Virus record (IMG/VR): IMGVR_UViG_3300028549_003773
Length of the DNA stretch: 64,000 nucleotides
Source: a virus
Taxonomy: Duplodnaviria > Heunggongvirae > Uroviricota > Caudoviricetes
Direction: 5' to 3' (one strand)
In this document: positions 1 to 64,000 of the stretch, piece by piece
Layout of the letters: the number at the start of each line of letters is the position of its first letter
How positions within the stretch are numbered: position 1 is the first letter of the stretch
The notes under the pieces: generated by a model
What the model saw: the letters and a program-made list of their open reading frames with translations, nothing else
The model's database searches: none
What the model was told of the DNA's origin: nothing
Made by a program: the position numbers and the translations under genes

Positions 1-115
1 TAGCAATTGCTAAGCTGTTTGCGGCCATTAAGAACGGCCAAGTGGCAGCACCCAAAGAAGTATCAACGAAGTAAATACAATTCAACGCCCCCGAAAGGGG
101 GCATAGGAGTAAGCC

Positions 116-517
116 ATGTACGAAAAAGAAATTGAAGCTCAGACCAAGAAAGTCGCAAACTATTTGGAGTTGCTTCAAATTGAAATGGAAAAATTAGCTG
201 CTTGGAAGTGTCAAGCAGCATTAGCATTCATAGCAACACAAAGCAACAGCAAACCTGCTCCTGTACAAGAGCAGACTGCAAAAATGACAAAAACCGTTTT
301 ATTTAAAAAGACAGGTTACACTGTTACTACAGAAAGCCGGAGGCGACAATTCTGTATAAAAATGAAGCTGCATATTAAAAAGGAGGATTTGTCATATGAA
401 GTAGTAAAAAGCCATGTGGTAATATTCGGGCAGAATTACAAAACGTTTGGGTGGTGTAATAAATTGTCAGACACCACAGTCTTTAACCTCTACAAATATT
501 GTAGAGATAACTATTAA
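116..517 (+). CDS. hypothetical protein
   Basis: 133-aa ORF on the + strand in the GC-richer block; RBS-like aggagtaagcc upstream of the ATG; no recognisable motif. Confidence 0.5.
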   Translation: MYEKEIEAQTKKVANYLELLQIEMEKLAAWKCQAALAFIATQSNSKPAPVQEQTAKMTKTVLFKKTGYTVTTESRRRQFCIKMKLHIKKEDLSYEVVKSHVVIFGQNYKTFGWCNKLSDTTVFNLYKYCRDNY

Positions 518-578
518 CTTCAGACTAGTGCCACCCGGCCTGTACTTATACTTGCAGGGTGGCGCTACCATTTTCAAA

Positions 579-600
579 TAGTGGTACAGTTTTTTTGAAG
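579..600 (+). promoter_or_regulatory. conserved intergenic motif TAGTGGTAC + T-run (instance 1), 58 bp upstream of the ORF at 658
   Basis: caaaTAGTGGTACagtttttttgaagg; same 9-mer plus T-run at 1352, 2554, 3902, 5581, 5674, 29377 and 35070, always + orientation and 45-90 bp upstream of a start codon. Confidence 0.4.
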
Positions 601-657
601 GAGTTGGTATTTTGCTGACTCTGTCATAATAAGGCCTAAGGCCGAAGGAGTTTCCAC

Positions 658-1323
658 ATGCAAACTTTTAAATTTGATAACGGGCAAAGGGGAAGTTTTC
701 GTCAAGTTACTGTATCTCCGGAAGGAGTATGCAGAGATGTAGTGAAAGTTATCCGTGGAGAGAAAAGAACAATCCAGGAAGCATTTACTGGTGACTTCCT
801 TTTCAAAGAAGGGAGAGTCTTGGAGACAGTGTCAATCATTTCCGAGAATGGAGTGCCTATTCGCATCTCCAACATTGTGAAAGAAGCGGAAGCTTGGCGC
901 TTTTGCCCGGCGGCATTGCAGCTCTGGCTCTCCGAAGGGAAAACTTCGTCACTGCCTGCAGGATATGGGTGGGATGGTGAGGTTACCAATAAAGAGGCGA
1001 GAAAAATCGCCGCAACACATAAATTCTTCCAGGGGCTTGAGGAGAAAGTGATTGAACAACTGGCGAAAATAGCCAAGTATTCACCTCGCTCAGGAATGCC
1101 CATGGATTGGGCCAAAGTAGGGCGAGATACGCTGCCATCGTCCATCTATATGGATGATGACCCATCCACATCATGGGTAGTGTGGACCTTTGACAACAAA
1201 GTGAAGTTGGTTAATAAGGTCAGCTCCACCAAAAACATTCGGGGCGCAGCTAAATTGCACCTCGGCGCATACAGAAACAGCAAGGGGACCTATGGAGTGA
1301 AGTGGGAACTCTTCCGTAAATAA
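658..1323 (+). CDS. hypothetical protein
   Basis: 221-aa ORF with RBS ggccgaaggag before the ATG; overlapping minus-strand ORFs of the track are treated as spurious. Confidence 0.6.
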   Translation: MQTFKFDNGQRGSFRQVTVSPEGVCRDVVKVIRGEKRTIQEAFTGDFLFKEGRVLETVSIISENGVPIRISNIVKEAEAWRFCPAALQLWLSEGKTSSLPAGYGWDGEVTNKEARKIAATHKFFQGLEEKVIEQLAKIAKYSPRSGMPMDWAKVGRDTLPSSIYMDDDPSTSWVVWTFDNKVKLVNKVSSTKNIRGAAKLHLGAYRNSKGTYGVKWELFRK

Positions 1324-1330
1324 AAAGTCG

Positions 1331-1369
1331 GTACCACTATGTCTGTATGAGTAGTGGTACTGATTTTTT
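1331..1369 (+). terminator. perfect 9-bp inverted repeat (GTACCACTA...TAGTGGTAC) followed by TTTTTT; terminator-like, or hairpin promoter (motif instance 2)
   Basis: gtaccactatgtctgtatgagtagtggtactgatttttt sits directly after the stop of the 658-1323 ORF and 50 bp before the next start. Confidence 0.5.
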
Positions 1370-1417
1370 GAAGCAATAACGCTTCTTAATTCAAAGCCGA
1401 AAGGCAAAGGGGATTCA

Positions 1418-1594
1418 TATGGCAATATCAGCTGAGAAAATAAAAACACTGCAAAGAAGAGTTGTTGATAAAATTTGGAAAAATAACTTTTTTGCAGTAG
1501 AAGTCATCGGATTTGCAATCCGCAAAGGCTACATCAAGTGCAATGATATTCTGACTGAGGAAGAGACAAAAGTATTTATGTGGAAAAAATAATT
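1418..1594 (+). CDS. small hypothetical protein (58 aa)
   Basis: ATG preceded by aaaggcaaagggga; absent from the track because it is under 60 aa; fills an otherwise empty gap. Confidence 0.4.
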
Positions 1595-1621
1595 CAACGC
1601 AGAAATGCAAAGGAGAAACAC

Positions 1622-1918
1622 ATGCAGATAACAGACAGTGACCTCGCATTATTAAAGGAACTGAAACCGAAAGAAGACGAACATATACTCTTGGAAGAAA
1701 CTATAGAAAAAGCCAAGAAAAAACTTAGCGTAGGAAAAACAGTAAGAATAATAGGTACCGGGTACACAGGTATCGTAAAGGGATTTAATGAGAGGCTTGG
1801 CGGATTTTATCCCGGAGTAAGATACCCGATATTCGTAAAAATTATTTACTCAAAAAATGAAAAATTCAAAGAAGCTGAAGGTCAGACATTCGAGTATGGT
1901 ATCGATCAATTAAAATAA
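1622..1918 (+). CDS. hypothetical protein
   Basis: track ORF 1580..1918 starts at GTG; the ATG at 1622 sits at the end of a 34-bp element identical to the one ending in the ATG of the next gene (1949), so 1622 is the likelier start. Confidence 0.55.
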   Translation: MQITDSDLALLKELKPKEDEHILLEETIEKAKKKLSVGKTVRIIGTGYTGIVKGFNERLGGFYPGVRYPIFVKIIYSKNEKFKEAEGQTFEYGIDQLK

Positions 1919-1948
1919 ATTCAACGCAGAAATGCAAAGGAGAAACAC

Positions 1949-2425
1949 ATGTGCAAAAAAAAACTTTTAAATCCTCCGGAAAATAATTACGCGTTTTGGG
2001 AAAACAAAGTAATGAGAAAACTGGGTAAAAAATATGAAAAATATACGTACAAAGAACTTGCTGAACTCTTTGGGAGAACAGTAGGAGCTATTAAAGCACG
2101 TTCCTGTGTATTAAGAATTATTGTGAGGATGGCTCCTTACGCAGATGAATTACTTCCAGTAATGAAATACAAATGCTCTGATTCAGCAAAAAGACGAATA
2201 AATACAGAAGAAGGTAGAAGAACTCATAGTAAAGCTGTAAAAATGGCGCAAAATCCTGAAGTAAAGATGAAAAGATCTGCTTCTTTTAAAGCACAGTTAA
2301 AAACTGAGCAAGGAAAAATAAATCTTGCAAAAGCACACAAAGCAGCGCAGACACAAGAAGCCAATGCTAAAAGAGCAGCAACTATGAAAGCCGTATGGGC
2401 AAAAAGAAAAGCTGATAATAAGTAG
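1949..2425 (+). CDS. HTH protein (sigma-70 region-4-like helix-turn-helix) with basic NUMOD3-like C-terminal repeats
   Basis: YTYKELAELFGRTVGAIKARSCVLR resembles sigma r4/LuxR-type HTH; C-terminus KRRINTEEGRRTHSKAVKMAQNPEVKMKRSASFKAQ is lysine/arginine-rich. Confidence 0.45.
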   Translation: MCKKKLLNPPENNYAFWENKVMRKLGKKYEKYTYKELAELFGRTVGAIKARSCVLRIIVRMAPYADELLPVMKYKCSDSAKRRINTEEGRRTHSKAVKMAQNPEVKMKRSASFKAQLKTEQGKINLAKAHKAAQTQEANAKRAATMKAVWAKRKADNK

Positions 2426-2553
2426 AGATAGCAGCACCCTGCCAAGTAGTTAACGGTGGGGTGCTGCTATCTTTTTTAACACCCTGTAGCTAACTTGGTA
2501 GTAAGTACGTGGGGTCGATTCATATGGGTGATTTGGTAGCGTGGAGGTGGGGG

Positions 2554-2575
2554 TAGTGGTACTGGTTTTTTGGAG
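2554..2575 (+). promoter_or_regulatory. TAGTGGTAC + T-run motif instance 3
   Basis: gggggTAGTGGTACtggttttttggag lies 50 bp upstream of the ATG at 2617. Confidence 0.4.
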
Positions 2576-2616
2576 TAGTGGAGATCCAAAGTTATTAATA
2601 ACAACAAAGGAGATGG

Positions 2617-2876
2617 ATATGAAAAAGTTTGTGAGATTGGCATTGTGTGTTATTGCAGAAGTAATAGTAATATTAGCAGTAGTTCAAACCTTCGCAGCCG
2701 AATTGAGCTACGAAGAAGTGAACTGCGACTGGAATGGAAGTACCCTTATTATACAAGTACCAATGCCAGCGCACTGGACTTGGGAAGATAAGGAAGTAGC
2801 CGCAGAAACAATCTGTGATTCAATTAAGGAGTATGAGGACCAGATTGAAATTTCAACCTGTGAGGAAGAGGAATGA
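2617..2876 (+). CDS. small secreted protein (signal peptide)
   Basis: MDMKKFVRLALCVIAEVIVILAVVQTFAAEL is an N-terminal hydrophobic signal; RBS aaggagatgg precedes the start; the track ORF began at an upstream non-ATG codon. Confidence 0.5.
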
Positions 2877-3071
2877 TTATGTTAATAACAGGAAACTTCC
2901 CATTGTATGATAGGGAAGGCATTCCTACAGGAAAGACGGAATTTGTGGTATCACATGGTATTGATTTAGATACAGGCATACCTGTGATACTACCTAATGA
3001 ACCACCATCTAAATTTCCAGGTGCGTTCTTCTCATTAGAAGCAAACGAGTGGCTTATGCCGGGAGAATAAT

Positions 3072-3899
3072 ATGAAATTTTGGACAGCATCATATGGGTA
3101 TCCAGGACCTTATAGACTGGATATAACTGTAAAAGGTCAAGACCCAATAGGTCGAATATTTGCGCCTACCTGGGGGATGGTGCTTGAATGGAAAGCCTCG
3201 GACAAAGGTCCAGAAGCGCAACAGAAATATATTGCAGAATATCATAAGCTGATGTTGGCAGTATTTGGATCCCAGGAATGGAAAGAGTTACTTTCACGGG
3301 ATTATGTCGTGCTTGTTTGTTTCTGCCCGGCGGAAGCATTTTGCCATAGACATCTACTGGCATATTACTTGAAACACTACGGTGCGACATACTGTGGTGA
3401 AATCGTGGACTTCGGGAAGCAAAAAGACATCCTGGAGTTCAAAGGAGACCATGCGTGGTTATCAAACTTTGCTCCATGTAAATTCACACACCTTGATGTT
3501 GAATATACATCAACTGAAGCGTTCTATCAAGCTTGGAAATTTGATGCAGTTGCTGTGATTCAAATAAAAGATGAAGACAATGACATAGTGTGGGTAAACG
3601 CTAGGGAGTATGTAGCTAAACAACCAGCTAACATAGCCAAGCGCTTAGGAAAAAAAGCAGACCTGTGTTGGAATTGGGACACAATACGCGTTGAAGTAAT
3701 GAAAGTTGCGCTTGAATATAAATTTATTCATAACTTACATTACAGAGCGTTGCTCAAAGCTACGGGCACCGCGAAACTTGTGGAAGGTAACTGGTGGCAC
3801 GATAACTTCTGGGGAGACTGTGGTTGCGCGAAGTGCATTGGAATCCCTGGAGCCAACACACTCGGCAAACTGATAATGGAGCTGAGGGGTGGCTTGTGA
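3072..3899 (+). CDS. DUF488-NADAR fusion protein (candidate ADP-ribose / ADP-ribosyl-DNA hydrolase)
   Basis: N-terminal half ends in VVLVCFCPAEAFCHRHLLAYYL, which matches the DUF488 CHR signature as I recall it; C-terminal half has FLSNF-type WLSNFAP...TSTEAFYQAWKF, resembling the NADAR/YbiA hallmark. Confidence 0.65.
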   Translation: MKFWTASYGYPGPYRLDITVKGQDPIGRIFAPTWGMVLEWKASDKGPEAQQKYIAEYHKLMLAVFGSQEWKELLSRDYVVLVCFCPAEAFCHRHLLAYYLKHYGATYCGEIVDFGKQKDILEFKGDHAWLSNFAPCKFTHLDVEYTSTEAFYQAWKFDAVAVIQIKDEDNDIVWVNAREYVAKQPANIAKRLGKKADLCWNWDTIRVEVMKVALEYKFIHNLHYRALLKATGTAKLVEGNWWHDNFWGDCGCAKCIGIPGANTLGKLIMELRGGL

Positions 3900-3901
3900 A
3901 A

Positions 3902-3931
3902 TAGTGGTACTGCTCCTTCGGGAGTAGTACC
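3902..3931 (+). promoter_or_regulatory. TAGTGGTAC motif instance 4 within an imperfect hairpin (ggtactgctcc ttcg ggagtagtacc)
   Basis: immediately after the stop of the NADAR gene and 46 bp before the ATG at 3958. Confidence 0.4.
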
Positions 3932-3957
3932 ATAACAAACTTAATAGGAGGTATAGT

Positions 3958-5370
3958 ATGAAACAGTTTATTGCCGTAACAGAAACCCTGGTGACGGGAT
4001 TGGAAGTTGTGACCCCACATTTGGCGTGGCTCCTGCGCTGCGCTATCATGGAACATGCAGGGAATGATAACGTGAATGTCATTTCATTCCACAACAAAAT
4101 ACCGAAGAAAGTTTTCGGTATGGCATACCCTGCGGTCAGAGGTATTGCCATCAACTTAGAAGAGCATGTGTATGCTGCTCTTGATAAGTGCATGAAAGAC
4201 GAAAACCGTAATGTGTCCTTAAGAGCATTACTATTGCACGAGCTTCTGGATACGGCTGTGCACGAAGCTGACCATCTCAAAAGTGCCGCAGAAACAGGCG
4301 ATTGGGATAGCACAGAGTTAAACGAAGAGAGAGCAAAGGCCGAAGCAAAGAGGAAGTCTTGGAAAGCTGCAAAGGAATGGGAAGTGGATTTAACCAGCTT
4401 CGGACCATACTTAGAAGCTGAGTTGGAAACCTTCATGACGGCTCTTAAAGAAGATGCCAAGACAAAAACTGACATGTGGAGAGACTTACAAATCTACATG
4501 TGGGATAAAAAATTGGGATACTACGACCCAAGTACAGGTGTAGAACTGGGCATACCTCAGACATTCGAAGCTCTGGCAAAAGATGAAGAGCCTTGGATGA
4601 AAGCGCCTGCAAAATTCATTTCTCAGCTCGGACCTGAAGTATCTGCAAGGCCAGTACCTCCTGCACCAGTTCAGACACCAGTTGTGGCTCCACCACCAGT
4701 ACCTGAAGAGGTTATTGCTCCTGTAGTAGAAGAAGCTTATCAGGATGCTGATAGTTTTATGAACTATTCAGATAATCCGTTTGATATCAAGGAGTATATG
4801 CCTCCTGCGCCAGTGGAAGCTGTTTCAAACCCACCTGAATTACCAGCACAAGTGGATGGGGAGTTCATGACATCAAGCAAAATCCTTGAAGTAGCTGAAA
4901 AAGTATTCAGGACTTTGTTCTGGCATGTGCAGACAAAATGTGAATTCACCACAGACGGTGGATATAACAATTCTGCAGCTGTACTTGAACCAGTGCGCAT
5001 TGACCACATCGAAGGCGCATTAAAGCTGTTCACTCATATGTGTACCTATGACCAAGTAGGTAAAGTATATGAAAACAATCAGCCGACGACGCATGGAATC
5101 AGAGGCATACTAACCAAAGAAGGTTTGCCATCTTACAAACTGTTCATGCGTATGAATGGAACACTGCATTACAGAACACTGCTTCCAGTCAATAACAATA
5201 AGGTAAAAGACGGTGCCTATACGAAATGGGCACAGGAAGCCAGAAATGGTGTTCGCAGAATGTTTATCTGTGAGGAAGATAAGGGAAAGGGTATTAAGGC
5301 ACATATAACCTTACCTGCTGGTCTACCCCTCGGCCAAGAAAAATTCGAAGTCTGGGGTACGAAGAAATGA
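3958..5370 (+). CDS. hypothetical protein with HExxH-like motif and Pro-rich linker
   Basis: 470-aa ORF; AVHEADHL (HExxH) near residue 100; PVPPAPVQTPVVAPPPVPEEVIAPV proline-rich spacer; otherwise unrecognised. Confidence 0.6.
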   Translation: MKQFIAVTETLVTGLEVVTPHLAWLLRCAIMEHAGNDNVNVISFHNKIPKKVFGMAYPAVRGIAINLEEHVYAALDKCMKDENRNVSLRALLLHELLDTAVHEADHLKSAAETGDWDSTELNEERAKAEAKRKSWKAAKEWEVDLTSFGPYLEAELETFMTALKEDAKTKTDMWRDLQIYMWDKKLGYYDPSTGVELGIPQTFEALAKDEEPWMKAPAKFISQLGPEVSARPVPPAPVQTPVVAPPPVPEEVIAPVVEEAYQDADSFMNYSDNPFDIKEYMPPAPVEAVSNPPELPAQVDGEFMTSSKILEVAEKVFRTLFWHVQTKCEFTTDGGYNNSAAVLEPVRIDHIEGALKLFTHMCTYDQVGKVYENNQPTTHGIRGILTKEGLPSYKLFMRMNGTLHYRTLLPVNNNKVKDGAYTKWAQEARNGVRRMFICEEDKGKGIKAHITLPAGLPLGQEKFEVWGTKK

Positions 5371-5580
5371 CAGTATCCACTGGATTTGTACTCAACAGAG
5401 AAACTATTATCACAAAATCTGGTTGTAAAATAGAGTACACCAGTGGGCTCAAAAAAGGGACTAAGATATGGATTCATTACAAAAAAGATGGGTCCATATC
5501 TTATGTCGAAGAGTACATGGAGGATACATATCAATGGTAGGGTTTAGGCCTGTGCAGGCTTGGTAGTCACTGCCGAGAAG

Positions 5581-5703
5581 TAGTGGTACCGTTCTGCGAT
5601 GGGTTGGTAGTAGCTCCTGCTCTCTTCCGCCTTGTGGAAGTGGAGTTGGGGTTGGAGCTGGAGACATGGAGAATAGTGGTACAGCTCTGTGATGGGTTTG
5701 TGG
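5581..5703 (+). promoter_or_regulatory. tandem duplicated TAGTGGTAC(C/A)G..TCTG.GATGGGTT.GT elements (instances 5 and 6)
   Basis: two ~35-bp related copies at 5581 and 5674, upstream of the ATG at 5751. Confidence 0.4.
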
Positions 5704-5750
5704 GTGTTCCCTTACTCATATTTAACTAAATCTTTATTAGGAGAAAACGT

Positions 5751-6686
5751 ATGAGCTCGATTGGAAAATTTGACGCGTCGGTTATGTGTGGTAGAGTGAA
5801 TAAAGTCAAAAACGCAGTAGCCGGTTTTGAGCATGCCGGTGTGTATTATCCTGGGTTCACGAAGCCGGACGGAAATGTCGTCCAAGCTCGATGGGAAGGC
5901 GTCATCTTCATTAACAATCTGCCTTTCACCGGCAAAGACGGAGTGAAGAAAGAGTCCAAGCCGCTGGCTATCAAAGTCACTGCCTGGAACAGCGCCAATT
6001 CAATACCAGGACACGGAATTGCTGACATCTGCGCCAAGTCGCTTTCACCGGGAAAAGAAGTCAGTTGTAAACTCACTGCTTCGTCCTACGAAAAACGCAT
6101 CTACGTGGACGGCATACCGCAAGTTGACCACAAGGGAAATCCCTTGTTCGACAAAAGCGCGGTGTCTTTCACCATGGACGGTCTGCCAATCTTTGGTAAT
6201 GACGCAGACGCGATAATCATGAATGAAATAAACGCTTTCCGCACCAACGGGATAGCTGTGACCTTCGGTGCACGTCCAATATTTTGGAACGTGATTGGTC
6301 ATGCTGACAATCTTGCTTGGCAGAAAATCAAAACTGACCGCAGAGATGCCATGTATGTACCTGGCCAAGCAATGTACGGTTACGCAAAAGTAATAGTCAA
6401 CAGCAATGCGGTACCTGCAGCGAACGCAAATGCAGCCTTGTTGCAGCAAATGGCAGCGATGCAAGCGCAACTTGCCGCTTTGAATCAAACTCCTGCAGCG
6501 CAGCCCACTCCGGTTGCTCCTCCTGTTGCACCAAATCCGACTACTCTCGGTATGGACCCGGTCATGCTTGCTCAGATGATGGAGATGATGAAAACCTTTA
6601 ACCAAACTCCGGTCGTTCCGCAAGCACCGGCTGCTGGCGCAACAACTACAGCTGCCGCCGGACTGTTGAACAACGTTCCGATCTAA
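5751..6686 (+). CDS. hypothetical protein with Q/A/P-rich low-complexity C-terminal tail
   Basis: 311-aa ORF with RBS ttaggagaaaacgt before the ATG; C-terminus LLQQMAAMQAQLAALNQTPAAQPTPVAPPVAP; possible OB-fold-like N-terminal region, not certain. Confidence 0.6.
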   Translation: MSSIGKFDASVMCGRVNKVKNAVAGFEHAGVYYPGFTKPDGNVVQARWEGVIFINNLPFTGKDGVKKESKPLAIKVTAWNSANSIPGHGIADICAKSLSPGKEVSCKLTASSYEKRIYVDGIPQVDHKGNPLFDKSAVSFTMDGLPIFGNDADAIIMNEINAFRTNGIAVTFGARPIFWNVIGHADNLAWQKIKTDRRDAMYVPGQAMYGYAKVIVNSNAVPAANANAALLQQMAAMQAQLAALNQTPAAQPTPVAPPVAPNPTTLGMDPVMLAQMMEMMKTFNQTPVVPQAPAAGATTTAAAGLLNNVPI

Positions 6687-7034
6687 GCTACATACACAGC
6701 CGAGCTGTTTAGCCTGTATGTAGAACAGAGTACCGTATCATCCATTATGGGTGGTACGGTACTTCTTTCTTTTTCAAATGGCTTCGCAGGGTAGGACAAC
6801 TGATGTTGCTGGCTATAGGCCTGGTACAGTTTTTTTTTACTCATGCATTAAATGGAGGGATACATGTCGTTAATCAGGGAATGCATTTCATATCACCGAC
6901 TTTTGGGCCTGGCTGCGCTAATTCAGTTACGGGTAATTTTGGGGTTTAGGAGAGGGATCCGCCGCTGAAATTGTCTCCAGACCGGCGATTAATTCATATC
7001 CAGAGATATTTACAGGTGAGTCTTTTGGGGGTGG

Positions 7035-7079
7035 TGTATAGATTAGTACTACTAATAAATATTAAACTAACCTATACAC
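7035..7079. terminator. 13-bp inverted repeat between convergent genes (bidirectional terminator candidate) at the GC-rich/AT-rich boundary
   Basis: gtgtatagattag ...21 nt... ctaacctatacac with one mismatch; lies between the + block ending at 6686 and the - gene ending at 7083. Confidence 0.45.
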
Positions 7080-7082
7080 GTT

Positions 7083-7745
7083 TTAATTTGTTATTTTTTC
7101 TGCTTCAATAATTTCCTTATCCCATGATGGAGGTGGGGTGGTGTTCTTATAAGTTTCTCTTACAACAAAAAATATTTTTAATAAATCTTCATTTAGAAGT
7201 CCATCTTTTTTTAAAGCGAGACATTGAAATTGATTGCCTATTTTTTTTATAAAATTATAAACTTTTTCTCTGGATATAGATTTAATTAAAATCTCATCTG
7301 AAGGTAAAGCAGATTCTTTTTGAATAAGCAAAGTTTCTAATTTAGATATTTTTAACATCAATTCTTCACTATCTTTCATGGATAAATTAACAATTTCATC
7401 TACTATTTTATTATGTTCTTCTATAGTAATATATTTAGTAGTATCTATAATAGTACCATTAGCTACCATTGGTACATCTAATGGTACTAACTTTTTTTGG
7501 GTACATGTACCCACTTTTTTAGTAGAATCAGACTGGGTACATGTACCCACTTTTTGTGCTCTTTTATATGATTGTCTCAATGTGTTGGCTTGTACAGTAG
7601 CACCATCATTAGTCTTGTTAAAATCTTCTGCTACTTTATCACAAGCTTTTCTAATTGACATACCATCTACTACTAATTTGGTAACAGCATCAAGAGCAGA
7701 TTCACCACAAATGTCTACATTAATTTTTACTTTACATTCACTCAT
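7083..7745 (-). CDS. HTH transcriptional regulator carrying in-frame copies of its own palindromic operator
   Basis: only minus-strand gene in the window; start moved to the ATG at 7745 (MSECKVKINV), preceded by AGGAGGT; region DAVTKLVVDGMSIRKACDKVAEDF looks HTH-like; KVGTCTQ x2 is encoded by palindrome copies at 7499 and 7535. Confidence 0.6.
   Translation of the reverse strand: MSECKVKINVDICGESALDAVTKLVVDGMSIRKACDKVAEDFNKTNDGATVQANTLRQSYKRAQKVGTCTQSDSTKKVGTCTQKKLVPLDVPMVANGTIIDTTKYITIEEHNKIVDEIVNLSMKDSEELMLKISKLETLLIQKESALPSDEILIKSISREKVYNFIKKIGNQFQCLALKKDGLLNEDLLKIFFVVRETYKNTTPPPSWDKEIIEAEKITN
7499..7548. repeat. two copies of the 14-bp perfect palindrome GGGTACATGTACCC (each followed by ACTTTT) inside the regulator coding sequence
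   Basis: exact palindromes at 7499-7512 and 7535-7548. Confidence 0.9.
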
Positions 7746-7768
7746 ATTACCTCCTATTAAAAAATACT

Positions 7769-7816
7769 GGGTACATGTACCCACTTTTATATATTGTAGT
7801 TGCTACATGTAGCAAC
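7769..7816. promoter_or_regulatory. operator-like palindromes in the divergent promoter region: GGGTACATGTACCC and GTTGCTACATGTAGCAAC
   Basis: perfect palindromes at 7769-7782 (25 bp upstream of the regulator ATG) and 7799-7816, between the - regulator and the + gene at 7875. Confidence 0.7.
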
Positions 7817-7874
7817 TTTTATAATATGTATTATACCACATTTAAACTGAAAGTCAACAAAAAAGGAGAAAAAA

Positions 7875-8099
7875 ATGTTCAATGCAATAACAGAAATAGT
7901 ACTAGTAATAATATGTACATCTTTCTTAATTTATAATTTTATAGGCTATTTTAAACTCGAACATAAACATAGGCTTTTTGAATTGACAATGCTGCTAACA
8001 ATAGCTGTACCTTGTGTACTTATTATACTGTACTCAGTGTATTATGTGATTTATTACATGTTCGAAATATTTAATATAAAAATAGTCATAGGATCTTAG
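7875..8099 (+). CDS. small membrane protein
   Basis: 74 aa with two hydrophobic helices; RBS aaaaggagaaaaaa before the ATG. Confidence 0.45.
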   Translation: MFNAITEIVLVIICTSFLIYNFIGYFKLEHKHRLFELTMLLTIAVPCVLIILYSVYYVIYYMFEIFNIKIVIGS

Positions 8100-8429
8100 A
8101 TGAAAACTAACAGTAATGATGAAATTTATAGAAGTGCATTAGATATATTTAAAGAAGTATACCTACCTTCATTTAAAAAAACTACATTAGAAAAAGAAAA
8201 AATCTTATTAGTACACCATCAAAGGCATGTAGAAACTTTTGCTTTTTTTGCAGTATTTAATGTGTTTTTTATCATAATTTTGGCTCTTGATAATGAAGAT
8301 TATCTATATTCAATACTGGTTGCTATGTTTTTCGCTTTATTCAGCCTGAAACATAACCTTTTAGCTGGACAGTACGAAAAGAGTATAGCTGAAAAGAAAG
8401 CTAAATTGCTTGATAGTCTTTATAGATAA
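8100..8429 (+). CDS. small membrane protein
   Basis: 109 aa with a central hydrophobic segment; start abuts the previous stop. Confidence 0.45.
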   Translation: MKTNSNDEIYRSALDIFKEVYLPSFKKTTLEKEKILLVHHQRHVETFAFFAVFNVFFIIILALDNEDYLYSILVAMFFALFSLKHNLLAGQYEKSIAEKKAKLLDSLYR

Positions 8430-8789
8430 CTATATACAGAACAAAAACAAACAAACTGTATCATAGTACTACTATTTTTATAACAAAAATTAAAAATCGC
8501 GCTATAAAATTAACATTTCTATAACAAAAATAAATTATTTTGATAAAGGAAATATATGATAGAAACAACATTACCAGGACTAGTACTAATGTTCTTAGTA
8601 GTATTCTGTATGTATATGGCCATAATGAATTTCATTATCTTTAAATTATTAGATAATCATCCAGATTCAAAAAAACCAAGAAGAAAATTAAATATAAAGA
8701 ATATGAAGGAAGATGGGCAATAGTTATTATAAGAATTGTACTACAGTACTATGGTTGGTGAATTGTACTACTATATTATTACTACTAAG

Positions 8790-8839
8790 GTTGGTACATG
8801 TACCAACTTTTAGGTATTGTACTGGGTACATGTAGCAAC
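8790..8839. promoter_or_regulatory. second operator cluster: GTTGGTACATGTACCAAC and hybrid GGGTACATGTAGCAAC
   Basis: 18-bp perfect palindrome at 8790-8807 and a hybrid of the two half-site types at 8824-8839, each followed by CTTTT; in a 700-bp gene-poor region. Confidence 0.7.
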
Positions 8840-8956
8840 TTTTAAAGTGTGGTACTTTATATTTTTTTGTTTGATTTTTTTATTGACAAAAAAGTGTGAC
8901 TATTATGCACCCATATATCGTAATTACATATTTTTTAGTAGTAATAATATAGTAGT

Positions 8957-9116
8957 ATAGTACAACAATTATAGTAGAAAAGCAGTACAACAATTATAGT
9001 AGAAAAGCAGTACAACAATTATAGTAGAAAAGCAGTACAACAATTATAGTAGAAAAGCAGTACAACAATTATAGTAGAAAAGCAGTACAACAATTATGGT
9101 AGAAAAGCAGTACAAA
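8957..9116. repeat. tandem direct repeats, 25-bp unit AGCAGTACAACAATTATAGTAGAAA x ~6 (iteron-like)
   Basis: exact head-to-tail copies read directly; last copy has one substitution (attatGgtag); array ends 28 bp before the RBS of the ORF at 9145. Confidence 0.9.
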
Positions 9117-9144
9117 AGAAAAAAATAAAAAGAGGAGTGATGCT

Positions 9145-9549
9145 ATGTTCACTACTAGTAAGTTATGTTCTATCTTTAACATTAAATTATGTAAGTTAAG
9201 GATGTGGTTGAATAATGACTACGTTAGGTATTCTGTTGGATCTCCTGGGCAAGGTATGAAGGGGTATTTTGATTATAAAGAACTTCTCATAGCCGCGCTT
9301 TTTATTTATTTAATAGATGAACTGGGTATGTGTAGAGATAATGCCAAAGTTATCACAGGGGATTTGCATTATTACCCGCGAGAATTTTTTGTAGTAGATA
9401 GTACTATATATTATAATAAAGAAGTAGGTATATGGAGTAACAAAACTGCTGTTCATATACCAAAAGAAAATAAAATTGTACTTACTATACCTTTTTATAT
9501 TATAATAAATAAGTACTTAAATGACTATAAGGAGCAATACTATGTCTGA
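9145..9549 (+). CDS. hypothetical protein
   Basis: 134-aa ORF with RBS aagaggagtgatgct before the ATG. Confidence 0.5.
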   Translation: MFTTSKLCSIFNIKLCKLRMWLNNDYVRYSVGSPGQGMKGYFDYKELLIAALFIYLIDELGMCRDNAKVITGDLHYYPREFFVVDSTIYYNKEVGIWSNKTAVHIPKENKIVLTIPFYIIINKYLNDYKEQYYV

Positions 9550-11390
9550 CAAAAGGGAAGTAGATAAATTAGAAGACAACATTAAGTACAAAGCTAAGAT
9601 GGAGATTTCATACTTTTGTAAAAAAGGAGCTCTACTTACTGGTAAATTTATTAAAAAAAATATACCTTTTGATGTATCTCACAGGCAAGGAATAGATGCT
9701 TTTTTCAAGAAGATCGTCAACTGCAAAAAATAAATAATAATAACAACATAGGAGCACAACAATGTCAATAGAAGCAATTATAAAGTTTAAAAAGCAAATT
9801 AGCAAGGTATTGCATGAAGCATCTACTAGCCTATCATACAACGGTTGTAATGATATACCAGATTCTTTTTGGGAGGGACTTACAGAAAAAGATAAATGTT
9901 TTCTTATTAATGAAGCTGTTATGGAAGGCTTAATAGATAAAGATTCTGGTACTTGGATTGCTGATTCTACTGTTGCTGAATTATTTTCTAAATGGTTTAA
10001 AGAGTTAGAGAGTGAATCTGATTCTGTTGAAAATTGGTTAAAACATTTTGATTATTAACTTTTAGCCTGCGCAAATAAAATATAAGGAGAATTATTATGC
10101 CTTTCGCAGATATTGCAATAGGAATATTGATTATATTTTGGTCACTGGGCATGCCTATGCTCATTTACTTGGATACAGACATTAGGGCAGTTATAAAAAA
10201 AATGAGTAGCACTGATCATTTGGCTATGTTTGGTGTTTATCTAATAGTTCCGATCATTTGGTCATGCGTGATATTTATTAAGTAGTAATACTATTAGCTT
10301 ATAACTATTAAATAATTAATTATGAGAGTATAATGACAACTTTTATATGTGTATTATTATTGTTTTTTCTTTTGAACATACCTTTGTCAGCAGCATTATT
10401 ACAGTACTGTAAGTATACCACTAATACTTTCATTAAGTTTATTTTTGTATTATTTTTTATAGGTATTCAATATTTAGCTTTTACAGTTTTTTCTGAAGCT
10501 TATTTAAAATATGTTCATTAACACTTTTCCAGCCAGCACAAATAAAATTAGTACAAAAGGAGCATGCATATGAACACACGTTCTGATACATATCTTAATG
10601 CTTGTGAAATTAAAAAGAGGTTTGGTGTTGCTGTTATACGTAAATGTTTATGTACTTCTATTAGACTTAATGATAGTTATTGGATTAAAGTTTATTCTAT
10701 TGCTTTAAATATTAGATAACATTCTGGTCGTTATTCCTCGCCCGCGCAAAAATTATAAGGAGAACTATTATGCTTCTACAAACTAAATACAACATAGGTG
10801 AAACTATAAAGTTTCATCCGTTTGGAAAAATGGGCCTTACAAAAACATATTGATCAGTTAGGTGATTTTTTAACCAGAGAAGAAGCTATGAAAATTGCTA
10901 TCACCGCCGGGCAAAAAGTTGATATAGAACGAGGTTGTGGTGGATTATCACACATGTTATTCAGTGAAGGACTTTATTAAAATAATACTTGAGAGGTGAA
11001 ATATGCTAATTTCTACAGCTACAAAAAATGAGCACACTAGAGGTAAGTACCCATGTTTAATGATAACTACTGATGGTTTAATAGTATTATTCTCAGACAA
11101 GGGAAAAGGTACAGTAGTGCATACAGAATCGAATACAAATTATATTTTAGGTACCTATGGTTCATATTGGTCCATGGAAGCATTTAAACCATATAGTGGA
11201 AGAGTAACTATAGAATAAATAGTAATTAATTAGTAGTAAATTACCATTAATTAGTAGTAGTAATATAAACCAGTTGTAAAGTACCATAATTCTGCATCAA
11301 AAATACTGTTGTTACACATAGTTACATACTTGTTACATAACTGTAAAAAATTGCATAGTAATAAACAAATATCTTAAAAAGGAATTTACA

Positions 11391-12062
11391 ATGAGTGAAA
11401 TTGATTTTTGCAATCGGCCTAGAAAAAGAAATATTGAGACATATAATGCTTCTTTAGTAACTTCAACTGGTGGTTGGTTTGGCTTGACTGCAAACAATGA
11501 TGAATGGCATTATGATACATACAAAAGAATTCTTAGAAAAGATTCACCTTTTGTAATAGTAGATAAAGATCCAGTAATAGTTAAAGGCATTAATGAACGT
11601 GCTAAAATAAGTCAGACAGATATTACAACACATTGTGGAGATCTTTTTGAAGTATTAAGATCATTAGAACGACCGGAAGTTAGAGTACCATTATTTACTT
11701 ATGGACATTTTGATTTTTGTTCAGCTGCATCATCCATGCAACATAATGCTAAATTAGAGCAACATATTTGGTGGCTCGCGCAATGGAATGACCTTAAAGA
11801 TACATTCTTCTTTGATATGACATTTTGTACGAGAAGGGATTTGTACAGAGGTTATGAAACCATTATGGACAAAACAATACCTCAAGCTTTTGGATCTTGT
11901 GGGTGGGATGTGTATAACCCAAAAACACCATATGCGATAAATGGTGGTATAAACCCACTTAAATTAACACAAGACCACGTATCTTTTATACGTAGATATG
12001 CAGACGGTAGTCCAATGGTAAATGCAATGTATAAAGTTGTAAGGAAATATAGCAATAAATAA
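11391..12062 (+). CDS. hypothetical protein
   Basis: 223-aa ORF with RBS aaaaggaatttaca before the ATG; no motif recognised. Confidence 0.55.
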   Translation: MSEIDFCNRPRKRNIETYNASLVTSTGGWFGLTANNDEWHYDTYKRILRKDSPFVIVDKDPVIVKGINERAKISQTDITTHCGDLFEVLRSLERPEVRVPLFTYGHFDFCSAASSMQHNAKLEQHIWWLAQWNDLKDTFFFDMTFCTRRDLYRGYETIMDKTIPQAFGSCGWDVYNPKTPYAINGGINPLKLTQDHVSFIRRYADGSPMVNAMYKVVRKYSNK

Positions 12063-12294
12063 TCACTTTTAAAAATAAAATGGTGAATTATAATGAACAA
12101 AAGATGGATACCTATACGAATTGCTGAACTTGATGGGTCTATAACGCAATATACTGTTTTAGCTAACTCTGATACAATTTCAATGGAAGAAGCTAAAAAA
12201 CTTATTCGTGATTGTGCGACTTTAGATGCTTTATTCCAGCTGCCAAAAAATTCCTTAATCAATTAAATAAATTATATAAATTAGGAGAATTATT

Positions 12295-12894
12295 ATGAAT
12301 ATTGCACCACGTGTAAATGATGTACTTGACCAATTTATGCTCGACCATTGCGTAGGTTCTTACAATGTAAGCAAGCCTGAGTTTAAAGTAAGAGCAAAAA
12401 GGTTAAAACTTCTATGTGACAAGTATCGTAAAGAACCAGAACCAGGAGATACGTTAATAAGTGCTGAACTGACTCTTAATGGTGGTTCATTCAATTTTCA
12501 TGTAATGGAAGAATTAACGCATGCATCAAAAGAAAATGAATGTCGTCATCATTTTCTAGCAGCGTCGTCAAAATCAGTTTTCATTGAACCACTGGATTAT
12601 CCAAATATTGAACCATATAATAGACAACCTCCTTATTATATTGGGTTAGGATACGCTCAGTTTGAAGAACCAGTATCATCAGAAACTTTAAGAGTGTACA
12701 TTCAAAAAGGAAATTACGAAGTTTCTTTATATACATCATTTGATGAGTATTATTTTAATGATTTCTGGTCTAATGTAACTATAGGTCTGGCAATCAAAAA
12801 AGAAGACATAGAAAGCTTCCTATTAAAACTTGGTAAAGTTTTAAATTTTGATGTAGTTATTATGGAACAAATAATTAACTTGTCCGAAAAATAA
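12295..12894 (+). CDS. hypothetical protein
   Basis: 199-aa ORF with RBS ttaggagaattatt before the ATG. Confidence 0.55.
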   Translation: MNIAPRVNDVLDQFMLDHCVGSYNVSKPEFKVRAKRLKLLCDKYRKEPEPGDTLISAELTLNGGSFNFHVMEELTHASKENECRHHFLAASSKSVFIEPLDYPNIEPYNRQPPYYIGLGYAQFEEPVSSETLRVYIQKGNYEVSLYTSFDEYYFNDFWSNVTIGLAIKKEDIESFLLKLGKVLNFDVVIMEQIINLSEK

Positions 12895-12905
12895 AAGGAG
12901 CACTC

Positions 12906-13130
12906 ATGAAAAAAATTAGTTTATTAATATTAAGTTTAGTTTTGTTTACATTAGTTGGTTGTAAAGATGATGATTTTCACACACCTGGCATACAAAAAGA
13001 AAATTTTAAAACTGTTTGTTTAGATGGTGTAACTTATTATATGTTTTGTGATGGTCAAGGTTACGTAGGTTATGGGTACATGAGTGTTAAACTCGATAGA
13101 AATAGCAAGATAGTACCTTGTTCAAATTAG
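12906..13130 (+). CDS. small lipoprotein (lipobox LVGC)
   Basis: MKKISLLILSLVLFTLVGCKDD has a signal peptide plus lipobox; RBS aaaaggagcactc. Confidence 0.5.
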   Translation: MKKISLLILSLVLFTLVGCKDDDFHTPGIQKENFKTVCLDGVTYYMFCDGQGYVGYGYMSVKLDRNSKIVPCSN

Positions 13131-14047
13131 TACAACTTATTAAAAACTAAAAAAATAGGTGACTATTATGCTTATTGGTTTTGTTATTGTTTTAAAAGTT
13201 AATAAGGATACTTTTGACTACTTTGCAATTGATCATACTAGTGGTGGTTATCCTTATTGGACACGTTTAGTTAAAAATGCTAAAATTTTTGAAACAAAAG
13301 AAGATGCTGAAAAAGAATTAACATCAGATGCGTTTACTAAAAATAGTATAATGACTGACGGTACTATGCTTCCTCCAAGTATGGTACAAAGTGGTGCAAA
13401 TATAAATTATAGAAAAAAATCAGGTACAGCAGAAATTGCAATTTCAAAACTTGAAGTAGTATTAGGTAATTGTATAGAATTTTTTGGAGAAATTAAAAAA
13501 CCAACAGGAATCACTTATGATAAAATTTATTTAATCTAATCTTTTATATTTCTTTAACCTGGTAACTATATGAATCTGTATAAAAAAGAACAGGCAGAGC
13601 TTAAGAAGAAAGAGTTAGTTGTTAAATGTACAGAAGATTTTGCTAAAGGCAATACTGTTAGAGCAATAAGAAATTATTGTGATGGTAATTCAACATCAAC
13701 ATTGGACGCTTTTAAATTACTTAGAACACTTTCTAAAATTAAAAAATGAGGTGTACCGTGTCTAATATGTATACTCAAAAAAATACCAATGTCGAAGCAA
13801 GGCAAGTAACTGCTGATAATTTAGAAGAAATTGAATTATGGTGCCTAGGTAGTATTAAGGGCACCATGTTACCAAGAGAGCAGAGAGCAATTGACATCTG
13901 GTGCCAGTATGCTGATTCAGAGTTTAGAGCGGAAGTAGGAGATTATATTTTACATGATAAAGACTATGATTTATGGTCAGTAATGAGTAAACGTCTGTTT
14001 AATAGATTATATTCTAAAGTTTCTTAAAAGCTGAAATGATTGATTAG

Positions 14048-14245
14048 TTGATAGGAGCAGATATGTCGGCATTCAAAAAAAGAAAACAGGAACGAAAAGA
14101 TTATTTTGATAAGTTTGTGTTTGGTTGGAAAGAACGGCCATGTACAGCTTGTAATGGATCTGGATACTATGACCATAATGGTAGCCCTCGTTGTGGTTCC
14201 TGCGACGGAACAGGAAAGGAAAAATACAAACCAAATGATGAATAA
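14048..14245 (+). CDS. small protein with DnaJ-type CxxCxGxG zinc-finger repeats
   Basis: CTACNGSG ... CGSCDGTG. Confidence 0.45.
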   Translation: MIGADMSAFKKRKQERKDYFDKFVFGWKERPCTACNGSGYYDHNGSPRCGSCDGTGKEKYKPNDE

Positions 14246-15365
14246 GCAAGAGTTTGATGCACTTGAAGTTAAGCCTCAACGTGAGGGGTTTTATCTCGTT
14301 ACAATGTTTCAGTTTGCTAAATTGAAGACTGAACATCCTGATTATATTAAGGATTGGCTTCAATTTAAAGAAGAAGAATGGGATTACGGCGGTTACGCTG
14401 GTAATTGCTACGTATGTTTCATACATGCAAGAGATGGTATATAATAGTTTAATTATTGCACAGCCTTCCAGGCGTCAAATTTATTTACTTGTTATACTGG
14501 AGAAAACAAAATGAGTAAAACAATGCAGCGCAAAATATCAGCACGAAATGAAAAGCACAGAAGATTTTTACACGGAGCGAAACAAGCGAAAGCACAACTC
14601 GAACTTTGTAAAGATGAGTTATTTGGTTGCTCATTAGAATGGTATCCAAGGTGTATGGCATGGCGAGCAGGCTTTTTGAAGAATGGTGGAAAAAAGTTTT
14701 GGTAGTATAACGTGCGAATAACCTGTAACTATTTTTTAAAAGGAGATACATGATGTGGAAATTTACTTGCTACAATGGCACTGTTTGGACAAGCGGACAT
14801 GTTTTTCTGTTTGAAGCTATTGAATCGTTCATGCATGCAACTAATTTGCATACTATGGATATTAAAAAGATAGAAAATTTAACACAATAGGTAAAGTATA
14901 TGCCAGAACAAATATTTAAGTATGCCGTAATATCACACAAAAGAGTTTTCTATAGTCTATGCACAAATGAAAAGCAAGCATTAGAACTTATTGAAAAAGA
15001 AGTACATAAGGGTTATATAGTGAATGACTTCACAATACTCTATGCCGAACATGGTTTAAGGTCATTAAATTGCTCAATGACACCAAAAATTGAACAACCA
15101 TAATATACTTATGAATCATTTAATAAACATCTCATTTACATACGAAGGAGTTAGGTATAGTTCTAATCATCAAGTAGTGCGTCTTAGTGAAGACAACAAG
15201 CCAAGGTCTAAAGATCATGAGGATGATTTAAAGTTTTCTATGTATCGTAGATTAACTAATGTTGGGGCTTTACTGCCGGAGCATAGAGGTTTAGATAAAT
15301 GTCAAGCATGTCTTCTTATAGAAAACTTTCAAATAACAATAAAAATATAATAACTTGGTGAGACT

Positions 15366-15782
15366 ATGAAACGTATTGTGGTTATTCTAATGTTTATTTT
15401 TGCTTTTTCTGCTATTAGTGCTCAAGCAAATTGGATAAGTAATTTTTATAAAACTTACACAGGGAAAGGTATTGATTACGCAGTAGGCGATGCTTTAAAA
15501 GAAGGCAAAAGTCCAGAAGAAATTGTTAAAATAGGTATAATAATTGATGGTCTTAGTTCTCAGGAATTAATAAGGGCACTCTACTGTGAAGGAGCTAAAG
15601 GGGATGATATTAGAGCCGCAGCCAAAAAGTTTGATATATCTGAAAAGACTTTAGTAACAGGTTATAAAAAAAATATCGATGAATGTTATAAAAAAACCAG
15701 CGAAAGTATAAGCAAAACATACAGTAGTGTTTATGCTGGAAGAAATTTACCAAATGTGAGTCCATCTAAGTTCAAAGAATAA
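15366..15782 (+). CDS. secreted hypothetical protein
   Basis: MKRIVVILMFIFAFSAISAQA is a signal peptide. Confidence 0.5.
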   Translation: MKRIVVILMFIFAFSAISAQANWISNFYKTYTGKGIDYAVGDALKEGKSPEEIVKIGIIIDGLSSQELIRALYCEGAKGDDIRAAAKKFDISEKTLVTGYKKNIDECYKKTSESISKTYSSVYAGRNLPNVSPSKFKE

Positions 15783-18738
15783 ACACATTTATAAATTTTG
15801 TTAAATGAAGGAGTAAGTAATGAACAAGAAAAGTAGAAAAAAGAAGAAAACTAAAATTATAACCTGTAGAATACCCTTACCACCTTTAACAAAATTTCAT
15901 AGTCCTGAAAAAAAGAAATATAAACGGATTAAAAATATAAAACCGGAGGATGATTAAATGTATGAACTGTTGATATTAGGAACATTAAAAATATTTACAA
16001 TAGTCGTATTTGTTTTGTTAGTAATGTTTATACTTGAACTTAACCTTTTAAACAATATAAACAAGTCAAGTACATACATACCAGTTTGGTACAAAGATAC
16101 TAAAATGTACTATAAATGGTTTAAAGAGAATGGTAATACAGCTTTATATGTAAAGATTTTTAAAAGATATTATAGAATTTCAAGGGAGTTTAAAACAACT
16201 TTAATAGCTGATTTAGAAAACAACATAGACAAAAAAAGTATAAAATTGTATGTATTTTATATCTTATATGACCTCTTAAAAAATAATTTATATACTAAGG
16301 TAAAATAAATGAAACCAATAAAAATAATTTTTTATTTATTGAAGATGTTTATACTGGGTATATTTAAAAAGCAGAAAAAGAAATATACATTAGATAATTT
16401 GTATGAATTAAACGGTACTAAACTTCAGTATGTTTCAACAGATTTATGCATGCCAGTTTATATAGCACAAATTAGTAAGGAAGGCATATCTTTAGCTGGT
16501 AGATGGTATGATAAATATGACAAAAAATATGAAGATAAAGACTCATTAATTTTTTGTATCAATAATAAAAATCATATCGCAGCAAATACTTTTAATGAAA
16601 AGATATACTTAGAAAAAATAAATTATGTAGTTAACACAGGGGTATTATTCTTTAATAACGCAACAATTAAAAATAGTTATTTTTTAAGTACTATAGATCA
16701 TTTATGTGCTTTTAAATAAAGTATTATTTTGTAAAATAATAAACAGGAGAATATTATGAATAATGAAGAATATTTTGGCCCAAGCCTAGTCGATATTGCT
16801 TATGAAATTATCAATATGCAAAAAGAAATAAACACTTTAAGGGCGGAAAACAAGAGATTATTACAAATAGAAAAAAAATACGATGAGTTATTAGCATCCA
16901 GTCTTAAACACAGTCAAACAATGGCTGGTAATATGCTTAAGTGCCTTCTTACTCCTGGAGTTACTAAGAGTCTTGCAGAAAATGGTACATTCACAAGTTA
17001 ACTTATTAAGTATTACTATTCTTTTAGAAGAATATGAGAAAGAAGGCAAACCTCATTTAAGATTAGGTCAATATTTTGTAGGAAATTATGTTAAATATTC
17101 TTGGCCTGAATTGTTTTATGAAACAAATCAAGAAAAAGCATTAGAGTCAATTTCTTCATATCTAAATCATTATCAATATACTGATGTTCTTCCACAAAAA
17201 ATACAATATTAAGGAGTATAGTATGAGTATAGGTATAGTTTCAGCAATACTTTTAGTACTGCTTGTTTTATCAAATTTATGGTGGTTATTTTATTACACA
17301 AATATTAATAATTATTGGCCTGCTGCTCCTTTAATTGTTATTTCTGTTACTGGTACATTGGTGGCTGTTGTTAGTATGTTTTATCATTTAATCACATTTA
17401 TTTATAAACACTGGTGATAAGAAGTATTTAACATGAAAATTTATAATATTAGAAGGTATGAAGAACCTTCCATGAGTTTTGAAACAAAATTTTATTCAAG
17501 TGAGTATGAATGGTCGTTCCCTGCAACAGATAAATTATCTGAAATAGTACAACGTATAGAAGGATACTATCCAAATGTTACATTACAGTATTCTTCAGGA
17601 GGTTTTAATGTTTTATCTGAAGGATCACATATTGGTACAATAAAACCAACTTATGCTAACAATAATAAAATAACTAACCTTCATAAACTATTCGCTAATG
17701 GGTGATTAGAATGAAAAAACTAATTCCAGGTTTTATTTTATGTTTACTGCTTTTTGCAATAATAGTATGTTTCTCAGTGTTTCATACAATTAGTAAACAT
17801 AGAAATGAAGAATTTAATAAGAAGTTAGCAGATATGATTCCAGGACAAGTATGGTTATGGACATATAAATATGATAAAAAAAACCCTTTTGAAGAAGAAA
17901 CTGTTGTAAAGTTTGTAGTTTTAGAAACTAAAGAAGGTTATGTAAAATATACATATACGTCAAATGTGTTAGACAATTGTACTCTTAAGAGTAAAGATTT
18001 TACTTTTTCAAAAGGAATACAAGATTTTGTTAGAAATAGTGTATCGTTTGAAAAACTTCCATGCAATTCTATACAATAATTTAAATATAGACTATAGGTG
18101 ATATTAAAATGAATACCTCAATTACTTTTGGTAGTGTAATTAAACTTAAGTTTCGTGGAAGAAAGCAACCATTTAGAATCCTTAAAGCTACAGACGTAAT
18201 AAAAGAAGGTGATGCTTGTACCAGCCCATTATTACTTCATAATCCTTTGTGTTACGAAGAAACATTGAAAAAATTTATTGAAAGAATGAGTAGTCTAAAC
18301 TGGGATCTTACTAATACAGGTAGATTTATGATGTCTTCCCAATCAATTGGTGAAACTCCTTCAGATGAACACACAGCGCGCATTTATATTAGACCACTTT
18401 ACAAATAAGGAACATGAGCATGTCTAAAGTAAAATTTAAAGAGTTGCAACTGATAGCATTTTGGAAGCATGATAAATTTCCATTTTGCTTGTACGGAAAA
18501 GTAACAGAAATAGACGAACGTGGGTACGTACAAACGATTGAATACGGCCCTGGAAGGTGTTTTAAACCAGTAATTATACTTCCTATAGTTGTAGCAGAAG
18601 CAGTAATTGGCAACTTGAAAAAGCTTGAAGATGAATATAACAAAGCACGTTCAGAAGTTGATAAGGAGTTTCGTATTACACTTTTAAAAACAATTCCATT
18701 CATGACTGATGTGTTAAAATAAAAACTTTGATTAAAAG

Positions 18739-19311
18739 GTGATATTCATGGAAACTCGTTATGATTCTTACTACGAAAAAGAAATTCCTTATAAAATGTC
18801 ATTAGAAGAATTATTAGCTATTGATTACAAACGTGCAGAAGATTTCTTAGCTTATTTTAGATACATAGGTATTGAAAATGTAAGGGTTATTGTACCAGCC
18901 ACTGCACAAAGAAACATACACAAATCTCCTTTTTTAGGAGTCGCCATGTGTTCTGGAGATAGGGTTGATACTATTTGTAAAATGGTTAATAATGAAAATG
19001 ATTTATATAATCCTTTAATAGAAAAAGGATGCTTAATTCACCCTGGCCATTGGTATCACGCCTATAAAATCGAATTTACTCCTGTAGAATATGAAGGAGT
19101 TATTGAAAGATTTTACATGACAGATTTTTGTGCTATGTTAAATTCTGGACGTGCAAAAATAGTGAGAACCCTACCATTAGCCATAGAACAAGCACAAATT
19201 GAAGAGACACAAAGATTATACGACAACAATATTTGTTTAATTTGTTATACACAACACAACTCAAAGCAAGAAATGCTTAATTGTGATTGTATTGAACATA
19301 AATTACTCTAA
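18739..19311 (+). CDS. hypothetical protein with C-terminal CxxC...QH...CxC motif
   Basis: C-terminus CLICYTQHNSKQEMLNCDC; the next gene shares the same C-terminal pattern. Confidence 0.5.
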   Translation: MIFMETRYDSYYEKEIPYKMSLEELLAIDYKRAEDFLAYFRYIGIENVRVIVPATAQRNIHKSPFLGVAMCSGDRVDTICKMVNNENDLYNPLIEKGCLIHPGHWYHAYKIEFTPVEYEGVIERFYMTDFCAMLNSGRAKIVRTLPLAIEQAQIEETQRLYDNNICLICYTQHNSKQEMLNCDCIEHKLL

Positions 19312-19333
19312 TAAATCTTAAGGAGAAATAGTC

Positions 19334-19819
19334 ATGTATACAAATACTGACAAAATGAAACAAGAAGATAATCTTATATATAATCTTAAGGAATACAGAG
19401 ATAAGTACGGTAGTGGTGTTGAAAATGATATTAGTATTAAAGTAAATCATTCTAAAAATATGAATAATGAAGAAAAACAAGCGCTTATTGTTTGTATACT
19501 AGAGGCTGTAAACAAACATTTAGATGCTACTAATAAAACAGTAACTCCGCTTGATTCATTGAAAAGTACAGGAAAAATACCAGCACATACAGAATGTCCA
19601 GTAAAACATATTTGTGATAAAAAATGTTTGCATTCTGGAAAAAAGCATCTTGTTGATTATAATTGTAAACTTGCCTTAGTACTAGTGTCAACAATGATGA
19701 CATTCGAAGAACACACAAAGTTCTTATTGAAACATTCAATTTGCCCTGTTTGCAACCAGCAGCACAAAACATATGATAATGCAGTTCATTGTAGTTGTTT
19801 GAATATGGAGATAGTATAA
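19334..19819 (+). CDS. hypothetical protein, paralog-like C-terminal CxxC...QH...CxC motif
   Basis: C-terminus CPVCNQQHKTYDNAVHCSC; RBS taaggagaaatagtc. Confidence 0.5.
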   Translation: MYTNTDKMKQEDNLIYNLKEYRDKYGSGVENDISIKVNHSKNMNNEEKQALIVCILEAVNKHLDATNKTVTPLDSLKSTGKIPAHTECPVKHICDKKCLHSGKKHLVDYNCKLALVLVSTMMTFEEHTKFLLKHSICPVCNQQHKTYDNAVHCSCLNMEIV

Positions 19820-19841
19820 TCAATACTAAGGAAACTACTTA

Positions 19842-20378
19842 ATGTGCACTTCAATAAATGATACTGATGTACTTTTAAAAAGAATGTCCGACTTAGAGGC
19901 GGCTAACCAAGCACTTAAAATGCAACTAAGATCAGCTAAAAAAGAAATATTTGATTTGAAGAAAGGAAAAACTACAACAAACGTTAAACATGTAAAATCA
20001 AGAGGAGGATACGAAAAATTTAAAAAGCTTACCATAGACGAAGTACTACCACATATTGGTGCCGGTGGTAAGCTGTTAGTTGGTATTATTGAAGGAGTAA
20101 AAATATATGTCAATACTTCGAGTGTGAGGTTGCAAACTTTTAAAAAGAACTTAGTGTGTGTAGGTTGTGGCATTCAAGGTCTTTATTTCTGGGCCGAATG
20201 CAATCCTGGATGCTTTAACTATCACCTAAACCTTTATGGAGTTAACGAGGCTGGTGACGAAGTACTAATGACAAGAGATCACATAATACCAAGGTCAAAG
20301 AATGGTGCGGACACTATTGGCAACATGCAAACAATGTGTCATAAATGTAACAATAAAAAAGGCAATAAAATACTTTAA
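19842..20378 (+). CDS. HNH endonuclease
   Basis: DHIIPRSKNGADTIGNMQTMCHKCNNKKG is a canonical HNH motif (D-H...N...H/C-x2-C-N); upstream CVGCG pair gives a Cys4 zinc site. Confidence 0.75.
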   Translation: MCTSINDTDVLLKRMSDLEAANQALKMQLRSAKKEIFDLKKGKTTTNVKHVKSRGGYEKFKKLTIDEVLPHIGAGGKLLVGIIEGVKIYVNTSSVRLQTFKKNLVCVGCGIQGLYFWAECNPGCFNYHLNLYGVNEAGDEVLMTRDHIIPRSKNGADTIGNMQTMCHKCNNKKGNKIL

Positions 20379-20616
20379 GGAGATTATCATGATTACTAAA
20401 AACGCTAAGATAATTATACCTAAAAATATTAATAAGTCAGATTACCTCGACTATGCCGCTAAGCAATTAAAAGAAGAGTGCGATAAAGGTTGGAAGATTG
20501 GTGGTATAATTTACTCCACAACAGAAGACAAAACTGTTGTTCTCTACATCTAATAAATTCAAAATTTAATTGGTATAAAAAATTAATAATTAAAAAAACT
20601 AAATAAGGAAAATATC

Positions 20617-21276
20617 ATGAAAAATATTATAAAAATAAGAGCTTTTGTTGCTATATGTGTAATTTTTGTATTATCGCTGGCTATGCTAAATACAGCAAAT
20701 GCTACAAATATCACAGTAGATTGGGATAAAGTTACAAATGTAACAACAACAAGTAAAGGTACATTAGGTACAACGGAGTTTGAATTAACAGTTGACTCTT
20801 CTGGAGTTTCTGTATATGGATACTGTATAGATCCATCACAAAGTATTAACAAAGGTAATTATGATTTTACTTTATCGTTATTGTCCGACCAAGGCGCAAA
20901 AGCTCCTCTATATTATAAAGCTGCTTGGCTATTGGATTCTTACGCCCCGGCTGGGAATGATGTGAGTAATAAAAAGGAAAAAAGCGCTGCAATACAAGGT
21001 GTACTCTGGACATTGTTAAATAACCCAGGGTATGCTTTGACAAATACAGGGTTAATAGGAAGCTATTTTAGCACTTATTGGGCAGCTGTGTCAGCAGTTA
21101 CTTTGAATTCATCAACAATTAATTATCTTAATACTCATTTTCTTGTTGCAAGAAACAGTAAAATACAAGATCTACTTGTATCTGATCCTAACCCAGTGCC
21201 TGAGCCAGCAACAATGCTTCTATTTGGTACCGGTATTTGTTTGTTATCGAGAATAAGAAGAAAAAATAGGAGTTAA
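20617..21276 (+). CDS. PEP-CTERM sorting-domain secreted protein
   Basis: N-terminal signal peptide; C-terminus PVPEPATMLLFGTGICLLSRIRRKNRS = PEP + TM helix + Arg-rich tail. Confidence 0.7.
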   Translation: MKNIIKIRAFVAICVIFVLSLAMLNTANATNITVDWDKVTNVTTTSKGTLGTTEFELTVDSSGVSVYGYCIDPSQSINKGNYDFTLSLLSDQGAKAPLYYKAAWLLDSYAPAGNDVSNKKEKSAAIQGVLWTLLNNPGYALTNTGLIGSYFSTYWAAVSAVTLNSSTINYLNTHFLVARNSKIQDLLVSDPNPVPEPATMLLFGTGICLLSRIRRKNRS

Positions 21277-21281
21277 ATAAT

Positions 21282-22067
21282 ATGCGATGGTTAAGTATTA
21301 TACTATTACTATTGTTATCTTTAGTATTTACTTTTGTAATTACTAAAGATAATAATGATGGTCTTCTATCAATAAGTGAACAGTCTACTGAAATTTCTGA
21401 TTTAAACATTAATGATTCACCTATAGATGTAGAACAGCTTGAAAGTATAGATAATAGTACAAGTAGTTATAACAATCGTTGGGTTGGGTTGTGTCCAAAA
21501 GATAGTATAAAATCAATTTACGATTTCAGGCAAACTGTAGAAAAAGACCCAACATTACAAAATCATTTTCAAGATTTCAAATGGGAAGAAGCGAAAATTA
21601 ATATTTTAAATAGTACAACTTACGCAAAAGTATCCCATAGATCTGGCTCTATAATAAAAGAAACAAAGAAAAGTATAACTTTACCTAAAGGAGATAAAAT
21701 TATAACTGATGGTAATAGAACAGTAAGATTTTTCTGTTGTAATGATGTTATTATACCAAAAGCTACATTGCCAGCTCCACCAAAGAAAATCAACAAGCCT
21801 ATGATAGCTGTGGAAATTCCAGAAAATAGCCTTGATGTAGTAAACGTAAATGCATATAATGACCAACCCTCCCTTAAAACATACTACAATTATCAACCAG
21901 AATATGTTTACAAAAGTCCAAGTAGTTTTATCGGTGGTAGTTCCTCTTCAGGGTTTTATCCTAAATTTTCACAGCCAACTGAGCCAACAGCAACACCAGA
22001 ACCATCAACATGGATGCTACTAGGAAGTGGTGCTCTATTGCTAAGATTTTTAAAGAAAAAATCCTAA
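21282..22067 (+). CDS. PEP-CTERM-like secreted protein
   Basis: N-terminal hydrophobic segment; C-terminus TATPEPSTWMLLGSGALLLRFLKKKS. Confidence 0.6.
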   Translation: MRWLSIILLLLLSLVFTFVITKDNNDGLLSISEQSTEISDLNINDSPIDVEQLESIDNSTSSYNNRWVGLCPKDSIKSIYDFRQTVEKDPTLQNHFQDFKWEEAKINILNSTTYAKVSHRSGSIIKETKKSITLPKGDKIITDGNRTVRFFCCNDVIIPKATLPAPPKKINKPMIAVEIPENSLDVVNVNAYNDQPSLKTYYNYQPEYVYKSPSSFIGGSSSSGFYPKFSQPTEPTATPEPSTWMLLGSGALLLRFLKKKS

Positions 22068-22660
22068 TTTTAAATAATTATTACTTTGAGGTGTTATTAT
22101 GAATATTCTTAAGAAAAAAGTAATGTCGGAAGAAGACATGATTAGTATGTTGTCTAAGCATAATAAACAAAAAGTAGTACCAGGAAAAAGTTATATATTT
22201 ACGGTAACAAGAAACAATACAAGAGTTGTTTTTTCTAAAAATCATTGGAAGTTCTGTAACAAAGATATAACTGTGTTTGATGACGCAGAAGTCCATGGTT
22301 ACGATTGTACAAGTACAATATTTGAAAATGGAGCTTCTTTAATGTGGGTTAAAGAATGGTTCACATACTTGTAATAATTTTACAAAGGGTAAAAAGATGG
22401 CACTAAAAAAATGTACACTGTCACTTATAACACCGTTAGGAACATTCACAGGCATAACTAAAGAACTTACAGAAGAAGAAATAAAAGATTTGAGGTTGTA
22501 CATGCAAATATTAGCCTCTGGAGAGTATGAAAATTCTAAGTTAGCATATATAAGTAGAAAAATCCTCCCTATGCAATTAGGGGACGGTAGTTATATAGTG
22601 ACTAATAATAAGATTATGGAACAGTCTGTTCTACACTTAAAAATAGAAAAGGAGATTTAA

Positions 22661-22837
22661 ATGGAAAATAAAGATAACAATCCTGTTACAGTAATTAAAA
22701 AGCCTTATTCAACCCCTAAAATTACTAATTACGGAGATGTAAGAGAGATCACTCTAAGTGCAGGTAATCATCACAATCATCATAAACATTGTGGTTGTCA
22801 TCATAATGGGCCATGCCCTCACGACTGTTTTTCGTAA
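22661..22837 (+). CDS. small His/Cys-rich peptide (58 aa)
   Basis: MENKDNNPVTVIKKPYSTPKITNYGDVREITLSAGNHHNHHKHCGCHHNGPCPHDCFS; abuts the stop of the preceding gene; RBS ggagatttaa. Confidence 0.4.
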   Translation: MENKDNNPVTVIKKPYSTPKITNYGDVREITLSAGNHHNHHKHCGCHHNGPCPHDCFS

Positions 22838-22980
22838 CTAATTTATGCTGAAAAAGATTAAAAAAGAACTTTTTTGTATAGTATTATTTCTAGTAAGCAT
22901 GTTTTTATACATAGTTTTTATGATTACACCTTATATTTATGGATTTACTTTTATTAAAATTATAAAAAATTGGTGACTAA

Positions 22981-23487
22981 ATGGGTACTGTGATTGTTGT
23001 CTTCTTTGCTATTGTTGTTATGATATGTTTTTATAAGGGTGTGTGTAATTTTTTTGAATATTACATAAAGAATGAGGCAGAGGTACCTCTTAACGAAAAT
23101 ATAGAAAAAGAAATTAAAAAAAATACGTTAGAGATAGATAGACTTAATAAAGAAGAAAGAGCAGAGCGCAAAAAAATCATAAAAGAAAATTATACGCACT
23201 ACTTAAAATCAGTTGAAGAGGAAAGATTAAAACTACAAGAACAAATAAAAAGGAACAACATACTTGCACAAAAACGTAGAAAAGAAGATCGTAGGAAAAA
23301 AGATGATACTTTTGATGATATAGCAGAATCTGTAATTATGTCTTCTGAGATATTTTCAACTACCAGTACGCAAGAAGATGAGTCAGCAAAAATCTTTAAC
23401 AATACACCAGACGGTTCTTTCGGTGGAGGCGGTTCTACCGGTTCTTGGGAATCATCTGACAGTTCAACTTCAAGCAGTAGTGATTAA
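22981..23487 (+). CDS. membrane-anchored charged coiled-coil protein with Ser-rich tail
   Basis: N-terminal TM helix; KEERAERKKIIKEN...RRKEDRRKKDD; C-terminal GGGGSTGSWESSDSSTSSSSD. Confidence 0.45.
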   Translation: MGTVIVVFFAIVVMICFYKGVCNFFEYYIKNEAEVPLNENIEKEIKKNTLEIDRLNKEERAERKKIIKENYTHYLKSVEEERLKLQEQIKRNNILAQKRRKEDRRKKDDTFDDIAESVIMSSEIFSTTSTQEDESAKIFNNTPDGSFGGGGSTGSWESSDSSTSSSSD

Positions 23488-23524
23488 TAATTAAATTTTA
23501 ATTCAATAGTTATGGTATAATATT

Positions 23525-23887
23525 ATGGACGTTAAAGATGGACAATGCCCAATATGTAGAAATAAAGACAAATTATTCGACGAAGGAAAAATTGGACTAC
23601 GCTTCTATTGGTTGTTGCAACAATTAGAAGAAAGATTACCAGGCGTTAGTAAAACCTTAAATTTTAGTGCGCAACCTCCAGAACTTATTCTGATTAATGC
23701 TCTTGATGCTCATCTTGAAAACATGTCAGAAGAACGCGATAAGGTTGAAAAATTGGTTGCAGGATATGAAGATTTACTTAAAAAAGTTTCAAACAGTCAT
23801 AACGTTTCTTTATATGCAATAAGAGAAATTAATGAAAATATTAGAGTACTTGATAACTTCATAAGTAAAATGGGAAAACACATTTAA
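23525..23887 (+). CDS. hypothetical protein
   Basis: 120-aa ORF on the + strand. Confidence 0.45.
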   Translation: MDVKDGQCPICRNKDKLFDEGKIGLRFYWLLQQLEERLPGVSKTLNFSAQPPELILINALDAHLENMSEERDKVEKLVAGYEDLLKKVSNSHNVSLYAIREINENIRVLDNFISKMGKHI

Positions 23888-24420
23888 ATACAAGAAAATA
23901 ACTAAGCATACTAGGAGAATATATGTTCAAGGTTAAAAGATTCATGTTTTGGAATAATCGCGCAGTAGAATTACCAGGATATGTTGATTTCTCTGTAGAT
24001 TTTATTGAGTGGTCTAAAAAAGAATATGGTATAGCCATATGCAGAAAATATGATGGAAAACTTATACCGATACCTGAATTCGCACTTGAAGGTTTTAATC
24101 CTGCTAAATACCCAATACAAGACATAAATTTAAAAAAAGAAGATTAACTATAATATAAATCATATTATTTCTTAAAAGGCTAATTATTATGTATAGATTA
24201 TTATCTGAAGCAGAAGCGATGAGAGTTATTTGTCCGTTTACTATACCTTCAGGTGAACGTAGATTTTGTTTAGGGTCTTCTTGTTTTAGTTGGATAAATA
24301 TAGAAAATCCTAAAGAAAAAGAAGGTCCTATTAATTCTAATAATGTAGGTACATGTATTAAATTAATTCGTAAGAAAGAGTAACAAAATAACTATGGTAC
24401 ATGGTTAGAGTAATGTAGGA

Positions 24421-25137
24421 TTGGTGCTGTTTGGACAGGTGAAAAAAATAAAGGAGAAGGTCATGAGTGTACCTCAAGAAATCGACTTATCAAAATGTAT
24501 TAAAGGTCAAAAACTACAAAGAAGAGACGGTGTTGTAGCTCATTTTGTAAAAACGATAAATTTTGATAATGATTATGATGTGTATATCAGAGCTAACGAT
24601 ATAAAAACAGTCAGTTATAAAAAAGATGGGAGTTATTTAATCTATGGAGAAAAGTCTGAGTTTGATATAGTTAAAATACTTCCTATTGAAACAGATGTTG
24701 AGGTAATGAATAAACAAGACCCAAACCAGAGACAAGGAATGGGCTTTAGCGCAGCTATTGCCGATAAGTACGAATATGCTGCTAAAGACACCAACAGTAA
24801 GTGGTTTGTATATGAAAATAAACCAATTTTAGATAAGGATCGTTGGGTAGTGTCTAAAGGGAATTATGTAGATGTTACTAAATTAATATCTTTTTCAAAT
24901 GTTCCTTGGAAACAATCATTGCATATACGTTTAGGCAAAATTTTTCTGCCTTACTTTGAAAAAGATGAAAAGGTTGAAGTACGTTTTGTAGGAGAAAGCA
25001 GATTTAAACCAGCGCATTTTAGTAATTATACCATTCATGAAGACACACTACTAATCTGGGTATATTCTTCTGGAAGAACATCACATACTTCTTTAGGTTT
25101 AATATTTGTAGAAAAAATAAGACGTTCAAGTAAATAA
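24421..25137 (+). CDS. hypothetical protein
   Basis: 238-aa ORF immediately upstream of rtcB. Confidence 0.5.
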   Translation: MVLFGQVKKIKEKVMSVPQEIDLSKCIKGQKLQRRDGVVAHFVKTINFDNDYDVYIRANDIKTVSYKKDGSYLIYGEKSEFDIVKILPIETDVEVMNKQDPNQRQGMGFSAAIADKYEYAAKDTNSKWFVYENKPILDKDRWVVSKGNYVDVTKLISFSNVPWKQSLHIRLGKIFLPYFEKDEKVEVRFVGESRFKPAHFSNYTIHEDTLLIWVYSSGRTSHTSLGLIFVEKIRRSSK

Positions 25138-25175
25138 ATTTTATAACCAATAATTTGACAAGACTAAATAATACC

Positions 25176-26291
25176 ATGATTTTAAAAATAGAAAAACCGT
25201 GTAATATTTACGCAGAAGTAATTGAATCAGGCGCTTTAGATCAATTTAAAGACGTTATGTCTAAAGATTGGGTATTACGTGGTGCTCTCATGCCTGACGT
25301 TCATCAAGGATACACAATGCCTATAGGAGGTGTAGTTCAAACCTTAGGTATGATAAGCCCTGTTTTTGTGGGATATGATATTGGATGTGGAGTCTGCGCT
25401 CAACTTACCACCTTTAATAAAGAAGAGGTATTTCAACTACGATACAAGTTGAAAGAAAAACTATATAATAACATTCCAGTAGGTCAAAATCATCACAATC
25501 GACCACAAATTTGGAAAGAATATCACACAATTCCTAAAACAGATTGGTATAATAAAATGTTCTGGGAAGACAAAGGGTTACACCAATTAGGCACTCTTGG
25601 TTCTGGTAATCATTTTTTAGAAATAGCTTATGATGAAAAAGATCGTGTATGGGTTACAGTACATTCAGGTTCTCGTCATATAGGGCATTCAACAGCAAGT
25701 TATTATATCCGTTTGGCACATCCTCAAGGAACGTTAGCAGAAGGAGCATATGCTCTTGATGTAACTACTCAAGCAGGCAAGGATTACATTCTTGACCTTA
25801 ATGCCTCATTAGCTTTCGCCCTTGAAAATCGTAAACAAATAGTAACAGCCACAATAGCTACTATCAATCAATTTGTAAAAGGGGAATCAGCAGGAGAATT
25901 AATTAACAGGAATCATAACCACGCCGAATCAAAGGATGGCATTCATTGGATACATCGAAAAGGAGCAACTCATGCCGAAGAAGGTATGATTGGTGTAATT
26001 CCAGGTAATATGAGAGATGGATCTTTTATTGTTATGGGTAAAGGAAATCCAGATTCATTGTTCTCTTCATCCCATGGTGCAGGGAGAGTTTACTCAAGAA
26101 AGAAAGCAAAGACTTTGTTTACTGTAGAAGAAGTCGAGCTAGAGATGGGAGATATTGCTGCAAACATTAATGCTGGTATGCTTGATGAATCTCCTGGTTC
26201 TTATAAAAACATATTTGAAGTGATGGAATTACAGAAAGATTTGGTAGAAATAATTCATCACGTCAAACCTATCATTTGTATAAAAGGATAA
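25176..26291 (+). CDS. rtcB: RtcB-family RNA 3'-phosphate/2',3'-cyclic-phosphate ligase
   Basis: MPDVHQGY, GYDIGCGV, GSGNHFLEI, HSGSRHIGH, NRNHNHAE, HRKGAT and SSSHGAGRVYSR match RtcB active-site motifs; track start 25155 is TTG, first ATG is 25176. Confidence 0.8.
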   Translation: MILKIEKPCNIYAEVIESGALDQFKDVMSKDWVLRGALMPDVHQGYTMPIGGVVQTLGMISPVFVGYDIGCGVCAQLTTFNKEEVFQLRYKLKEKLYNNIPVGQNHHNRPQIWKEYHTIPKTDWYNKMFWEDKGLHQLGTLGSGNHFLEIAYDEKDRVWVTVHSGSRHIGHSTASYYIRLAHPQGTLAEGAYALDVTTQAGKDYILDLNASLAFALENRKQIVTATIATINQFVKGESAGELINRNHNHAESKDGIHWIHRKGATHAEEGMIGVIPGNMRDGSFIVMGKGNPDSLFSSSHGAGRVYSRKKAKTLFTVEEVELEMGDIAANINAGMLDESPGSYKNIFEVMELQKDLVEIIHHVKPIICIKG

Positions 26292-26298
26292 CATTCAA

Positions 26299-26613
26299 AT
26301 GAATTTGCTACCTGTAAAAAGCACTAATATTATTCCTGAAAGTCTAAAAAGTATTACTAAAAATTCATCAGAATTTGATAAGTATAATGCTTTTTTAAAA
26401 GAAGCTTTACAAAGATGTGCTAATTTAGAAACACCTTACGATAGAGTAACTGAAGTACCAATAACACCAGAGGAATTAGAAAAATTTTGTGATGCTGCTG
26501 CTGAATTGGGGCTTCCTGTTACTTATGTTGGGTATAACACTGATGACACTACTGGTTTTTACGCAGGCTATCCTACTTGGGATATGTTAAATGAAGTAGA
26601 AAGTTGTAGATAA
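26299..26613 (+). CDS. hypothetical protein
   Basis: 104-aa ORF. Confidence 0.45.
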   Translation: MNLLPVKSTNIIPESLKSITKNSSEFDKYNAFLKEALQRCANLETPYDRVTEVPITPEELEKFCDAAAELGLPVTYVGYNTDDTTGFYAGYPTWDMLNEVESCR

Positions 26614-26876
26614 AATAATAATATTTTAAATATGCTTGTACAATTATCAAATAAAACTTTAAACGGTAAGAATAAAATCAACACCGCTGCAGTAAAGGGC
26701 GGTGTTGGTATTTGGAAAGTAATAGAAAAACAAGATAATGTATTATTTAGTCAAGAGAAAGGTCCCTGGCTTAAGATAGTTCCTTTAGATAGTAGTAGTA
26801 AAGAATTAAAGTATCTAATGAGATGGGTACATTTAAATAACGACAAAGATTTTGAAGTTATTATTAAGGACTAAAT

Positions 26877-27296
26877 ATGAAAAGTAATCTAACATACGAT
26901 GTTTTACGTTATGACAAACATTTTGGAAAACAACTTATAAATTTTAGCATAAGTTCCAGAATGAATGGTAAATATCAAGCCGTGTCAATGTATTGGCATG
27001 TTGTAAAAAATAAAGATGGTATGTATGGTATTGTTGGTGGAGGTGGTAATAATATAGGAAGTTTTGTTGGTTGGTGTACTGGTCTAACAGGCTGGTGTTT
27101 TAATCCGCTTAATTTAGAAGAATACGTATGGAGCAAAATTAACAACGCCTTCATAACAAAAACCTTCCCATTTTTAAGAGATGTACGTATTATACCTAAC
27201 GAATTTTATTATTATCAAAAAGATAGTAACAATGAGATTATAGAATTTTATACTGAAGAAAATTGTTTTGATAAAGTTATGCTGTGGTGTAAATAG
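26877..27296 (+). CDS. hypothetical protein
   Basis: 139-aa ORF. Confidence 0.45.
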   Translation: MKSNLTYDVLRYDKHFGKQLINFSISSRMNGKYQAVSMYWHVVKNKDGMYGIVGGGGNNIGSFVGWCTGLTGWCFNPLNLEEYVWSKINNAFITKTFPFLRDVRIIPNEFYYYQKDSNNEIIEFYTEENCFDKVMLWCK

Positions 27297-27768
27297 GATG
27301 TGCGCATTAAATAATACAGAATTAGGATTACCGTGTGTGGGTACAGATGACAAATTACATGTGTACTTACCTTTAGAAGACAAAACAAAATGTGGTATAG
27401 ACATAAGAAATAAAAATGTTACACTAAAAGACATTTTAAGTAAATTTTCATGTCACATATGTTCATACTGCACAACAACATAATAAATAAAAATTAAGAG
27501 AGGTTTAAAAATGAAATTCATTCCTGTAAATAATATGTCGAATTTAAAATTGCCAGAAGGATATACTACAGAATTTGATAATACTGGTGATTGTATAAGA
27601 TGTAGTTTTTGCGATGATAATGAAGATTGTGTACATCCAGCTGGAGCATCTAATTGCGGATGTATGCAATACGATGTAGTATTTGTTAAAGAAGGATAGT
27701 TATTACTGTTGCCCATATTAATGTAGTCTTGAAAATTCAGTAATAAAATTTCTAATAAGGGATTAATC

Positions 27769-28164
27769 ATGAGTGATTTTAAAACTGGCGATTTAATTAT
27801 TGTGAGCGACTGGTACCCAGTATTACCTACCAGTACAAGAATGAAGTACCTTTGTACTATTAATAGTACGAAACATCTGTGTGTTTCACCTATGGAATGG
27901 GAAGAAGGAGATTTTAGTAATATTATTGAATACAAATTTATTGACAAACCGCGTACAGTACTCAAAGTACGTAAAGCTTCTGATATAGTTAAGTGGCTTG
28001 AAGATAATGGTTATCGACCTACAATGCGAGGTAGCTGGCTTTCAATGAAAGAACGTCACTTACTATTTGATAAAAGTATGTTCATCGAATGCGGCAAAAA
28101 TTTTGGCGATGTAAAAAATCAAGACTGTTTCATGGATGCTTGGTTAGAAGAAGTAGAGCTTTGA
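27769..28164 (+). CDS. hypothetical protein
   Basis: 131-aa ORF. Confidence 0.45.
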   Translation: MSDFKTGDLIIVSDWYPVLPTSTRMKYLCTINSTKHLCVSPMEWEEGDFSNIIEYKFIDKPRTVLKVRKASDIVKWLEDNGYRPTMRGSWLSMKERHLLFDKSMFIECGKNFGDVKNQDCFMDAWLEEVEL

Positions 28165-28174
28165 CAGGAGAGTT

Positions 28175-28510
28175 ATGGGAGATGGCGCTGATATGGCATT
28201 AGACAATGCCTGGGATGATTGGGAACAAAGAGAAGAGTGGATTAATAAAGGACGTAATCCAGTAGAAGGATATGAATTAGGTATACTTAATGAGCTTGGT
28301 GGAGAAGAAGCCGATTCAAGATTACCTTCAAGGTCAAAAAAATCCCTTTATACAAAAACAGATAAGCGAAAGGCTACCAGTGTTGAATGTAAATATTGTG
28401 GTAAGAAAAACTTGAATTGGCAGAATATTAGAGGTAAATGGCGCTTGTATGATGAAAAAATTATGCATATGTGTGCAAATTACAACAAGATCAATTATGA
28501 AAAAAATTAG
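28175..28510 (+). CDS. hypothetical protein with C-terminal zinc-ribbon-like CxxC...HMC
   Basis: CKYCGKK...HMCANY. Confidence 0.45.
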   Translation: MGDGADMALDNAWDDWEQREEWINKGRNPVEGYELGILNELGGEEADSRLPSRSKKSLYTKTDKRKATSVECKYCGKKNLNWQNIRGKWRLYDEKIMHMCANYNKINYEKN

Positions 28511-29357
28511 TTTAATATTATTATTATTATTATTATTTATTTTTTGCTTATTCTTTACAAGTTGTATGTTTCTACCTTTCAACAAGATGATGAGGGCCCC
28601 TCATGCTAATTATGGCTCTTGTGCTGAATGTCATAGTACAATATTTTTATTAAAAAACGCAGAGTCTAAGAATTAATTATTTACAAAGGAGTAAAGTATG
28701 GAAGAAGATATTAGTAATTATTTTGACATTTTCGAAGAATTTTCTCAAGAATTAATTGATGAATGTAGAGATGATTGCGGAAACGCCGAAAAAGAAATTG
28801 AATGGAGTTACATTTAAGGAGTATTTATGAAAGAAGAAAAATCTTTGTTACAAACATACGTATGGTTATTTATAGATTGGGTAAAAACTTTTCTATATTT
28901 TATTCCAATAATTAGTAAAAGAACACCTGAGATTTGTGCGGACTTGTATACATACCATAAACATTGGTTGGGTGTACAGGTAGGTATAAGAAAAGAACGT
29001 GCTTTAAAAAGAAAAACTAAAGTGTATTAAATTATGAAAGAAGAAAAAGTAATAAGTGCTGATGTTATATGCTACAAAGTAACATATACCCTATGGGGCA
29101 GAATATATGAACAAGAAATGGATATTGCTATTTCCGATTATAAAGATAAAACCACTGAAGCAAGGTTAAAAAATGATTTCGAAGAAGCAATATACGTTAT
29201 GAATTCTGAGTATATAGCAGAAGAAGTACCAAAAGAAGTGCAAAACCCTATTAAAATAGATTCTTACATTAGAATAACTAACAAGGGAGAAGCGCTTCAG
29301 TAATTCTGTATATATTTAGATATCTGTAAATACATATGAATTTAGCAGTTGGTGCTT

Positions 29358-29415
29358 GGTGGTGGGGCTTGGGGAGTAGTGGTACTGGCTTTTTGGGCTG
29401 GTGCTTTCTACTCAT
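29358..29415 (+). promoter_or_regulatory. GC-rich ~50-bp element containing TAGTGGTAC (instance 7); near-identical copy at 35052
   Basis: ggtggggcttggggagTAGTGGTACtggctttttgggctggtgc; a GC island in an AT-rich intergenic region. Confidence 0.45.
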
Positions 29416-29559
29416 TTATATAATATTATCCTTAGGGTAGTATAAATGGAAGTAAAAAGAAAATTTTGTACATTCAAAAAGAATGCAGTAGACATCTGTC
29501 TTGTGTTACTTTTATCTATCTATTTTGTAATACTCAAATTCAAATATCTATTAAAACTA

Positions 29560-29870
29560 TGAAAAAATCAAAAAAGTTTGGTGGCACTATAAAGGATTGG
29601 CAGATACACACATTAAGTGTAACAAAAGAATGGCTTGATACAGTATGCACAGAAAAAGGTCTCCAACCTATGATATTAACAGGCACGGTTGTTGAGGATA
29701 AATTAGGTAGATGGCTGCCTGGTTTTCATATGAGGTCAACATTAATTAAAAAGATAGATAGAGAAAAAGGAGAAGTTGAAACTCAAAATACTATCTATAA
29801 GCTTGAAGGTAAAGAAGGTGGTGATATCTTTAAAGATTTAGGAGATAATGTATTTAAAATATTTTATTAA
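29560..29870 (+). CDS. hypothetical protein
   Basis: likely start MKKSKKFGG inside track ORF 29466..29870. Confidence 0.45.
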
Positions 29871-30147
29871 GTATAAATAAAAGTATTTAAATAACATTAT
29901 GTGAGAATACAAATGAGTACAGATGACGACACACTAATTATACACAATGTTGATCTTAATTTATTAGAAAATCAACGGCGACAATTTAATAATATGCTTA
30001 GTATGGACAAGATTATGGGTTTTATGTCAATTAAGCAAAGAGAATCATTAGTTGGTCTTGGGAATATGTTAGACAAATGGTCAGATGATAAGTATTTTCA
30101 AAAGCAAACTAAGAGAGATTAATAAAATTATATAAGGAATTGACATC

Positions 30148-30861
30148 ATGTCTTTACATGTCTGTGGTGACACACATTGTCCTAGGGATATCCATAAATT
30201 GAATACCACAGAATGGCCAGAGCAAAGATCGCTAAATAAAAATGATATACTTGTTATATTAGGTGATTGTGGCTTGATATGGGATCCTGATTGGTCAAGA
30301 GAAGAATTGCATTGGGCTAATTGGCTTGCTAACAAAAAATTTACAGTTTGTTTTATTGATGGTAATCACGAAAATTTCGCAAGATTAAATAAATTTGGTA
30401 CAGTTCCTTTTTACGGAGGAACTGCAGGAGTTGTGTTTGAAAATGAAAATGGTGTAGTATATCATCTAAAAAGAGGAGAAGTATACACCATTGAAAACAA
30501 AACAATATTTACCTTCGGGGGTGCTCAATCCACTGATAAAGAACGTAGAATTATTGGACGTAGTTGGTGGCCTGAGGAAGTTCCAAACTTCGCAGAAATT
30601 AATCATGGATTAGAAAATCTAGAAAAACATCACAATTGTGTTGATTTTATATTAACACATACTGCACCAACAAGTATTATTACTCACTTTAATTTTATAG
30701 ACGCAGCTATGAGAATTGATGATCCTACTTCTAGATTTTTAGAAGAAGTGGATAAAATTACACAATTTAAACAGTGGCATTTCGGCCATTTCCACACCAG
30801 CCAGCATAAAGACATGAAATATATTTGTCATTATAACTGGTATCCCTATAAATTATTTTAA
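30148..30861 (+). CDS. calcineurin-like metallophosphoesterase
   Basis: GDCGLIWD (GDxxDRG-like) and CFIDGNHENF (GNHE) motifs. Confidence 0.7.
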   Translation: MSLHVCGDTHCPRDIHKLNTTEWPEQRSLNKNDILVILGDCGLIWDPDWSREELHWANWLANKKFTVCFIDGNHENFARLNKFGTVPFYGGTAGVVFENENGVVYHLKRGEVYTIENKTIFTFGGAQSTDKERRIIGRSWWPEEVPNFAEINHGLENLEKHHNCVDFILTHTAPTSIITHFNFIDAAMRIDDPTSRFLEEVDKITQFKQWHFGHFHTSQHKDMKYICHYNWYPYKLF

Positions 30862-30869
30862 GGATCTTC

Positions 30870-31388
30870 ATGAAAACAAATTATAGAAAGTATCTTTCCG
30901 AACTTGATGAGTCTTTTCTTGAACAATGTGGTCTTACACGTAACTCTACTGTAGATGAAATTATAAGTAAACTTCAATGGAGTACTTACGGTCCAAATGC
31001 CGATACCAAAAAATTCAAATGGATAAAACTTCGTGACTGCACATCTGTACATTTACGTAAGATAAGAGCGTTACCCGATGTTTATAAGATTCATATGATT
31101 GCCATTGATATAATTTTAAGTATACGTCAATTAAAAACCAGATCAAATGCTCTGGTAGGTACTAATTGGTGTCGTAATGAACCTTATGACCCGGCAAAAG
31201 GGCCCTATAATACCTATACAGTACTTTTTGTAACGAATACGGATAATATACATAAAAAGCACGCATGCCAAGTAGTTTATTATGGAGATAACGGCAGACA
31301 CTGGAGTTTACCCCTTAGTAAATGGCCTGGAAATTTAGTACAAATAGATTATAAGACCGCTAACAAATTAAAAAATAAAAGTAAATAA
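30870..31388 (+). CDS. hypothetical protein
   Basis: 172-aa ORF. Confidence 0.45.
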   Translation: MKTNYRKYLSELDESFLEQCGLTRNSTVDEIISKLQWSTYGPNADTKKFKWIKLRDCTSVHLRKIRALPDVYKIHMIAIDIILSIRQLKTRSNALVGTNWCRNEPYDPAKGPYNTYTVLFVTNTDNIHKKHACQVVYYGDNGRHWSLPLSKWPGNLVQIDYKTANKLKNKSK

Positions 31389-31396
31389 GGAAGACT

Positions 31397-31588
31397 ATGC
31401 AAAAGTTTTTAAAGGTGTACAGTAGTGTAATTATATTAGTAGTACTTGCAGTATTTTTATTCGGGTTCGTAATACCTGTGCTAATATCAGCTAAAAGTAC
31501 TGAATTAGTTGTATTGGGTTTTTTGGCGGTGCTGGTATCAGTACCATTTTATATTTTGAGTATTTATAAAATTTATAAAGGAATTTAA
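31397..31588 (+). CDS. small two-TM membrane protein (NfeD-like partner?)
   Basis: 63 aa with two hydrophobic helices, directly upstream of the SPFH gene. Confidence 0.45.
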   Translation: MQKFLKVYSSVIILVVLAVFLFGFVIPVLISAKSTELVVLGFLAVLVSVPFYILSIYKIYKGI

Positions 31589-31592
31589 AAAA

Positions 31593-32444
31593 ATGAAATT
31601 TATGAAAAACTTTGTTTTTGTTGTATTGGCCCTTTTGATGACCTCAGCATGTTCTAAAGTTCCTGCTGGTTATGTTGGTATTAAAGTATACCTCCTTGGA
31701 GGAGAAAAGGGTGTAGAATCTGAGCAACTAGGAGTAGGTAGATACTATATTGGTATGAATGAGGATTTGTTCTTGTTTCCAACATTTACACAAAACGCTG
31801 TATGGACAGCCGATAAACGTGAAGGTAGCCCAGACGACGAATCTATTACCTTTCAAACAGTAGAAGGTATGAGCGTAAATGCTGACATCGGCATTTCTTA
31901 TGCCGTTATTCCTGACAAAGTGCCTATGATTTTTCAAAAATATAGGAAACAAATTGACGAAATTACAGATATTTATTTACGCAACATGGTTAGAGATGCT
32001 TTTGTAGCTATTGCAGCTTCTCAGCCTATTGAAAACGTGTATGGCGCTGGAAAAGCCGAATTGTTGAAACAAGTAGAGGAATCTGTGAGAAAGCAATGTG
32101 GAGATATGTTTATCATTGAACGTATTTATTTGATTTCTGACCTAAGACTTCCTAACGAAGTAGTAACCTCTATTAATAAGAAATTGGAAGCTACACAAAA
32201 AGCTCAGCAACGAGAAAATGAGGTTAGAGAAGCGAAGGCAGAAGCAGAAAAAGTAGTAGCCAAAGCCGAAGGAGAGGCGCGATCAATTGCTGTAGTAGCA
32301 GAAGCACAAGCTAAGGCAAACATAACGATAGCTAAATCAGTAACGCCTGAGCTTATTTCTTACAACGCAATCAAAACTTGGAATGGGCAACTACCTACTA
32401 CGATGATACCAGGAAGTGCCGTACCTTTTGTAAATGTTAAATAA
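31593..32444 (+). CDS. SPFH/band-7 (prohibitin/HflC-like) lipoprotein
   Basis: signal peptide plus lipobox LMTSAC; EAKAEAEKVVAKAEGEARSIAVVAEAQAKAN is a typical SPFH C-terminal coiled-coil. Confidence 0.65.
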   Translation: MKFMKNFVFVVLALLMTSACSKVPAGYVGIKVYLLGGEKGVESEQLGVGRYYIGMNEDLFLFPTFTQNAVWTADKREGSPDDESITFQTVEGMSVNADIGISYAVIPDKVPMIFQKYRKQIDEITDIYLRNMVRDAFVAIAASQPIENVYGAGKAELLKQVEESVRKQCGDMFIIERIYLISDLRLPNEVVTSINKKLEATQKAQQRENEVREAKAEAEKVVAKAEGEARSIAVVAEAQAKANITIAKSVTPELISYNAIKTWNGQLPTTMIPGSAVPFVNVK

Positions 32445-32839
32445 GTAATTTGAAACCTACTACCTCTTTTCAAGGGGGTAGTAGGTACAACGCAAAGAGG
32501 AGAAGCAGCGAAAGCAGGGCTTTTAGTGTTCGGTGGCCACCCCACTAAGTAGATTCGATTACTACCTCTTCTGAATAATAAACTAAAGGTAATACATGGA
32601 GAATAAACCTATTTGTTTTGATAAATACATTTGTTTACCAATGCCACATAACCCACCAATGCAAGATCTATTTTACAGACTACAATCTGTAGGAGATCTA
32701 AGCTTTAATAAATTTAGTAAAGGTTATAAAATATCTTTAGTACGATATGAAGATTCAATAACTATGACTGAAATTGTAGATACTTTTTATACTGGTCTTT
32801 ATAGACTATGGAGAAGAGTACAAATAATAAGGAAGCAAA

Positions 32840-34171
32840 ATGAATGAATTAGAACTTTTAATCATCGACCGATTAGCTAACAACAATTTCGAAGTTTTCC
32901 TTGTAGGTGGTGCCGTAAGAGATAAAATTCTAGGACTACCCTATGAAGATATAGATTTTGCTACAAATGCTCGTCCTGAGCAAATCATCAATCTTTTTCC
33001 AGACAAACACATAGGTGTTGTAGGTAAAAGTTTCAAAGTAGTATATGTAGAAGGTGTTCAAATTGCTACTTATCGTAAGGATATTCAAAAAAAATTCTTC
33101 AGTGCTAAATATTGTGAACCAGTATACGCAGATAGTATATACGAAGATTTATGTCGTAGAGATTTGACTATCAACGCAATGGCAATCAACGCAATAACAA
33201 AAGAATTCATCGACACGCAGAATGGGGAAGTTGACTTACGTAATGGTGTTATACGTCTTGTAGGAGATCCTATTCAACGACTATGGCAAGATCCTAATAG
33301 GATAGTTAGAGCGTGCAGATTTGTAGCCAAAACAGAAGGGCATTTTCATAGGAAAACCTATGTTGCCTTATGTGAGTGTGCAGTATTTATTAAACGTCAC
33401 GTAGAGGCTGAAAGAATTCAAGAAGAGATAATGAAAGCTATGAAAGTTAATACACCTTCAATATTTTTTAGTTCACTACAATCAATTGGTGCTTTAAAAT
33501 ATATATTCCCAGCTATGGCTCGTTCTTTTGAACAAACAGGTGGTGAGTTTCATAAAGAGACAGTAGGTGAGCATTTGATGCTTGCTGGCGATGGAATACA
33601 TAAAAAATTTCCTGTGTTAAGACTAGCAGCTTTTCTTCATGACATTGGTAAACCAAAAGCTTTTCTTAAAGAAGATGATGGTAGTTTTAAAGCTCATGAA
33701 GCATACGGTGCCAAAATAGCTAAAAAGTATCTTACTGATTTGAAATTCCCTTCGGCAGTGATAAATGAAGTACATGGCCTTATTAATTCACACATGAGGA
33801 TCTGTAGAGGTTTAACACCTAAAGGTATAAGGAGACTACGTAAGCACTTATCTGACGATGGTGTCGATCCTCGCAGCTTTTTGAGGTTAAAACTCGCAGA
33901 TAGGTCAGCAAACTTGTATAGGTCTAGCACAGAGATTCAACCGACAAAAGAGTTAATAATTAATGCAGGTATCAGGTCAGTAGAAGACCCTGTGTTAACA
34001 TTAAAAGACTTAGCCATATCGGGTGGAGATTTAATAAAAGAATTTAATCTACAGCCAGGACCAATTGTTGGTAAAATACACAAAGCTTTGCTTGAGTTTA
34101 TAATAGAAGAAGGTGAAGAGTATAACACTTATCAAATTTTAAAAGATCAAGCCTATAAATTATTAGTTTAA
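32840..34171 (+). CDS. cca: tRNA nucleotidyltransferase (CCA-adding enzyme) with HD phosphohydrolase domain
   Basis: LVGGAVRDKILGLPYEDIDFAT is the Pol-beta head motif; DLTINAMA; HD-domain residues FLHDIGKP ... HEAYGAKIA. Confidence 0.8.
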   Translation: MNELELLIIDRLANNNFEVFLVGGAVRDKILGLPYEDIDFATNARPEQIINLFPDKHIGVVGKSFKVVYVEGVQIATYRKDIQKKFFSAKYCEPVYADSIYEDLCRRDLTINAMAINAITKEFIDTQNGEVDLRNGVIRLVGDPIQRLWQDPNRIVRACRFVAKTEGHFHRKTYVALCECAVFIKRHVEAERIQEEIMKAMKVNTPSIFFSSLQSIGALKYIFPAMARSFEQTGGEFHKETVGEHLMLAGDGIHKKFPVLRLAAFLHDIGKPKAFLKEDDGSFKAHEAYGAKIAKKYLTDLKFPSAVINEVHGLINSHMRICRGLTPKGIRRLRKHLSDDGVDPRSFLRLKLADRSANLYRSSTEIQPTKELIINAGIRSVEDPVLTLKDLAISGGDLIKEFNLQPGPIVGKIHKALLEFIIEEGEEYNTYQILKDQAYKLLV

Positions 34172-34521
34172 ATATACATTAGAAGGATGAAGATGGAACT
34201 TGACACAAGAACATTGAACGAAGCACAATTTGCAACCTTTCAAAATTTTTTGCGAGACTCGGTATCTAAAACATTACATAATTTAGTTACTATATTTGTT
34301 CTCAAAGTTTTGTATGATAAAGCACCAGAGAAAGAACAAGAGATGTTCAAAAATTTTCTAAACACGGCAGTAGATGAAGTTAAAAAAATTCACACCTTAA
34401 AAGCTGCCACTCATTACGATCTTTCTGATAAGCAGAAAGAACTTTTCGAAGAAGATATGAATGAGGTTATAAATAATTGTTTAGACCCAGTAACAAATAT
34501 ACGTAATAAGGAGTAATCTTT

Positions 34522-35040
34522 ATGGTAAATTTTTATTTTAGTGCGGATTGGCATGTCGGACATGATAATATTATAAAATACTCACGTAGACCTTTTAATA
34601 ATGTCGATGAAATGGATCACGCATTAATAACTCGTCATAACGAAGTAGTAACAAACAACGATGTACATGTACATGTTGGTGATTTTACTCTAAAGAATAA
34701 AGATTACGCTACAAGTATTATTAAACAATTAAACGGTCAACAAGTTTTTATAATTGGAAGTCATGATAAATGGCTGAATGATAAAGGAAAACAAATATGG
34801 GAAAAGACAATAGACAATCAAAAGATTGTTTGTTGTCATTACCCAATGTATAGCTGGCCAGAGTCTCACTATGGAAGTTGGCTTCTATACGGACATCATC
34901 ATGGTAGACTAGCAGTTCAATGTAAGGCTATTGATGTTGGTGTAGATACTAATAATTTCTATCCTTATTCATTCGAACAAATAAAAAGTATTATGGAAAG
35001 TAAGCCAGTAACTCCTGGAACGATAACTAAGAAATATTAA
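34522..35040 (+). CDS. calcineurin-like metallophosphoesterase (small, Mre11/Pnkp-phosphatase-like)
   Basis: SADWHVGHD, HVHVGDF, GSHD and GHHH motifs. Confidence 0.7.
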   Translation: MVNFYFSADWHVGHDNIIKYSRRPFNNVDEMDHALITRHNEVVTNNDVHVHVGDFTLKNKDYATSIIKQLNGQQVFIIGSHDKWLNDKGKQIWEKTIDNQKIVCCHYPMYSWPESHYGSWLLYGHHHGRLAVQCKAIDVGVDTNNFYPYSFEQIKSIMESKPVTPGTITKKY

Positions 35041-35051
35041 ATATGATTTTT

Positions 35052-35110
35052 TGGGTGGGGCTTGGGGAGTAGTGGTACTGGCTTTTGGGGCTGGTGCTGG
35101 TGCTGGGTCT
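35052..35110 (+). promoter_or_regulatory. GC-rich ~55-bp element with TAGTGGTAC (instance 8), paralog of 29358
   Basis: tgggtggggcttggggagTAGTGGTACtggcttttggggctggtgctggtgctgggtc; 65 bp upstream of the ATG at 35141. Confidence 0.45.
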
Positions 35111-35140
35111 AAAAACTAAAAAATAAATATTACTAAAATT

Positions 35141-35911
35141 ATGAAAAATAAATTACTTTTACCAAACGAAACAAATTTGATGTATGGTACTTCGCCTTTT
35201 AATATGCAATATGCTTTTGTAGAAAAAGAAGGTGATAATTACAGAATGTGTCATTCATTTAATACATGCAAAGATTACATGCATGAAATTATAGCAAATA
35301 GTATACATAATGAATGTTGCTTTGCCGGTGGGACTGGATTAATGGGTAAAAATCTGGACACTCTGCAAATTGTTTTACTTTTTAACAAGTTATCTGATGA
35401 GGATAAAGAAAATCTATACAGTATAAAAAAGTATATTAGCAACATAGAAGTAAAACACAAATTTCCTAAAACACTAATAAAAGAAATAGATTGCTCTGAA
35501 ATATTGAAAGAGCATAGAACATTCTTGTTGACTTTCAAAAAGCATTATGTGGAATCACCCGTTTTACTACATATGTTTATTGCTATGGTACGAACTTTAA
35601 TATTACTTAAGACAAAAATAGATGGTAAAAATATAATTAAATCTTTAGAAAGTCGTAGCGAAAAAGATAGTTCTATATTAAGACACGCATTAAAACACAA
35701 TGTTATAGATTTACTATTTAAAGAGCATGATACTATAACAAAAGATTTAACTAGTAAGGAAATTTACCCCAAAGAAGATCAAAATGGCTTCAGTTATCAT
35801 AGCGGTTTTGGTTTAGTAGCATTATTATCAAGAAGATTATCTTCAAAAGCTTACTCTGATAACGCATACAAAGTATTAGATAAGCACGGTATACCAAATT
35901 TTAATTATTAA
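35141..35911 (+). CDS. hypothetical protein
   Basis: 256-aa ORF. Confidence 0.5.
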   Translation: MKNKLLLPNETNLMYGTSPFNMQYAFVEKEGDNYRMCHSFNTCKDYMHEIIANSIHNECCFAGGTGLMGKNLDTLQIVLLFNKLSDEDKENLYSIKKYISNIEVKHKFPKTLIKEIDCSEILKEHRTFLLTFKKHYVESPVLLHMFIAMVRTLILLKTKIDGKNIIKSLESRSEKDSSILRHALKHNVIDLLFKEHDTITKDLTSKEIYPKEDQNGFSYHSGFGLVALLSRRLSSKAYSDNAYKVLDKHGIPNFNY

Positions 35912-35928
35912 CTTAACAGGAATAATTT

Positions 35929-36744
35929 ATGCTTTTGAATTTAGAAGAATTTTCTAAGAAAAAAATTAATGATAGTTACTCTGTAAAATACATTCTTTAT
36001 AATAATACAAAGAAAAACAAATGGATTAGTAATCCGTACAAAAAAATAAGTATGGAAGACCTTTTAAAAACACCTGACGTAGTAAAAAGTAGTGAATACG
36101 CAGCATGTTTTTCAAATTTTGTATCAGAAGCAAGGAAAAATAAAGAATGTAATAGACTTACGTATACATTTAAAATATCAAAACATCTAACTACTGAGCA
36201 ATGTTTGCGTTGGTTGATACTAGCACAACAGAATGGTCTACTACCAACATATTGTAATTTAAAAGACGTTGTTACGTATGGATCAATAGCATTGGATTAT
36301 AAGTTATGTTCAAAAAATATGCTGTATATTTATTTGTGTATAGCAAGATACATTGCAGAAGATGCTAATTTTGTAATTAATACATTAATTTTTGTTGATA
36401 AGTATAAAGTACATTATTTGGCAGCTTTGATACTTAGTTCACAAATATGTATTAGAGGCTTTGGTCATTGTTTTTTTCAAGCTAGAAATTCTTACCCAAA
36501 AGCGATTGATAAGGATTCGATATACCTGTCCACCCTTATAGGGTTGAAAAGATACTTAAATACAGGATGTCCTTCAGATATGGATGGTAGTTTCAATTGC
36601 GCAACGTCTGTAAGTAGTTTGTGTAAAATAGACACTACTGCATCGGTTAAAGAATTACAAGAAATAGATAATGTAGAAAAAGTTATAAACACAACTACAG
36701 ATGCTGAAGCTTTGGAAGTAATAAAAGAGGTATGGGAAAAATGA
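35929..36744 (+). CDS. hypothetical protein
   Basis: 271-aa ORF. Confidence 0.5.
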   Translation: MLLNLEEFSKKKINDSYSVKYILYNNTKKNKWISNPYKKISMEDLLKTPDVVKSSEYAACFSNFVSEARKNKECNRLTYTFKISKHLTTEQCLRWLILAQQNGLLPTYCNLKDVVTYGSIALDYKLCSKNMLYIYLCIARYIAEDANFVINTLIFVDKYKVHYLAALILSSQICIRGFGHCFFQARNSYPKAIDKDSIYLSTLIGLKRYLNTGCPSDMDGSFNCATSVSSLCKIDTTASVKELQEIDNVEKVINTTTDAEALEVIKEVWEK

Positions 36745-37193
36745 CACGACAAGAATATAATGATATTTTGCCAGGACAGAGTATGGTAATTTGTCCAAAA
36801 ATTGACCGTAATAATCCAGCAGGTGGTTGGTGCGACAAGATGGACTATATGGTAGGAGTACCTTTTATCGTTCAGTCAAAACATATGGAGAGCATTAGAT
36901 TACAAAATGATGGTGGTACTTTTTCTTTTCATTATAGCATAATAGAAATGTATGACAATACTAATAAAAGAAAAGAAATAGTACTTGAAGGTACAAGATT
37001 TGTTTGTGATGACAAAGTAAGTTTATACTCGCTTCTTAAACATTGTCTTAGAGATGATGCTAATAAAATAAAAAAGTTGTGTAAAGCAAAAGATTATCTA
37101 CCATTAGACCTTAAAACATTAGAAGCTATTCAAGAAACTTGTCCCAGATGTATGGGGATACTATTAAGCAATAATTTTATACAAAGAGTATAA
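36732..37193 (+). CDS. hypothetical protein
   Basis: 153 aa; overlaps the previous stop (translational coupling). Confidence 0.5.
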   Translation: MGKMTRQEYNDILPGQSMVICPKIDRNNPAGGWCDKMDYMVGVPFIVQSKHMESIRLQNDGGTFSFHYSIIEMYDNTNKRKEIVLEGTRFVCDDKVSLYSLLKHCLRDDANKIKKLCKAKDYLPLDLKTLEAIQETCPRCMGILLSNNFIQRV

Positions 37194-37408
37194 ATAAAAT
37201 GGACGATTTTGAAAACAATAAAAATAAATACAACCTAAACAAAAAACTGAAACGTGATGATAATGATAAAAAACGTATAAAAAGCCCTATTAATAAAGGG
37301 AGTGTACGTACACAAAGCAAGGAATCATTACGAAGGTATATCGATACTTATGACAACGAAGACCCAGAAGATTTTGATGATTTTGAGGATTTGTCGGGAG
37401 GATACTAA

Positions 37409-37843
37409 ATGTATACTACATTAAACACAACAGATTTAGAAGAATTTAAAAAATGTAGATTTGTCGTGTTTGATTACGTAGAAAACGAAAATCTTCGAAA
37501 AAATGGTACAGAACAGTTTAACATTTTTGTAGGTAACAACAAAAATGCATTCGTAGATAAGAAAAGACCTTTATTGTCCGGATTCTATTCCGAACAAGAC
37601 CGTATACTAATACTTAAAAATATATTTTCTCCAGTCAAAGACAAATTAGAAGATGATTTAAGTTATTTTAGAGTATTTTGTGATATGGTTATAGAAGAGT
37701 TCATCTTACTTGGAAAATCGAGAAACCTGACTTCATTAATAATTCATACAAATGAAGAGATATTATTAGAGTCTTTGTTTTCGTTCGATTTTAAAATTAA
37801 ATGTATAGGAAATAAATTTTATAAGGCATTTAAATCAATATGA
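37409..37843 (+). CDS. hypothetical protein
   Basis: 144 aa; ATG overlaps the previous stop. Confidence 0.5.
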   Translation: MYTTLNTTDLEEFKKCRFVVFDYVENENLRKNGTEQFNIFVGNNKNAFVDKKRPLLSGFYSEQDRILILKNIFSPVKDKLEDDLSYFRVFCDMVIEEFILLGKSRNLTSLIIHTNEEILLESLFSFDFKIKCIGNKFYKAFKSI

Positions 37844-39420
37844 TTACAAAATCTGCAGTAAAAATAGAAACATTTAAAGCTAAAGATCATTTAGCAGAAA
37901 TTTACGGAAGCCCTCAAATGACTTTTTCTTTCTTGTCAGCTCCAAAAGAAGGTAATAAGCAATGTTGTCTTCCGGTAAGATGCAGAGACTTTTTACAAGA
38001 TGCTATTAGAGCAACTTTAACAAAAAAGCCAGCTTCGATATATGGTTTTAAGTTTGATTATGAAAAGAATCCAAAGCTTGACATTTTAAGAACACGTATG
38101 TTGATTAACATACCGAAAGAAAGAACAGTACTAAAAACGGCAGATAAAATTATTGAAGACGGTTTAAAACTTATTCATTATTACGAAAATTTGGCTGGTA
38201 TAGTAACAAAAACTACTGTAAAAAGCAATGAAGAAGGTTACGTAGTAGTTGGTAGTAACTTTTGGATGTTTTCACCTGCTGTAATATCATTATACACGTT
38301 ACTGTTTAGATTGGGCGAGTATGATCTAAAATTTGAAACAGATAAAGATGACTTAGTAAAAGCATATGAATCTCTAGTAAATAAAAAAGAAACATATTCA
38401 GATTATGCCATAGAGTACCTAAGAGAAGTTTATAAAGTCTTGGAAGATTTTGTAAGATACTATAAACTTTCCATAGATGGGAAAAAATTTGATAATATAT
38501 ACTATGAAGATATCCCAATACGTAGCTTTCATGGTAATTCAGGTATTGTTTCTTTTTGTAATACAAATAAAGACGGTTTGTATAAAGAACAGTATGCAAA
38601 ATTCAAAGATTACATTGAAACTTCTATCAATGTACCAAGTATAGTATTTCCATATGGTGGTTTTGCGTATGTAACAACTCATTATGCTTCTAACAACTTA
38701 TACTTCGGATTGTTAAATGCTGAGGATAAGATTGTAACTGAAAGTTTAGATTCATGCAGAGAAGTAGTGTGTAGTAGATACAGATACCACTTAACTAAGA
38801 ATAAAGGTTTGACAAAAACAAAGTTGTTGGTTACAGCTTCAGGCATTTTAGATATTCCAACTAGAATTAAAAATTTTAAAGAAAAAATATTTTTTGCTAA
38901 AAGATTTGTCAACCATTTTGAAAAACAAGCTAATATACCATTGTCTAAAATATCATTGGTGTTTTTAAAAAGTAATAGTAGTAAAATTAAACAATTTTCA
39001 GCAATATTAACAGGAGATGCTGCGTGGGTTAGTAGTCCTGTAATGTTATCTACTTATATATTTTTGTTAAGAGTATCTTTTAAGACTTACGAAAAATTTG
39101 AAAATAAAGATAATATAACAGATGAAAATATAGCCAAGGCTTTTGATATTGATGTAAAACCAGGACTTTACAAAGTAGTAATAAGTGATCAAGCTATTTT
39201 TAAAGGTTATATAGATCAAATAAAGTTATTAATGGTAGAACGAAAAACTTTGTTCTTGAGTAAAGAACCAGCTATAAACTTTTTGACTCATGCTGATAAT
39301 GTGCCTATGAATAGCAGTAAAGTAGGAGTAGTTTCTTTACTTAAGAAAACAACAATAGATAAAACATTACTAAATAAATACGAGGAGTTGTTAAAAACAT
39401 GTCAAACAGGAGCACAATAG
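37840..39420 (+). CDS. hypothetical protein (526 aa)
   Basis: large ORF, start/stop-coupled to both neighbours; no motif recognised. Confidence 0.55.
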   Translation: MITKSAVKIETFKAKDHLAEIYGSPQMTFSFLSAPKEGNKQCCLPVRCRDFLQDAIRATLTKKPASIYGFKFDYEKNPKLDILRTRMLINIPKERTVLKTADKIIEDGLKLIHYYENLAGIVTKTTVKSNEEGYVVVGSNFWMFSPAVISLYTLLFRLGEYDLKFETDKDDLVKAYESLVNKKETYSDYAIEYLREVYKVLEDFVRYYKLSIDGKKFDNIYYEDIPIRSFHGNSGIVSFCNTNKDGLYKEQYAKFKDYIETSINVPSIVFPYGGFAYVTTHYASNNLYFGLLNAEDKIVTESLDSCREVVCSRYRYHLTKNKGLTKTKLLVTASGILDIPTRIKNFKEKIFFAKRFVNHFEKQANIPLSKISLVFLKSNSSKIKQFSAILTGDAAWVSSPVMLSTYIFLLRVSFKTYEKFENKDNITDENIAKAFDIDVKPGLYKVVISDQAIFKGYIDQIKLLMVERKTLFLSKEPAINFLTHADNVPMNSSKVGVVSLLKKTTIDKTLLNKYEELLKTCQTGAQ

Positions 39421-40310
39421 GTACCGATCCAGAATTTTTTGTAAGAAATAAAGAAGATGGTAAATTTGTAAATGCGGAAACAATGTTTCCAGGAACAAAA
39501 GAGAATCCTCATCTAATGAAAAGTGGTGCTGGACTACAAACCGACAATGTAGCAGTCGAATTTGCAAGCCCTGTAGGAAAAGATGGTAAAGATTTAGTTA
39601 AAAAATTAAGAAAAACATTTAAAGAATTGTTTTTGATTCTTCCTAAAGATAAAATATTGGATCTTTCACCATCGGTGTTATTTCCAGAAGATGAGTTGCA
39701 GACAGAGCAAGCACAATTGTTTGGGTGTTCCCCAAGTTATTGTGCATGGGATTTGGTAGAAAATGAAAAACCTAATGCAAAATTCAGTAACCTTAGAAGT
39801 ATAGGTGCCCATATCCATATTGGTAAATGCGATGGTGATGGTAATGACTTTCTATTGGACCCGTATGGTAAGATAGACACTGTAAGGATGTGCGACTGCT
39901 TGCATGGTATAATAAGCGTAATTTTAGACTCTTCAAAAGAAAGTGTAATGAGAAGAGAATTGTACGGTAAAGCTGGAGAGCATAGACCAAAAGAATATGG
40001 TGTTGAATATAGAACATTGTCACCGTTTTGGATGAAGAGTCCGAATCTGGTAATGCTTATAGACTCATTAACTATGGATGCATTACGATTGGTTAGAGAA
40101 GGAAAAAACAGTGACTTAATAGATGAAATTGGTGGCGCTGATGTTATACGTAATATCATAAATAATGGTGATATAAAATCAGCCGAAACAGTAATAGACA
40201 ATATATTAGTAAAATATATGTCTAAAGACTCAAAGTACTTTTTTGAAGAGTGTAGATCAGCTATTGATACTTATTCTTTCACAGAAGAGTGGCAAATAGC
40301 CACTAAATAA
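39399..40310 (+). CDS. amidoligase, glutamine-synthetase/GCS2-fold carboxylate-amine ligase (copy 1)
   Basis: N-terminal IGTDPEFFVRN resembles the G-x-E-E-E-F-x-L-V-D signature of YbdK/GCS2 ligases; central GAHIHIG; same two landmarks recur in three paralogs downstream. Confidence 0.6.
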   Translation: MSNRSTIGTDPEFFVRNKEDGKFVNAETMFPGTKENPHLMKSGAGLQTDNVAVEFASPVGKDGKDLVKKLRKTFKELFLILPKDKILDLSPSVLFPEDELQTEQAQLFGCSPSYCAWDLVENEKPNAKFSNLRSIGAHIHIGKCDGDGNDFLLDPYGKIDTVRMCDCLHGIISVILDSSKESVMRRELYGKAGEHRPKEYGVEYRTLSPFWMKSPNLVMLIDSLTMDALRLVREGKNSDLIDEIGGADVIRNIINNGDIKSAETVIDNILVKYMSKDSKYFFEECRSAIDTYSFTEEWQIATK

Positions 40311-40338
40311 AAAATCATTAAACATAAGAGAGATAATA

Positions 40339-41121
40339 ATGAAAATTGCAGTACCTATTTTTAGTGGTGACACAAGACTGTCTATTAATACGGCCTATTT
40401 GAACTATGTAAAATCGGCTAATATGGAGCCAATTCTTGTAAATGAGTTTAATAATCTACAAGAAATTGCGCAAGTTTGTGATGGTTTGCTACTACCAGGT
40501 GGAATTGATATTGAACCTACTTGGTATGGTGAAGAGAACGAAGCAAGTGACGGTTGTGACCCTGAAAGAGATGATTTTGAGCGAGCTGTTTTTCATGCTT
40601 TTATAAATAATGAAAAAAAGGTATTCGGAATTTGTAGGGGCTTCCAATTAATGGTAAGAGAATTTCTTAATGAGTACAAAGATGGCTGCAAAGGTTTATA
40701 TTATTGTCAGCATATCAACGGTCATTCATTGGCTTCTTCAAGAAATGCTCGAAGGAGTACACCGACACATAGCGTAAGTATAGTAACTAAAGCACTATAC
40801 AATATTCCAGCTGTTGAAGGAAAAAAGAGTAGTAGAATGTTTGTAAATTCTATGCACCACCAAGCTTTGCTTGCAGAACCACACAGATTTTCGTTTGTTA
40901 TACAGCAAAATGAAGCAAGTTTTCATTGCATTGCCGCCAGTGATGCAGGCATCAGCAAAGAAATGAATATGGCAGTTGTAGAAGCGGCTGACATGATGTT
41001 TCATGGTGTTACTGTAAGAGGTGTTCAGTGGCATCCTGAAGAACTACTTGATGTTGCTCTGCTAACTAATTACTTTACTGGAGCAGTTGCCGATGGAGCC
41101 AAAATCAAGTTACACAGGTAA
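40339..41121 (+). CDS. class-I glutamine amidotransferase-like / gamma-glutamyl hydrolase (C26 peptidase) family
   Basis: LLLPGGIDIEP, GICRGFQLM (nucleophile Cys), VQWHPEE (His-Glu dyad). Confidence 0.7.
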   Translation: MKIAVPIFSGDTRLSINTAYLNYVKSANMEPILVNEFNNLQEIAQVCDGLLLPGGIDIEPTWYGEENEASDGCDPERDDFERAVFHAFINNEKKVFGICRGFQLMVREFLNEYKDGCKGLYYCQHINGHSLASSRNARRSTPTHSVSIVTKALYNIPAVEGKKSSRMFVNSMHHQALLAEPHRFSFVIQQNEASFHCIAASDAGISKEMNMAVVEAADMMFHGVTVRGVQWHPEELLDVALLTNYFTGAVADGAKIKLHR

Positions 41122-41334
41122 GCTATCTTGGACAGTTACTGTAAAAATGACTTCTGGAGTTTCACATATAAGTTCGATTTCGCCACCACAATTGAATGCT
41201 TTTAGGAAAAAATTTCCAGAAAAGCTTGATATGGAAGCCCCAGATATCTTAAACAAATACATATTTCCACTTGTAAAACACGACTACTCATCAGTAGGGA
41301 CAATAGTGTCAATTAATATTAAATCGGGATTTTA

Positions 41335-41715
41335 ATGAGCGAATTAAAAGTTTTTGTTTATGGTACTTTAAAAGTAGGTGGAAAATTTGCTGCCACCTAC
41401 GATAAAGTAAGAAAAAGTGTAAAAGTTGGCAAAATAAAAGGTACATTATATAATTTAGGCTTTTACCCAGGAGTAAAACTCGGTGGTGATAGTGTAGTTA
41501 TTGGGGAAGTACATACTTACACTAATAAAGAAGAAGTTGAAAAGTCATTGGATAGATTGGAAGGATATTACGGAACTGGTAATAAATCAAATCTTTATAA
41601 TAAAGAAACAGTAAAAGTAAGCACAGACGATGGAGATGAAGACTGTCTCGTATATGAGTACAATAACTTTATTGAAAATAATAGAATAATTCCAGAGGGA
41701 GTTTGGAAAGTATGA
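41335..41715 (+). CDS. gamma-glutamyl cyclotransferase (GGCT/AIG2-like)
   Basis: VFVYGTLKVGG ... LYNLGFYPGV ... VIGEVHTY ... LDRLEGYY is a typical GGCT fold signature. Confidence 0.7.
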   Translation: MSELKVFVYGTLKVGGKFAATYDKVRKSVKVGKIKGTLYNLGFYPGVKLGGDSVVIGEVHTYTNKEEVEKSLDRLEGYYGTGNKSNLYNKETVKVSTDDGDEDCLVYEYNNFIENNRIIPEGVWKV

Positions 41716-41971
41716 AAATTAAAAGTATTACACTGAAAGGAAAGGAAGCTTACTTTGAATTAGGAGCAGGTGCCCCAGCGGTGACGAATATAAAATATTT
41801 AGAAGCTTCGATGGATTATGGTCAATTTGGTCATGAACCGATTTATGTAGTAAGGTTTACCGACCCGGCCAGCAGAGTGATTATTCCAGCAAGAAATGTA
41901 TGCATGTTTGAATTAGATACTAAAAAAGATGATGTAGCTGCAAAAGCTATCGAAAAACTTGGAGAGACTGC

Positions 41972-42652
41972 ATGAAAAAACTTATTTTGTTAGTAGCTGG
42001 ATATGGTTATGAGAAACCTTTTAAACAAATGGGTGAATTAGTAGAAGACATCGATTTGTTTATGCAATCGCCTGAAAAGTTCAAACTTGTTGTATTTACC
42101 GGTGGAGAAGATGTACACCCGGCAATGTATGGTCATACTTCACCAAAAGGTCTTTGTTATTTTAATGCGGCAAGGGATGTAAAAGAGCAAATAATTTATG
42201 AATTTGCTAAAGATAACAATATACCAATGACAGGTATCTGTAGAGGAAGTCAATTCCTAAATGTAATGGCCGGTGGTACATTAATGCACCATATAGATCA
42301 TCATGGAACAATGCATTATATTGAAACAATCGATGGTACAGTTATGAAAGTTACTTCAACACATCATCAAATGTGTGTGCCAGCAGAAGATGGCTTTGTT
42401 GTAGCTTGGTCTGAAACTAAAAGATCTGAAAGATATTTTGGCGATAAAGATGCTGAAGTAGCTTACGATGGTAAAGAAGTAGAGGCTATTTATTATCCCG
42501 ACAAGAAAATTTTCGCCGTACAATACCACCCGGAATACATGGATGATAAAAGTATGGGACTTACATGGTATAAGCAAGCTGTTCATGACCTGGTACATTC
42601 TACAACTGCTGAATTTAAGCGTAAGTATTTCAAACAGCAGATGGTAAAATAA
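41972..42652 (+). CDS. class-I glutamine amidotransferase-like / gamma-glutamyl hydrolase (second copy)
   Basis: VVFTGGEDVHP, TGICRGSQFLNV, VQYHPEYM. Confidence 0.7.
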   Translation: MKKLILLVAGYGYEKPFKQMGELVEDIDLFMQSPEKFKLVVFTGGEDVHPAMYGHTSPKGLCYFNAARDVKEQIIYEFAKDNNIPMTGICRGSQFLNVMAGGTLMHHIDHHGTMHYIETIDGTVMKVTSTHHQMCVPAEDGFVVAWSETKRSERYFGDKDAEVAYDGKEVEAIYYPDKKIFAVQYHPEYMDDKSMGLTWYKQAVHDLVHSTTAEFKRKYFKQQMVK

Positions 42653-42710
42653 AATAGGTAGTTAGTTGCTTTCTTAGTAACTAACTACTACAAATACGAG
42701 TGAAAAAAAA

Positions 42711-43238
42711 ATGTTATTTGAAAAAAATGTAGGTAAAGAAATTTTTGTACTTGTTGATGAAAGCAATAACCGTTGTTCTGCTACAATATATGACACAGCA
42801 GATATAGTGTTAAAGGCTTTTGCTAATAGATTGGCAACAAATATATCAGACGTAACTCTATATCATGGAGTACTATCAAAAGCATGCAGTATCCCAGATG
42901 ATGAAATAAGCTCAAACATAGACGTAATAATATTTATACCAGGTAGTGGTAATAGTTGTAAAACAATATCTTGCTTTAGTCTTGAGTATTTACAAAAATT
43001 AATACCTGCTATAGTTGGAAACCCGCCATCTAAACAAGATACCGATTACGTATCTATAATTGATGATACTCATAAAATACCAAAACAAAATATAGATAAT
43101 GTATACATATTTTATGGTTACTCCATAGAGTTACATTACACGTTTTATAAAACAGACTTGGATGAAGAAATTATATCTGGGAGTAAAAAAATTTATGCAA
43201 ACATTTCCTCAACTCAAACATACTCTGACGTATCATGA
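42711..43238 (+). CDS. hypothetical protein
   Basis: 175-aa ORF. Confidence 0.45.
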   Translation: MLFEKNVGKEIFVLVDESNNRCSATIYDTADIVLKAFANRLATNISDVTLYHGVLSKACSIPDDEISSNIDVIIFIPGSGNSCKTISCFSLEYLQKLIPAIVGNPPSKQDTDYVSIIDDTHKIPKQNIDNVYIFYGYSIELHYTFYKTDLDEEIISGSKKIYANISSTQTYSDVS

Positions 43239-43540
43239 TAAGAATTATTTCATATACAGAGGAAAGGCAGTTGGTTATTTAGATAGTAAACAATTCGCAG
43301 CACTAATGGAACATCCTGGAATTATGTCAAGAAAACTAAGTACGATGGAAACTAAAAGTTTTATCGACTTGGCTGATCCAAAGGATGCTATCGGAAATAG
43401 ATTAGTGTTTGTTATACAAGATTCCAAAGAAAGACAAGTAGCAATATCCAGCGTAATAAAAGAAGTTGATAGTTCATTAGATGGACAAGATGGACAATTT
43501 TCTTTCGTAGGTGAAGATCAATGTGAATTTTTCTTAGAGA

Positions 43541-44326
43541 TTGAAGGGGGGGCCTCTAATGATACTGTATAATTTTAAACCAATGCAGAAATTTATAGTT
43601 ACAGATGTACTATCTTCTTTAAAATACTCTATTGGTACTTATGGTCTGATTTATAATGCAGATCCAAGTGACAGTGAAATAAATGCTTCTTTAAGTGTAC
43701 TTGTAATAGGTAATGCTGATGAATTAATGAATAAACCTTTTTTCTCTGCTTTAAAAGTTCCAAACATAATTTGTAAAAGTTTTATGGAACATGGTTTATA
43801 TAATAAGTGTGATGATTCTATTCATAGTGAAGATTTAAAAATCAATTCTCTTCTGGATATACCAGATATAGACTTTTTATTCTTTATGCTTGCTAAAATA
43901 AGACATATAGAAAAGAGTATAAATTCCAGCAGTATGTATAGGGGACACTTGATTAATCATCCAAGATTAAAAAAGTTACTACGTGTGTATAACGATGCTG
44001 GGTCATTGAATGATGCTGCATTGAAACTTTTATATAAGCCACTTAAAGAGAAAAAGTATTTAATAGAAGAATTATTAAGAATGTCATCATTTATAAGCAA
44101 AGATATGGAATTAAGGGAAGAAGAGTACATGACTTCGTCACTAAAAAGTAAGATAGATTTTTGTAAAAGAACCGCAGTGTCCATTGCAGATGCAGCATTA
44201 CTTAAAGAATTAAATGAAATATCTTTAAAAAAATTTATGTCAACCAAAGAGCCGCCAAAAGATATGGAGAATGTGTATGCTGGAATTAGGAACAAAGATA
44301 ATAGTAATTGGTTCTGGCGTAACTAG
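43541..44326 (+). CDS. hypothetical protein
   Basis: 261-aa ORF. Confidence 0.5.
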   Translation: MKGGPLMILYNFKPMQKFIVTDVLSSLKYSIGTYGLIYNADPSDSEINASLSVLVIGNADELMNKPFFSALKVPNIICKSFMEHGLYNKCDDSIHSEDLKINSLLDIPDIDFLFFMLAKIRHIEKSINSSSMYRGHLINHPRLKKLLRVYNDAGSLNDAALKLLYKPLKEKKYLIEELLRMSSFISKDMELREEEYMTSSLKSKIDFCKRTAVSIADAALLKELNEISLKKFMSTKEPPKDMENVYAGIRNKDNSNWFWRN

Positions 44327-45059
44327 AAAAGCTGGGCCTCGTATTGGTAGTATTGGTTACATACTTAATATTGAGAATTTTGGTGAAGATTTAGCAGAAC
44401 ATAATGAGTATATAAAATTTTTCGCATCCGTATTATTTACAAGGTATGGTTTTCAAAAGAAAGAAAGACAAGAAATAAAAAGAGTCTGTTTATTCGTCCC
44501 TAATTTTTTCTGTCAAGATAGTAAAGAAATCCCTTTTAAAGTTCCAAAAATATATAACAACTTACCAGTTGTAGAACTTGCCCCTTTAGCAAGTTCTTTA
44601 GAAGAACACAAATTCATGCAACTTGCTATTAATCTATGCGTTAAAACAAAAACAAATACAAACTTATGTAAAGTAGCTTTTGATATAAGAGACAATGTTT
44701 TTGTAAAACCAGAAGTATTTAAAAACAAGTTAGCTGCTTCAACAATAATAGCATTACGCGACTTGCTATATTCAAAAACAAATATAGCTATCATAAATAA
44801 GTTAAAATCACTGTATAATACAGATAGAAAATCTTATGAAGAGTTATTAAATTTAACAATAGAGTTAAACATTTTATCAGGAAAAAAGATAGAATGTAAA
44901 CAGATACATGAAATACAAATGGTGTATCTAAACAACCTATTTAACGGTTTACCCTTGTATTTTGAACTAAAGTATTTCTCCTACGTAAAAAAAGTAATGC
45001 CGTTCTACAATGCCTTTAAGTATAGTCTGCTAGAAAAAGCAATAAAACTAAATAAATAA
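44271..45059 (+). CDS. hypothetical protein
   Basis: 262-aa ORF overlapping the previous gene by 56 nt. Confidence 0.5.
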   Translation: MCMLELGTKIIVIGSGVTRKAGPRIGSIGYILNIENFGEDLAEHNEYIKFFASVLFTRYGFQKKERQEIKRVCLFVPNFFCQDSKEIPFKVPKIYNNLPVVELAPLASSLEEHKFMQLAINLCVKTKTNTNLCKVAFDIRDNVFVKPEVFKNKLAASTIIALRDLLYSKTNIAIINKLKSLYNTDRKSYEELLNLTIELNILSGKKIECKQIHEIQMVYLNNLFNGLPLYFELKYFSYVKKVMPFYNAFKYSLLEKAIKLNK

Positions 45060-45073
45060 ATATTGGAGATAAA

Positions 45074-48000
45074 ATGCTCAATGCACTAGATATGGTGATT
45101 GGAAATTTCGTTAGTCAATTCAATTCTAGAGTTTTAACAAGAGCAAGTGCTCAAACTTTTTCTGCAGTTTTAGACGTAGTAAATTCAGAAACTGAAGTAA
45201 TTTTTAAAATGAAACGTGATGAAACCCAGCACGTGATATGCATACCAAAACCCTACGTTAGAGATAACGTAGTTTTGGTATCTATCAATGATATTGAAAG
45301 ATCAGTATCAAAGTATTATTGGAAACTTCACAATAGAGTAATGAATTATTGTGATGTTATATATGAAGTACTTTTTGGATTTCCAGTGCATATATTGCCA
45401 GAAAGTATGTTAAAAAGCAATACTTCTGTTATGCAACAATTAAGATACGCCTATGAAAATAATAAGTTAGCTGTAACTACTAGGAGCATTCAGAAGAAAA
45501 TAAATCATATAGTAAATAATCTTCCTATGCATGAAACAAACATGAATTCTTTTATCATGAATCATAGGATAACTATTTTTGATTTAGAATTTGACGTATT
45601 AACAAATCCTGAAGAACAGCATGCTTATCAAGTAAAGAAAAACAAAGAATTTTTTGATACTGGTTGGTCATCTTTAGGCTTGTCTGATGGTTGTTTAGCC
45701 AATAAGAATTATATGTTGGATTATGATTTGAGGAAGCTAACACCATTTGGAAGTAACTTCCATAATCCTCAAAGAAATTTATATTCTACCTTGGGTATGA
45801 AAGGTGATGAAACTCCTCTTGTGCACTCTGAGGAAACTTTTCGCTTAGCCCAAAACGGTTTAACAAGAAAAGGTTGGAATTTATTTACAATATTTGTTGA
45901 TGTACCAGATGTATGGGAAGATCAACTTATGGTAGATATAAGACATTCAAATAAATACATTGAGTATACAAAGAAATGCATGTGCCATGGAAAAGCACTT
46001 GTAAAAGTTGGTGATATATTGTATACTAATGATCCTCTTTATGTAAATAATTCAAAAGAAGTAAAATCCTTTGATGTCCAATGTGACAGTGCAGTAGTAG
46101 AGAAAATAGAGGAAAAAGAAAACAATATAGGTGGTGCACTATTTCCAGTACTTTTGATAACTGTGAAATATAAACGCTATCTTAAAGATGGTACAAAGTT
46201 GACAAATCTCGCGGCTAACAAAGGTGTTATTCGTATGAGAGATTTAGGTTATGCAATTAATCCAGTAACAGGTAAACAACAAAAGATAGACGTGATAGTA
46301 TCAGCTAAAGCAGTACTGAAAAGAAAGAATTATACTCAAGTACTCGAAGCTTTATTGAATAATATCAACGATAACAATGTAGTAGTTATCCCAGAGAATT
46401 TGGTAATAACCGAAGAAGCAATATCCTCAGCATTAGTATCTTCAGGTCATAATGCTGATGGTACTTGGTCTTGTCACACATACTCTGGTGACTTCAGATG
46501 TGTTGCTGGTAATGTATTTTGGGGTGTGACACATGATGCGGATGATACAGTGTGGCGTTCAGGAGCTACACATGTTGAAAATGGTAGAGGTTTAAGAGAA
46601 GCTGGCTTGAAATTTTCTACAATAGAATTTAGAGCGTTGGCTACACGTTTTGGAAGAGATAACGCTTTAGAAAAAGAAATACTATCATACGCCCAAGGAT
46701 ATGCAGATGTAAAAGAATTGCTAAGTATTTTAAATTGTCAACTTGGCAAAAAAGACTTAGCATACACCACCAAGAACATCTTTGATATAGCTCCTCTAAA
46801 TCAAGAAGCTGGTATAATGTTGATGGAAGAAGAGTTAGTTGGTTCTATAGTAGATCCTAATATGGAAGATAATGGTTTCATGTTAAAACTTCCTGTAAAA
46901 TATCAAATAGTCTTAGATAGAAAATCGAACATATTGACATGTGGTTTCCCTGTCAAAGTAGAAGAAAAAGTAGGTAACAAAGCTGTAGGTAAAGTAATAA
47001 TTATTGATTCGTTGTATGTTCCTTATGCGAACCTTAGAAAATGCTGGAAGCATGACATAGGCAAAGTTGGTTTGAATGATATAGGTAACGCATTGAATAC
47101 TATAGTAGTTATGTCACATAGCTATTTGAAAGAAAACAGTAATATAACCTTATCAATGTTGTACTCTGCCATTAGTACTTATTTTTATACAGTATCAAGT
47201 AAATTAAGTACAAAAAATGGTGAGTTAAGTGTACACACTATGGCTGTAAGATACCCACATTCTGTGAAAGGTGTAGCAACTCTTAGTAATACTTTACCAC
47301 GTAATACAGTTAGAATACATAGTGTCATGGCTTCTGAATTAAAATTGGTTGAAGGAGACATAGTACTTGTAGAAAGATTCCCTTGCTTGGGTTTTATGTC
47401 ACTCAGACCCCAAAAAGTTATGATTACTGACGACCCATTGTGTAGATTTTCTATACAAGTAAGTGGAAATAGTTTAGGATCCATGTCTTTGGATTTCGAT
47501 GGTGATGTTATTTATTTGGCAGCTTTCTATTCTGAGGCTTCCAAAAATGCACTCAAGAAAGAGTTAAATACACCTAATGAGCACTGTATAAAATATATAG
47601 AGGCTTTTAATTCAAAAATGGGTGTACCAAGACTTATGGAAATGTCATTACAGGATTACAAAATAGCACCTTTTGATAAGCTGACTTCAGATACACATGC
47701 TGAAATAGTTAGTAAACTTACAGGTGTAAAAAGTAATACTGGTCCAGTTGTTGCTTTGGCTTACAATCTTTTACGTATTATGGAAAATTCGGAATTAGCC
47801 GGAAATCAGGAAATAGAAAGTGGTATAGAAGTTTTTATAGATACTGTAGCTAACTCTGTTTTTAAGCAAAAACATGGTGTTAAGTCTTTACATAAGATCG
47901 TTATGGATGCAGTGTGTTCAGCTGACTTAGAAACTTTAGTTAGTGAAGGATTCGACCAAAAAATATCAGAAATAATATGTAGTAAGATACGCGAAAAAGC

Positions 48001-48337
48001 TGCTCAAATAGGAATTAAGGATGTAAAACAGTATCATAAATTAATTACAGAAGAAGGGGGTAGTAACGTAATTAATAGATTAGTACGTGAACAAAACATA
48101 CTGTACTTTACAAGTAGAGCTAATTTAGATAGTTGTAAGATTGTTAAAAATGTGGCAGATTTTGCAGTAGTGGATATACCAAGCAGTATCTTCACAAAAA
48201 TAATGAGTCTGAATTCAGCATTTGAGAAATCAGACTTGGCGGATTTAAATTCTTTGAAAAATCCTGAAGCATTTCATTATTATACCGGAGCTTTGAAAGA
48301 ACTAAATAGAATAATAAACACAGAAAAAAGTATTTAA
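45074..48337 (+). CDS. divergent multisubunit-type RNA polymerase catalytic (beta-prime-like) subunit
   Basis: ERFPCLGFMSLRPQKVMITDDPLCRFSIQVSGNSLGSMSLDFDGDVIYL aligns by eye with the beta-prime segment [43 protein letters not shown] (R-x-P-x-L ... P-x-x-V/L-x-I ... DFDGD); size 1087 aa. Confidence 0.65.
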   Translation: MLNALDMVIGNFVSQFNSRVLTRASAQTFSAVLDVVNSETEVIFKMKRDETQHVICIPKPYVRDNVVLVSINDIERSVSKYYWKLHNRVMNYCDVIYEVLFGFPVHILPESMLKSNTSVMQQLRYAYENNKLAVTTRSIQKKINHIVNNLPMHETNMNSFIMNHRITIFDLEFDVLTNPEEQHAYQVKKNKEFFDTGWSSLGLSDGCLANKNYMLDYDLRKLTPFGSNFHNPQRNLYSTLGMKGDETPLVHSEETFRLAQNGLTRKGWNLFTIFVDVPDVWEDQLMVDIRHSNKYIEYTKKCMCHGKALVKVGDILYTNDPLYVNNSKEVKSFDVQCDSAVVEKIEEKENNIGGALFPVLLITVKYKRYLKDGTKLTNLAANKGVIRMRDLGYAINPVTGKQQKIDVIVSAKAVLKRKNYTQVLEALLNNINDNNVVVIPENLVITEEAISSALVSSGHNADGTWSCHTYSGDFRCVAGNVFWGVTHDADDTVWRSGATHVENGRGLREAGLKFSTIEFRALATRFGRDNALEKEILSYAQGYADVKELLSILNCQLGKKDLAYTTKNIFDIAPLNQEAGIMLMEEELVGSIVDPNMEDNGFMLKLPVKYQIVLDRKSNILTCGFPVKVEEKVGNKAVGKVIIIDSLYVPYANLRKCWKHDIGKVGLNDIGNALNTIVVMSHSYLKENSNITLSMLYSAISTYFYTVSSKLSTKNGELSVHTMAVRYPHSVKGVATLSNTLPRNTVRIHSVMASELKLVEGDIVLVERFPCLGFMSLRPQKVMITDDPLCRFSIQVSGNSLGSMSLDFDGDVIYLAAFYSEASKNALKKELNTPNEHCIKYIEAFNSKMGVPRLMEMSLQDYKIAPFDKLTSDTHAEIVSKLTGVKSNTGPVVALAYNLLRIMENSELAGNQEIESGIEVFIDTVANSVFKQKHGVKSLHKIVMDAVCSADLETLVSEGFDQKISEIICSKIREKAAQIGIKDVKQYHKLITEEGGSNVINRLVREQNILYFTSRANLDSCKIVKNVADFAVVDIPSSIFTKIMSLNSAFEKSDLADLNSLKNPEAFHYYTGALKELNRIINTEKSI

Positions 48338-48349
48338 AAGGAGAAGTGT

Positions 48350-48706
48350 ATGGCAAAGAATATTGGTCTAAGTTTCAATAGGGTATCTCTTTTAGGAAGA
48401 GTTACAGGAAATCCAGCAGTCAATGGTGAATGGATTACTTTTGATTTGAAAACTACATTACCTAAATTGGTTGATGGTAAGTGGCAAGAAGCAGAAGTAA
48501 TGGTACCTATTTTGACAAACGACCCTAAGAAGGTAGAGACTATCAGCAATTTCGTGCAAAACGAGAGACAGCTTTACGTAGAAGGTTACATTGAAGCTTG
48601 GGAAGGTGGTTGTGGTGTTTTTGTTGGTCTTGTTAAACTTGGGTCAAAAACTATGTATGACCCAGAGCAACAAAATGGTCAACCTGCTGGTAGAAGAACA
48701 CCTTAG
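48350..48706 (+). CDS. SSB-like OB-fold ssDNA-binding protein (short)
   Basis: NRVSLLGRVTGNPAVNGEWITFDL resembles the SSB N-terminal strand pattern (NKV.LIGNLG.DPE); no acidic tail. Confidence 0.45.
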   Translation: MAKNIGLSFNRVSLLGRVTGNPAVNGEWITFDLKTTLPKLVDGKWQEAEVMVPILTNDPKKVETISNFVQNERQLYVEGYIEAWEGGCGVFVGLVKLGSKTMYDPEQQNGQPAGRRTP

Positions 48707-48804
48707 AGATTTTTGAATTAAATACTCGTAATGTGAGATAGCTACTATAGAAGCATACAAACTTTTATAGTAGCTATATAATTCAAAATCTTAAAGGAGA
48801 GTCT

Positions 48805-49206
48805 ATGACATCAAACGTAATACTAAAAAAAGAAGAAGTAATTGAGGTATCTGTAGAAAAACCTGTATCGTATGAAGACAGGTTAAAAGAACTAGAAATA
48901 AAAATGAAATCTATAGCACAAATGTTTTATATGTTCAAAAGAACAGGTATGCCTAAAAAAACTAAAAAAATAGTTGGTAATAACAAAAATGCTGAAGGTT
49001 TAGATTTAAATTCTTGTTTCATAGGTTATGTTGCAAATTCTAATTATCCATATGTATTGATTGTAAATGATGAAGGTTTATACAACATTGGAGAAAAAGA
49101 GTTTAAATCTCTAAAAGAGGCAACAAATTCTGTATTTGGTGACAATGCTGATGGACAAAGCTTGTGGCAAACTTTAGATGGAGTATTCATAAAAGAATTA
49201 ATATAG
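48805..49206 (+). CDS. hypothetical protein
   Basis: 133 aa; RBS taaaggagagtct. Confidence 0.5.
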   Translation: MTSNVILKKEEVIEVSVEKPVSYEDRLKELEIKMKSIAQMFYMFKRTGMPKKTKKIVGNNKNAEGLDLNSCFIGYVANSNYPYVLIVNDEGLYNIGEKEFKSLKEATNSVFGDNADGQSLWQTLDGVFIKELI

Positions 49207-49216
49207 CTGATAAACA

Positions 49217-50602
49217 ATGATTATAAAAGTAAGTAACACATTAACTGTAGATATAAAGGATGATCTACTACTGCAACTTGTAGTAGAAGATTTAACATAT
49301 GATAATCCTCTTTATAAAGAAGCTAAAAAAAGTGGTAGGTCAACAAGAGGACTAACACAGGTACTTAAAAATTTTACCTATGTTAATGGTAGTTACTTAC
49401 TACCTCGTGGATATTTTGAAAGACTTTATATTTTATCAAAAGAACTTGGAATACATGTAGAAATACAAGACGAAAGGTCAATAAGACCATTTGAATATGC
49501 ATATAAACATGATATAACTTTACGGGAATATCAATCAAAAGCTTTAAGAGGGTTAGTAAGTCATTCCGAAGGTGTTTTGTCAGCGCCAGCAGGTAGTGGC
49601 AAAACAATCATAGGTATCGCTGCTATACTTACATGTGGTCAAAAAAGCCTATGGATAACTCATACGAAACAACTTTTGTTTCAATTTGTCGATAGGCTTA
49701 AATCTTTAGTAAATATACCAGAATCAGACATTGGTTTAATATATAACGGAGATTGGGATACAGAAAAACCCATAACAGCCGCATTAGTTCAAACATTAAA
49801 AACAGATAATAAAAAACTTGCCAGTATATCTAATAATTATGGCACTATTATAGCAGATGAAGTTCACCATCAACCAAGTTCAACTTTTACAGAAGTTGTA
49901 ACTATGTTAAATCCATACTACTTGTATGGATTAACAGCAACTCCATTTAGAAGAGATGGTTTAGAAACACTGCTTTTTCAAAATATAGGACCTATTAGAC
50001 ATACAATAGATAGATCCGAAACATCTAGTAATATTATTGTACCAACAGTAATTAAAAGAATGTTAAAAACTTCTAACTTACCAGAAGAATTAACTTATCA
50101 AACCTTGTTAGCATTATTGACAAAAGATGATTACCGAAACAGTATAATATGTGCAGATGTAGTTAGAGAAGCAAAACTTGGTAATATATGCATAGTATTG
50201 ACGGAAAGAGTGTCACATGCAGAAATATTGTATAAGAAAATATTAAAACAATGGGACAAAGTTGGTATTATACATGGTAAACATTCTGACAAGCTAAGAG
50301 AAAAGACACTTACTAGTTTAAATAATGGGGAAATAACTGTATTAACAGCAACTACTCAACTACTCGGCGAAGGTTTTGATCATCCATCGTTAAATAGATT
50401 ATTTTTAGCTCAGCCTATAAGAAATCCAGCCAAGTGTGAACAATTAGTTGGAAGAGTTCAAAGGACAAGCCCTGGTAAAGTTGATGCTTTAATATATGAT
50501 TACATAGATGACCATGGATTAACTAAACACCAGTTTCAAAATTACGGAACAGGGAGTAGTAGATATAATGTTTATAAAAAACTAGGTTGTAATATAAAAT
50601 AA
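49217..50602 (+). CDS. superfamily-2 DEAD/DEAH-box helicase
   Basis: Walker A APAGSGKTIIGI; motif II IIADEVHH; C-terminal helicase domain TATTQLLGEGFD and QLVGRVQR (motif VI). Confidence 0.8.
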   Translation: MIIKVSNTLTVDIKDDLLLQLVVEDLTYDNPLYKEAKKSGRSTRGLTQVLKNFTYVNGSYLLPRGYFERLYILSKELGIHVEIQDERSIRPFEYAYKHDITLREYQSKALRGLVSHSEGVLSAPAGSGKTIIGIAAILTCGQKSLWITHTKQLLFQFVDRLKSLVNIPESDIGLIYNGDWDTEKPITAALVQTLKTDNKKLASISNNYGTIIADEVHHQPSSTFTEVVTMLNPYYLYGLTATPFRRDGLETLLFQNIGPIRHTIDRSETSSNIIVPTVIKRMLKTSNLPEELTYQTLLALLTKDDYRNSIICADVVREAKLGNICIVLTERVSHAEILYKKILKQWDKVGIIHGKHSDKLREKTLTSLNNGEITVLTATTQLLGEGFDHPSLNRLFLAQPIRNPAKCEQLVGRVQRTSPGKVDALIYDYIDDHGLTKHQFQNYGTGSSRYNVYKKLGCNIK

Positions 50603-50668
50603 TTTTTTTATTTACACATTGGTTTGTGTGGTAGTTTCTTTTAGTAATTTTTAAATTAAGGTATAAAT

Positions 50669-51772
50669 ATGGAATTAAAAAAATCTAGTACTATGTCAGC
50701 ATTACCAAGCGAAAATAATACAATTCGTATGTCAGAAGAACTACGAAAAAAAATGAACGTGTCTCCAGGAGATATTCTGGTTGTTAAAGGATTTCCGCTA
50801 CAAGTAAATAAACTTTTTGCAAAAGATATTTGTTCTAAAAACAAAGCATTTGTTTCTGAAAAAGTATTGAAAGAATTAGGTATAGAGACACATGAACTGT
50901 CTGTAGAACAACATGTGTCTATTGGGTGTGACCCAGAATTATTTTTAGTAGATACTACTACTAATAAGTTGTACAATCCAGGATTTATTGTAAAAAAAGA
51001 AGCAACTGTAGGTTACGATGGTATGTTAGCAGAGTTTAGGCCGCCACCAGATGTGGATCCAAAACAGGTGACTTACAATATATGGCAGCTTATAAAATCC
51101 CTAAAAAGTACATTAGAAAGTAAAGATCTTACTAATGTTAGAATGGTATCCAGATCAAGTGGTTGGGGTCTTTTTGCTGGTTTCCATGTACACCTAGGTA
51201 TCCCAAGAAATTTACTAAACCCAACAAAAGAAAATTATTTAAAAATTATACAAATCATAGTAAGTTCCTTAGATTATTACTTAGGTACTTTATCTGTGTT
51301 AGTAGAAAAAGATGATTACGAAAGAAGGTGTTCACCATTTACACCATATGGCAAAGTTGGTGATTTTAGAGCTGATAATCATATAACACTCGAATATAGA
51401 GTTCCTGGTGGGGCTTTGTTGAGTCACCCATATTTAACAGATGGGCTTTTAAATATAGCGTCTCTTATTACACACGATGTTATAGAGAGGGTGCGTATAA
51501 TTACAGATGATTTTCGTGGTGTTATTGATGACGATAAGGCGCTTTTGAAGCATATATACCCTAACATTGTTGAAACTACAAAAATGTATGATATTATATG
51601 TTCGCCAAACACAAACGCAGCAAGTATGGAGCTAGCTACCATACAAAAAGATTTAAGTTGTATGGTAAATTACGACTATTACAAAAAGTCTATAGATAGT
51701 TTTTATAATTTATTAAAAGTTAAAATATCAGATGATATACTAACAAACTGGGATAATACTTATGTACAATGA
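50669..51772 (+). CDS. amidoligase, GS/GCS2-fold carboxylate-amine ligase (copy 2)
   Basis: IGCDPELFLVD ... GMLAEFRPPP ... GFHVHLGIP parallels copies 1 and 4. Confidence 0.55.
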   Translation: MELKKSSTMSALPSENNTIRMSEELRKKMNVSPGDILVVKGFPLQVNKLFAKDICSKNKAFVSEKVLKELGIETHELSVEQHVSIGCDPELFLVDTTTNKLYNPGFIVKKEATVGYDGMLAEFRPPPDVDPKQVTYNIWQLIKSLKSTLESKDLTNVRMVSRSSGWGLFAGFHVHLGIPRNLLNPTKENYLKIIQIIVSSLDYYLGTLSVLVEKDDYERRCSPFTPYGKVGDFRADNHITLEYRVPGGALLSHPYLTDGLLNIASLITHDVIERVRIITDDFRGVIDDDKALLKHIYPNIVETTKMYDIICSPNTNAASMELATIQKDLSCMVNYDYYKKSIDSFYNLLKVKISDDILTNWDNTYVQ

Positions 51773-53378
51773 CAAGTGGAAATTTTTTAACAACTTACCT
51801 GGAAAAGAAGCGTTAAGCTCGGCTGAAGTGCAATATTGGTTAAGTATATTAAATAAAGTATTAAAAACAGGGGTAGAATTCGAGTTCAACTTGAAAGAAC
51901 CAAAAGGTTTTTGTAAAGGTGGAAGTGAAAGTTGTCCCTGCATAAAAATGACAGAAGATAATGATTGTTGGAAAGTATGTCTTTTACAAAATACATGTAA
52001 GAAGAAATTCAAAACACAAGAAGAATTTGAATTAAATTGTCATGGAAAGTTTTGTGTTAGTTTCAAGAGCGCTTGTATTTCCTGTAAATTTTCTAAAATT
52101 GATTGTACAAAATGTAATTATTTATTAGATACAAGTAGCGATCCTGAAAGTATAAGACAACAATTGAAAAATGCCTTTGACCCATCCAAAAGTTACGGCA
52201 ATTTATCTAAAAGTGGTGTACATAGTGTAGTTACCGATGGGTCACTTTTAGGTGGCGAGGGTAAAGAAAAAGGCGTAGAAATAATTACAGTTGGTCGAAG
52301 AATAGATTATTGGGAGTTTTATAACATGTTATCAAACATAACAAAAAACTCTATCAATAAAGGAGCATATGTAAATGAAAGGTGTTCGACACACATACAT
52401 GTTTTAGCTGGTTATTTAGATGCTGTTGAGAACAACAGTAATTTCAGAACAGTAAGTGAGTTAGAAAAACCTATGCCTCAAATAATAGTTGCTAATTTTC
52501 ATCAACTTTGTAGAAGGTACCAAAATGCTATTACTTGGATGTCTATGGGTTTAGATAATCCTGAGCATTTAACAAGATGGGAGAAATATAGAGTTTCAAT
52601 ACTTGATACTTCTCCAGTAACTATGTCTATGGAAGACATAATTCATAAATTAGAAGAAATAAGTTTCAAAAACAGAGGTAAGTACGCTTGGGTAAACTAC
52701 ATGTATTCTAAATCAAAAGGTTCGTCAGCTGAATTAGAGAGATTTCATGTAGAGATGAGAGTATTAGATGGTATGATGTCGGCAAGTGTTGTTGCAGCAA
52801 TGTGTTGTTTATTCCATGCTTTAGTAATAAAAGCTGTAGAAATATCAAGATATGGTTTGCTAGAACTTGGTTCTCTTCCATGGTTTGAACAAACTAAGGA
52901 TATAAAAAGCAGGTTACTAAACAATGCACCAGAAGGATTTAGTGAGAATAGACTTTCAGATACCATGGATTTACTTCCAAAACATCAAGATATATTAAAA
53001 GTTGAATCTTATGACTTACTTAATCAAATAAAACATATACTTATGAGAACTGGACCTGCTTTTGAAGTATTAGAAAAATTGGCAGAAAAACCAGTAGCGT
53101 TTCATAGATGTGAAGGTAAGAACTGGGAAGAGATTGAAAAACATTTTGAAATTTTCAGAGAAGAAGAAACAATACTGGAACAAAAAATTAATGAAATAAT
53201 AGATTTCCGTATTGTTATGCGTTGTGAAAACGACAAAGTATGGAGTGATAAAGTTGCGGCATTACTTGAGAAAGAAGATATAGCTTCAAAAAATCAAATA
53301 CCTGAAATCATTTCAGCTAAGATTAGAAATGGTTTATGTATTTGGTCATCTTCTTTGGGTACTGTGTTGAAAGTATAA
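51762..53378 (+). CDS. Cys-rich N-terminal domain fused to amidoligase-like domain (copy 3)
   Basis: about 10 Cys in residues 50-120 (CKGGSESCPC, CxxC pairs); SVVTDGSLLGGEGKEKGVEII ... RCSTHIHV echoes the ligase GxHIH landmark. Confidence 0.45.
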   Translation: MYNDKWKFFNNLPGKEALSSAEVQYWLSILNKVLKTGVEFEFNLKEPKGFCKGGSESCPCIKMTEDNDCWKVCLLQNTCKKKFKTQEEFELNCHGKFCVSFKSACISCKFSKIDCTKCNYLLDTSSDPESIRQQLKNAFDPSKSYGNLSKSGVHSVVTDGSLLGGEGKEKGVEIITVGRRIDYWEFYNMLSNITKNSINKGAYVNERCSTHIHVLAGYLDAVENNSNFRTVSELEKPMPQIIVANFHQLCRRYQNAITWMSMGLDNPEHLTRWEKYRVSILDTSPVTMSMEDIIHKLEEISFKNRGKYAWVNYMYSKSKGSSAELERFHVEMRVLDGMMSASVVAAMCCLFHALVIKAVEISRYGLLELGSLPWFEQTKDIKSRLLNNAPEGFSENRLSDTMDLLPKHQDILKVESYDLLNQIKHILMRTGPAFEVLEKLAEKPVAFHRCEGKNWEEIEKHFEIFREEETILEQKINEIIDFRIVMRCENDKVWSDKVAALLEKEDIASKNQIPEIISAKIRNGLCIWSSSLGTVLKV

Positions 53379-53421
53379 AATAAAGGGGAGAGAAATACTC
53401 CCCTAAACAATTAGGTAATAT

Positions 53422-54171
53422 ATGGGCGGAATTTTTGGATTAACATTATTAAAGAATAACAAACTAGAGAAAGACAAAATTGGCAAAATTATTAATAGCT
53501 TGCTAAGAAATTTTCTAGGAGAGACAGTTTCAGCCAGTTTGGTGGCTACATCAGAAAGTAGAATAGATGTTATAAAAAGAAATCATAACTTGGCAAAATT
53601 CATAAATTCTCCAGAGTGTATCAAATTTTTAGCTGATGCTAGTGAAACACAAAACTTGTACTCAATTATAGGAAGTTTTAAACGTAGAGCTTTTTTAGTA
53701 AACACTGAAGTGCAGAATAGTATTATGACAAATATTGGTAAAACAGTATGTGTGAATAAAGATGTTTTTTTGTATAATTCTGAATCCACAAGCGAAAAAA
53801 TAGTTACGGTAATTGACAAAGTATTATCTGAAAAACAAAACGAAACACCAAGATTTCATAGTATGTTCGCAGAAGCTGCTAAAGTTGGTAATAACACACA
53901 AATGTACGCTTGTGTTAATGCTTTCTACCCATCATTGACGATTATTACGAAACACACGGTGGACCCATTATACATAAGTTTGTTTGAGGATTGTGGTGTT
54001 GTTGTCTTTTCTTCTCTACGAAATAGTCTTGTTGAATTAAAAGAAACTTTTAATTTGGGAGAAATGAAAGACATTGAAATATGTTCAAAAGAAGCCATGG
54101 TTATATGTGCTAAGAACAATACAATAAAAGAAGTAAACATTTTTGCAGGGTTAATAGGTACTACAATATGA
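53422..54171 (+). CDS. hypothetical protein
   Basis: 249-aa ORF within the ligase cluster. Confidence 0.5.
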   Translation: MGGIFGLTLLKNNKLEKDKIGKIINSLLRNFLGETVSASLVATSESRIDVIKRNHNLAKFINSPECIKFLADASETQNLYSIIGSFKRRAFLVNTEVQNSIMTNIGKTVCVNKDVFLYNSESTSEKIVTVIDKVLSEKQNETPRFHSMFAEAAKVGNNTQMYACVNAFYPSLTIITKHTVDPLYISLFEDCGVVVFSSLRNSLVELKETFNLGEMKDIEICSKEAMVICAKNNTIKEVNIFAGLIGTTI

Positions 54172-55718
54172 TTATCACAGAAAAATTATTCCTACAAGAT
54201 AGAGTTGTTTATGAAGGAGTATTAAAAAGAACTTTACAACCAGTTTTATTTGAAATAGTTGAAGAAAAATATTTATATTATTTCACACAGTTTTCACAAA
54301 ATAGACTAATGTCATCTTGGGAAATTTCAAGTGCGAGATTTAATAATATAGAAAAAACTTCAGATAAACCTATAAGACATAAAGTCTACACTAAAAATGA
54401 AGTAGAATTTTTAAGTAAGTATAAAGAATGCGAAGTAACTTTAGATTTTTTGCTTGAGGAATTTAGTGGAAAAAAAAGATGCTCGTTTGAATTGTCTCCT
54501 GATGATGCCAAAAGTATAGTTGGTGATTTAGTACTTTTTGGTAAAAAATTTAATTATTTTGTTAATGTATATTCACACTCTAATAAAATAACTGTAACAA
54601 AAAATACGTTAGAAAGATATAAAATAGTAATGTCTTTTTTCTCACTAAATACTATAGTACCTAATTTTAAAAAAGCACCTTTAGATGGTATTGGTATTTC
54701 TATAGGGGTGATGGATACAAATGCAAGCAAAAGATATCGTCGCCCAATATTTACAACTGAAGACTCATTAGTAATTACAAATGATAATATATTTTATTTG
54801 GATTGTGTGAAAATTATGAATTATTCAAATCCAAATATAAACAAACTATTAACAATTATAAAAAGTACAGAAGTTGTAAAAGAAGATGATTCTGACAGAG
54901 AAATTGGAGAACTACTTTCACTTTCTAAAGCTGCGTCGGAATGGCAAATCAAAATTAATACAGCGGTAAAAAGAGACGCATCTGCTAGTCGTAAATCTGC
55001 GAAAAAACCAGCAATACCAACAGTACCATTGGCTGATATTGACAGAGTATTTTATGAAGAACGTGCTCCTGTTAATGAGCATGTTGCCGAACTGGTACCA
55101 GTAGAACCGCCTATACCTGAAGGTTGGGCGCAACGTATGGACAATCCTGAACCACCTATGCCAGAAGAAGCACCGCTTGTAATGGAAGAACCTAAATTAT
55201 TCGAGCAATCTTGTAAACTTTCTGAATATAATATTGATGGAATTAGTTGGTCTGGTAAGCCAGAATCAGTACCTTTGGGTCAATACATGTCAAAAGTAAG
55301 GACTTCATTAAAAGTGAAAAATGTTGACAGTTCAAAAATTAAATATTGGAAAAATGAATTCATAGGTGATGACTCAATTTCAAATAAAGTTGTCGCATCT
55401 ACAAAAACATATGCCAATGTTAAAGTACCACAAGATGTAGATGCAAATTGGTTCTCTGATGATGAGGAAGATAAACGAATTAATACTAAATCAACCGAAG
55501 AAACAGGCAAACTAATACGAGAAATTTCTATAGATATGCAGAAAAGGATGGATTCAGAAGTATGTAAAACCGTGACATGTACGTCAGAAGGTTTAATTCC
55601 AAATAAAGAAAATATTTCGTATCCTACAGAAGTTTCAGAAGCTATTGTTAAATGTTCCGCAAGTACAAAAGGACATTCTCCGATTGTACAAAGATACATA
55701 AAGCTAGATGGAATTTAA
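54168..55718 (+). CDS. hypothetical protein (516 aa)
   Basis: start overlaps the previous stop; no motif recognised. Confidence 0.5.
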   Translation: MIITEKLFLQDRVVYEGVLKRTLQPVLFEIVEEKYLYYFTQFSQNRLMSSWEISSARFNNIEKTSDKPIRHKVYTKNEVEFLSKYKECEVTLDFLLEEFSGKKRCSFELSPDDAKSIVGDLVLFGKKFNYFVNVYSHSNKITVTKNTLERYKIVMSFFSLNTIVPNFKKAPLDGIGISIGVMDTNASKRYRRPIFTTEDSLVITNDNIFYLDCVKIMNYSNPNINKLLTIIKSTEVVKEDDSDREIGELLSLSKAASEWQIKINTAVKRDASASRKSAKKPAIPTVPLADIDRVFYEERAPVNEHVAELVPVEPPIPEGWAQRMDNPEPPMPEEAPLVMEEPKLFEQSCKLSEYNIDGISWSGKPESVPLGQYMSKVRTSLKVKNVDSSKIKYWKNEFIGDDSISNKVVASTKTYANVKVPQDVDANWFSDDEEDKRINTKSTEETGKLIREISIDMQKRMDSEVCKTVTCTSEGLIPNKENISYPTEVSEAIVKCSASTKGHSPIVQRYIKLDGI

Positions 55719-55783
55719 TCTATATAAATAAATCTGATAAAGGATATCCTTTAAAAATTATCAAAGCATAAAGGGAAAAATAT

Positions 55784-57640
55784 ATGTGTGGTGTTGTTGG
55801 CGTAGTCGCCCTTGGTAAACAAAAAAGCAAAATAAAAGCAACAATTATGGAGTATCTATTTACAGAAATACTCCAAGCAACCGAAGAAAGAGGTAAGGAT
55901 GCCACAGGAGTTTCAGCACTATTTAGAGATGGTATGTCTATAGTGCAGAAAGGATCTGTGACAGCAGCTGAATTCATAGGAAATTTAGGTAAAGAAGAAA
56001 CTACTTATAATAGTTTCATTAACAATTGTAGAAGTCATGTAGAAGAGGCTGACACTGCTTTGCAGCTTTATATGGGGCATTGCAGAAAAAGTTCTGTAGG
56101 TGGTGCCTTCGATAATGTTAATAATCATCCTATAAAAGTTAATGAAATCGTAGGTGTACATAACGGTACATTGCTAAATCACAACATTATATTTAGAACT
56201 CTTGAAGAAAAAAGAGACGGTGTTGTAGACACAGAAGCTATAATGCAACTACTTAATTATTACACCAATAAATGTAAAGAACCTTTTACACTTGATGGTT
56301 TGACAGAAGTAGCAAGAAGACTTGAGGGGTCTTTTTCAGTGTTGGCCTATAACGCCAATAATCCTTTTCAGATTTGTTTTATGAGAAAGGAAAGACCATT
56401 AGAAATGGCTATGATAAAAGATCTAGGTATATTTTTAATTTCTTCGGATAAAGCATTCTTTACAAGAGCTATATATCAGTATAATAAGTATGCCGCATTG
56501 TATTCCGATGGTTTACCTATTATTAATACCGATGTAGTTGAAGCATATACTTTTCCTTTGGATCATCTTGGAATTTTAGATTTAAATGTAGAGCTTGAAG
56601 AGGATACTGTAATTCTTGATATTATAAAGAAGTCTGATTTCTTTAAGTGTAATAAAATATGGCAAACACCTACAGTGCAAAAAACTACATATGTACAACA
56701 GCACAGTGGTAAAAAAAACGACGCCGAAAAGCCAAAAGAAACTCCAGACACTACAAAGGGGACTTCGACTCAAGAGCTTTCTAAAATTGACGGAACTACT
56801 AGTAAAGGTAAAGTCTTTTGTAGAAAACTAGGTGGCTATGTTCCGGCTGAGTTAGTAAAAAATACAGCTAAACTTGGACCAAGAATTTTTAATATTCGTG
56901 GTGGAGAAATATTAAATATTGACAATAAAACTGTGGATAAAGAAAACTCATCCAAGGAACTTATTGTATATGATAAGAACGTAAGTAATTCTAAAATAAG
57001 TCTTGATAAAGTATCATCATTTCCTATTAAAGCCAATGAAGAAGCTGTGCCTATTTACGTAGATGATAAAAACATTAGTACACCAAAAATAACTCTTGGT
57101 AAAACAATCACAGAGGAAGTACAAGGTCCTCCTCTAAAAATTATGGAAACCACAAAAGCTATTTCAGTTAATGAGGTTAAAGTTGTAGACGATGCTTTGG
57201 TTGAAATAATGAAGGCGGCTGATGAGTATTCAAAGAAAATTCCGTGCTGTTCAAGAGGAATTGAAGCCGCTGAAGTTTTAGGAATAACCAATGTTGACAA
57301 TTTAGACGAAGTACCAGCTCATATTATTGTTAATAAAGCAAGACTTTTAGCGTCATCTGAAGCTTTTACAGAAGGGGCTATGTGGGCTAAAAAGAATTTG
57401 ATAGGCGAGAACATACAAAAAGTAGTTAGAGTGACAAAGCATGTAGTAAGTATTTTTGGTTCTCTGATTACCAAATTAGCAAAAAATGATTCTTCACAAT
57501 ATAAGCCTTTTATGCAGAGTGAGTTAGATAAGCTTGGTAGTGGAGAAATTACGATAAACACAATGCAAAAAGTGTTCTCTAAAGGTAATCTAATAGAAAA
57601 TCCACCATTAAAAGTTCTTGAGGATTTAGTTAATGAATAA
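55784..57640 (+). CDS. class-II (Ntn-hydrolase) glutamine amidotransferase domain protein
   Basis: starts MCGVVGV (Cys2 nucleophile); GHCRKSSVGG, NNHP, VHNGTLLNH and DTEAIMQLL match the GlmS/PurF/AsnB GATase-II N-domain; ~400-aa C-terminal region unrecognised. Confidence 0.75.
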   Translation: MCGVVGVVALGKQKSKIKATIMEYLFTEILQATEERGKDATGVSALFRDGMSIVQKGSVTAAEFIGNLGKEETTYNSFINNCRSHVEEADTALQLYMGHCRKSSVGGAFDNVNNHPIKVNEIVGVHNGTLLNHNIIFRTLEEKRDGVVDTEAIMQLLNYYTNKCKEPFTLDGLTEVARRLEGSFSVLAYNANNPFQICFMRKERPLEMAMIKDLGIFLISSDKAFFTRAIYQYNKYAALYSDGLPIINTDVVEAYTFPLDHLGILDLNVELEEDTVILDIIKKSDFFKCNKIWQTPTVQKTTYVQQHSGKKNDAEKPKETPDTTKGTSTQELSKIDGTTSKGKVFCRKLGGYVPAELVKNTAKLGPRIFNIRGGEILNIDNKTVDKENSSKELIVYDKNVSNSKISLDKVSSFPIKANEEAVPIYVDDKNISTPKITLGKTITEEVQGPPLKIMETTKAISVNEVKVVDDALVEIMKAADEYSKKIPCCSRGIEAAEVLGITNVDNLDEVPAHIIVNKARLLASSEAFTEGAMWAKKNLIGENIQKVVRVTKHVVSIFGSLITKLAKNDSSQYKPFMQSELDKLGSGEITINTMQKVFSKGNLIENPPLKVLEDLVNE

Positions 57641-58931
57641 GTCTTTACTATTAATACCATCAACAGAGATGGATAGTGACCATAAAAAAGAGGATGTCTT
57701 AGTTAGGATGTCTAAGGAAACAAGAGAAACTATAGACTTTGATAAAATTAAAGAAGTTTCTCCTGAAATAAAAGATCTGAATGTTTTCAAAGCATTCACA
57801 AGAGATTTAATAAAAGCCAGACAACTTGTACTTGAAGGTGTACTTGCACACGAAGATTTGAAAAGAGTAGGCTTCGTGTCTTTTAACACCTTCAACAAGC
57901 TTGGTGGGCAAGGATCTTTTATTGACTTAACTAAGCTTCCTCAAGAAGTAAAAGTTGAAGAAAAAATTGTTATTGACAAACTTTTAATAGGTACTGACCC
58001 AGAATTATTGTTAATGTTAAAAGGAGAAGTGTACAACGCCTCTCAAGTAGCAGGTTTAACCAAACAAAGCAAATTTGGATGCGACGGACCAATGGCAGAA
58101 CTAAGACCTGACCCAGCTCTTGATGCTAAAGGTTTAGTTGAAAATATTAGAAGTGTGTTGCAGAATGATGATGTACAAGACAAAATACACAAACTTGATC
58201 TTATTAGCTCTTGTTATCATGAAGATAAGAACAGAGATTATCCTGTTGGTACACACATTCATATAGATAATCCAAAAGAGATAGCAAAATTACCAGCAAC
58301 TGAAAGGTATAATTTATTTGCTGTGACAAATAGGATTATTGATGAACTTTTGACATTACCTATGATACGTCTGGATGGTGATAAGGGTCATAATAGACGA
58401 GCTAAATGCAAAATGAGTATGGCTAATGGCTTTATAGGACAATATGGCAAAGGTTATGGATATTTTGGAGAATGGCGAGAATGTAATGGTAGACTTGAGC
58501 ACAGAAGCTTATCAGGGTTGGTACTATCCAGCCCTGAATTAGCTGAAGCCGTGTTTGGTACGGCTAAAGCTATAGCAGAAGCTGTTTATACTGAAGCTCT
58601 TCAAAAGAAGTTGGATAAGAAATTCATTTTACCTAATAAGTACAATTATAAGAGTATATACACAAGTGATTTTGCGGAGTGGGCTAAGATACCATTGGCA
58701 GCAACTTTTAAATGTGTAGGTCCTTCTAAAGAAATAGCAGATATGATGGATGCAAGTGATAGATCTATAGTAACACAGAAGTATATAAAAGATTGGTTAG
58801 TTAGAATCAGAGAATTATCAACTTATACTAAATTTTCTGAAAACATTGAAGCTTTGGGAGAAATTCTAAGTAGTTCAAACAAATCTCTTGACAGTATCAA
58901 TAAAAATTTAAAACAAACATGGAAGGATTAA
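57633..58931 (+). CDS. amidoligase, GS/GCS2-fold carboxylate-amine ligase (copy 4)
   Basis: LLIGTDPELLLML ... GCDGPMAELRPDPA ... GTHIHIDNP. Confidence 0.55.
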   Translation: MNKSLLLIPSTEMDSDHKKEDVLVRMSKETRETIDFDKIKEVSPEIKDLNVFKAFTRDLIKARQLVLEGVLAHEDLKRVGFVSFNTFNKLGGQGSFIDLTKLPQEVKVEEKIVIDKLLIGTDPELLLMLKGEVYNASQVAGLTKQSKFGCDGPMAELRPDPALDAKGLVENIRSVLQNDDVQDKIHKLDLISSCYHEDKNRDYPVGTHIHIDNPKEIAKLPATERYNLFAVTNRIIDELLTLPMIRLDGDKGHNRRAKCKMSMANGFIGQYGKGYGYFGEWRECNGRLEHRSLSGLVLSSPELAEAVFGTAKAIAEAVYTEALQKKLDKKFILPNKYNYKSIYTSDFAEWAKIPLAATFKCVGPSKEIADMMDASDRSIVTQKYIKDWLVRIRELSTYTKFSENIEALGEILSSSNKSLDSINKNLKQTWKD

Positions 58932-58935
58932 TAAA

Positions 58936-60003
58936 ATGGGACAAGAAACTTATGTGTGGTACTCACCTGCAACTGATGTAACTGGTAAAAAACTTATGGA
59001 AGCACTTGGGGCTTCTGGTGGTACTGCAAAACCAGCAGCAGGAAAAGAAAACGTAGTCTGTTGGGGAACTAAAACTGATGCCGCAGTATTGTTTGGTGCA
59101 GCAACTAAGCTTGTACTAAACCATCCGGATAAAATCAGAGTAAATAGAGACAAAGTAAATGCTCTTACTAAATTGAAGCAAAATCAAGTAAGTGTAGCTC
59201 CTTATACTGAAAATTTTAAATTCGCTGGTACAAAAGATTACCCATTTCCAGTAGTTTGTAGAACAAAATTCCACCAAGGTGGCGCTGGTTTTTGGCTGTG
59301 TCTTAATGAAGTACACATAGCTCAAGCAGTGAAAGAAGGTGCAAATTATTTGCAAAACTATATTAATATTCAAGATGAATATAGATTGCACGTAGTAAAA
59401 AATAAAGTTATTTATGCAGTACGAAAAGTACAACGAGACAATCATGCTGAAGCTTTTGTTGAGCATTACGGCGAACTGGTAACAGCAAAAGCTCTGAAAG
59501 GAGCTGTTAATCTTGATAAAAATACCATGGACTTTGTACTGAAAAAGTTAGCGGCTAAATTTGCTAATGGTACGGATATGATTATCAGATCAAATACGCG
59601 AGGTTGGAAATTTTCCAGAGTAGCAAATGAAAATCTGAATAATACACTTGTTACCGAAGCCGTAAATGCAGTAAAGGCTTTGGGTTTGGACTATGCTGCT
59701 GTAGATTGTTGCTTGGATACGACAGGTAAAGCTTATGTTATTGAATGTAATTCTGGACCTGGTTTGGATGGCAACTCATTTGATTCTTGGGTCGCTGCTT
59801 TTAAAGAACTCTTGGCTCCTCCGGCAGCTAAAAAGGTAGCAGCTGCTCCGGTTGAACAAAAGATAGCAGCACCAAAAGTAGCCGCTAAAGCAGTTGGAGG
59901 TAAAGCCAAACTTCAGGAAAAATTGGCTTTGTTAGCTCAGCTTGCTGATTTGGCAGATGACGATGAAGCAGCAGTTTTGCACAAATTAATCAATAAAATG
60001 TAA
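58936..60003 (+). CDS. ATP-grasp ligase (RimK/glutathione-synthetase-like)
   Basis: PFPVVCRTKFHQGGAGF (ATP-binding loop) and DYAAVDCCLDTTGKAYVIECNSGPGL, the canonical ATP-grasp C-terminal motif. Confidence 0.75.
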   Translation: MGQETYVWYSPATDVTGKKLMEALGASGGTAKPAAGKENVVCWGTKTDAAVLFGAATKLVLNHPDKIRVNRDKVNALTKLKQNQVSVAPYTENFKFAGTKDYPFPVVCRTKFHQGGAGFWLCLNEVHIAQAVKEGANYLQNYINIQDEYRLHVVKNKVIYAVRKVQRDNHAEAFVEHYGELVTAKALKGAVNLDKNTMDFVLKKLAAKFANGTDMIIRSNTRGWKFSRVANENLNNTLVTEAVNAVKALGLDYAAVDCCLDTTGKAYVIECNSGPGLDGNSFDSWVAAFKELLAPPAAKKVAAAPVEQKIAAPKVAAKAVGGKAKLQEKLALLAQLADLADDDEAAVLHKLINKM

Positions 60004-60026
60004 AGTAGTAAAGTAGGAGAGTCAGT

Positions 60027-60461
60027 ATGGAAAAATTTATAACATTAGTGGATAATAAAGTAGTAGCTACACAAATTGCAGAATTAATTAATAAGCATAA
60101 TAATTTAAAAATTATCCATACTGATTCTTCTATATTAGAAAGTGCCGTACAATATATAATTGAACAACGTTATGTAAATGATACTTTAGTAGTGATAGGC
60201 TGCATTGGTATAAAAAAAGACCAAGATAAATTCTGTACAATACAACATTTGTGCGTAAAAGAAGGGTATAGAAACCAAGGTATAGCTACTAAACTACTAA
60301 ACGCGGTGACTGATTATGCAGATGCGGAATATGTAAAAGCTAGCGTTCGTCATGATAATATGGCAAGTCTAAAACTACTTAAAAAATTAAAATTTACAGC
60401 ATATGATTGTCTTGCAAAAGATGATTATTTCATATTAAAAGTATCCAAAAAGTTAAAGTAA
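60027..60461 (+). CDS. GNAT-family N-acetyltransferase
   Basis: IQHLCVKEGYRNQGIATKLL is GNAT motif A (Q/R-x-x-G-x-G/A). Confidence 0.6.
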   Translation: MEKFITLVDNKVVATQIAELINKHNNLKIIHTDSSILESAVQYIIEQRYVNDTLVVIGCIGIKKDQDKFCTIQHLCVKEGYRNQGIATKLLNAVTDYADAEYVKASVRHDNMASLKLLKKLKFTAYDCLAKDDYFILKVSKKLK

Positions 60462-60470
60462 AGGCCAAAA

Positions 60471-61163
60471 ATGGAAAAGAGAATTAAATATATAGAAATA
60501 GGTATAGATCATGCTGGAATAAAAGAAACAGGTCTTCTTCTTCATTATGACCAAAATACAAAAAATATAAAAATAGTTAAAAGTCACAACAATGTGACTT
60601 GGTTTAATTTAGACATCTGCACAATTTGTAGTATTGTAGTACTAAAAGAAACATATTTGGCAGAAAAAGTAATTTTCAAAAATGAAGCACATCAAAAAGA
60701 AGCAATAGAAGAAATTTTAAGGCTGCTTACTGAATTAAAAACAGAAAATAGATGTGATGCTTCAGGATATATTAATTTGTCTTCATATGTTGATTATCCA
60801 GAAAAATATGAAGTACAACAATACAAAGGTAAAGATGACAATAGTGGTGTAGTAGATACTAAAAGGCTGAATGAAAATTATTTCCCAAATAAAGTACCAT
60901 GCAAAATAAAGCCATTTTTTCTAACAACCACAACACATTATTATAGTGTTGGCTTGGGTAACGCTAATAATAAAATAAGAATTTTGAAAAGGTCTTCAGA
61001 ATTACCAAGTGAAAAATCTTTGAAAAGTATGGAAAAAAAGGTAGAACAAGTTATGCTTTCCAATTATAAGTTAAAGGTTGAACCTTTGCCGGAGATTGCT
61101 GCTGATTACGTAGTAGAACGAACTTTTAATCAGCAATATTACGAAAATATGTACGGTATGTAA
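60471..61163 (+). CDS. hypothetical protein
   Basis: 230-aa ORF. Confidence 0.5.
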   Translation: MEKRIKYIEIGIDHAGIKETGLLLHYDQNTKNIKIVKSHNNVTWFNLDICTICSIVVLKETYLAEKVIFKNEAHQKEAIEEILRLLTELKTENRCDASGYINLSSYVDYPEKYEVQQYKGKDDNSGVVDTKRLNENYFPNKVPCKIKPFFLTTTTHYYSVGLGNANNKIRILKRSSELPSEKSLKSMEKKVEQVMLSNYKLKVEPLPEIAADYVVERTFNQQYYENMYGM

Positions 61164-61164
61164 A

Positions 61165-62148
61165 ATGTTAATAGGTAATGATAATATAAAAAAACAACTT
61201 TCTGTTGCATTAACTTCTGCAAAAAAAAGAAATATGGCTCCACCGCATATGTTAATGTCTGGCCATCCTGGATGTGGAAAAACATCTACAGCAAAAGATG
61301 TTGCTGCACAGTTAGGTACTGATTTTATATCACTAATCCCTGAAACTTTAAAAGATCAAAGGTCTATTATAAATTTAATAGATGCTTTGAATTTTTCCGG
61401 CTACGATGAACAAGGAAACAGAGTAGATACGATAAGACCAACTGTGGTTTTTATCGATGAATGTCATAATATACCCATGTTTGGTCAAGAAAAACTGGGT
61501 ATAATAATGGAAAACTTTACAATGGACACCGGTAAAGTAGGGAAAGTCTTTTGGATACCTTACTTTACTGTAATAGGTGCGTCTACTTTAACTGGTAGTA
61601 TGTCTAAGCCATTTCTTGACAGATTTAAACTCAATTTTTTCTTTGAGACATACACTTTAGAAGACTCTATAAAAATTGTGGAGTACCATGCCAAACGTTT
61701 AAAAATTAATATAACAAAACCAGCATGTTTGGATATAGCTAGTAGAGGTAGAGGTGTACCAAGAATAATGGTACGTTATCTGGAACGCTGCAGAGACATG
61801 ATGATTTCAATTGGTTCTGTATGTTTAACAAGTTTTTTGACTAACTTAACTTTCGAAAATTTAGAAATAGACAAAAAAGGATTTAATAAGATTGAACTAA
61901 AAGTATTGAAAGCTTTGTATGACCATGACAAACCAGTATCTCTTGAAAACTTAGTAATGATAACAGGCGAATCAAAACAATCGTTGCAAAATGATATTGA
62001 ATCTTTTCTAGTGAAAAATAATCTTATTATTAGATCTGGAAAGGGTAGAGTAATAACACCGCAAGGCAGGTTATATTTGGAAGAAGAGGGTTATGCGGGC
62101 AATGGTCAGGGAAGAAAAACGATTTCGATGGATTACACAAGAGCTTAG
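61165..62148 (+). CDS. RuvB-like AAA+ ATPase (Holliday-junction branch-migration motor-like)
   Basis: Walker A MSGHPGCGKTSTA; Walker B VVFIDECHNI; C-terminal winged-helix-like LKVLKALYDHDKPVSLENLVMITGE...GRVITPQG resembles the RuvB domain III layout. Confidence 0.65.
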   Translation: MLIGNDNIKKQLSVALTSAKKRNMAPPHMLMSGHPGCGKTSTAKDVAAQLGTDFISLIPETLKDQRSIINLIDALNFSGYDEQGNRVDTIRPTVVFIDECHNIPMFGQEKLGIIMENFTMDTGKVGKVFWIPYFTVIGASTLTGSMSKPFLDRFKLNFFFETYTLEDSIKIVEYHAKRLKINITKPACLDIASRGRGVPRIMVRYLERCRDMMISIGSVCLTSFLTNLTFENLEIDKKGFNKIELKVLKALYDHDKPVSLENLVMITGESKQSLQNDIESFLVKNNLIIRSGKGRVITPQGRLYLEEEGYAGNGQGRKTISMDYTRA

Positions 62149-62673
62149 TGTAGTAGTTTTTAGTATGTAACTTTCCTTCAGTTACACTTGAGCGGTTTGG
62201 AGTTGGTTGGGTTGGGGCGTTCTGAGCCTTAACAAATAACCTATGTTGTATCCTCTGAAGAGTACTATGTAATAATCTTAGTAGAGTTAATTCTTATTAA
62301 CGATGAAAAGTATTGCAAAAAGTACACAAGTATCATTATAGACAAGGTATAGTAATAGAATCTTAAATCCTAGCAGTGGTTAGGTGGGTATTTGGATTTT
62401 CAACCCCCCAAAGGAATGAAATATCCCTCGGCTGCATAAGCTGTGAGAGTCTCACAGATGCTTTTACAGGTCGGACTTGAATATCGTCTTCTTTGTGACG
62501 TTTCTTCTATTGTTAAGAATGAAATGCAAAAGATTCTAGAGAAATGTTCGAATCGTTTCTACTTGTTGGAAAAGTACCTAACAGAATACCCTGCGGGCAG
62601 GGGGAAATTTGCCCGCACTCCATTTTCATAAAATTCAATTATTATTAAAACTAACAACGAGAGGAAAAAAATT

Positions 62674-63153
62674 ATGAACGTACCAGTAGCGCAACAACAA
62701 CAAGAAGAAGAGAACCTGCGAAATTTTAACGATGACATTAAGTACATTTACTTTGGAAGAGCTGAAAAAAATAATAATCACAAGGGTGTAGTTTGTATCG
62801 GCTACAAAGTAGATAAAACAGGCACAGTACTGCGCATGGGTGTAGCATTTTGCAGCCCCGAAGACGTGTTCGCCAAAGAAGAAAGCAGGCGACGTGTGCT
62901 GAAACGTATTGCAAACAATGCTTATGAAGAGTTGGTAAAAGATCCATCCGAAATTTCCGAAGACAACCCGTTGTTTTCCAATATGCGTTACGAAGATGTT
63001 GTAAAGCTTATCGCAATTTCGTTTAATTCCTCTATTCCGGCAGAGTGGAACACCTCCTATAAGTCATACCTGAACAATTCCAAAGAAGTTTATCCTACAT
63101 TTGCTCGTATTAAACTACCTTGGTGGGTAGCAACTCTTGCAATTAGTGCTTGA
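62674..63153 (+). CDS. hypothetical protein
   Basis: 159 aa; RBS gagaggaaaaaaatt before the ATG. Confidence 0.5.
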   Translation: MNVPVAQQQQEEENLRNFNDDIKYIYFGRAEKNNNHKGVVCIGYKVDKTGTVLRMGVAFCSPEDVFAKEESRRRVLKRIANNAYEELVKDPSEISEDNPLFSNMRYEDVVKLIAISFNSSIPAEWNTSYKSYLNNSKEVYPTFARIKLPWWVATLAISA

Positions 63154-63210
63154 CAATAAATATGAAGTGTAGTACTATATAGTATACAATATGTGTAGTA
63201 CTACAACCAA

Positions 63211-63293
63211 GCAAGAGTGGTGGAAATGGCAATACACGAAGGTCTTAGAAGCCTTTGCTTAAATGATTGAGGGTTCGATTCCCTCCTCTTGTA
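63211..63293 (+). tRNA. tRNA-like gene (possible type-II tRNA, anticodon read as TAG/Leu but uncertain)
   Basis: canonical T-arm GAGGG-TTCGATT-CCCTC; 7-bp acceptor GCAAGAG/CTCTTGT with discriminator A; 3-bp D-stem GTG/CAC with a GG-containing loop; anticodon stem AAGGT/GCCTT with loop CTTAGAA; 13-nt variable region that does not fold cleanly. Confidence 0.45.
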
Positions 63294-63324
63294 AATAATA
63301 ATATTAAACAAAAAAGAGAATAAA

Positions 63325-63678
63325 ATGCCTACAGCAGAAAATAAATTTGGGAAACTAAGATTATCAGTTCAAGGAACAAATAATGGTTCCGGGTTTGACA
63401 TATTTTATGATTTTGGTAAAGCTCATAATTTTGCAGAGTTTACATCAAAACACGAGTTTTATTTTATCCAGCCATGGATGCAATTTCCTGCAAAAGAATA
63501 TAGTGATACTTGTAAATTAGTATCTATTGAATTAGTAAAAAGATTTAATCAGTATGATGCCTTAGTAAAAGAAAATGAGAGACTACTGGAATATATTGAA
63601 ACTTTAAAAAATAGGATTAATCATTATGAAGATAATTCAAGCCTTGAAGAAAATAAAACAGCTATCAAGAAAAATTGA
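63325..63678 (+). CDS. hypothetical protein
   Basis: 117-aa ORF. Confidence 0.45.
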   Translation: MPTAENKFGKLRLSVQGTNNGSGFDIFYDFGKAHNFAEFTSKHEFYFIQPWMQFPAKEYSDTCKLVSIELVKRFNQYDALVKENERLLEYIETLKNRINHYEDNSSLEENKTAIKKN

Positions 63679-64000
63679 AACAACTAAAGAAAGAATTAGT
63701 ACATGGTGTTCTTATCAAAGTGATGAAGAACCCCTTTATACAGATATTCAAGGAATGAAGCAATCAGTCTTTGATATGCAAGCTGAAATTGCTAAAATTA
63801 GACACGCTATTCATGTGTTAAATGCCACAACTAAAGTAAATTTTAAAGGTAAAGAAACAACTTTAGATGAACTTTTACTGGAAGCCACAGTTACTATTCC
63901 AAGTAAACTTGCGTTATTATCCAGTTTAAGAAGAAAAGAAAAAAATCGTTACATACAAAATCAAGCTGATGTAAAAATTATTCTACAATATGACCCGCTT
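63626..64000 (+). CDS. hypothetical protein (partial, runs off the window end)
   Basis: open frame from the ATG at 63626 to the window edge, overlapping the previous stop. Confidence 0.4.
   Translation, partial: MKIIQALKKIKQLSRKIETTKERISTWCSYQSDEEPLYTDIQGMKQSVFDMQAEIAKIRHAIHVLNATTKVNFKGKETTLDELLLEATVTIPSKLALLSSLRRKEKNRYIQNQADVKIILQYDPL

Follow-up and report, generated by a model that had tools for sequence, protein, structure and literature searches.

A Conserved 9-mer in an Uncultured Giant Phage Is a Candidate Phage-Specific Promoter Element Overlapping Terminators

Motif Copies in the Window

The window, a 64,000-nt stretch of DNA from a member of the Caudoviricetes (IMG/VR record IMGVR_UViG_3300028549_003773), contains eight exact plus-strand copies of the 9-mer TAGTGGTAC, which start at positions 579, 1352, 2554, 3902, 5581, 5674, 29377, and 35070. 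The single minus-strand match, at 1331–1339, constitutes the other arm of a hairpin at 1331–1360. These nine matches compare with 0.41 expected, and nine or more occurred in none of 100 shuffled sequences, so that the initial annotation rightly considered chance recurrence implausible. All eight plus-strand copies are intergenic (p ~1e-8; intergenic DNA makes up 10.4% of the window according to a crude gene call) and co-oriented with the genes. The purely intergenic location annotated initially applies to these copies but not genome-wide, since one copy upstream of the window lies in the 3′-terminal part of a gene call (see below). The distance from the motif start to the next start codon is 79 nt (579), 67 nt (1352), 65 nt (2554), 56 nt (3902), 77 nt (5674), 71 nt (35070), and ~70 nt (29377, measured to a small ORF). 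These seven copies agree with the 45–90 bp given previously, but that at 5581, the distal member of a tandem pair, is 170 nt away. Across 48 copies on five contigs, the median distance to the Shine-Dalgarno/ATG start is 77 nt, and a gene start follows nearly every copy. A T-run followed by G, described as the usual downstream context, is found after five of the eight copies (579, 1352, 2554, 29377, and 35070) but not at 3902, 5581, and 5674. The first 7 kb are indeed GC-richer (39–49% in positions 1–7000 versus ~30% elsewhere), and the two distal copies do lie in islands, namely the G-rich stretches 29337–29406 and 35049–35117.

The first copy (579–587; whole element 579–600) is followed by AG, a T-run at 590–596, and GAAG from 597. 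It takes part in a 7-bp hairpin (566–572 with 580–586) that precedes the U7 stretch. The leader downstream of it (597–657, plus strand) forms a 5′ stem-loop from the first G after the T-run and continues with an A-rich linker and a small hairpin, GGCC-TAA-GGCC, which abuts the Shine-Dalgarno sequence AAGGAG. The second copy (1352–1360; whole element 1328–1373) is the 3′ arm of a hairpin with a folding energy of −26 kcal/mol (z = −8.3), whose 5′ arm (1328–1339) holds the minus-strand match. It does pair with its own reverse complement, as annotated, but the stem comprises 12 bp including one G-U pair and not 9 bp. The T-run occupies 1364–1369, and the G at 1370 opens a 5′-UTR hairpin (GAAGC/GCTTC, 1370–1385). 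The third copy (2554–2576), upstream of a small signal-peptide-like gene, has a T-run followed by GGAG and no partner arm; a G-rich, C-poor tract precedes it (2537–2553), and three relatives have copies at the same position. At 3902–3933, the motif supplies the 5′ arm of a hairpin (3904–3916 with 3921–3933) whose stem has 13 bp and whose loop is UUCG; no T-run is present, GGGAG starts 9 nt after the motif, and counterparts at the same position exist in two relatives (L121 10852 and L151 3774).

The fifth and sixth copies form a tandem pair upstream of an SSB-like gene (5751–6686), an arrangement kept in four of four genomes. The distal member (5581–5602) provides the 3′ arm for a bulged hairpin (5561–5591), the proximal member (5674–5695) has a G-rich tract upstream, and after both the sequence GATGGG starts 8 nt behind the motif. 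The seventh copy (29377–29385) lies on the plus strand in the first of the two islands, within the AT-rich part of the window, and precedes a small ORF and a DUF6957 gene. Here the motif contributes the 5′ arm to a hairpin rich in G-U pairs (29381–29391 with 29395–29405) and is followed by TGG, CTTTTT, and GGG, in this order. The eighth copy (35070–35078, plus strand), in the second island, has a downstream hairpin (35073–35084 with 35088–35099) and is located upstream of gene 35141–35911. Two further plus-strand elements resemble the motif. A hairpin with T-run after the SSB-like gene (6728–6774), which is a terminator only, has the motif-like but not identical 3′ arm GGGTGGTACGGTAC and served as internal control. 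The degenerate variant CCTGGTACAGTTTTTTTTT at 6815–6840 corresponds to GGTGGTAC or AAGTGGTAC at the same position in relatives.

Conservation in the Upstream Extension and in Relatives

A contig that is 100% identical to the window and represents the same genome (L153) extends it upstream by 5.3 kb and adds nine copies. One of them (L153 5109) lies within the 3′ end of a coding sequence, 75 nt before the next ATG, and has neither hairpin nor T-run. The 9-mer is also present in three or four related uncultured phages with 6–14 copies each, one of them on a 264-kb contig: 13 plus-strand copies and one minus-strand copy in L121/L152, 10 copies in L144/L149, and six in L151; a single copy was found in L157. 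The relatives (A, B, C, and D) are syntenic with 40–60% protein identity and share the same 9-mer. Four GC-rich blocks together contain 43 exact plus-strand copies, compared with ~0.03–0.06 expected per block, and only seven single-mismatch variants in the same context. As the copies were collected by exact match, the invariance of the 9-mer is partly due to ascertainment. At corresponding genomic positions, the exact 9-mer is retained in four genomes between diverged flanking sequences.

This conservation bears on whether the 9-mer could simply be part of recently spread repeats, either REP/MITE-like or shuffled in the manner of the T4 PeSL cassettes, and have no sequence-specific function. 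Longer leader modules such as GAAGGAGCYRGCATATCGCYRGCTCTAAAAY are indeed common to many copies, and the islands around 29377 and 35070 are near-identical over ~45 nt. However, the persistence of the exact word at the same positions between diverged flanks, the differing 5′ arms and loops, the lack of terminal inverted repeats and target duplications, and the strict orientation and spacing relative to genes make this explanation very improbable. A REP/MITE-like repeat was rejected, as only a ~22-nt core is common to the copies.

In L121, the minus-strand copy faces the minus-strand genes and two plus-strand copies face the first plus-strand gene. The divergent region between these outward-facing copies measures 0.9 kb and coincides with a sign change of the GC skew. 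G-rich tracts precede some copies, and two relatives contain canonical G4 motifs.

Consensus, Hairpins, and Termination

Alignment of 39 copies yielded the consensus R-TAGTGGTAC-W-G-N-TYTTTT-GRRG. The logo is asymmetric: upstream of the 9-mer the information content is approximately zero, with no conserved position, whereas on the downstream side +10 is G in 33/39 copies, T/Y occupies +12 to +17, and purines without any C make up +18 to +24. The spacer between the 9-mer and the G/purine tract is fixed at 8–9 nt. The structural context, in contrast, is variable: the 9-mer occurs in the 3′ arm of a hairpin, in the 5′ arm (3902, 29377, and 35070), in a loop, or unpaired. More than half of the 48 copies have no hairpin, and where one is present its stem has 7–14 bp and its loop 4–12 nt. 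A T-run follows 28 of the 48 copies and is absent from 20; in eight cases it occurs without a hairpin. The L157 copy, which has no gene to terminate upstream, combines a complete T-run with a lack of structure (−3.2 kcal/mol, z = +1.7).

In ~20 of the 48 copies (~40%), the 9-mer is the 3′ arm of a canonical terminator consisting of a hairpin and a T-run. Such textbook intrinsic terminators count against a promoter, as does the perfect 5′ arm at 1331–1339, which creates a copy in antisense direction from which transcription would run into gene 658–1323. In the window, the combination of 3′ arm and U-run is strong at 1352 and weak at 579, and was not found at 2554, 3902, 5581, 5674, 29377, and 35070. 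The terminator alternative raised initially is partly right, as it describes ~40% of the copies, including 1352 and, more weakly, 579. Both arms of a pure intrinsic terminator should vary freely, as is the case in the control after the SSB-like gene, where compensatory substitutions changed both arms in four genomes (6728–6764). In contrast, the 3′ arm containing the 9-mer is essentially fixed across four to five diverged genomes, and variation or absence is confined to the 5′ arm. The sole exception are three L121 copies in which the motif has changed to TAGTGGTCC together with the 5′ arm, which indicates selection on the hairpin in those three copies.

A variant of this explanation is that 9-mer and U-run constitute a sequence-specific termination or pause signal for a phage RNA polymerase (RNAP; compare T7 class II and P23-45), to which the hairpin adds host-type termination, with the promoters located elsewhere. 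It would account for the frequent T-runs and hairpins, for the compensating 5′ arm of the TAGTGGTCC variants, and for copies directly after stop codons (e.g., 3899/3902 and 1323/1328), and it has a precedent in P23-45, where conserved-sequence terminators for the phage virion RNAP have been described, seven of which share a 26-nt motif and lie near one genome end (10.1101/2022.12.01.518664). However, outward-facing copies on both strands head gene blocks in divergent regions, one copy is intragenic and closely precedes the start codon of the following gene, no T-run accompanies 20 of the copies, and genes begin at a characteristic distance after nearly every copy. Furthermore, the exact word is missing from block-terminal terminators, no other promoter candidate was found in these intergenic regions, and the conserved RNA structure immediately downstream implies that this region is transcribed. 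We therefore regard such a signal as an unlikely function of the 9-mer.

A Covarying Leader RNA Downstream of the Motif

The leader layout of 597–657 recurs in 27 of the 29 copies with a T-run, in five genomes, and in these the RNA hairpin begins at nucleotide 1 or 4 after the first G behind the T-run. Its stem covaries: 94.8% of the cells are paired and 13 double changes are present, a level reached in none of 500 shuffles. The many G-U pairs in the stem indicate that it forms in plus-sense RNA. Accordingly, transcripts either start between the 9-mer and the hairpin or read through the terminator.

Promoter Classes and the Candidate Polymerase

In the block intergenic regions, a search for σ70-like plus-strand promoters yielded 21 matches versus 24.7 expected, none of them suitably placed. 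The motif itself does not qualify as a σ70 promoter, because by reading of the sequence the distance from TTGARG to TAWAAY is 21 bp and not 16–18 bp. For σ54 (TGGCAC-N5-TTGC, with GG and GC 10 bp apart), TGGTAC resembles TGGCAC, but the aligned copies have no GC at the required spacing. N4 virion-RNAP promoters are phage-specific, early, hairpin-associated, and situated at one genome end, and each copy forms a 5–7-bp stem with a 3-nt loop. A promoter of this type was also rejected, as the hairpin is missing from more than half of the copies here and stems and loops vary widely.

The 9-mer might instead be a site for a phage regulator, be it a DNA-binding activator or repressor, such as the helix-turn-helix (HTH) protein encoded at 1949–2425, or an RNA processing or stabilizing factor, acting near other promoters or on a long read-through transcript. 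A short fixed word at a fixed distance from elaborate leaders that could be processed would suit such a site, and ORF 1949–2425 has a weak match to σ70 region 4/HTH. Yet the word lacks palindromic symmetry and always points in the direction of the genes, as is usual for sites recognized by a polymerase or sigma factor and not for a dimeric operator. Moreover, no separate core promoter was found, and conservation continues beyond the word through the T-run to the purines at the start. In transcripts, the word would be double-stranded in either arm, looped, or unpaired, unlike the site of an RNA-binding protein. A regulator site thus appears improbable.

A candidate cognate polymerase is encoded on the plus strand at 45074–48337. 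The predicted protein of 1087 aa is a single-chain two-barrel β/β′ enzyme, with a β-type double-psi β-barrel at residues ~345–430 and a β′-type barrel with DFDGD at residues 807–811. Its profile matches the β double-psi β-barrel (E = 6e-5) and weakly touches the tape-measure RNAP of P23-45 (8h2n, E = 0.14), and its homologs match PF00562 and PF00623. Relative A, to which this check applies as the contigs of B, C, and D are short, encodes a 70%-identical homolog in the same gene order. The family has hundreds of metagenomic members, and no homolog was detected by tblastn in those GenBank phage records that were searched. The window contains no T7-like polymerase gene, and no virion polymerase was seen in it. 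Counting against the promoter reading, the motif is absent from the polymerase gene itself and from most AT-rich genes, and in the relatives no copy lies within 10 kb of the polymerase gene. At least one gene outside the motif-driven set has a near-consensus host-type promoter.

A Model for Motif-Driven Transcription

Taken together, we consider it probable that a phage-specific transcription enzyme recognizes TAGTGGTAC as part of a compact (~22 nt) promoter, and that this promoter overlaps terminators. The phage-specific promoter proposed in the initial annotation is favored because the 9-mer is essentially invariant whereas the arm it pairs with changes or is lacking, because copies head gene blocks in divergent regions where nothing upstream needs to be terminated, because one copy (L153 5109) lies within a coding 3′ end, and because a covarying plus-sense RNA hairpin starts right after the T-run. 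The lack of σ70 promoters and the phage's own RNAP fit this assignment.

The sequences show the statistics of the motif, its conservation and positions, the hairpins, and the covariation of the RNA, whereas the start site, the reading polymerase, and the expression timing are what we infer from here on. The likeliest reader would be the phage's own single-chain β/β′ polymerase (45074–48337) or a polymerase delivered with the virion, whose gene would lie beyond the window. The 9-mer would occupy about −18 to −10 and the next 8–9 pyrimidine/T-rich nucleotides would be the melting region, with transcription starting at, or immediately beside, the G that opens the purine tract, as judged from spacing only. 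The mRNA would then open with a protective 5′ stem-loop, followed by the second small hairpin abutting the Shine-Dalgarno sequence. In ~40% of the copies, an upstream complementary arm may have evolved, so that 9-mer and T-run would also serve as intrinsic terminator of the preceding gene. The GC-rich block, which begins 5.3 kb or more before the window and ends at 7030, would then be divided into a series of insulated units, mostly of one or two genes each, and the same promoter would drive a few scattered genes (29447/29559 and 35141). The data are thus consistent with the "dedicated transcription regime" initially suggested for the GC-rich block and two scattered genes.

In a more far-reaching version, which we put forward tentatively and hold to be somewhat doubtful, the GC-rich block would consist of punctuation modules. 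The 9-mer would be both the 3′ terminator arm of gene n and the promoter element of gene n+1, read by an uncharacterized family of single-chain β/β′ two-barrel RNAPs, every mRNA would carry a 5′ stem-loop, and ahead of the genes driven most strongly, G-rich tracts would take the place of the hairpin arm.

Comparison with Known Systems and Implications

The proposed element resembles the promoters of T7 and SP6 in being compact, in the succession of specificity element, AT-rich melting segment, and purine-rich G start, and in the near-identical copies before many genes. The SP6 promoter, for instance, reads ...TATA/GAAGAG, and the mRNA 5′ end of the T7 φ10 leader folds into a stem-loop. However, the element described here is shorter, overlaps the terminator of the preceding gene, and has no T7-like polymerase gene alongside it in the window. 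With the early promoters of the virion RNAPs of phiKZ and AR9 it shares a conserved, lineage-specific motif of ~10 nt near the start site, which can be computed upstream of a small early-type gene block, and the association with non-canonical β/β′-related polymerases. In contrast, the phiKZ and AR9 motifs are AT-rich and centered near −10, whereas the present one is GC-balanced, precedes a T-run, and presumably lies at −18 to −10; their polymerases have split subunits and not a single 1087-aa chain, and none of virion type was seen in the window. In RNAP-encoding jumbo phages, a ~10-nt motif computed upstream of early operons proved to be the early promoter in every tested case (PMC7598289). 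P23-45 likewise has divergent two-barrel RNAPs, distinct conserved motifs per promoter class, and conserved-motif terminators, but its polymerase is only marginally similar, its motifs are unrelated, and a single motif apparently fills both roles here. Intrinsic terminators, finally, are matched by the ~40% of copies with a GC-containing hairpin directly followed by a U-run, but not by the fixed 3′ arm with its adapting partner, the many copies without hairpin or U-run, or those where nothing needs terminating.

Phage-specific promoters define the timing program of an infection and, as with T7 and SP6, are raw material for orthogonal expression systems. Comparison alone defined a ~22-nt consensus for a clade of uncultured giant phages. 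The genome studied here would be split into at least two transcription regimes, one in which the motif drives the GC-rich block together with a few scattered genes, and one comprising everything else. The only recognizable polymerase of the clade is an unstudied single-chain β/β′ enzyme, for which the element offers a template for in vitro transcription. The arrangement also suggests an economical design with terminator and promoter on the same bases. Should the punctuation-module version prove true, that polymerase family would gain its first promoter, and the element would be available as a compact, orthogonal terminator-promoter part.

Recurrence of the motif in the phage and its relatives

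The 9-mer TAGTGGTAC has nine exact matches in the window compared to 0.41 expected by chance, and no shuffle gave nine. A single match lies on the − strand (1331–1339); the eight + strand copies (579, 1352, 2554, 3902, 5581, 5674, 29377, and 35070) all fall into intergenic DNA, although this makes up only ~10% of the phage-like window, nearly all genes of which are on the + strand. The recurrence beyond chance and the intergenic placement reported in the initial annotation are thus confirmed. Six copies are indeed located in the GC-richer region 1–7030 (39–49% GC, ~30% across the rest of the window), and the other two (29377, 35070) in G-rich islands. The hairpin described for the second copy also exists, as the word at 1352 pairs with 1328–1339 in a 12-bp stem that is followed by U6. 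Other parts of this description need qualification: a T-run plus G follows five of the eight copies but not the other three, and the distance of 45–90 bp to a start codon does not apply to the copy at 5581, which, as the distal copy of a tandem pair, is 170 nt away.

An exact-protein look-up identified an upstream extension of the same genome (contig L153), which overlaps the window at 100% identity, adds 5280 nt, and carries nine further + copies. Strictly intergenic placement holds for the window but not for this extension, where the copy at L153 5109 resides in the 3′ end of a Hydrolase_2 gene. A fused DUF488-NADAR gene (3072–3899) within the motif-driven block neighbours a Hydrolase_2 gene of the upstream extension; relatives A and B carry counterparts with 55–59% identity. 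Since DNA ADP-ribosylation is reversed by NADAR domains, this fused gene may serve in anti-defence.

Pattern and protein scans retrieved syntenic relatives (40–60% protein identity) with 13 + copies and one − copy (L121/L150/L152), 10 copies (L144/L149/L049/L078), six copies (L151), and one copy at the contig end (L157). The first of these phages is also represented by a 264-kb contig and therefore is a jumbo phage. Since same-position copies are retained across these diverged genomes, a recent spread of a repeat is excluded. Further multi-copy contigs were irrelevant, as the word sits in coding Ser/Gly repeats (L114, L140/L141), and most contigs of the first pattern scan as well as the NADAR-domain loci L122–L148 were chance matches or unrelated phages. 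No relatives were found with the 470-aa protein as query, and blastn of positions 1–8000 gave no match in the GenBank phage collection. Rfam and tRNA scans yielded only a tRNA-Leu at 63211, and a literature search for the 9-mer only primers. A 22-nt pattern had a single, chance-level match (Flavobacteriaceae) among representative bacterial and archaeal genomes, revealing neither a prophage nor a clue to the host.

Sequence versus structure

Aligning 39 copies on the 9-mer resulted in the consensus R-TAGTGGTAC-W-G-N-T-Y-T-T-T-T-G-R-R-G. Position +10 is G in 33 of these 39, the spacer is T/pyrimidine-rich, and a C-free purine tract begins 8–9 nt past the word; upstream of position −1 the alignment contains virtually no information. 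About 20 of 48 copies possess a complementary upstream arm and a subsequent T-run and thus are canonical intrinsic terminators. In eight of the 48 the T-run occurs without a hairpin, and the remaining copies lack the T-run yet retain the pyrimidine spacer and the G start (GATGGG, GGGAG). Instead of the hairpin, 12 or 13 copies have a G-rich, C-poor tract upstream, whose position ahead of a small signal-peptide gene and of an SSB-like gene is conserved. Such sense-strand tracts are located at 2537–2553, 5636–5673, 29345–29376, 35054–35069, and 62195–62225, and in two relatives at L121 12700–12732 and L151 5461–5488. The tracts of relatives A and C are canonical four-run G-quadruplex motifs, but the window has no such motif and the G-quadruplex was rejected as a general feature.

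Hairpin folding placed the + strand word of the window in the 3′ arm (579, 1352, 5581), in the 5′ arm (3902, 29377, 35070), inside a loop (5674), or in an unpaired stretch (2554). This inconsistent RNA context argues against the word being the binding site of a regulator on DNA or RNA, a possible alternative, as do its non-palindromic, strictly oriented form and the unbroken extension of its conservation into the start region.

Where a hairpin is formed, the partner arm varies via G-U pairs and mismatches (for example CTGTACCAGC, CTGTACCGCTGCC, CAGTATCACTGCA, and GGTAGTCACTGCC) while the word is fixed. The hairpin at 6728–6764 after the SSB-like gene illustrates the behaviour of a pure terminator in this group of phages. 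Its 3′ arm is similar, not identical, to the word, and both arms change across four genomes (GTACCGTATCATCC/GGGTGGTACGGTAC, GTGCCGTGCCATCC/GGGTGGTGCGGTAC, GTACTGTACTATCC/GGGTAGTACAGTAC). The GC-rich blocks contain 43 exact + copies, whereas variants with a single mismatch number only seven in this context, including CAGTGGTAC, TTGTGGTAC, and TAGTGGTCC (three copies), so the invariance of the 9-mer appears strong but not absolute. In the TAGTGGTCC copies the 5′ arm compensates for the change, showing that selection acts there on the hairpin as such. Judged from these patterns, the word is probably read as sequence and not as structure alone.

Promoter or terminator

The main rival explanation is a sequence-specific terminator for a phage polymerase. 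This would account for the T-run and for positions after stop codons, and phage P23-45 does possess conserved-motif terminators of this kind. It leaves unexplained, however, the copies that are block-initial, divergent, intragenic, or devoid of a T-run, and the lack of any other promoter. In L121, a 0.9-kb non-coding region with a sign change in GC skew divides − genes from the + block, and the copies face outward, at 1252 (−) toward the − genes and at 1743 and 1809 (+) toward the first + gene. The L157 copy, a full TAGTGGTACAGTTTTTTTGAAGGAG without structure (−3.2 kcal/mol, z = +1.7), comes after a long non-coding stretch beyond which ORFs lie on the opposite strand. The intragenic copy at L153 5109 has neither hairpin nor T-run, and the next ATG follows after 75 nt. 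Nearly every copy precedes a strong Shine-Dalgarno sequence and a start codon (median 77 nt).

The intergenic regions of the GC-rich block contain no sigma-70-like promoters. A near-consensus extended sigma-70 promoter (TTGACT-16-TG-TATAAT) is present at 7857–7830 (−) upstream of 7083–7750 (−), the one gene clearly encoded on the − strand, which lies where the GC-rich block meets the AT-rich part; host-type promoters are therefore recognisable here when present. The presence of this promoter suggests transcription of at least this one gene by the host polymerase.

Further evidence comes from the leader. In 27 of the 29 copies of the T-run type, an RNA stem-loop begins at nucleotide 1 or 4, counting from the first G past the T-run. 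Among the 13 leaders of the long type, pairing in the 9-bp stem reaches 94.8% and double substitutions number 13, a score that none of 500 shuffles matched. The stem is rich in G-U pairs, which work only in + sense RNA, so it must form in this RNA; therefore, either the RNA starts between word and stem, or a strong terminator is read through. In polymerase-encoding jumbo phages, a computationally found ~10-nt conserved motif upstream of early operons was an early promoter whenever tested (PMC7598289).

The comparative evidence supports the promoter reading proposed in the initial annotation, and we consider it rather probable that TAGTGGTAC is the recognition element of a phage-specific promoter. 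Many copies would then be bifunctional terminator-promoter junctions. Such a compact phage-type promoter would be recognized at approximately −18 to −10, melt in the T-rich spacer, start transcription at the G, and in many copies overlap the intrinsic terminator of the preceding gene. The reading enzyme could be the 1087-aa polymerase described below or a virion enzyme whose gene lies outside the window. Among other candidates, a sigma-70 promoter was rejected for its 21-bp spacing, a sigma-54 promoter for wrong GG/GC spacing, a leader peptide after GAAGGAG for want of a consistent ORF, and a Chi-like site because the window copies lie exclusively between genes and at a fixed distance from start codons; an N4-type hairpin promoter was also considered and rejected.

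Leader and neighbouring elements

The leader consists of four parts: the 5′ stem-loop, an A-rich linker (CTCTAAAAY), a small hairpin (CCAAMGC-loop-GC), and AAAGGAG-N7-ATG. The pre-start module comprises (T)AAnTCAACGC, a short hairpin (GAAA, TTCG, and similar loops), and GCAAAGGAG-N7-ATG, and is found at 79–117, 628–657, 1396–1418, 1588–1623, and 1917–1951. At 79–117, 1588–1623, and 1917–1951, the latter two being near-identical direct repeats, hairpin and Shine-Dalgarno sequence precede genes without the 9-mer. The module therefore lies outside the putative promoter and may function in mRNA stability, processing, or translation. Shine-Dalgarno sequences are far stronger in the GC-rich block than in several AT-rich genes, such as 35141.

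A small non-coding RNA unit may lie at L153 1104–1340 (4176 to 3941 nt upstream of window position 1), where ~230 nt without a convincing ORF extend from a full motif copy to a CAGTGGTAC hairpin plus T-run. Downstream of gene 31593–32444, the hairpin CCTACTACC-loop-GGTAGTAGG (32455–32490) has a 3′ arm, GGGGGTAGTAGGTAC, that is an insertion variant of the word, and precedes 150 nt of GC-rich non-coding DNA. At the 7030 junction GC falls sharply from ~45 to ~28%, next to an inverted repeat (GTGTATAG…CTATACAC, 7035–7080). A second motif at 7499–8843, the palindrome GGGTACATGTACCC (variants GTTGCTACATGTAGCAAC and GGTTGGTACATGTACCAAC) followed by ACTTTT, has eight matches versus 0.03 expected; two lie inside gene 7083–7750 (−) and one just upstream of its start. 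These palindromes may act as a set of operators or form a further class of promoters or terminators. ORF 9145 is closely preceded by six to seven tandem 25-bp units (GTACAACAATTATAGTAGAAAAGCA, 8955–9115) that resemble iterons, and the DNA nearby is rich in TAGTAG/GTAC words, as is the divergent non-coding region of L121 (1042–1929).

A candidate polymerase

Among the genes of the window are those for RtcB, a CCA-adding enzyme, a helicase, and RuvB, together with several of the phiEco32-type amidoligase/GATase kind. In a relative (L158 14095–16533), the helicase orthologue has 812 aa compared to 461 aa and a LAGLIDADG_3 match, which points to an intein or a homing-endonuclease insertion. Genes for phiEco32-type COOH-NH2 ligases, class-I GATase/peptidase C26, and ATP-grasp proteins are unusually numerous (39399–44326, 50669–51772, 55784–60003) and surround the polymerase gene (45074–48337, +) in an order kept by the relatives.

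Homologues of this 1087-aa protein bear both PF00562 and PF00623, DFDGD is found at residues 807–811, and the only match of the family profile, apart from marginal ones to Rpo1N and the P23-45 tape-measure polymerase, is the beta double-psi beta-barrel of bacterial polymerases (E = 6e-5). Therefore, the protein is predicted to be a single-chain two-barrel RNA polymerase of an unstudied family. It has no close solved structure. Its metagenomic homologues number at least 400, with some of the contigs reaching 327 kb; a tblastn search of the GenBank phage collection yielded no match. No intergenic copies of the word occur within 10 kb on either side of the polymerase gene in the relatives, which is uninformative. 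Phage-specific promoters are already known as a kind, and the motif provides a testable candidate promoter for this unstudied polymerase family.

Follow-up and report, generated by a model that had tools for sequence, protein, structure and literature searches.

We confirm that the gene at 3072..3899 of the window (the whole stretch of viral DNA that was analysed, 64,000 nt) encodes a real two-domain protein, in which a NADAR hydrolase is joined to a DUF488-N3a domain. We put at about 0.5 the probability that this protein is a bifunctional ADP-ribose-processing enzyme, with which the phage most likely undoes a NAD+-dependent defence of its host. The NADAR half would act as an N-glycohydrolase that cuts ADP-ribose from a nucleobase; the best-documented NADAR substrate is the guanine-N2-ADP-ribose put on phage DNA by DarT1-type toxins, and cytosine- and RNA-linked ADP-ribose are possible substrates as well. 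The DUF488-N3a half, a putative cysteine-dependent member of the rhodanese-phosphatase superfamily, would probably carry out a further step, whose target would be a phosphate or sugar-phosphate belonging to the same ADP-ribose, to the released product or to the nucleic-acid end. The analysis shows what the domains are and how they fold, that the catalytic residues are intact, that the architecture recurs and that synteny is kept. What we infer in this reading is the substrate, the coupling of the two steps, the timing of expression and the role in counter-defence.

The fusion gene and its neighbourhood

The boundaries of the open reading frame, taken from the ORF list and the sequence, are exactly those of the first-pass annotation, and the motifs that it quoted are all in place: C91-H92-R93 within CFCPAEAFCHR, WLSNF at residues 129–133 and EAFYQAWKF at residues 149–157. 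The gene and its flanking signals are as follows.

3072..3899, plus strand: complete DUF488-N3a–NADAR fusion gene (275 aa; ATG start; stop codon TGA at 3897–3899)
3061..3065, plus strand: GGGAG, putative ribosome-binding site, 6 nt ahead of the fusion ATG
3904..3933, plus strand: 13-bp RNA hairpin with a UUCG loop, 5 nt past the stop codon (fold −22.7 kcal/mol, z = −7.06 against shuffles)

The stop codon of a 65-aa ORF upstream lies at 3068–3070, so that the two genes abut, and the GGGAG would be the site from which the fusion is translated. A chance ORF is excluded, because the homologue search returned P0001, an identical protein, and another 39 full-length clusters (42–69% identity, E 2e-58 to 2e-128) with both Pfam domains in each, and the alignment of these 40 sequences (A1) has 47 invariant columns. 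The homologues were found in contigs of viral or metagenomic origin and in one 2.3-kb contig that had been binned to an alphaproteobacterial MAG; beyond this one short fusion-like contig, a scan of bacterial and archaeal genomes turned up NADAR or DUF488-N3a as separate genes only. The 44 NADAR domains from fusions group in one clade in NJ trees, recovered in only 14 of 40 bootstrap replicates, which suggests but does not show that the fusion arose once.

The gene had been described as part of a GC-richer block carrying the motif TAGTGGTAC, and the block is indeed there: GC is 0.39–0.49 over positions 1–7000 against ~0.31 elsewhere, and TAGTGGTAC is enriched (31 sites at ≤1 mismatch against 11.6 expected), with seven of its nine exact copies within the first 5.7 kb. 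The 5′ arm of the hairpin overlaps the TAGTGGTAC copy at 3902–3910, and hairpin and motif together may mark the end of the fusion gene's expression unit, as a terminator or a processing site. The further proposal that the block is an acquired accessory module is unsupported, because related phage contigs, with fusion proteins only 46–59% identical to that of the window, conserve the GC-richer block, the order of the downstream genes and TAGTGGTAC in its exact form. The fusion gene would instead have been inherited vertically in this phage lineage, within a gene block that is conserved and has its own punctuation.

The genes conserved beside the fusion gene encode unrelated proteins of unknown kind. 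Ten neighbouring genes yielded nothing useful in Pfam and PHROGs scans, PDB sequence searches with two downstream neighbours gave no match, and PADLOC returned weak matches to candidate-system models only. ART, Nudix, sirtuin or NAD-synthesis genes were not detected among the window ORFs scanned, which comprised the neighbours (seven of them <150 aa) and, among ORFs of ≥150 aa, all those on the plus strand and the single non-overlapped one on the minus strand (7083–7784); the neighbours in related loci likewise gave no ART match.

Intact NADAR residues and a conserved DUF488-N3a loop

The C-terminal half is a NADAR domain, as was first proposed. Its features are listed below with the evidence for each.

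3447..3890, plus strand: NADAR domain, residues 126–273 (Pfam, PHROGs, PDB sequence search, Foldseek)
3510..3539, plus strand: motif S147-T-E149-AFYQAW-K156 (E149 and K156 invariant in A1)
3540..3629, plus strand: insert, residues 157–186, varying by lineage and modelled as a beta-hairpin (A1; strands 162–166 and 172–176)
3777..3815, plus strand: motif L-V-E238-GNWWH-D244-NF-W247-G (HMMER alignment to 8bau and 2b3w; invariant columns)
3819..3836, plus strand: triad C250-x-C252-xx-C255, directly after the catalytic motif (invariant in A1)

PF08719 (NADAR) matches over profile positions 9–160 of 163 (E=1.4e-17, 64.8 bits against a cut-off of 35.1) and phrog_1017 at E=4.8e-32. The PDB sequence search returned 2b3w (E. 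coli YbiA) and 8bau (Phytophthora nicotianae NADAR), and the fold of the model matches both structures by Foldseek (2b3w, E=9.4e-10, TM 0.70 on target; 8bau, E=1.2e-6). The ADP-ribose-binding and catalytic residues of NADAR have been defined (PMC11543638). With residue roles taken from that study and the register of the HMMER alignment corrected by eye, E149 and K156 correspond to E43 and K50 of P. nicotianae NADAR and to E88 and K95 of E. coli C7 NADAR. E238 matches E125 of the P. nicotianae protein, the catalytic Glu of YbiA type, and D244 and W247 match D130 and W133. All five residues are invariant in the 40 homologues and, as judged from alignment, the catalytic Glu/Lys/Glu set is intact.

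About 40% of the fusion family have the 157–186 insert and the others lack it. The CxCxxC triad occurs in 87 of the 89 NADAR ORFs in the loci that were fetched and is missing from YbiA, 8bau and the Bas33 NADAR. The triad marks a viral NADAR clade; that it binds metal is only a guess. Two more specialised NADAR profiles fall far below their cut-offs: PF08010 (Phage_30_3, the AdfN/T4 gp30.3 clade) scores 17.4 bits against 36, with Glu238 where His is expected, and NF053876 (DS32_2 NADAR anti-phage protein; NCBIfam equivalog) scores 54.5 against 240.

The YbiA-type NADAR half, with Glu at the E125-equivalent position and YbiA as the top PDB match, would also suit a metabolite-repair N-glycosidase that, like YbiA, acts on riboflavin-pathway intermediates and has no part in phage–host conflict. 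We regard this as extremely unlikely. TIGR02464, the NCBIfam equivalog-domain model for the YbiA-type riboflavin-intermediate N-glycosidase, does reach 66.4 bits, but this is under its 73.7-bit cut-off; riboflavin genes are absent nearby, the family comes from viral and metagenomic contigs with the single alphaproteobacterial exception, and YbiA itself also hydrolyses guanosine-ADP-ribose (PMC11125620).

The N-terminal half contains a second candidate active site.

3072..3416, plus strand: DUF488-N3a domain, residues 1–115, putatively of rhodanese-phosphatase-like strand-loop-helix type
3318..3350, plus strand: predicted active-site loop C83-F-C85-PAEAF-C91-H92-R93 (alignments and modelled secondary structure)

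PF22751 (DUF488-N3a) matches residues 30–103 (E=9.6e-9, 36 bits against a cut-off of 27) in an HMM alignment that spans only profile positions 42–117 of 118; the whole 115-residue domain can be aligned with 83 stand-alone family members. The generic DUF488 profile PF04343 reaches 19.4 bits, slightly under its 22.2 cut-off, which places the domain in the divergent N3a subclade and not in core DUF488; the initial DUF488 assignment is correct, and the subclade profile is the one that fits. Pfam divides DUF488-N3 into an ‘active’ subclade, DUF488-N3a, and an ‘inactive’ one, DUF488-N3i. In the model the C83–R93 loop runs from the end of strand 78–83 to the start of helix 92–102. C83, C85, C91, H92 and R93 are invariant in the 40 fusion proteins (A1), in 84 N-domain sequences (A2) and in 33 multi-domain representatives (A3); D17, T19 and Y53 are likewise invariant in the 84 diverged N-domain sequences, which are mostly stand-alone proteins. 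The loop may therefore be catalytic.

It is conceivable that only the NADAR half is catalytic and that DUF488-N3a serves in nucleic-acid binding, targeting or regulation and would open the substrate to the hydrolase, much like the N-terminal extension of DarT1-linked NADARs. That extension lies beside the active site; DarT1-associated NADARs also have a conserved lysine that they need only in vivo (PMC11543638). The AlphaFold2 model of the fusion, with a pTM of only 0.64 despite a mean pLDDT of 94.6, fits two loosely coupled domains. We nevertheless hold a non-catalytic N-domain to be highly improbable, as invariance of the Cys/His/Arg loop and of D17, T19 and Y53 across 84 sequences is a pattern typical of an active site, and Pfam keeps the ‘active’ N3a apart from DUF488-N3i.

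Candidate substrates and the partners of DUF488-N3a

Guanosine-ADP-ribose is hydrolysed in vitro by every NADAR subtype assayed so far (PMC11125620), guanosine in RNA is also a NADAR target (PMC11833690), and certain NADARs, YbiA-type included, act on cytidine-ADP-ribose (PMC12945103). NADAR(Bas32/33) and NADAR(Bas60) of phages neutralise DarT1 and rescue phages from DarTG1 (PMC11257639). The premise of the first-pass annotation, that NADARs reverse the guanine ADP-ribosylation laid down by DarT, holds for DarT1, phage NADARs being proven anti-DarTG1 factors (PMC11543638, PMC11257639). An anti-DarT1 role of the fusion is plausible by analogy, because its closest tested relative, the Bas32/33 NADAR (37% identity), neutralises DarT1. 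Activity in vitro is no guarantee of counter-defence, since T4 NADAR and YbiA are active in vitro, yet gave no rescue of cells from DarT1 in one study (PMC11125620).

Anti-DarT is only one of several readings of the gene, because stand-alone NADARs suffice against DarTG1, because DUF488-N3a has Macro and SLOG as fusion partners just as it has NADAR, and because the scanned window ORFs yielded neither an ART nor a NAD gene. The sufficiency of stand-alone NADARs implies that the fused DUF488-N3a brings extra or different chemistry, and hints at another substrate.

The DUF488-N3a family has 4,964 representatives at E≤1e-3. Among 33 of its multi-domain representatives, NADAR is present in 10 and Macro in 4, and there are six matches to SLOG-type families. 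One jumbo-phage contig carries DUF488-N3a and NADAR as separate genes 400 nt apart; of 77 viral loci with a stand-alone NADAR, just one has a DUF488-N3a gene within 6 kb. This set of partners points to processing of ADP-ribose derivatives in general, and DUF488-N3a probably carries out a second, phosphate-directed step. DUF4326, a sister clade, has the same partner set, and for it processing of the terminal phosphates on the ribose of ADP-ribose was predicted (PMC9503650; PMC7824862). Our literature search returned no paper naming DUF488 together with NADAR.

Some candidate occurrences were discarded. The salvovirus tblastn matches (Clavibacter phage 33, Xanthomonas phage Seregon) seemed to begin at residue 76, which hinted at a DUF488 domain fused to them or lying next to them, and were rejected as evidence of fusion; the upstream gene there is weakly Sulfotransfer_4/P-loop-like by Pfam and not DUF488, and the downstream gene encodes a kinase plus nucleotidyltransferase. 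In locus L009, a 158-aa ORF downstream of a stand-alone DUF488-N3a gene proved not to be NADAR.

Instead of modified nucleic acid, the fusion might attack soluble molecules derived from NAD+ or ADP-ribose and so destroy toxic metabolites or diffusible signals of immunity (for example, ADP-ribose phosphates or isomers of cyclic ADP-ribose), with NADAR cutting the N-glycosidic bond and DUF488-N3a removing a ribose-linked phosphate. Iyer et al. predicted soluble ADP-ribose derivatives, and not macromolecular adducts, as the targets of most phage NADARs (PMC9503650), and such a role was also predicted for Macro, SLOG and the related DUF4326 (PMC9503650; PMC7824862). DUF488-N3a keeps company with the same NADAR/Macro/SLOG triad, and NUDIX and YpsA (SLOG) genes accompany a stand-alone member on a large phage contig. 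A soluble target is a genuine but doubtful possibility: hydrolysis of a signalling nucleotide is not known for any NADAR, the NADAR activities reported (PMC11543638, PMC11125620, PMC12945103, PMC11833690) are all on base-linked nucleic-acid ADP-ribose, and the tested phage NADARs do counter DarTG1 (PMC11257639).

Three genes of the window bear on a possible role in RNA repair.

25155–26291: RtcB
30148–30861: metallophosphoesterase
32840–34171: CCA-adding tRNA nucleotidyltransferase

The fusion could clean ADP-ribosylated or phosphate-bearing RNA, for example tRNA or mRNA attacked by host toxins, and so let the phage restore it with the RtcB ligase and CCA-adding enzyme that are encoded, with the metallophosphoesterase, in the same genome. 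ADP-ribose on RNA guanosine is removable by NADARs (PMC11833690), NADAR has been linked to RNA-repair systems (PMC9503650), and in locus L007 a stand-alone DUF488-N3a gene lies ~3 kb from RtcB. However, the RNA-repair genes of the window are 21–29 kb from the fusion gene, in another compositional block, and its conserved neighbours are unrelated unknown proteins. RtcB ligation leaves no 2′-phosphate, and hence no ADP-ribose by-product in need of removal. We consider a role in RNA repair very unlikely.

Returning to the bifunctional enzyme, phosphate-linked ADP-ribose cannot be removed by NADARs alone (PMC11833690), and a partner that is directed at phosphate would thus contribute something that they lack. 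DUF488-N3a might be a cysteine phosphoesterase that, together with NADAR, reverses a host modification of nucleic acid or nucleotide beyond the reach of NADAR alone, for example a phosphorylated or phosphate-linked ADP-ribose adduct; in this specific form the proposal is unlikely. If such a two-step reading were true, the fusion would mark an undiscovered NAD+-dependent host defence and a new two-step counter-defence chemistry, and the CxCxxC triad of the viral clade might be a metal site tuning the choice of substrate.

Phage NADAR counter-defence, and fusions of NADAR to rhodanese-phosphatase-type domains, have already been described. The present gene would extend NADAR erasure of DarT1-type DNA ADP-ribosylation to an uncultured phage lineage: among isolated phages, megablast with window positions 1–12000 gave no match, nor did tblastn with three proteins of the window (RNAP-like, 470-aa and 311-aa). 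If only the NADAR half matters, it is a routine addition to the list of AdfN-like counter-defence proteins. The fusion also links NADAR physically to DUF488-N3a, a putative enzyme domain, so that biochemical work on this 275-aa protein could assign a role to a domain family of thousands, and could show whether ADP-ribose erasure by phages is a two-step process.

Comparison with known systems

The NADAR of Bas32/Bas33 (bas33_0070, Escherichia phage HildyBeyeler, T5-like) is 37% identical across the whole NADAR half (E=2e-22) and has the E-x6-K and L(V/I)EGN-W-D-xWG motifs in common with it; it is a stand-alone protein of 149 aa without DUF488-N3a, the CxCxxC triad or the 157–186 insert. AdfN (T4 gp30.3), the first phage anti-DarTG1 NADAR, strips ADP-ribose from guanine in DNA. 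It is likewise phage-encoded, of the same superfamily and a counter-defence enzyme, but it is single-domain and belongs to another clade, as the low Phage_30_3 score of the fusion indicates, and phage gp30.3-type NADARs have His where the fusion has Glu238 (PMC11543638).

YbiA (2b3w) and P. nicotianae NADAR (8bau), the best matches of solved structure, share the catalytic Glu and the ADP-ribose-contacting residues; they are cellular, single-domain and without the cysteine triad, and YbiA gave no protection from DarT1 in vivo (PMC11125620). The DarG1-type NADAR antitoxins (E. coli C7, G. lovleyi 8bat) are of the same superfamily, with the same proposed hydrolysis of guanine-N2-ADP-ribose (PMC11543638), although 8bat gave no sequence match to the fusion at E≤1 in the PDB sequence search. 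These antitoxins have the catalytic Asp171 two residues before the conserved Glu, a specific Lys115 and an adjoining DarT1 gene, whereas the fusion has Leu236 at the −2 position and no ART gene detected among its neighbours.

The fusions of DUF4326, a rhodanese-phosphatase clade, in jumbo phages and giant viruses, described by Iyer, Burroughs, Aravind and co-workers in 2021–2022, are joined to NADAR, Macro or SLOG. They differ in that the N-domain of our fusion matches PF22751 (DUF488-N3a) and not PF14216 (DUF4326) in Pfam. In both cases a DNA virus combines an ADP-ribose-processing domain with a small Cys-loop domain from the RapZ-C/DUF488/DUF4326 assemblage (putatively so for DUF488-N3a), and the partner spectrum of DUF4326 is identical to that of DUF488-N3a.

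The fusion gene and its two domains

The fusion gene has a putative ribosome-binding site (GGGAG) ahead of it and begins 2 nt past the stop of a 65-aa upstream ORF, which shows no conservation in the related loci.

3072–3899, + strand: fusion ORF, ATG start, 275 codons

All motifs quoted in the first-pass annotation were found in the product: CFCPAEAFCHR at residues 83–93, WLSNF at 129–133, and EAFYQAWKF at 149–157. Its NADAR call was confirmed by profile search, with PF08719 matching residues 126–273 at 64.8 bits (cut-off 35.1). The DUF488 call stood in a narrower form: the subclade profile PF22751 (DUF488-N3a, hereafter N3a) matches residues 30–103 at 36 bits (cut-off 27), but the generic DUF488 profile stays below its threshold (19.4 vs 22.2 bits). 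PHROGs shows the same two-part split, with phrog_2450 and phrog_22076 on the N half and phrog_1017 on the C half. The protein database holds one identical protein and 39 more full-length clusters (42–69% identical), all already annotated with PF22751 and PF08719, and in the alignment of family clusters 47 columns, distributed across the N and C halves, are invariant. Based on the profile matches, the full-length clusters, and the invariant columns, we conclude that neither the gene nor the fusion is an artefact and that both are conserved and under selection. The full-length AlphaFold2 model, computed from a 40-sequence alignment, has a mean pLDDT of 94.6 and a pTM of 0.64, the latter fitting two domains that may pack independently.

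Genomic setting and the GC-richer block

The window is phage-like, with nearly all genes on one strand. Profile matches include RtcB ligase, CCA-adding enzyme, helicase, RuvB, HNH endonuclease, an RNA-polymerase-beta-like 1087-aa protein, and several amidoligase/amidotransferase genes. Positions 1–12000 have no nucleotide match to isolated phages, and the immediate neighbours of the fusion gene have no family match in Pfam or PHROGs. Three long related contigs share one order: the fusion gene, a 420–485-aa protein, a ~310–346-aa protein, a variable stretch, and a reverse-strand gene, with an optional ~180–210-aa ORF after the fusion gene and an optional small ORF after the 420–485-aa protein. 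Two downstream proteins of the window are syntenic with the fusion gene in the related contigs:

3958–5370: 470-aa protein with a Pro/Ala-rich linker
5751–6686: 311-aa protein with an Ala/Pro/Gln low-complexity C-terminal part

The 470-aa protein and its counterpart in the related contig L004 share 36% identity and a conserved HEAxH motif (HExxH-like); neither neighbour has a family or structure match in Pfam, PHROGs, or PDB sequence searches. No ART, Nudix, sirtuin, or NAD-synthesis domain was detected in the scanned genes, which comprised the neighbours (seven below 150 aa), all + strand ORFs of at least 150 aa, and the single non-overlapped − strand ORF of that size (7083–7784).

The first-pass annotation had placed the gene in a GC-richer block, which it read as consistent with an acquired accessory module. 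The block is real: the first 7 kb have a GC of 0.39–0.49 and a GC3 of 0.23–0.51, against ~0.31 and 0.15–0.23 elsewhere. GC drops likewise in four related contigs, right after the ~310-aa gene in L002 and L012 and ~1–2 kb beyond it in L004 and L006. The block also carries copies of the 9-mer TAGTGGTAC, listed here for the window (exact matches) with the associated hairpin:

579, 1352, 2554, 3902, 5581, 5674, + strand: TAGTGGTAC
1331, − strand: TAGTGGTAC
29377 and 35070: TAGTGGTAC
3904–3933: 13-bp hairpin with a UUCG loop, overlapping the motif (−22.7 kcal/mol, z = −7.1)

The fusion gene is thus bracketed by the copy at 2554 and the UUCG hairpin. There are 9–10 exact copies each in L002, L004, and L012, at conserved intergenic positions, and one only in L006. 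In many cases TAGTGGTAC forms the 3′ arm of a hairpin (GTACCACT...TTCG...TAGTGGTAC), after which comes a T-run resembling GTTTTTTGAAGG; in an alternative context, GGGGA(T/A)GGGG repeats stand just before it. Because the motif is identical in contigs whose fusion proteins are just 46–59% identical to that of the window, we take it to be a conserved regulatory element with sequence specificity, perhaps a terminator or promoter that serves a phage RNA polymerase. The idea of acquisition was not borne out: gene order, GC step, and TAGTGGTAC are common to the related contigs, and we therefore regard the block as an inherited, specially punctuated part of the lineage and not as a recent acquisition.

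Several other features of the window were recorded. Three copies of the palindrome TGGGTACATGTACCCA (7498, 7534, and 7768; window 7464–7549 and 7768–7783), all with a T-run after them, lie within or close to the reverse-strand gene 7083–7784, at the boundary where GC drops. Amidoligase-type genes are unusually concentrated, at 39399–40310, 50669–51772, 57633–58931, 40339–41121, 41972–42652, 55784–57640, and 58936–60003; they comprise three phiEco32-like COOH-NH2 ligases, two Peptidase_C26/GATase-I proteins, one class-II glutamine amidotransferase, and one RimK-like ATP-grasp protein, and the cluster suggests a peptide or amide modification pathway. An RNA-repair-like set consists of RtcB (25155–26291), a calcineurin-like phosphoesterase (30148–30861), a CCA-adding tRNA nucleotidyltransferase (32840–34171), and tRNA-Leu (63211–63293). 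PEP-CTERM sorting motifs, odd in a phage, end two adjacent ORFs (20617–21276 and 21282–22067), one of which has a weak thioester-domain match, and may hint at an exosortase-bearing host. The 1087-aa protein (45074–48337) weakly matches RNA polymerase beta subunits (phrog_3295, E=7.7e-7; phrog_2987, E=3.2e-4), has no tblastn match in isolated phages, and could represent a diverged phage RNA polymerase of the multisubunit type.

The NADAR half

Foldseek of the full model against the PDB returned E. coli YbiA (2b3w, E=9.4e-10) and the P. nicotianae NADAR with ADP-ribose (8bau, E=1.2e-6), the same pair that is matched in sequence searches. Residues were compared using the key NADAR positions defined by Schuller et al. 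(PMC11543638), the first motif, whose HMMER register was off by a few residues, being realigned by eye on the Y-x-S-x-E...K pattern. E149 and K156 form the E-x6-K pair (E43/K50 in P. nicotianae, E88/K95 in E. coli C7), E238 corresponds to the YbiA-type Glu125, and D244 and W247 correspond to D130 and W133; these residues are invariant throughout the fusion family. A beta-hairpin insert (residues 157–186) is present in part of the family only. Other NADAR types were ruled out: the T4 gp30.3/AdfN type (PF08010 17.4 bits vs 36, and Glu where that type has His) and the DarT1-linked type (no Asp at −2, and 8bat without a sequence match). The protein also falls under both NCBIfam cut-offs, for the riboflavin N-glycosidase and the DS32_2 defence NADAR.

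Just after the catalytic motif lies a further element that is invariant in the fusion family:

3819–3836: cysteine triad C250-x-C252-xx-C255

The triad occurs in 87 of the 89 NADAR ORFs of the fetched viral and related loci (L012–L091), a count biased by the choice of loci through the WHDN[FY]WG pattern; ~250 viral loci of this type were found. Unlike the fusion protein, YbiA, the P. nicotianae NADAR (8bau), and the Bas33 NADAR have no such triad. WHDN[F/Y]WG-x-C-x-C-xx-C marks a viral NADAR clade, and the cysteines may form a metal knuckle. Metabolite repair of the YbiA kind we consider very improbable, even with YbiA among the structural matches. Fusion-derived NADAR domains form a single clade in NJ trees, with weak bootstrap (14/40).

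Isolated-phage relatives were found for the NADAR half only, most commonly T5-like phages as top matches; the HildyBeyeler NADAR (locus tag bas33_0070) is 37% identical across the whole domain. This NADAR, NADAR(Bas32/33), was shown to neutralise DarT1 and save phages from DarTG1 (LeRoux and colleagues, PMC11257639). Salvovirus phages carry a stand-alone NADAR and, after it, a protein of NadR-like architecture (P-loop kinase plus cytidylyltransferase-like), which links NADAR to NAD salvage in these phages. The loci are annotated as hypothetical or 'kinase':

L010, 3097–4270: Clavibacter phage 33
L011, 3112–4288: Xanthomonas phage Seregon

The N3a half, its partners, and a predicted activity

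Residues 1–115 also exist as a stand-alone protein of ~110–130 aa (83 clusters in a word-indexed search), and L16, D17, I18, T19, Y53, C83, C85, C91, H92, and R93 are invariant in 84 sequences. In the N-domain model (pLDDT 97.4, pTM 0.89), C83 ends strand 78–83, C85–C91 lie in the next loop, and H92–R93 start helix 92–102, a predicted strand-loop-helix geometry like that of rhodanese and Cys-phosphatase active sites. The figures listed for the N3a domain are 4.8 for both PTEN and the RapZ C-terminal domain, 4–5 for tetrapyrrole/diphthine methylases, and 3.3–3.7 for dual-specificity phosphatases; RapZ is also the third Foldseek match of the full model (E=0.15). That the N-domain is non-catalytic seems unlikely to us.

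An exhaustive profile search gave 4,964 N3a representatives at E<=1e-3 and 1,565 at E<=1e-10; the stand-alone form makes up roughly two thirds of the top 150.

Partner domains in 33 multi-domain N3a representatives drawn from the top 150 (Pfam scan)
NADAR: 10 of 33
Macro: 4 of 33
SLOG-type: YAcAr 2, DNA_processg_A 2, YpsA 1, LDcluster4 1 (one protein may match more than one)
Other: DUF5131 2, HD 1, ASCH 1

Individual database proteins join N3a to Macro (P0091; 2fg1, E=6.6e-14) or to a SLOG-like domain (P0043), and in P0069 and P0103 the order is reversed, with a divergent NADAR-like domain N-terminal to N3a (hhalign probability 83%). In the 255-kb viral contig L058, genes for a triad-type NADAR and for a stand-alone N3a lie 400 nt apart. 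This is the one locus among 77 with N3a within 6 kb of a stand-alone viral NADAR, and the pairing is therefore specific, not general.

The evidence best supports reading the protein as a bifunctional eraser of ADP-ribose. The NADAR half would hydrolyse the N-glycosidic link joining ADP-ribose to a base, and the fused N3a, entirely by inference, would most likely contribute a phosphate-directed step. Every NADAR subtype assayed hydrolyses guanosine-ADP-ribose in DNA (PMC11125620), and certain NADARs, YbiA-type among them, accept cytidine (PMC12945103). RNA guanosine is a substrate too (PMC11833690); we think it improbable that the fusion protein is an RNA-repair accessory. NADARs cannot remove phosphate-linked ADP-ribose (PMC11833690), and the two domains could therefore be complementary. 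Protection against DarTG1 has been demonstrated for two unrelated phage NADARs that are not of the T4 type (PMC11257639). We put the probability that the fusion protein erases ADP-ribose adducts as a counter-defence at roughly one half; within this reading, DarT1 as the specific target is perhaps possible but tentative. Iyer et al. (PMC9503650) favoured soluble targets for phage NADARs, and degradation of a soluble signal or metabolite by the fusion protein is a somewhat doubtful alternative to the eraser.

The fusion annotation is correct and well supported, and it belongs to a lineage without a match among sequenced isolate phages. Phage NADARs have been known as anti-DarTG1 factors since 2024, and the databases already hold PF22751 as a curated family and 40 clusters annotated with the N3a–NADAR architecture. 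Computational work of 2021–2022 described DNA-virus proteins in which NADAR, Macro, or SLOG is fused to a small domain of the rhodanese-phosphatase clade (PMC9503650, PMC7824862). The fusion, a compact protein, would be a good starting place for assigning N3a function. The sister domain DUF4326 of jumbo phages and giant viruses is predicted to act on terminal phosphates that sit on the ribose of ADP-ribose or of products of its breakdown and has NADAR, Macro, and SLOG as partners (PMC9503650, PMC7824862), the same triad that we find for N3a.

Follow-up and report, generated by a model that had tools for sequence, protein, structure and literature searches.

A tandem array of 25-bp repeats, carried by part of the genome of a large, undescribed phage, is predicted with good confidence to be an iteron-like row of sites for a sequence-specific DNA-binding protein. 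The repeats are regarded as iteron-like because their position, their orientation and an 18-19-bp bipartite core are conserved among related phages, while linker length and copy number drift. The array is the longer right arm of a larger single-copy cis-element, and the best single guess as to its role, made tentatively from anatomy, is that it may be part of a replication origin. Together with its surroundings, it is the clearest cis-acting landmark in the window, by which the whole 64-kb stretch of DNA analyzed here is meant.

The repeat array and its conserved core

The array, the spacer that follows it and the regulator gene that led to the relatives are located as follows.

7083-7745, minus strand: gene for a 220-aa putative DNA-binding regulator, the sole minus-strand gene, with a strong sigma-70-type promoter at 7857-7830
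8959-9115, plus strand: tandem array of the 25-bp unit AGTACAACAATTATAGTAGAAAAGC, head to tail (Tandem Repeats Finder: period 25, 6.3 copies, 99% matches, score 307)
9116-9144, plus strand: A-rich spacer containing the ribosome-binding site GAGGAG (9132-9137) for ORF 9145-9549

According to Tandem Repeats Finder, 8959-9115 is the one strong array in the window. Five of its copies are exact, with identical linkers, and the sixth differs by A>G at 9098, which bears out the initial annotation of a 25-bp unit repeated about six times with one variant copy; the unit given there is this repeat in a frame shifted by a few bases. The limits of the array needed correction, as it ends at 9115 and is separated from the start of ORF 9145 by 29 nt, not 28. 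With up to three mismatches allowed, the unit had six matches in comparison with 0.00 expected from 100 shuffles, and it is confined to the array, with no other site in the 64-kb window. The repeat is also present in an independent metagenome contig from JGI (L001; 99.56% identity over 5.2 kb), which terminates within the array, so the array did not arise as an artefact of a single assembly. Copy numbers obtained from short-read assemblies are lower bounds, and the true number in the window could be higher. The array breaks short-read assemblies of these phages. Scans of IMG/VR with the exact unit and with a degenerate two-unit pattern returned 0 matches, as did two scans of metagenome contigs, a collection that is incomplete for this search, since the JGI contig L001 carries the array.

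The array lies in the longest non-coding stretch of the window (8724-9144, 421 bp). A wider region, 8430-9144, had been described as nearly devoid of coding capacity; of this, 8724-9144 is truly non-coding, because the 55-aa ORF at 8556-8723 has a ribosome-binding site and is called as a gene in L001. Neither an ORF of at least 40 aa nor RNA structure was found across the array (fold z = +1.2), and readings as a coding or structured-RNA array were rejected. A CRISPR array was likewise rejected, as each unit directly joins the next, leaving no room for spacers.

To place the array in context, 18 homologs of the minus-strand regulator from a large protein collection were used, and the arrays on their contigs were compared. 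These relatives, which come from wastewater and other metagenomes and viromes, are known as contig fragments that mostly break at repeats, and all sequences are given in the orientation of the window. Arrays are present at the equivalent position and in the same orientation in four further lineages, whose regulators are 43-59% identical to that of the window.

L004/L008 (regulator 57%): GTACAATTTTTATGGTAGTAAC, 22-bp units, at least five exact copies plus degenerate ones
L013 (regulator 43%): GTACAATAATCATGGTAGAAAAGC, 24-bp units, with the contig ending inside the array
L016, a 55-kb IMG/VR contig (regulator 59%): intact array of about eight diverged 22-25-bp units, e.g. AGTACAATAGTGGTGGTAGAATTC and AGTAGCAAAGTTATGGTAGATTC
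L010 (regulator 52%): a 31-bp variant made from the same AGTAG and AGTAC words

Common to the lineages is a bipartite core, AGTACAA-N3-TTATGGTAG, with free linkers; in the window, each unit consists of the 18-19-bp conserved core and a 6-7-bp linker. Among 15 distinct units, G2, T3, A4, A7, T14 and A18 are invariant, A1, C5, T11, G16, T17 and G19 are nearly invariant, and positions 8-10 and the linker are free. In 180 kb comprising the window and the related loci, the core pattern GTACAA-N3-TYRTR-GTAG occurs only in the arrays and in one orientation. The internal distance of the unit is fixed at 14 bp and the linker between units varies from 3 to 7 bp, giving the repeats the appearance of protein-binding sites. 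Moreover, the copies of L016 have diverged to 64-77% matches yet retain the same core positions, suggesting selection on each copy rather than mere slippage. An array of at least 5-8 units is found in every lineage with a readable site.

The cis-element around the array

The array and the motifs to its left form one element, the parts of which are listed below from left to right, with a GC-rich sequence further downstream.

8733-8779, minus strand: two unit-like copies, GTAGTACAATTC, 27 bp apart and in the opposite orientation to the array
8747-8788, plus strand: left arm of a long inverted repeat (IR-L, ...CTATATTATTACTACTAA), complementary to the right arm
8790-8840, plus strand: two palindromes, GTTGGTACATGTACCAAC and GGGTACATGTAGCAAC, each followed by TTTT (terminator-like hairpins)
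8853-8892, no strand assigned: AT-rich, T-rich tract (84% AT over 45 bp from 8853)
8893-8912, plus strand: conserved single-copy block AGTGTG-N8-GCACCC, an imperfect dyad
8920-8929, plus strand: conserved GTAATTACAT, which contains the 8-bp palindrome GTAATTAC
8935-8976, plus strand: right arm of the long inverted repeat (IR-R, TTAGTAGTAATAATATAGTAGTATAGTAC...), running into the first array unit
10723-10752, plus strand: GC-rich single-copy element TTCTGGTCGTTATTCCTCGCCCGCGC, with equivalents in L016, L010 and L004

The long inverted repeat of the window has 42-nt arms that are 86% complementary and encloses the AT-rich tract and the conserved block; as single-stranded DNA, 8720-8990 folds far better than shuffled sequences (z = -7.2). 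The arms are 24-62 nt in the relatives, in every one of which they enclose the central block, and the AT-rich tract is central in all lineages. In the window, this 45-bp tract lies 60 bp left of the array, and 1.9% of all 45-bp segments are at least as AT-rich. A TTGACA within it (8883-8888) is not conserved in the relatives, being absent from L014 and L016. The block that follows takes the form AGTGTG-N8-GCACMC or, more generally, G(C/G)AC(A/C)C in its second half, with AGTGTG...CACAC in three relatives, and was found in 7 loci, with one copy per genome.

The order of the elements is shared by every lineage. A hairpin with a T-run after the last small membrane-protein gene is followed by a short repeat of reverse-oriented words, the left arm CTATATTATTACTACTAA, an AT-rich tract of 45-60 bp, the AGTGTG-N8-G(C/G)AC(A/C)C block, GTAATTACAT, the right inverted-repeat arm TTAGTAGTAATAATATAG and then the array. 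In L016, L010 and L004, the GC-rich element TTCCTCGCCCGCGC comes directly after the array, just before the first ribosome-binding site; in the window, its equivalent is 1.6 kb to the right of the array, with six small ORFs between. A sigma-54 reading of the GC-rich element was rejected by inspection, as its GG-GC spacing is 12 nt, not 10.

The polarity of the AGTAS words follows the same plan, with reverse-oriented words to the left of the central block and forward-oriented words to the right. Of the forward words in the window, 1 lies left of the block and 14 lie right of it, compared with 7 and 1, respectively, for the reverse words (p = 2e-4). L016 (p = 9e-4) and L010 (p = 4e-3) have this polarity as well and L013 is similar, although these p-values are generous because the copies of a tandem array are not independent.

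The palindrome pair (8790-8807 and about 8822-8840) had been placed immediately beside the array; this is not the case, since it lies about 115 bp to the left, with conserved motifs between. Its stems vary by compensated substitutions across lineages (GGTAC/GTACC, GGGAC/GTCCC and GGGGAC/GTCCCC), each followed by a T-run, and the same palindrome at another place was scored as terminator-like. The palindromes therefore probably terminate the unit of small genes upstream and may serve as protein sites as well. Of the iteron-plus-palindrome architecture that had been proposed, the presence of inverted repeats nearby is confirmed, but the link is loose, as the palindromes are terminator-like and in L016 are separated from the array by a gene. 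An obligatory partnership with the iterons is thus disfavored, and the palindromes are best read as terminators. Their reading as operators of the N-terminal domain of the regulator is weakened because L017, in which this domain is swapped for a different one, keeps the same palindromes.

Several other identities of the array were considered and either rejected or disfavored. Tandem sigma-70 promoters are contradicted by the lack of any plus-strand promoter-like site scored in 8724-9144 and by the relatives, in which the TATAGT of the unit becomes TATGGT, CATGGT or TGTGGT; moreover, the words of the unit are not enriched upstream of other genes. A pac or cos site is disfavored by the lack of a terminase family match near the locus, the sole "terminase" match in the window being a weak secondary match of the helicase (49217-50602). 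An attP-like site, with arm-like repeats around a dyad core, was discarded because no integrase is present among the ORFs scanned and 6-9 arm sites are atypical. The product of ORF 9145, which has no family or PDB sequence match, was also considered as the cognate binder. Its sole homolog (94% identical, L003) is not preceded by an array: it lies downstream of the GC-rich element, and no array occurs in the 145 bp of upstream contig, indicating that the array-adjacent gene is not a conserved partner.

The phage genome and the possible role of the locus

The window has a GC content of about 30%, with a GC-richer left part (41-47%) that extends to about 7 kb and is closed by a strong terminator at 6728-6764. 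Apart from 7083-7745, every sizeable gene lies on the plus strand, and a 50-kb run of plus-strand genes starts right of the array. Nowhere else in the window than at this locus does transcription diverge. The genes to the left of the array encode small membrane or hydrophobic proteins, and those to the right are small, poorly conserved and different between relatives. Elsewhere, the window encodes a helicase, a clamp loader, RtcB and a CCA-adding enzyme, as well as several ATP-grasp and amidotransferase proteins and two PEP-CTERM proteins. A 1087-aa protein (45074-48337) has weak matches to both the Rpb2 and the Rpb1 double-psi barrel domains and is a putative, unusual fused beta/beta'-like RNA polymerase. 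Rfam and tRNA scans of the window returned nothing except a tRNA-Leu at 63211, and scanning of the ORFs revealed neither an integrase nor a plasmid replication gene. By its gene content, the phage is of a large, lytic type.

Among 50,697 GenBank phage records, no relative of this phage group was found. No DNA match was obtained for 7000-10500 or 8400-9600 in near and distant search modes, and at the protein level there was no match for the 1087-aa polymerase-like protein or for the regulator; the best identity of the helicase to a GenBank phage is only 28%. In addition, a profile of the regulator found no relative in 185,579 species-representative genomes of bacteria and archaea (GTDB).

The regulator adjoins the region in all relatives, and its N-terminal domain is highly conserved. 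Its structural model is of low to moderate confidence (pLDDT 66), and the best PDB match, a 52-residue HTH of MuA (E = 0.56), was given no weight as evidence. It is a candidate binder of the array. A distant homolog, P0019, has a swapped N-terminal domain with a weak match to a Borrelia partition protein. Another gene of interest, 2.3 kb left of the array, is SSB-like: a distant homolog is named SSB, two homologs have sub-threshold Pfam SSB matches, and the top 50 fold matches of its low-confidence model (pLDDT 47) are all to SSB or PriB.

An origin of replication is favored as the role of the element because of the mirror-oriented sites, the uniqueness of the element in the genome, the sole transcriptional divergence and a conserved block without a promoter. 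Bacterial oriC and archaeal ORB origins have this classic layout, in which initiator sites are placed in mirror orientation on either side of an unwinding region. The SSB-like gene to the left and the helicase and clamp loader encoded in the window also fit an origin. In such an origin, one DNA-binding protein would occupy the bipartite sites (AGTACAA, three free bases, TTATGGTAG) head to tail and, being held in mirror orientation on both arms, would build a nucleoprotein complex at the center. This complex would open the AT-rich center, where a T4-type replisome, represented in the window by the helicase and the clamp loader, could then load.

The iteron reading of the initial annotation is upheld by the conserved position, orientation and core, as well as by the AT-rich tract and inverted repeats beside the array. 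Its origin reading fared less well: iterons and an AT-rich, though unexceptional, center are present, but DnaA boxes, an adjacent initiator and a skew switch are not. No DnaA box (TTWTNCACA) was found on either strand of 6500-9600, and family searches gave no match to a Rep-like initiator among the neighbors of the array. The GC-skew check that had been suggested showed no sign change at the locus, skew being positive on both sides within the 64-kb window and flattening only over the minus-strand gene; this result is weak evidence, since skew follows the one-directional transcription and only 64 kb is covered. Moreover, the period of the arrays (22, 24 or 25 bp) is not fixed to whole helical turns. 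The array appears to work like iterons but is not filed as a member of the iteron-origin family, because two defining features that were looked for are missing and no sequence is shared. A bolder version, which we consider doubtful, is that the whole 420-bp element could be a unique start site of a type not yet described in phages, composed of the mirror AGTAS sites, the cruciform-capable inverted repeat, the dyad block and, in the relatives, the GC-rich element that follows. Such a site might be a bidirectional origin served by some initiator in a phage with a T4-type replisome, or a single entry point where the putative RNA polymerase of 45074-48337 or an injection-control protein would first engage the genome.

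Control of early transcription is possible, if on balance unlikely, as an alternative to the favored origin. The array and the inverted-repeat arms would then be operators for a phage regulator, possibly the 7083-7745 protein, which would coat or loop the DNA between the terminators and the first early gene and act as a roadblock or switch for the small, rightward early genes. In its favor, the array is preceded by the terminator-like hairpins (8790-8840) and followed by the ribosome-binding site that opens the plus-strand run, all lineages keep it in one orientation with respect to transcription, and every relative has, at a distance of 1.2 kb, a putative HTH regulator gene whose sigma-70 promoter is near consensus. 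The N-terminal domain of this regulator and the array core are both highly conserved while the palindromes vary, and small, poorly conserved genes such as those to the right are usual for early genes. However, the conserved block has no recognizable promoter, with no -10 hexamer 16-18 bp from the TTGACA; the unit does not recur as a promoter word across the window; 6-9 tandem sites of 22-25 bp are unusually long for an operator; and the DNA-binding fold of the regulator is only faintly matched (pLDDT 66, E = 0.56). A mark of the genome end, or a signal for packaging or injection, as in T5 (iss) or T7, is rather improbable; it would part the last-entering genes from the early genes. The region resembles Repeat Region 3 of T5 in being conserved, single-copy and non-coding with palindromes and inverted and direct repeats, and it is situated between the GC-richer block with its terminator (6728-6764) and early-type genes. 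The contigs of many relatives end here, one of them (6x coverage) in sequencing adapter inside the conserved block. Yet the repeats themselves explain such contig ends, as L006, L007 and L009 break at the other repeat cluster, and three assemblies (window, L010 and L016) cross the region uninterrupted. The adapter case is a single contig of low depth, no terminase is nearby, and the paired DnaA boxes proposed for the T5 iss are absent.

The remaining explanations concern the repeats more narrowly. That one functional inverted-repeat arm was amplified by slippage into copies without a role is very unlikely: the array grows out of the IR-R arm, five copies are identical including the linker, as after recent slippage, and period and copy number vary among lineages, but at least 5-8 units are retained in each readable lineage and the core positions are still held in the poorly matched copies of L016. 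An element acting at the RNA level, in which a transcribed 5' leader would bind an RNA-binding protein or boost translation of the first early gene, is highly improbable. It would suit the fixed orientation and the A-rich, unstructured sequence directly upstream of a ribosome-binding site; however, no upstream promoter was found, another conserved element intervenes between the array and the ribosome-binding site in relatives, and the opposite-orientation unit-like copies and inverted-repeat arm across the block argue for recognition of duplex DNA. The partition site that the initial annotation had also mentioned would be a centromere of plasmid type (like parC, sopC or tubC) in a plasmid prophage; this is extremely unlikely. 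The homogeneous tandem direct repeats and the swapped domain of P0019, with its weak match to a Borrelia partition protein, are in its favor. Nevertheless, no partition NTPase gene was detected, with no ParA, ParM or TubZ match in the 10 nearest ORFs or the approximately 50 larger ORFs scanned; no relative is present in the 185,579 bacterial and archaeal genomes; and the gene content is lytic-type, with no integrase or plasmid replication gene.

Whichever role the element has, the 18-19-bp core offers a defined probe with which to capture the binding protein, and a search for an origin, a first promoter or a genome end can be aimed precisely at this locus.

Comparison with known systems

In plasmid and prophage iteron origins (R6K gamma, P1 incC/oriR, F and RK2), several direct repeats, each some 17-22 bp long, share a conserved core and adjoin AT-rich DNA. 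These origins have an adjacent initiator gene and usually DnaA boxes; their spacing is about two helical turns, and their spacers are not homogenized. The present array is similar in its direct repeats with a conserved core near AT-rich DNA, but it differs in lacking an adjacent initiator or DnaA box, in a period that drifts from 22 to 25 bp and in linkers that are identical within a genome. The centromeres F sopC, R1 parC and tubC are homogeneous tandem repeats cooperatively bound by a small DNA-binding protein, and they are found beside the operon for a partition NTPase on plasmids or plasmid prophages. The array is likewise homogeneous and tandem, whereas no partition NTPase operon was detected at the present locus. 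With archaeal ORB sites and the DnaA arrays of E. coli oriC, the element shares asymmetric sites that are opposed across an AT-rich center, but there is no site homology, the arms are unequal (2-7 words left and 13-14 right), and no gene in the window was recognized as encoding an Orc/Cdc6- or DnaA-type initiator.

Repeat Region 3 of T5 is untranslated and contains palindromes, inverted repeats with a fixed spacer and nine DRD direct repeats; it is 1.2 kb in length, lies in the terminal repeat and carries paired DnaA boxes (bioRxiv 10.1101/866236). Both regions are better conserved than neighboring ORFs, border the first-expressed genes and contain palindromes together with long inverted and serial direct repeats, a likeness of anatomy only. 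The present region is shorter (about 420 bp), has no DnaA boxes and has no sequence similarity to that of T5.

The nearest analogue in kind is the iteron cluster of T4 oriE. Its iterons are 12 nt long and syntenically conserved, their link to origin activity is not established, and their function was inferred from plasmid origins, with R6K cited as the analogy; T4-type phages can also initiate replication without iterons, and T4 oriE, oriF and oriG lie at points of transcriptional divergence (PMC3016281). The two arrays have in common evenly spaced direct repeats in non-coding DNA of a large lytic phage with a T4-type replisome, synteny in relatives, a position near a transcriptional divergence and a function inferred by analogy with plasmid origins. 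They differ in that the present units are 22-25 bp with an 18-19-bp core, as opposed to 12 nt in T4, with no sequence similarity, and in that a mirror-oriented left arm and a conserved central block are described for the present element only. In summary, the array, although of a known kind, shares no sequence with T4 oriE, plasmid iterons or T5 Repeat Region 3; iteron-like repeats in phage control regions are already familiar, and the phage lineage that carries the present ones is undescribed.

Palindromes and terminator-like sites around the regulator gene

The sole minus-strand gene of the window, encoding a 220-aa putative DNA-binding regulator, and the region just upstream of it carry four copies of the palindrome GGTACATGTACC:
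7498-7513, palindrome copy
7534-7549, palindrome copy
7768-7783, palindrome copy
7798-7817, palindrome copy

Homologs translate the palindrome in one of two frames, as VGTCTQ or as KLVHVPT; by this comparison, what is retained is a DNA or RNA element rather than the encoded peptide. On the plus strand, every copy forms a hairpin followed by a T-run, and a scan of window 6500-9600 found 8 terminator-like sites versus 0.9 expected. Their effect would be to keep antisense transcription out of the regulator gene.

Conserved element, further repeats and contig ends

The window and metagenome or virome contigs of related phages (L003, L004, L010 and L016) share a GC-rich single-copy element, TTCTGGTCGTTATTCCTCGCCCGCGC, with conservation at the nucleotide level:
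10723-10752, GC-rich element in the window
~8475-8445, equivalent in L016
~7935-7905, equivalent in L010
~7065-7035, equivalent in L004
~95-125, equivalent in L003

A ribosome-binding site lies 10-15 nt downstream of this element, which in the relatives L004, L010 and L016 comes straight after the repeat array. Its reading as a sigma-54 promoter was ruled out by the GG-to-GC distance of 12 nt. A small intergenic tandem repeat (TAAATAACAATTAATTAGTAG, 2.1 copies) containing TAGTAGTA words is present at 11216-11259, upstream of the ORF at 11391.

The relatives also have a second repeat cluster, about 10 kb left of the regulator gene, at a position whose equivalent falls outside the window:
20156-20313 in L004, second repeat cluster
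20272-20301 in L010, equivalent place

The cluster consists of about five copies of GTACTTAAGAATTGTG followed by three copies of ATAGTACTATCACT, and the 76-kb contig of L010 terminates at the equivalent position, in five copies of AATAGT. At the end of another related contig, L017 (positions 1-45), an Illumina adapter (AGATCGGAAGAG...) is joined inside the conserved, single-copy AGTGTG block; at 6x coverage, read-through of one read is the probable explanation. Less probably, a physical DNA end may lie within this block of L017.

GC content and other genes of the window

GC content falls sharply at ~7 kb, from 41-47% in window 1-7000 to ~27-31% in 7000-64000, and a terminator with a 17-bp stem (6728-6764) closes the GC-richer left block. 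Window 63150-63293 holds a tRNA-Leu gene (tRNA at 63211), ahead of which stand a sigma-70-like promoter (TTGACA, 17 bp, TACTAT) and GTAGTACTA words resembling those surrounding the array.

Two neighbouring phage proteins (20617-21276 and 21282-22067) have a PEP-CTERM sorting motif at their ends; one of them also has a weak thioester-domain match. This is a hint that the host is Gram-negative and has an exosortase system. The 470-aa protein at 3958-5370, kept in all relatives, contains proline-rich linkers and a metalloprotease-like HEADH (HExxH) motif; none of its family matches was significant.

Two further proteins are encoded in the window:
45074-48337, 1087-aa protein with sub-threshold RNA polymerase domain matches
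5751-6686, 311-aa SSB-like OB-fold protein, long Ala/Pro/Gln-rich tail

Since the 1087-aa protein has sub-threshold matches to both Rpb2 domain 6 (residues 329-464) and Rpb1 domain 2 (residues 735-825), its sequence suggests a fused beta/beta'-like polymerase; tblastn against GenBank phage records gave no match in any. For the 311-aa protein, one distant homolog bears the name SSB, two homologs have sub-threshold Pfam SSB matches, and the fold matches of its model (pLDDT only 47) are all to SSB or PriB.

Follow-up and report, generated by a model that had tools for sequence, protein, structure and literature searches.

Two adjacent PEP-CTERM proteins encoded on a phage-like genome: a predicted thioester-domain protein and a member of an uncharacterized Desulfobacterota family

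Results

Two adjacent genes end in PEP-CTERM sorting signals

We analyzed a 64,000-nucleotide stretch of DNA from the virus record IMGVR_UViG_3300028549_003773, here called the window. Two open reading frames (ORFs) lie side by side on its plus strand. The first, p1 (positions 20617 to 21276; 219 amino acids), consists of a signal peptide, a predicted minimal thioester domain (TED), and a PEP-CTERM sorting signal. The second, p2 (21282 to 22067; 261 amino acids), has an N-terminal transmembrane (TM) helix or signal anchor, a domain of about 105 residues with three cysteines, a proline-rich low-complexity linker, and its own PEP-CTERM signal. Both genes run in the same direction, 5 nt apart, and each is preceded by a Shine-Dalgarno-like sequence. 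The original prediction had placed two adjacent ORFs at these positions, and the C termini that it quoted are exact. An HNH endonuclease gene (19842 to 20378, plus strand; 178 amino acids; PF01844, 44.9 bits; PF14279, 41.3 bits) is the 5′ neighbor of the p1-p2 cassette. Its description as immediately upstream was slightly overstated: the gene is indeed upstream, near p1 rather than strictly adjacent to it, because a 54-amino-acid ORF with no assigned function (20389 to 20553, plus strand) separates the two. This small ORF is a gene call on Logan contig L001 (3038 to 3202), an independently assembled contig that carries an identical cassette with the same neighbors.

Substrates of the PEP-CTERM/exosortase system (EpsH, XrtA; TIGR02595/PF07589) occur in Gram-negative bacteria that produce exopolysaccharide (EPS) (Haft et al. 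2006, PMC1569441). A PEP motif, a TM helix, and a basic cluster close both ORFs (p1, VPEPATMLLFGTGICLLSRIRRKNRS; p2, TPEPSTWMLLGSGALLLRFLKKKS), and AF2 models place the C-terminal helices at residues 198 to 218 of p1 and 241 to 260 of p2. TIGR02595, named beforehand as the refuting test for PEP-CTERM C termini, scored p1 at 24.8 bits (residues 194 to 217) and p2 at 18.2 bits (residues 238 to 261), both above the cut-off of 16 bits, and the assignment held for both proteins. With PF07589 (gathering score, 20.7), p1 reached 27.6 (residues 193 to 215) and p2 19.6, marginally below the gathering score; the p2 homolog P0006 scored 25.4. Including the stop codon, the signal of p1 spans 21193 to 21276 (plus strand) and starts 9 residues past Gln184 (see below) without a stalk; that of p2 (ATPEPSTWMLLGSGALLLRFLKKKS) spans 21990 to 22067 (plus strand). 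Since p1 and p2 are the only proteins with PEP-CTERM-like C termini among the approximately 112 predicted genes of the window, and since the pair is kept in a related contig (L009), the finding is not due to chance.

The p1 signal peptide (20617 to 20703, plus strand; residues 1 to 29) is of the classic Sec type, with n- and h-regions and an AxA site, and ends in ANA before TNIT. The alanines of this site, A27 and A29, are conserved in the closest relatives and invariant in alignment A1; the N terminus is modeled as a helix (residues 2 to 25). p2 starts with a single hydrophobic helix (residues 2 to 23), which may be an uncleaved signal anchor, as an AxA site is not obvious. Thus, of the two N-terminal signal peptides that had been predicted, the one in p1 stood, cleavage site included, and for p2 the export helix was found and its cleavage is uncertain. 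Both ORFs were scanned for internal TM segments, and neither contains one. The window has no Pfam match to an exosortase and encodes no polytopic exosortase-like membrane protein. Geobacter and Desulfovibrio, which belong to the Desulfobacterota, have EpsH/exosortase (PMC1569441), and both the p1 and the p2 families occur in Desulfobacterota, in agreement with the prediction of a host limited to an exosortase-bearing lineage.

p1 has the motifs and predicted fold of a thioester domain

The core of p1 (20704 to 21186, plus strand; residues 30 to 190) contains Cys70, Gln127, Trp131, and Gln184. TEDs (PF08341) are found in Gram-positive TIE adhesins such as Cpa/Spy0125, SfbI, CpTIE, BaTIE, and SaTIE. 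A survey described them as present "exclusively in Gram-positive bacteria," nearly always LPXTG anchored and usually carried on stalks of isopeptide or ester domains (PMC4450167), and we took the motif definitions from the same work (Walden et al. 2015). The predicted thioester cysteine, Cys70 (codon read directly at 20824 to 20826), lies in Y69-C70-I71-D72, which fits [YFL]C-hydrophobic-hydrophilic. The cysteine is present in 116 of 116 relatives, preceded by Y or F in 110, and the acidic position is D or E in 112. The predicted thioester glutamine, Gln184 (21166 to 21168), lies in I183-Q184-D185-L186-L187, next to the strand formed by residues 186 to 189, and fits hydrophobic-Q-hydrophilic-hydrophobic-hydrophobic. 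It is invariant in a 50-sequence alignment and present in 106 of the 116 sequences of the larger set, the remaining 10 being alignment end gaps. A third motif, I126-Q127-G-V-L130-W131 (IQGVLW), lies within a helix of residues 119 to 135, and both Q127 (20995 to 20997) and W131 are found in 116/116 sequences. It corresponds to the central-helix motif TQxx-hydrophobic-W, which is common, not universal, in TEDs; in the p1 family, L, A, V, or I stands in place of its threonine. Gln127 (AIQGVLW) was also considered as the thioester glutamine and was rejected, as its motif is that of the central helix and the thioester glutamine is Gln184 (PMC4450167).

The model of p1 contains the β-sandwich or barrel and the three-helix subdomain that define the TED fold and, on this basis, p1 is a compact TED-fold protein. 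The relationship is visible only through structure comparison and near-threshold Pfam matches. Against a PF08341 gathering score of 22.0 bits, p1 scored 21.9 (0.1 bit below), P0004 21.5, and P0003 18.8, and three other relatives (P0016, P0022, and P0029) have precomputed PF08341 matches. A sequence-profile search of the PDB with the p1 family profile retrieved no TED, only spurious matches. At least 116 full-core members of the family were found, and the cellular relatives nearest to p1 are from Desulfobulbaceae. By its sequence features, p1 is a TED-domain protein and not a TIE protein, because LPXTG and a stalk are absent and a PEP-CTERM end is found instead. It also differs from the TIE adhesins in belonging to a Desulfobacterota-type family and in having a core of only about 160 residues, with a thioester that is predicted.

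p2 belongs to a Desulfobacterota family found beside lapD/lapG in Desulfobulbales

The conserved core domain of p2 (21444 to 21761, plus strand; residues ~55 to 160) has the pattern ..SS..RWVGLCPKDSI..HFQDFKW..SHRSG..LPKGDKIITDGNRTVRFFCCND. It is modeled by AF2 with a pLDDT of >95. A PDB search with the p2 family profile gave spurious matches only, and no match to a known fold or family was found for the core. The family comprises 290 representative clusters at an E value of ≤1e-10. In a 40-sequence alignment, G69, C71, D89, L92, D143, G144, R149, C152, C153, and N154 are invariant, as is the PEP motif. Homology thus assigns p2 to an uncharacterized Desulfobacterota family of PEP-CTERM proteins. 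Our scan of reference genomes for p2 is biased toward the bacterial-type clade because it used a subset in place of the diverse 40-sequence alignment.

In Desulfobulbales, the p2 homologs adjoin lapD/lapG, and this synteny is conserved. Moreover, 18 of the 19 bacterial Desulfobulbales relatives carry PAAG or PSAG at a site that separates the folded domain from the anchor, compared to 0 of 17 members of the phage-rich p2 clade. The motif resembles the [T/A/P]AA[G/V] site of adhesins under LapD/LapG control (LapA, BrtA, RtxA, and CdrA); CdrA has been proposed, without mapping, to carry a LapG site close to its C-terminal end. The LapG substrates known so far are giant adhesins of the T1SS or TPS type; proteins like p2, in contrast, have about 250 to 300 residues and are PEP-CTERM anchored. 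As a working hypothesis, a LapG link may hold for the cellular members of the family; it is correlative only, because most of the P[SA]AG motifs are PSAG and not the canonical di-alanine form. The p2 of the window has neither a LapG-type [T/A/P]AA[G/V] motif nor a lapDG neighbor, and the same holds for the entire phage-rich clade. We also looked for a LapG site in the N-terminal linker of p2 and found none; the motif lies past the core domain, in the Desulfobulbales-type clade only. The literature that we searched contained no paper connecting LapG with PEP-CTERM proteins. We further considered p1-p2 as a conserved bacterial operon and rejected it, given that the p1 core and p2 were never within 10 kb of each other in 11 bacterial loci; for this reason, the two proteins need not act together.

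The genes are long-term residents of a phage-like genome

The window looks like part of a novel large phage that is uncultured. Of its 112 genes, 102 (91%) are on one strand, the coding fraction is 0.92, and many genes are ORFans. PHROG matches include a phage helicase (E value, 9e-67), a CCA-adding enzyme (1e-61), and a phage RNA polymerase (RNAP) β subunit, and the window also encodes phiEco32-type COOH-NH2 ligases and a tRNA. Alternatively, the DNA could come from a cell with a low-GC genome, from a plasmid, or from some other extrachromosomal element, or the cassette could be host DNA that misassembly joined to it. Such origins would fit the lack of structural genes (capsid, terminase, and tail) within the window, past whose ends a search for them recovered short contigs only, and the lack of PHROG matches for ten further large ORFs. 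They would also fit the database searches: INPHARED gave no match by blastn of the region or by tblastn of p1, p2, and the RNAP-like gene, and IMG/VR no exact match to a 38-mer of p1. In addition, the first 8 kb of the window differs in GC content, and the first gene there is also found on separate short contigs. Nevertheless, the gene organization and the phage-type genes described above, together with the identical cassette and neighbors on the independently assembled L001, argue indirectly for a viral genome, and we consider a nonviral origin highly improbable.

The window has a GC content of 31%, far below the 44 to 60% of the bacterial loci that carry homologs. Base composition also bears on the origin of the cassette. 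The GC3 values of p1 (0.21) and p2 (0.18) match the phage background, unlike those of the bacterial homologs (0.38 to 0.52). As the flanking genes have the same GC3 as p1 and p2, a chimera is ruled out. The genes had been predicted to be phage encoded, and their composition bears this out: p1 and p2 are genuine and long-standing residents of a phage-like genome. Promoter-like sites around the cassette are no more common than in shuffled sequences, and no terminator-like sites were detected; no moron unit is delimited by such sites.

Both families recur in other phage-like contigs

Members of the TED family were found in four further phage-like contigs, and members of the p2 family in five, and the phage copies retain the four TED residues without exception. 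L009 contains the same p1-p2 pair, with p1 and p2 each just 43% identical to the window copies, behind an HNH gene that is 77% identical to that of the window (blastp). The block of HNH, p1, and p2 is the sole part common to L009 and the window. Upstream genes are unrelated, and at the position of the small ORF, L009 has an 88-amino-acid ORF unrelated to the 54-amino-acid one. Such differences in the flanking genes are consistent with an insertion-type cassette. The HNH protein might therefore be a homing endonuclease that carries p1 and p2 along as passenger DNA of no benefit to the phage, which would agree with the shared block and with the much better conservation of HNH than of its cargo. 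This is very unlikely in our view. At an identity of just 43%, neither ORF is disrupted in either phage, all catalytic and structural invariants are kept, and the codons are fully ameliorated, which indicates long-term purifying selection. Furthermore, as judged from sequence comparison, both families recur in unrelated phages that acquired them independently and lack such an HNH neighbor.

In L016, the p2 gene lies two genes 3′ of a capsid-like ORF, and the gene after it encodes a small multi-TM protein. In L032, the p2 gene comes after tail genes, at the late/early boundary; a second scan of IMG/VR for p2 again returned only the L016 contig. These positions, and the bitopic layout of p2, with a TM helix at each end, a periplasmic domain, and a proline-rich linker, are what might be expected if the proteins had an envelope or lysis role independent of exosortase. 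The C-terminal helix and basic tail would then be a plain anchor and p2 a periplasm-spanning factor for lysis or its timing. We regard this as improbable. The chromosomal homologs of p2 in bacteria, where the synteny with lapD/lapG is conserved, are not genes for lysis. The PEP motif does not vary within the family and exceeds the cut-off of TIGR02595, and neither an endolysin nor a holin gene adjoins p1-p2 in the window.

Discussion

The combined evidence leads us to consider it rather probable that p1 and p2 are accessory genes that depend on the exosortase of the host and alter the adhesion of infected cells. According to our model, both proteins would be exported by Sec, and their C-terminal helices would retain them in the inner membrane. 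Because the window encodes no exosortase, processing would fall to the host enzyme, and the products would be displayed on the surface of the infected cell or in the exopolysaccharide matrix. p1 would act as a single stalk-less TED. Its buried thioester, between Cys70 and Gln184, would be attacked by an amine nucleophile of the target, giving a covalent isopeptide link. This chemistry is modeled on the Gram-positive TED adhesins; with the domain only 9 residues from its anchor, an external target may be out of reach. p2 would be a diverged, phage-type member of a family whose Desulfobulbales genes lie next to those for LapD/LapG, a protease switch under c-di-GMP control. As p2 itself lacks the P[SA]AG motif, it would not be released via LapG. 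The net effect would be a change in adhesion or aggregation that keeps cells in flocs or biofilm close to new hosts, masks the surface against further phage, or both. Several results weigh against this model: the GC content of the window, well under that of the bacterial loci with homologs; the absence of capsid, terminase, and tail genes from the window and of matches among deposited phages; the Pfam scores of p1 (TED) and p2 (PEP-CTERM) just short of threshold; and the lack of p1-p2 neighbors in bacterial loci. A moron role in decorating the host surface, as originally predicted, is what we infer for the pair. The TED fold of p1, the LapD/LapG link of p2, and the recurrence in unrelated phages were not part of that account.

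A different benefit to the phage can be envisaged, in which adhesion is not the selected function. Phage substrates would flood the exosortase and replace or deplete the native PEP-CTERM coat, and adsorption of superinfecting phage, or of progeny to lysing cells, would be blocked. p1 and p2 are bona fide exosortase-type substrates in a phage without an exosortase, and their identity between the window and L009, low compared to that of HNH, fits fast-evolving surface genes in an arms race. The late/early boundary occupied by p2 in L032 is a frequent site of exclusion and conversion genes, and an ORF downstream of the cassette (22981 to 23487) has a weak SieB-like match (E value, 0.008). However, this match is far under the threshold, and the strict conservation of the four TED residues in phages points to selection for thioester chemistry and not mere occupancy of the pathway. 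We therefore find this explanation unlikely.

Returning to altered adhesion, the recurrence of both families in unrelated phages makes it probable that phages with these genes modify the cell surface of their hosts, which would be bacteria of sediments. A more specific scenario is possible, and we put it forward tentatively. Phages of sediment Desulfobacterota, with Desulfobulbaceae-like hosts, would have repeatedly captured a covalent TED adhesin and a LapG-insensitive surface module, the host version of which would be released via c-di-GMP, LapD, and LapG, and would lock infected cells in aggregates or biofilm through lineage-specific sorting. If this is true, TED chemistry would be established in diderm bacteria, and PEP-CTERM proteins would be a new class of LapG-regulated adhesin.

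In its layout, the pair resembles cellular PEP-CTERM substrates: a C-terminal PEP motif, TM helix, and basic cluster are combined with an N-terminal export signal in small proteins that are present in more than one copy per genome and share little homology beyond the tail. In contrast to the cellular systems, p1 and p2 are on a phage-like genome that lacks its own exosortase and EPS locus. The floc protein PepA illustrates that one PEP-CTERM protein can turn EPS from soluble to cell bound; p1 matches the corresponding model, NF033554, weakly (23.4 bits; cut-off, 80). Phage morons, or lysogenic-conversion genes, for host surface proteins include lambda Lom and Bor, and such lambda-type proteins use the general Sec/Bam/Lol routes. 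Like them, p1 and p2 are accessory genes of a phage, carry export signals, and encode products that the host machinery would place in the envelope. They differ in relying on a specialized, lineage-limited sorting enzyme and in the lack of a detectable moron promoter or terminator. TIE(pLS20), a class II TED adhesin of the Bacillus subtilis conjugative plasmid pLS20, has an experimentally shown role in mating pairs. It is likewise a TED protein on a mobile element that alters the cell-cell contact of the host for the spread of the element, as is proposed for p1. Unlike p1, it belongs to a plasmid of a Gram-positive host, has 778 amino acids and CnaB-type stalks, and depends on neither sortase nor exosortase.

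By computational criteria, these results widen the range of the TED, known from Gram-positive proteins with sortase anchors, to a family of Gram-negative Desulfobacterota with exosortase-type anchors, so that the analogy between LPXTG/sortase and PEP-CTERM/exosortase would reach the cargo too. They also indicate, again in silico, that genes for substrates of a sorting enzyme confined to certain lineages occur repeatedly in phages. Genes of the p1 and p2 types could serve as a host-range marker and are a candidate means of altering aggregation in sulfate- and metal-reducing bacteria. For the poorly understood PEP-CTERM system, they offer two tractable starting points. One is a cargo whose covalent chemistry can be predicted, and the other is a family of cargo proteins that is genetically linked, by way of a candidate cleavage motif, to LapD/LapG and thus to c-di-GMP switching. 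In the literature that we searched, no paper linked TED and PEP-CTERM. Phage are not mentioned in the original description of the system (PMC1569441), and the sole virus-related mention concerned a virus-like integrative element of Dehalococcoides that carries a PEP-CTERM domain.

Two adjacent phage genes carry PEP-CTERM sorting signals

The original prediction described two adjacent PEP-CTERM genes directly downstream of an HNH endonuclease gene. Both open reading frames (ORFs) are real, and the C-termini quoted for them are exact. p1 (20617-21276, + strand, 219 aa) and p2 (21282-22067, + strand, 261 aa) are separated by 5 nt, and a Shine-Dalgarno-like sequence precedes each. Using TIGR02595 (cut-off of 16), the check suggested with the prediction, we obtained 24.8 bits for p1 and 18.2 bits for p2, both above the cut-off. 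With PF07589 (gathering score of 20.7), the scores were 27.6 and 19.6, respectively, that of p2 being marginally too low, and the p2 homolog P0006 reached 25.4. No other PEP-CTERM-like C-terminus was found among the approximately 112 predicted genes of the window. Signal peptides had been proposed for both proteins. p1 has a classic one ending in ANA, with the AxA site kept in its closest relatives; p2 has a single N-terminal hydrophobic helix with no obvious cleavage site and therefore may carry a signal anchor instead. The HNH gene (19842-20378; PF01844, 44.9 bits) does lie upstream, although a 54-aa ORF separates it from p1. The finding is real and its interpretation stands, within a richer picture than the one described.

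p1 is a thioester domain protein

p1 scored a marginal 21.9 bits against the thioester domain (TED) family PF08341, for which the gathering score is 22, and two of its relatives (approximately 30% identity) independently scored near the threshold over the same region. A profile search retrieved a large family of proteins of approximately 210 to 260 aa. Among the 120 matches listed, 116 have a near-complete core, and 114 of these 116 terminate in PEP. All three TED motifs defined by Walden et al. in 2015 (PMC4450167) are present in p1. The thioester Cys motif ([YFL]C-hydrophobic-hydrophilic) is predicted at Y-C70-I-D, and the thioester Gln motif (hydrophobic-Q-hydrophilic-hydrophobic-hydrophobic) at I-Q184-D-L-L. 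The central-helix motif (TQxx-hydrophobic-W), which hydrogen bonds to the Cys backbone, corresponds to I-Q127-GVL-W131 within helix 119-135. C70, Q127, and W131 are each invariant in the 116 relatives listed (116/116), and Q184 is found in 106 of them, the other 10 having alignment-end gaps. In both motifs and fold, p1 is a TED-domain protein, with a predicted thioester.

The PEP-CTERM signal begins 9 residues past Gln184, so p1 has no stalk. Lacking a stalk and carrying PEP-CTERM instead of an LPXTG anchor, p1 is not one of the Gram-positive thioester-isopeptide-ester adhesins. In a published survey, TEDs were exclusively from Gram-positive bacteria and almost always LPXTG anchored (PMC4450167); the PEP-CTERM/exosortase arrangement of p1 mirrors their LPXTG/sortase one. 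No paper in the literature collection searched joined "thioester domain" and "PEP-CTERM."

The cassette is long resident in a probable large phage

Of the approximately 112 genes in the window, 102 lie on the + strand; the coding fraction is 0.92. For most ORFs no matching family was found, and those annotated are of types usual in large phages: a helicase (phrog_16, E 9e-67), a CCA-adding enzyme (32840-34171; phrog_2244, E 1e-61), RtcB, a RuvB-like ATPase, and a single tRNA-Leu. Also of this kind are a 1,087-aa RNAP-beta-like protein that matches phage RNAP beta PHROGs twice and several phiEco32-type COOH-NH2 ligases accompanied by glutamine amidotransferases. Within the 64 kb, we found no gene for a capsid, portal, terminase, or tail protein, and the window had no match among GenBank phages or in IMG/VR. 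We therefore take it to be part of a novel large phage, from a region without structural genes; that it belongs to some other, non-viral element is very improbable. GC content is 0.39 to 0.45 over positions 1-8000 and approximately 0.31 in the remainder. Bacterial loci bearing homologs have a much higher GC content than the window. The first gene (658-1323) was found on separate short contigs (L030 and L031) and not on the 85-kb p1-bearing contig, and a NADAR plus DUF488 protein lies at 3072-3899, inside the higher-GC first 8 kb.

The cassette and its neighbors were assembled independently in a Logan contig (L001). GC3 is 0.21 for p1 and 0.18 for p2, within the 0.15 to 0.29 of neighboring phage genes and unlike the 0.38 to 0.52 of bacterial homologs. 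p1 and p2 are therefore long-resident phage genes, neither recently captured nor joined to the window by chimeric assembly.

Related genes recur on other phages

A related 3.3-kb contig (L009, 1151-3335) repeats the order of window positions 19842-22067: HNH gene, small ORF, p1, and p2. Genes upstream of HNH are unrelated in the two. HNH is 77% identical, whereas p1 and p2 are each 43% identical, reflecting either fast-evolving surface cargo or a recently moved homing endonuclease. In simple neighbor-joining trees, the two p1 copies are sisters, and their sister clade comprises Desulfobulbaceae bacterium A2 and two chromosomal genes (P0017 and P0028). This placement suggests a single acquisition of p1 from a Desulfobulbaceae-like donor, and a Desulfobulbaceae-like host is inferred from it.

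Two viral contigs (L012 and L013) and a 220-kb jumbo-phage-like contig (L034) carry TED-PEP-CTERM genes of independent origin. p2-family genes occur on L012, L016, L032/L033, and the phage-like contig of P0124. The L016 copy nests among Desulfobulbales sequences, and that of L032/L033 (an approximately 43-kb phage) sits between tail genes and early genes. Both families are found approximately 4 kb apart on L012; in the bacterial loci examined, they were never neighbors.

L012 (35 kb, IMG/VR) carries a gp32-like gene and three PEP-CTERM genes: p2-family (4615-5427), TED-like (9587-10291), and one of a different type (10288-10920). The next ORF (290 aa, 10917-11789) resembles thymidylate synthase by eye. 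Non-TED PEP-CTERM ORFs were seen on four further IMG/VR contigs (L010, L011, L014, and L015). In L016 (66 kb; 32-2794), the large terminase is split by an intein that includes a LAGLIDADG homing endonuclease domain. In L034 (5615-8795), two genes of the DruA family, a Druantia defense component, lie directly upstream of the TED-PEP-CTERM gene, and a glycosyltransferase, epimerase, and methyltransferase block lies approximately 4 kb downstream.

Desulfobulbales p2-family genes lie beside lapD and lapG homologs

The p2 family is uncharacterized. All its members in reference genomes came from Desulfobacterota (Desulfobulbus, Desulfopila, Desulforhopalus, other Desulfobulbales, and Geobacter/Geobacterales), in a scan biased toward the bacterial-type clade because its patterns were drawn from that subset. 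A LapD homolog (LapD_MoxY_N, GGDEF, and EAL) adjoins the p2-family gene in 7/7 Desulfobulbales loci (for example, L017, 870-4704), and a LapG homolog (Peptidase_C93) is present wherever the contig reaches far enough. This adjacency is kept across at least three gene arrangements. A P[SA]AG motif lies four residues downstream of the CCND core, and its distribution tracks clades: 18/19 in the LapDG-linked Desulfobulbales-type clade, 1/10 in the Geobacterales-type clade, and 0/17 in the phage-rich clade, window p2 included. The canonical LapG site is [T/A/P]AA[G/V]; in CdrA, a site was proposed near the C-terminal end but not mapped. This correlation suggests that p2-type proteins of cells may be surface modules anchored by exosortase and released by LapG, possibly a new class in Desulfobulbales, and that phage versions would evade LapG control.

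A model for cassette function

According to our model, p1 and p2 would be exported via Sec and, since the window encodes no exosortase, processed by that of the host. Displayed at the surface or in the extracellular polysaccharide (EPS), p1 would capture an amine-bearing target covalently through its thioester, and p2 would be retained constitutively; as a result, infected cells would adhere or aggregate differently. The model has two supporting precedents: overexpression of PepA, a small PEP-CTERM protein, converted soluble EPS to cell-bound EPS and restored flocs, and plasmid pLS20 carries a TED adhesin promoting cell-cell contact. Receptor masking or competition for the exosortase is a less probable reading of the cassette; an envelope or lysis role independent of exosortase and hitch-hiking with the HNH gene are both improbable. 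The cassette extends known kinds, namely, PEP-CTERM cargo, TED adhesins, and phage surface-modifying accessory genes.

Other genes in the window

Approximately 900 bp downstream of p2, a 168-aa protein (22981-23487) with an N-terminal transmembrane (TM) helix, Lys/Glu-rich coil, and Ser-rich tail weakly matched SieB (superinfection exclusion; E 0.008), far under threshold. Before it (22661-22976), a 58-aa ORF with a His/Cys-rich tail (HHNHHKHCGCHHNGPCPHDCFS), whose product may bind metal or be a modified peptide, is directly followed by a 43-aa single-TM peptide. Positions 7875-17700 hold a series of small ORFs with 1 or 2 predicted TM helices each. An SPFH/Band 7 gene (31593-32444) is preceded by a 63-aa two-TM ORF (region 31397-32444), an order like that of NfeD-SPFH pairs. 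RtcB ligase (25155-26291), a calcineurin-like phosphoesterase (30148-30861), the CCA-adding enzyme, and tRNA-Leu (63211-63293) form a tRNA repair and maintenance set, which suggests a counter to anticodon nucleases. Finally, positions 39399-60003 hold a dense cluster, interleaved with the RNAP-beta-like protein and helicase: phiEco32-type COOH-NH2 ligases (39399-40310, 50669-51772, and 57633-58931), Peptidase_C26/GATase proteins (40339-41121 and 41972-42652), a GFAT-like amidotransferase (55784-57640), and a RimK-like S6 glutaminyl transferase (58936-60003).
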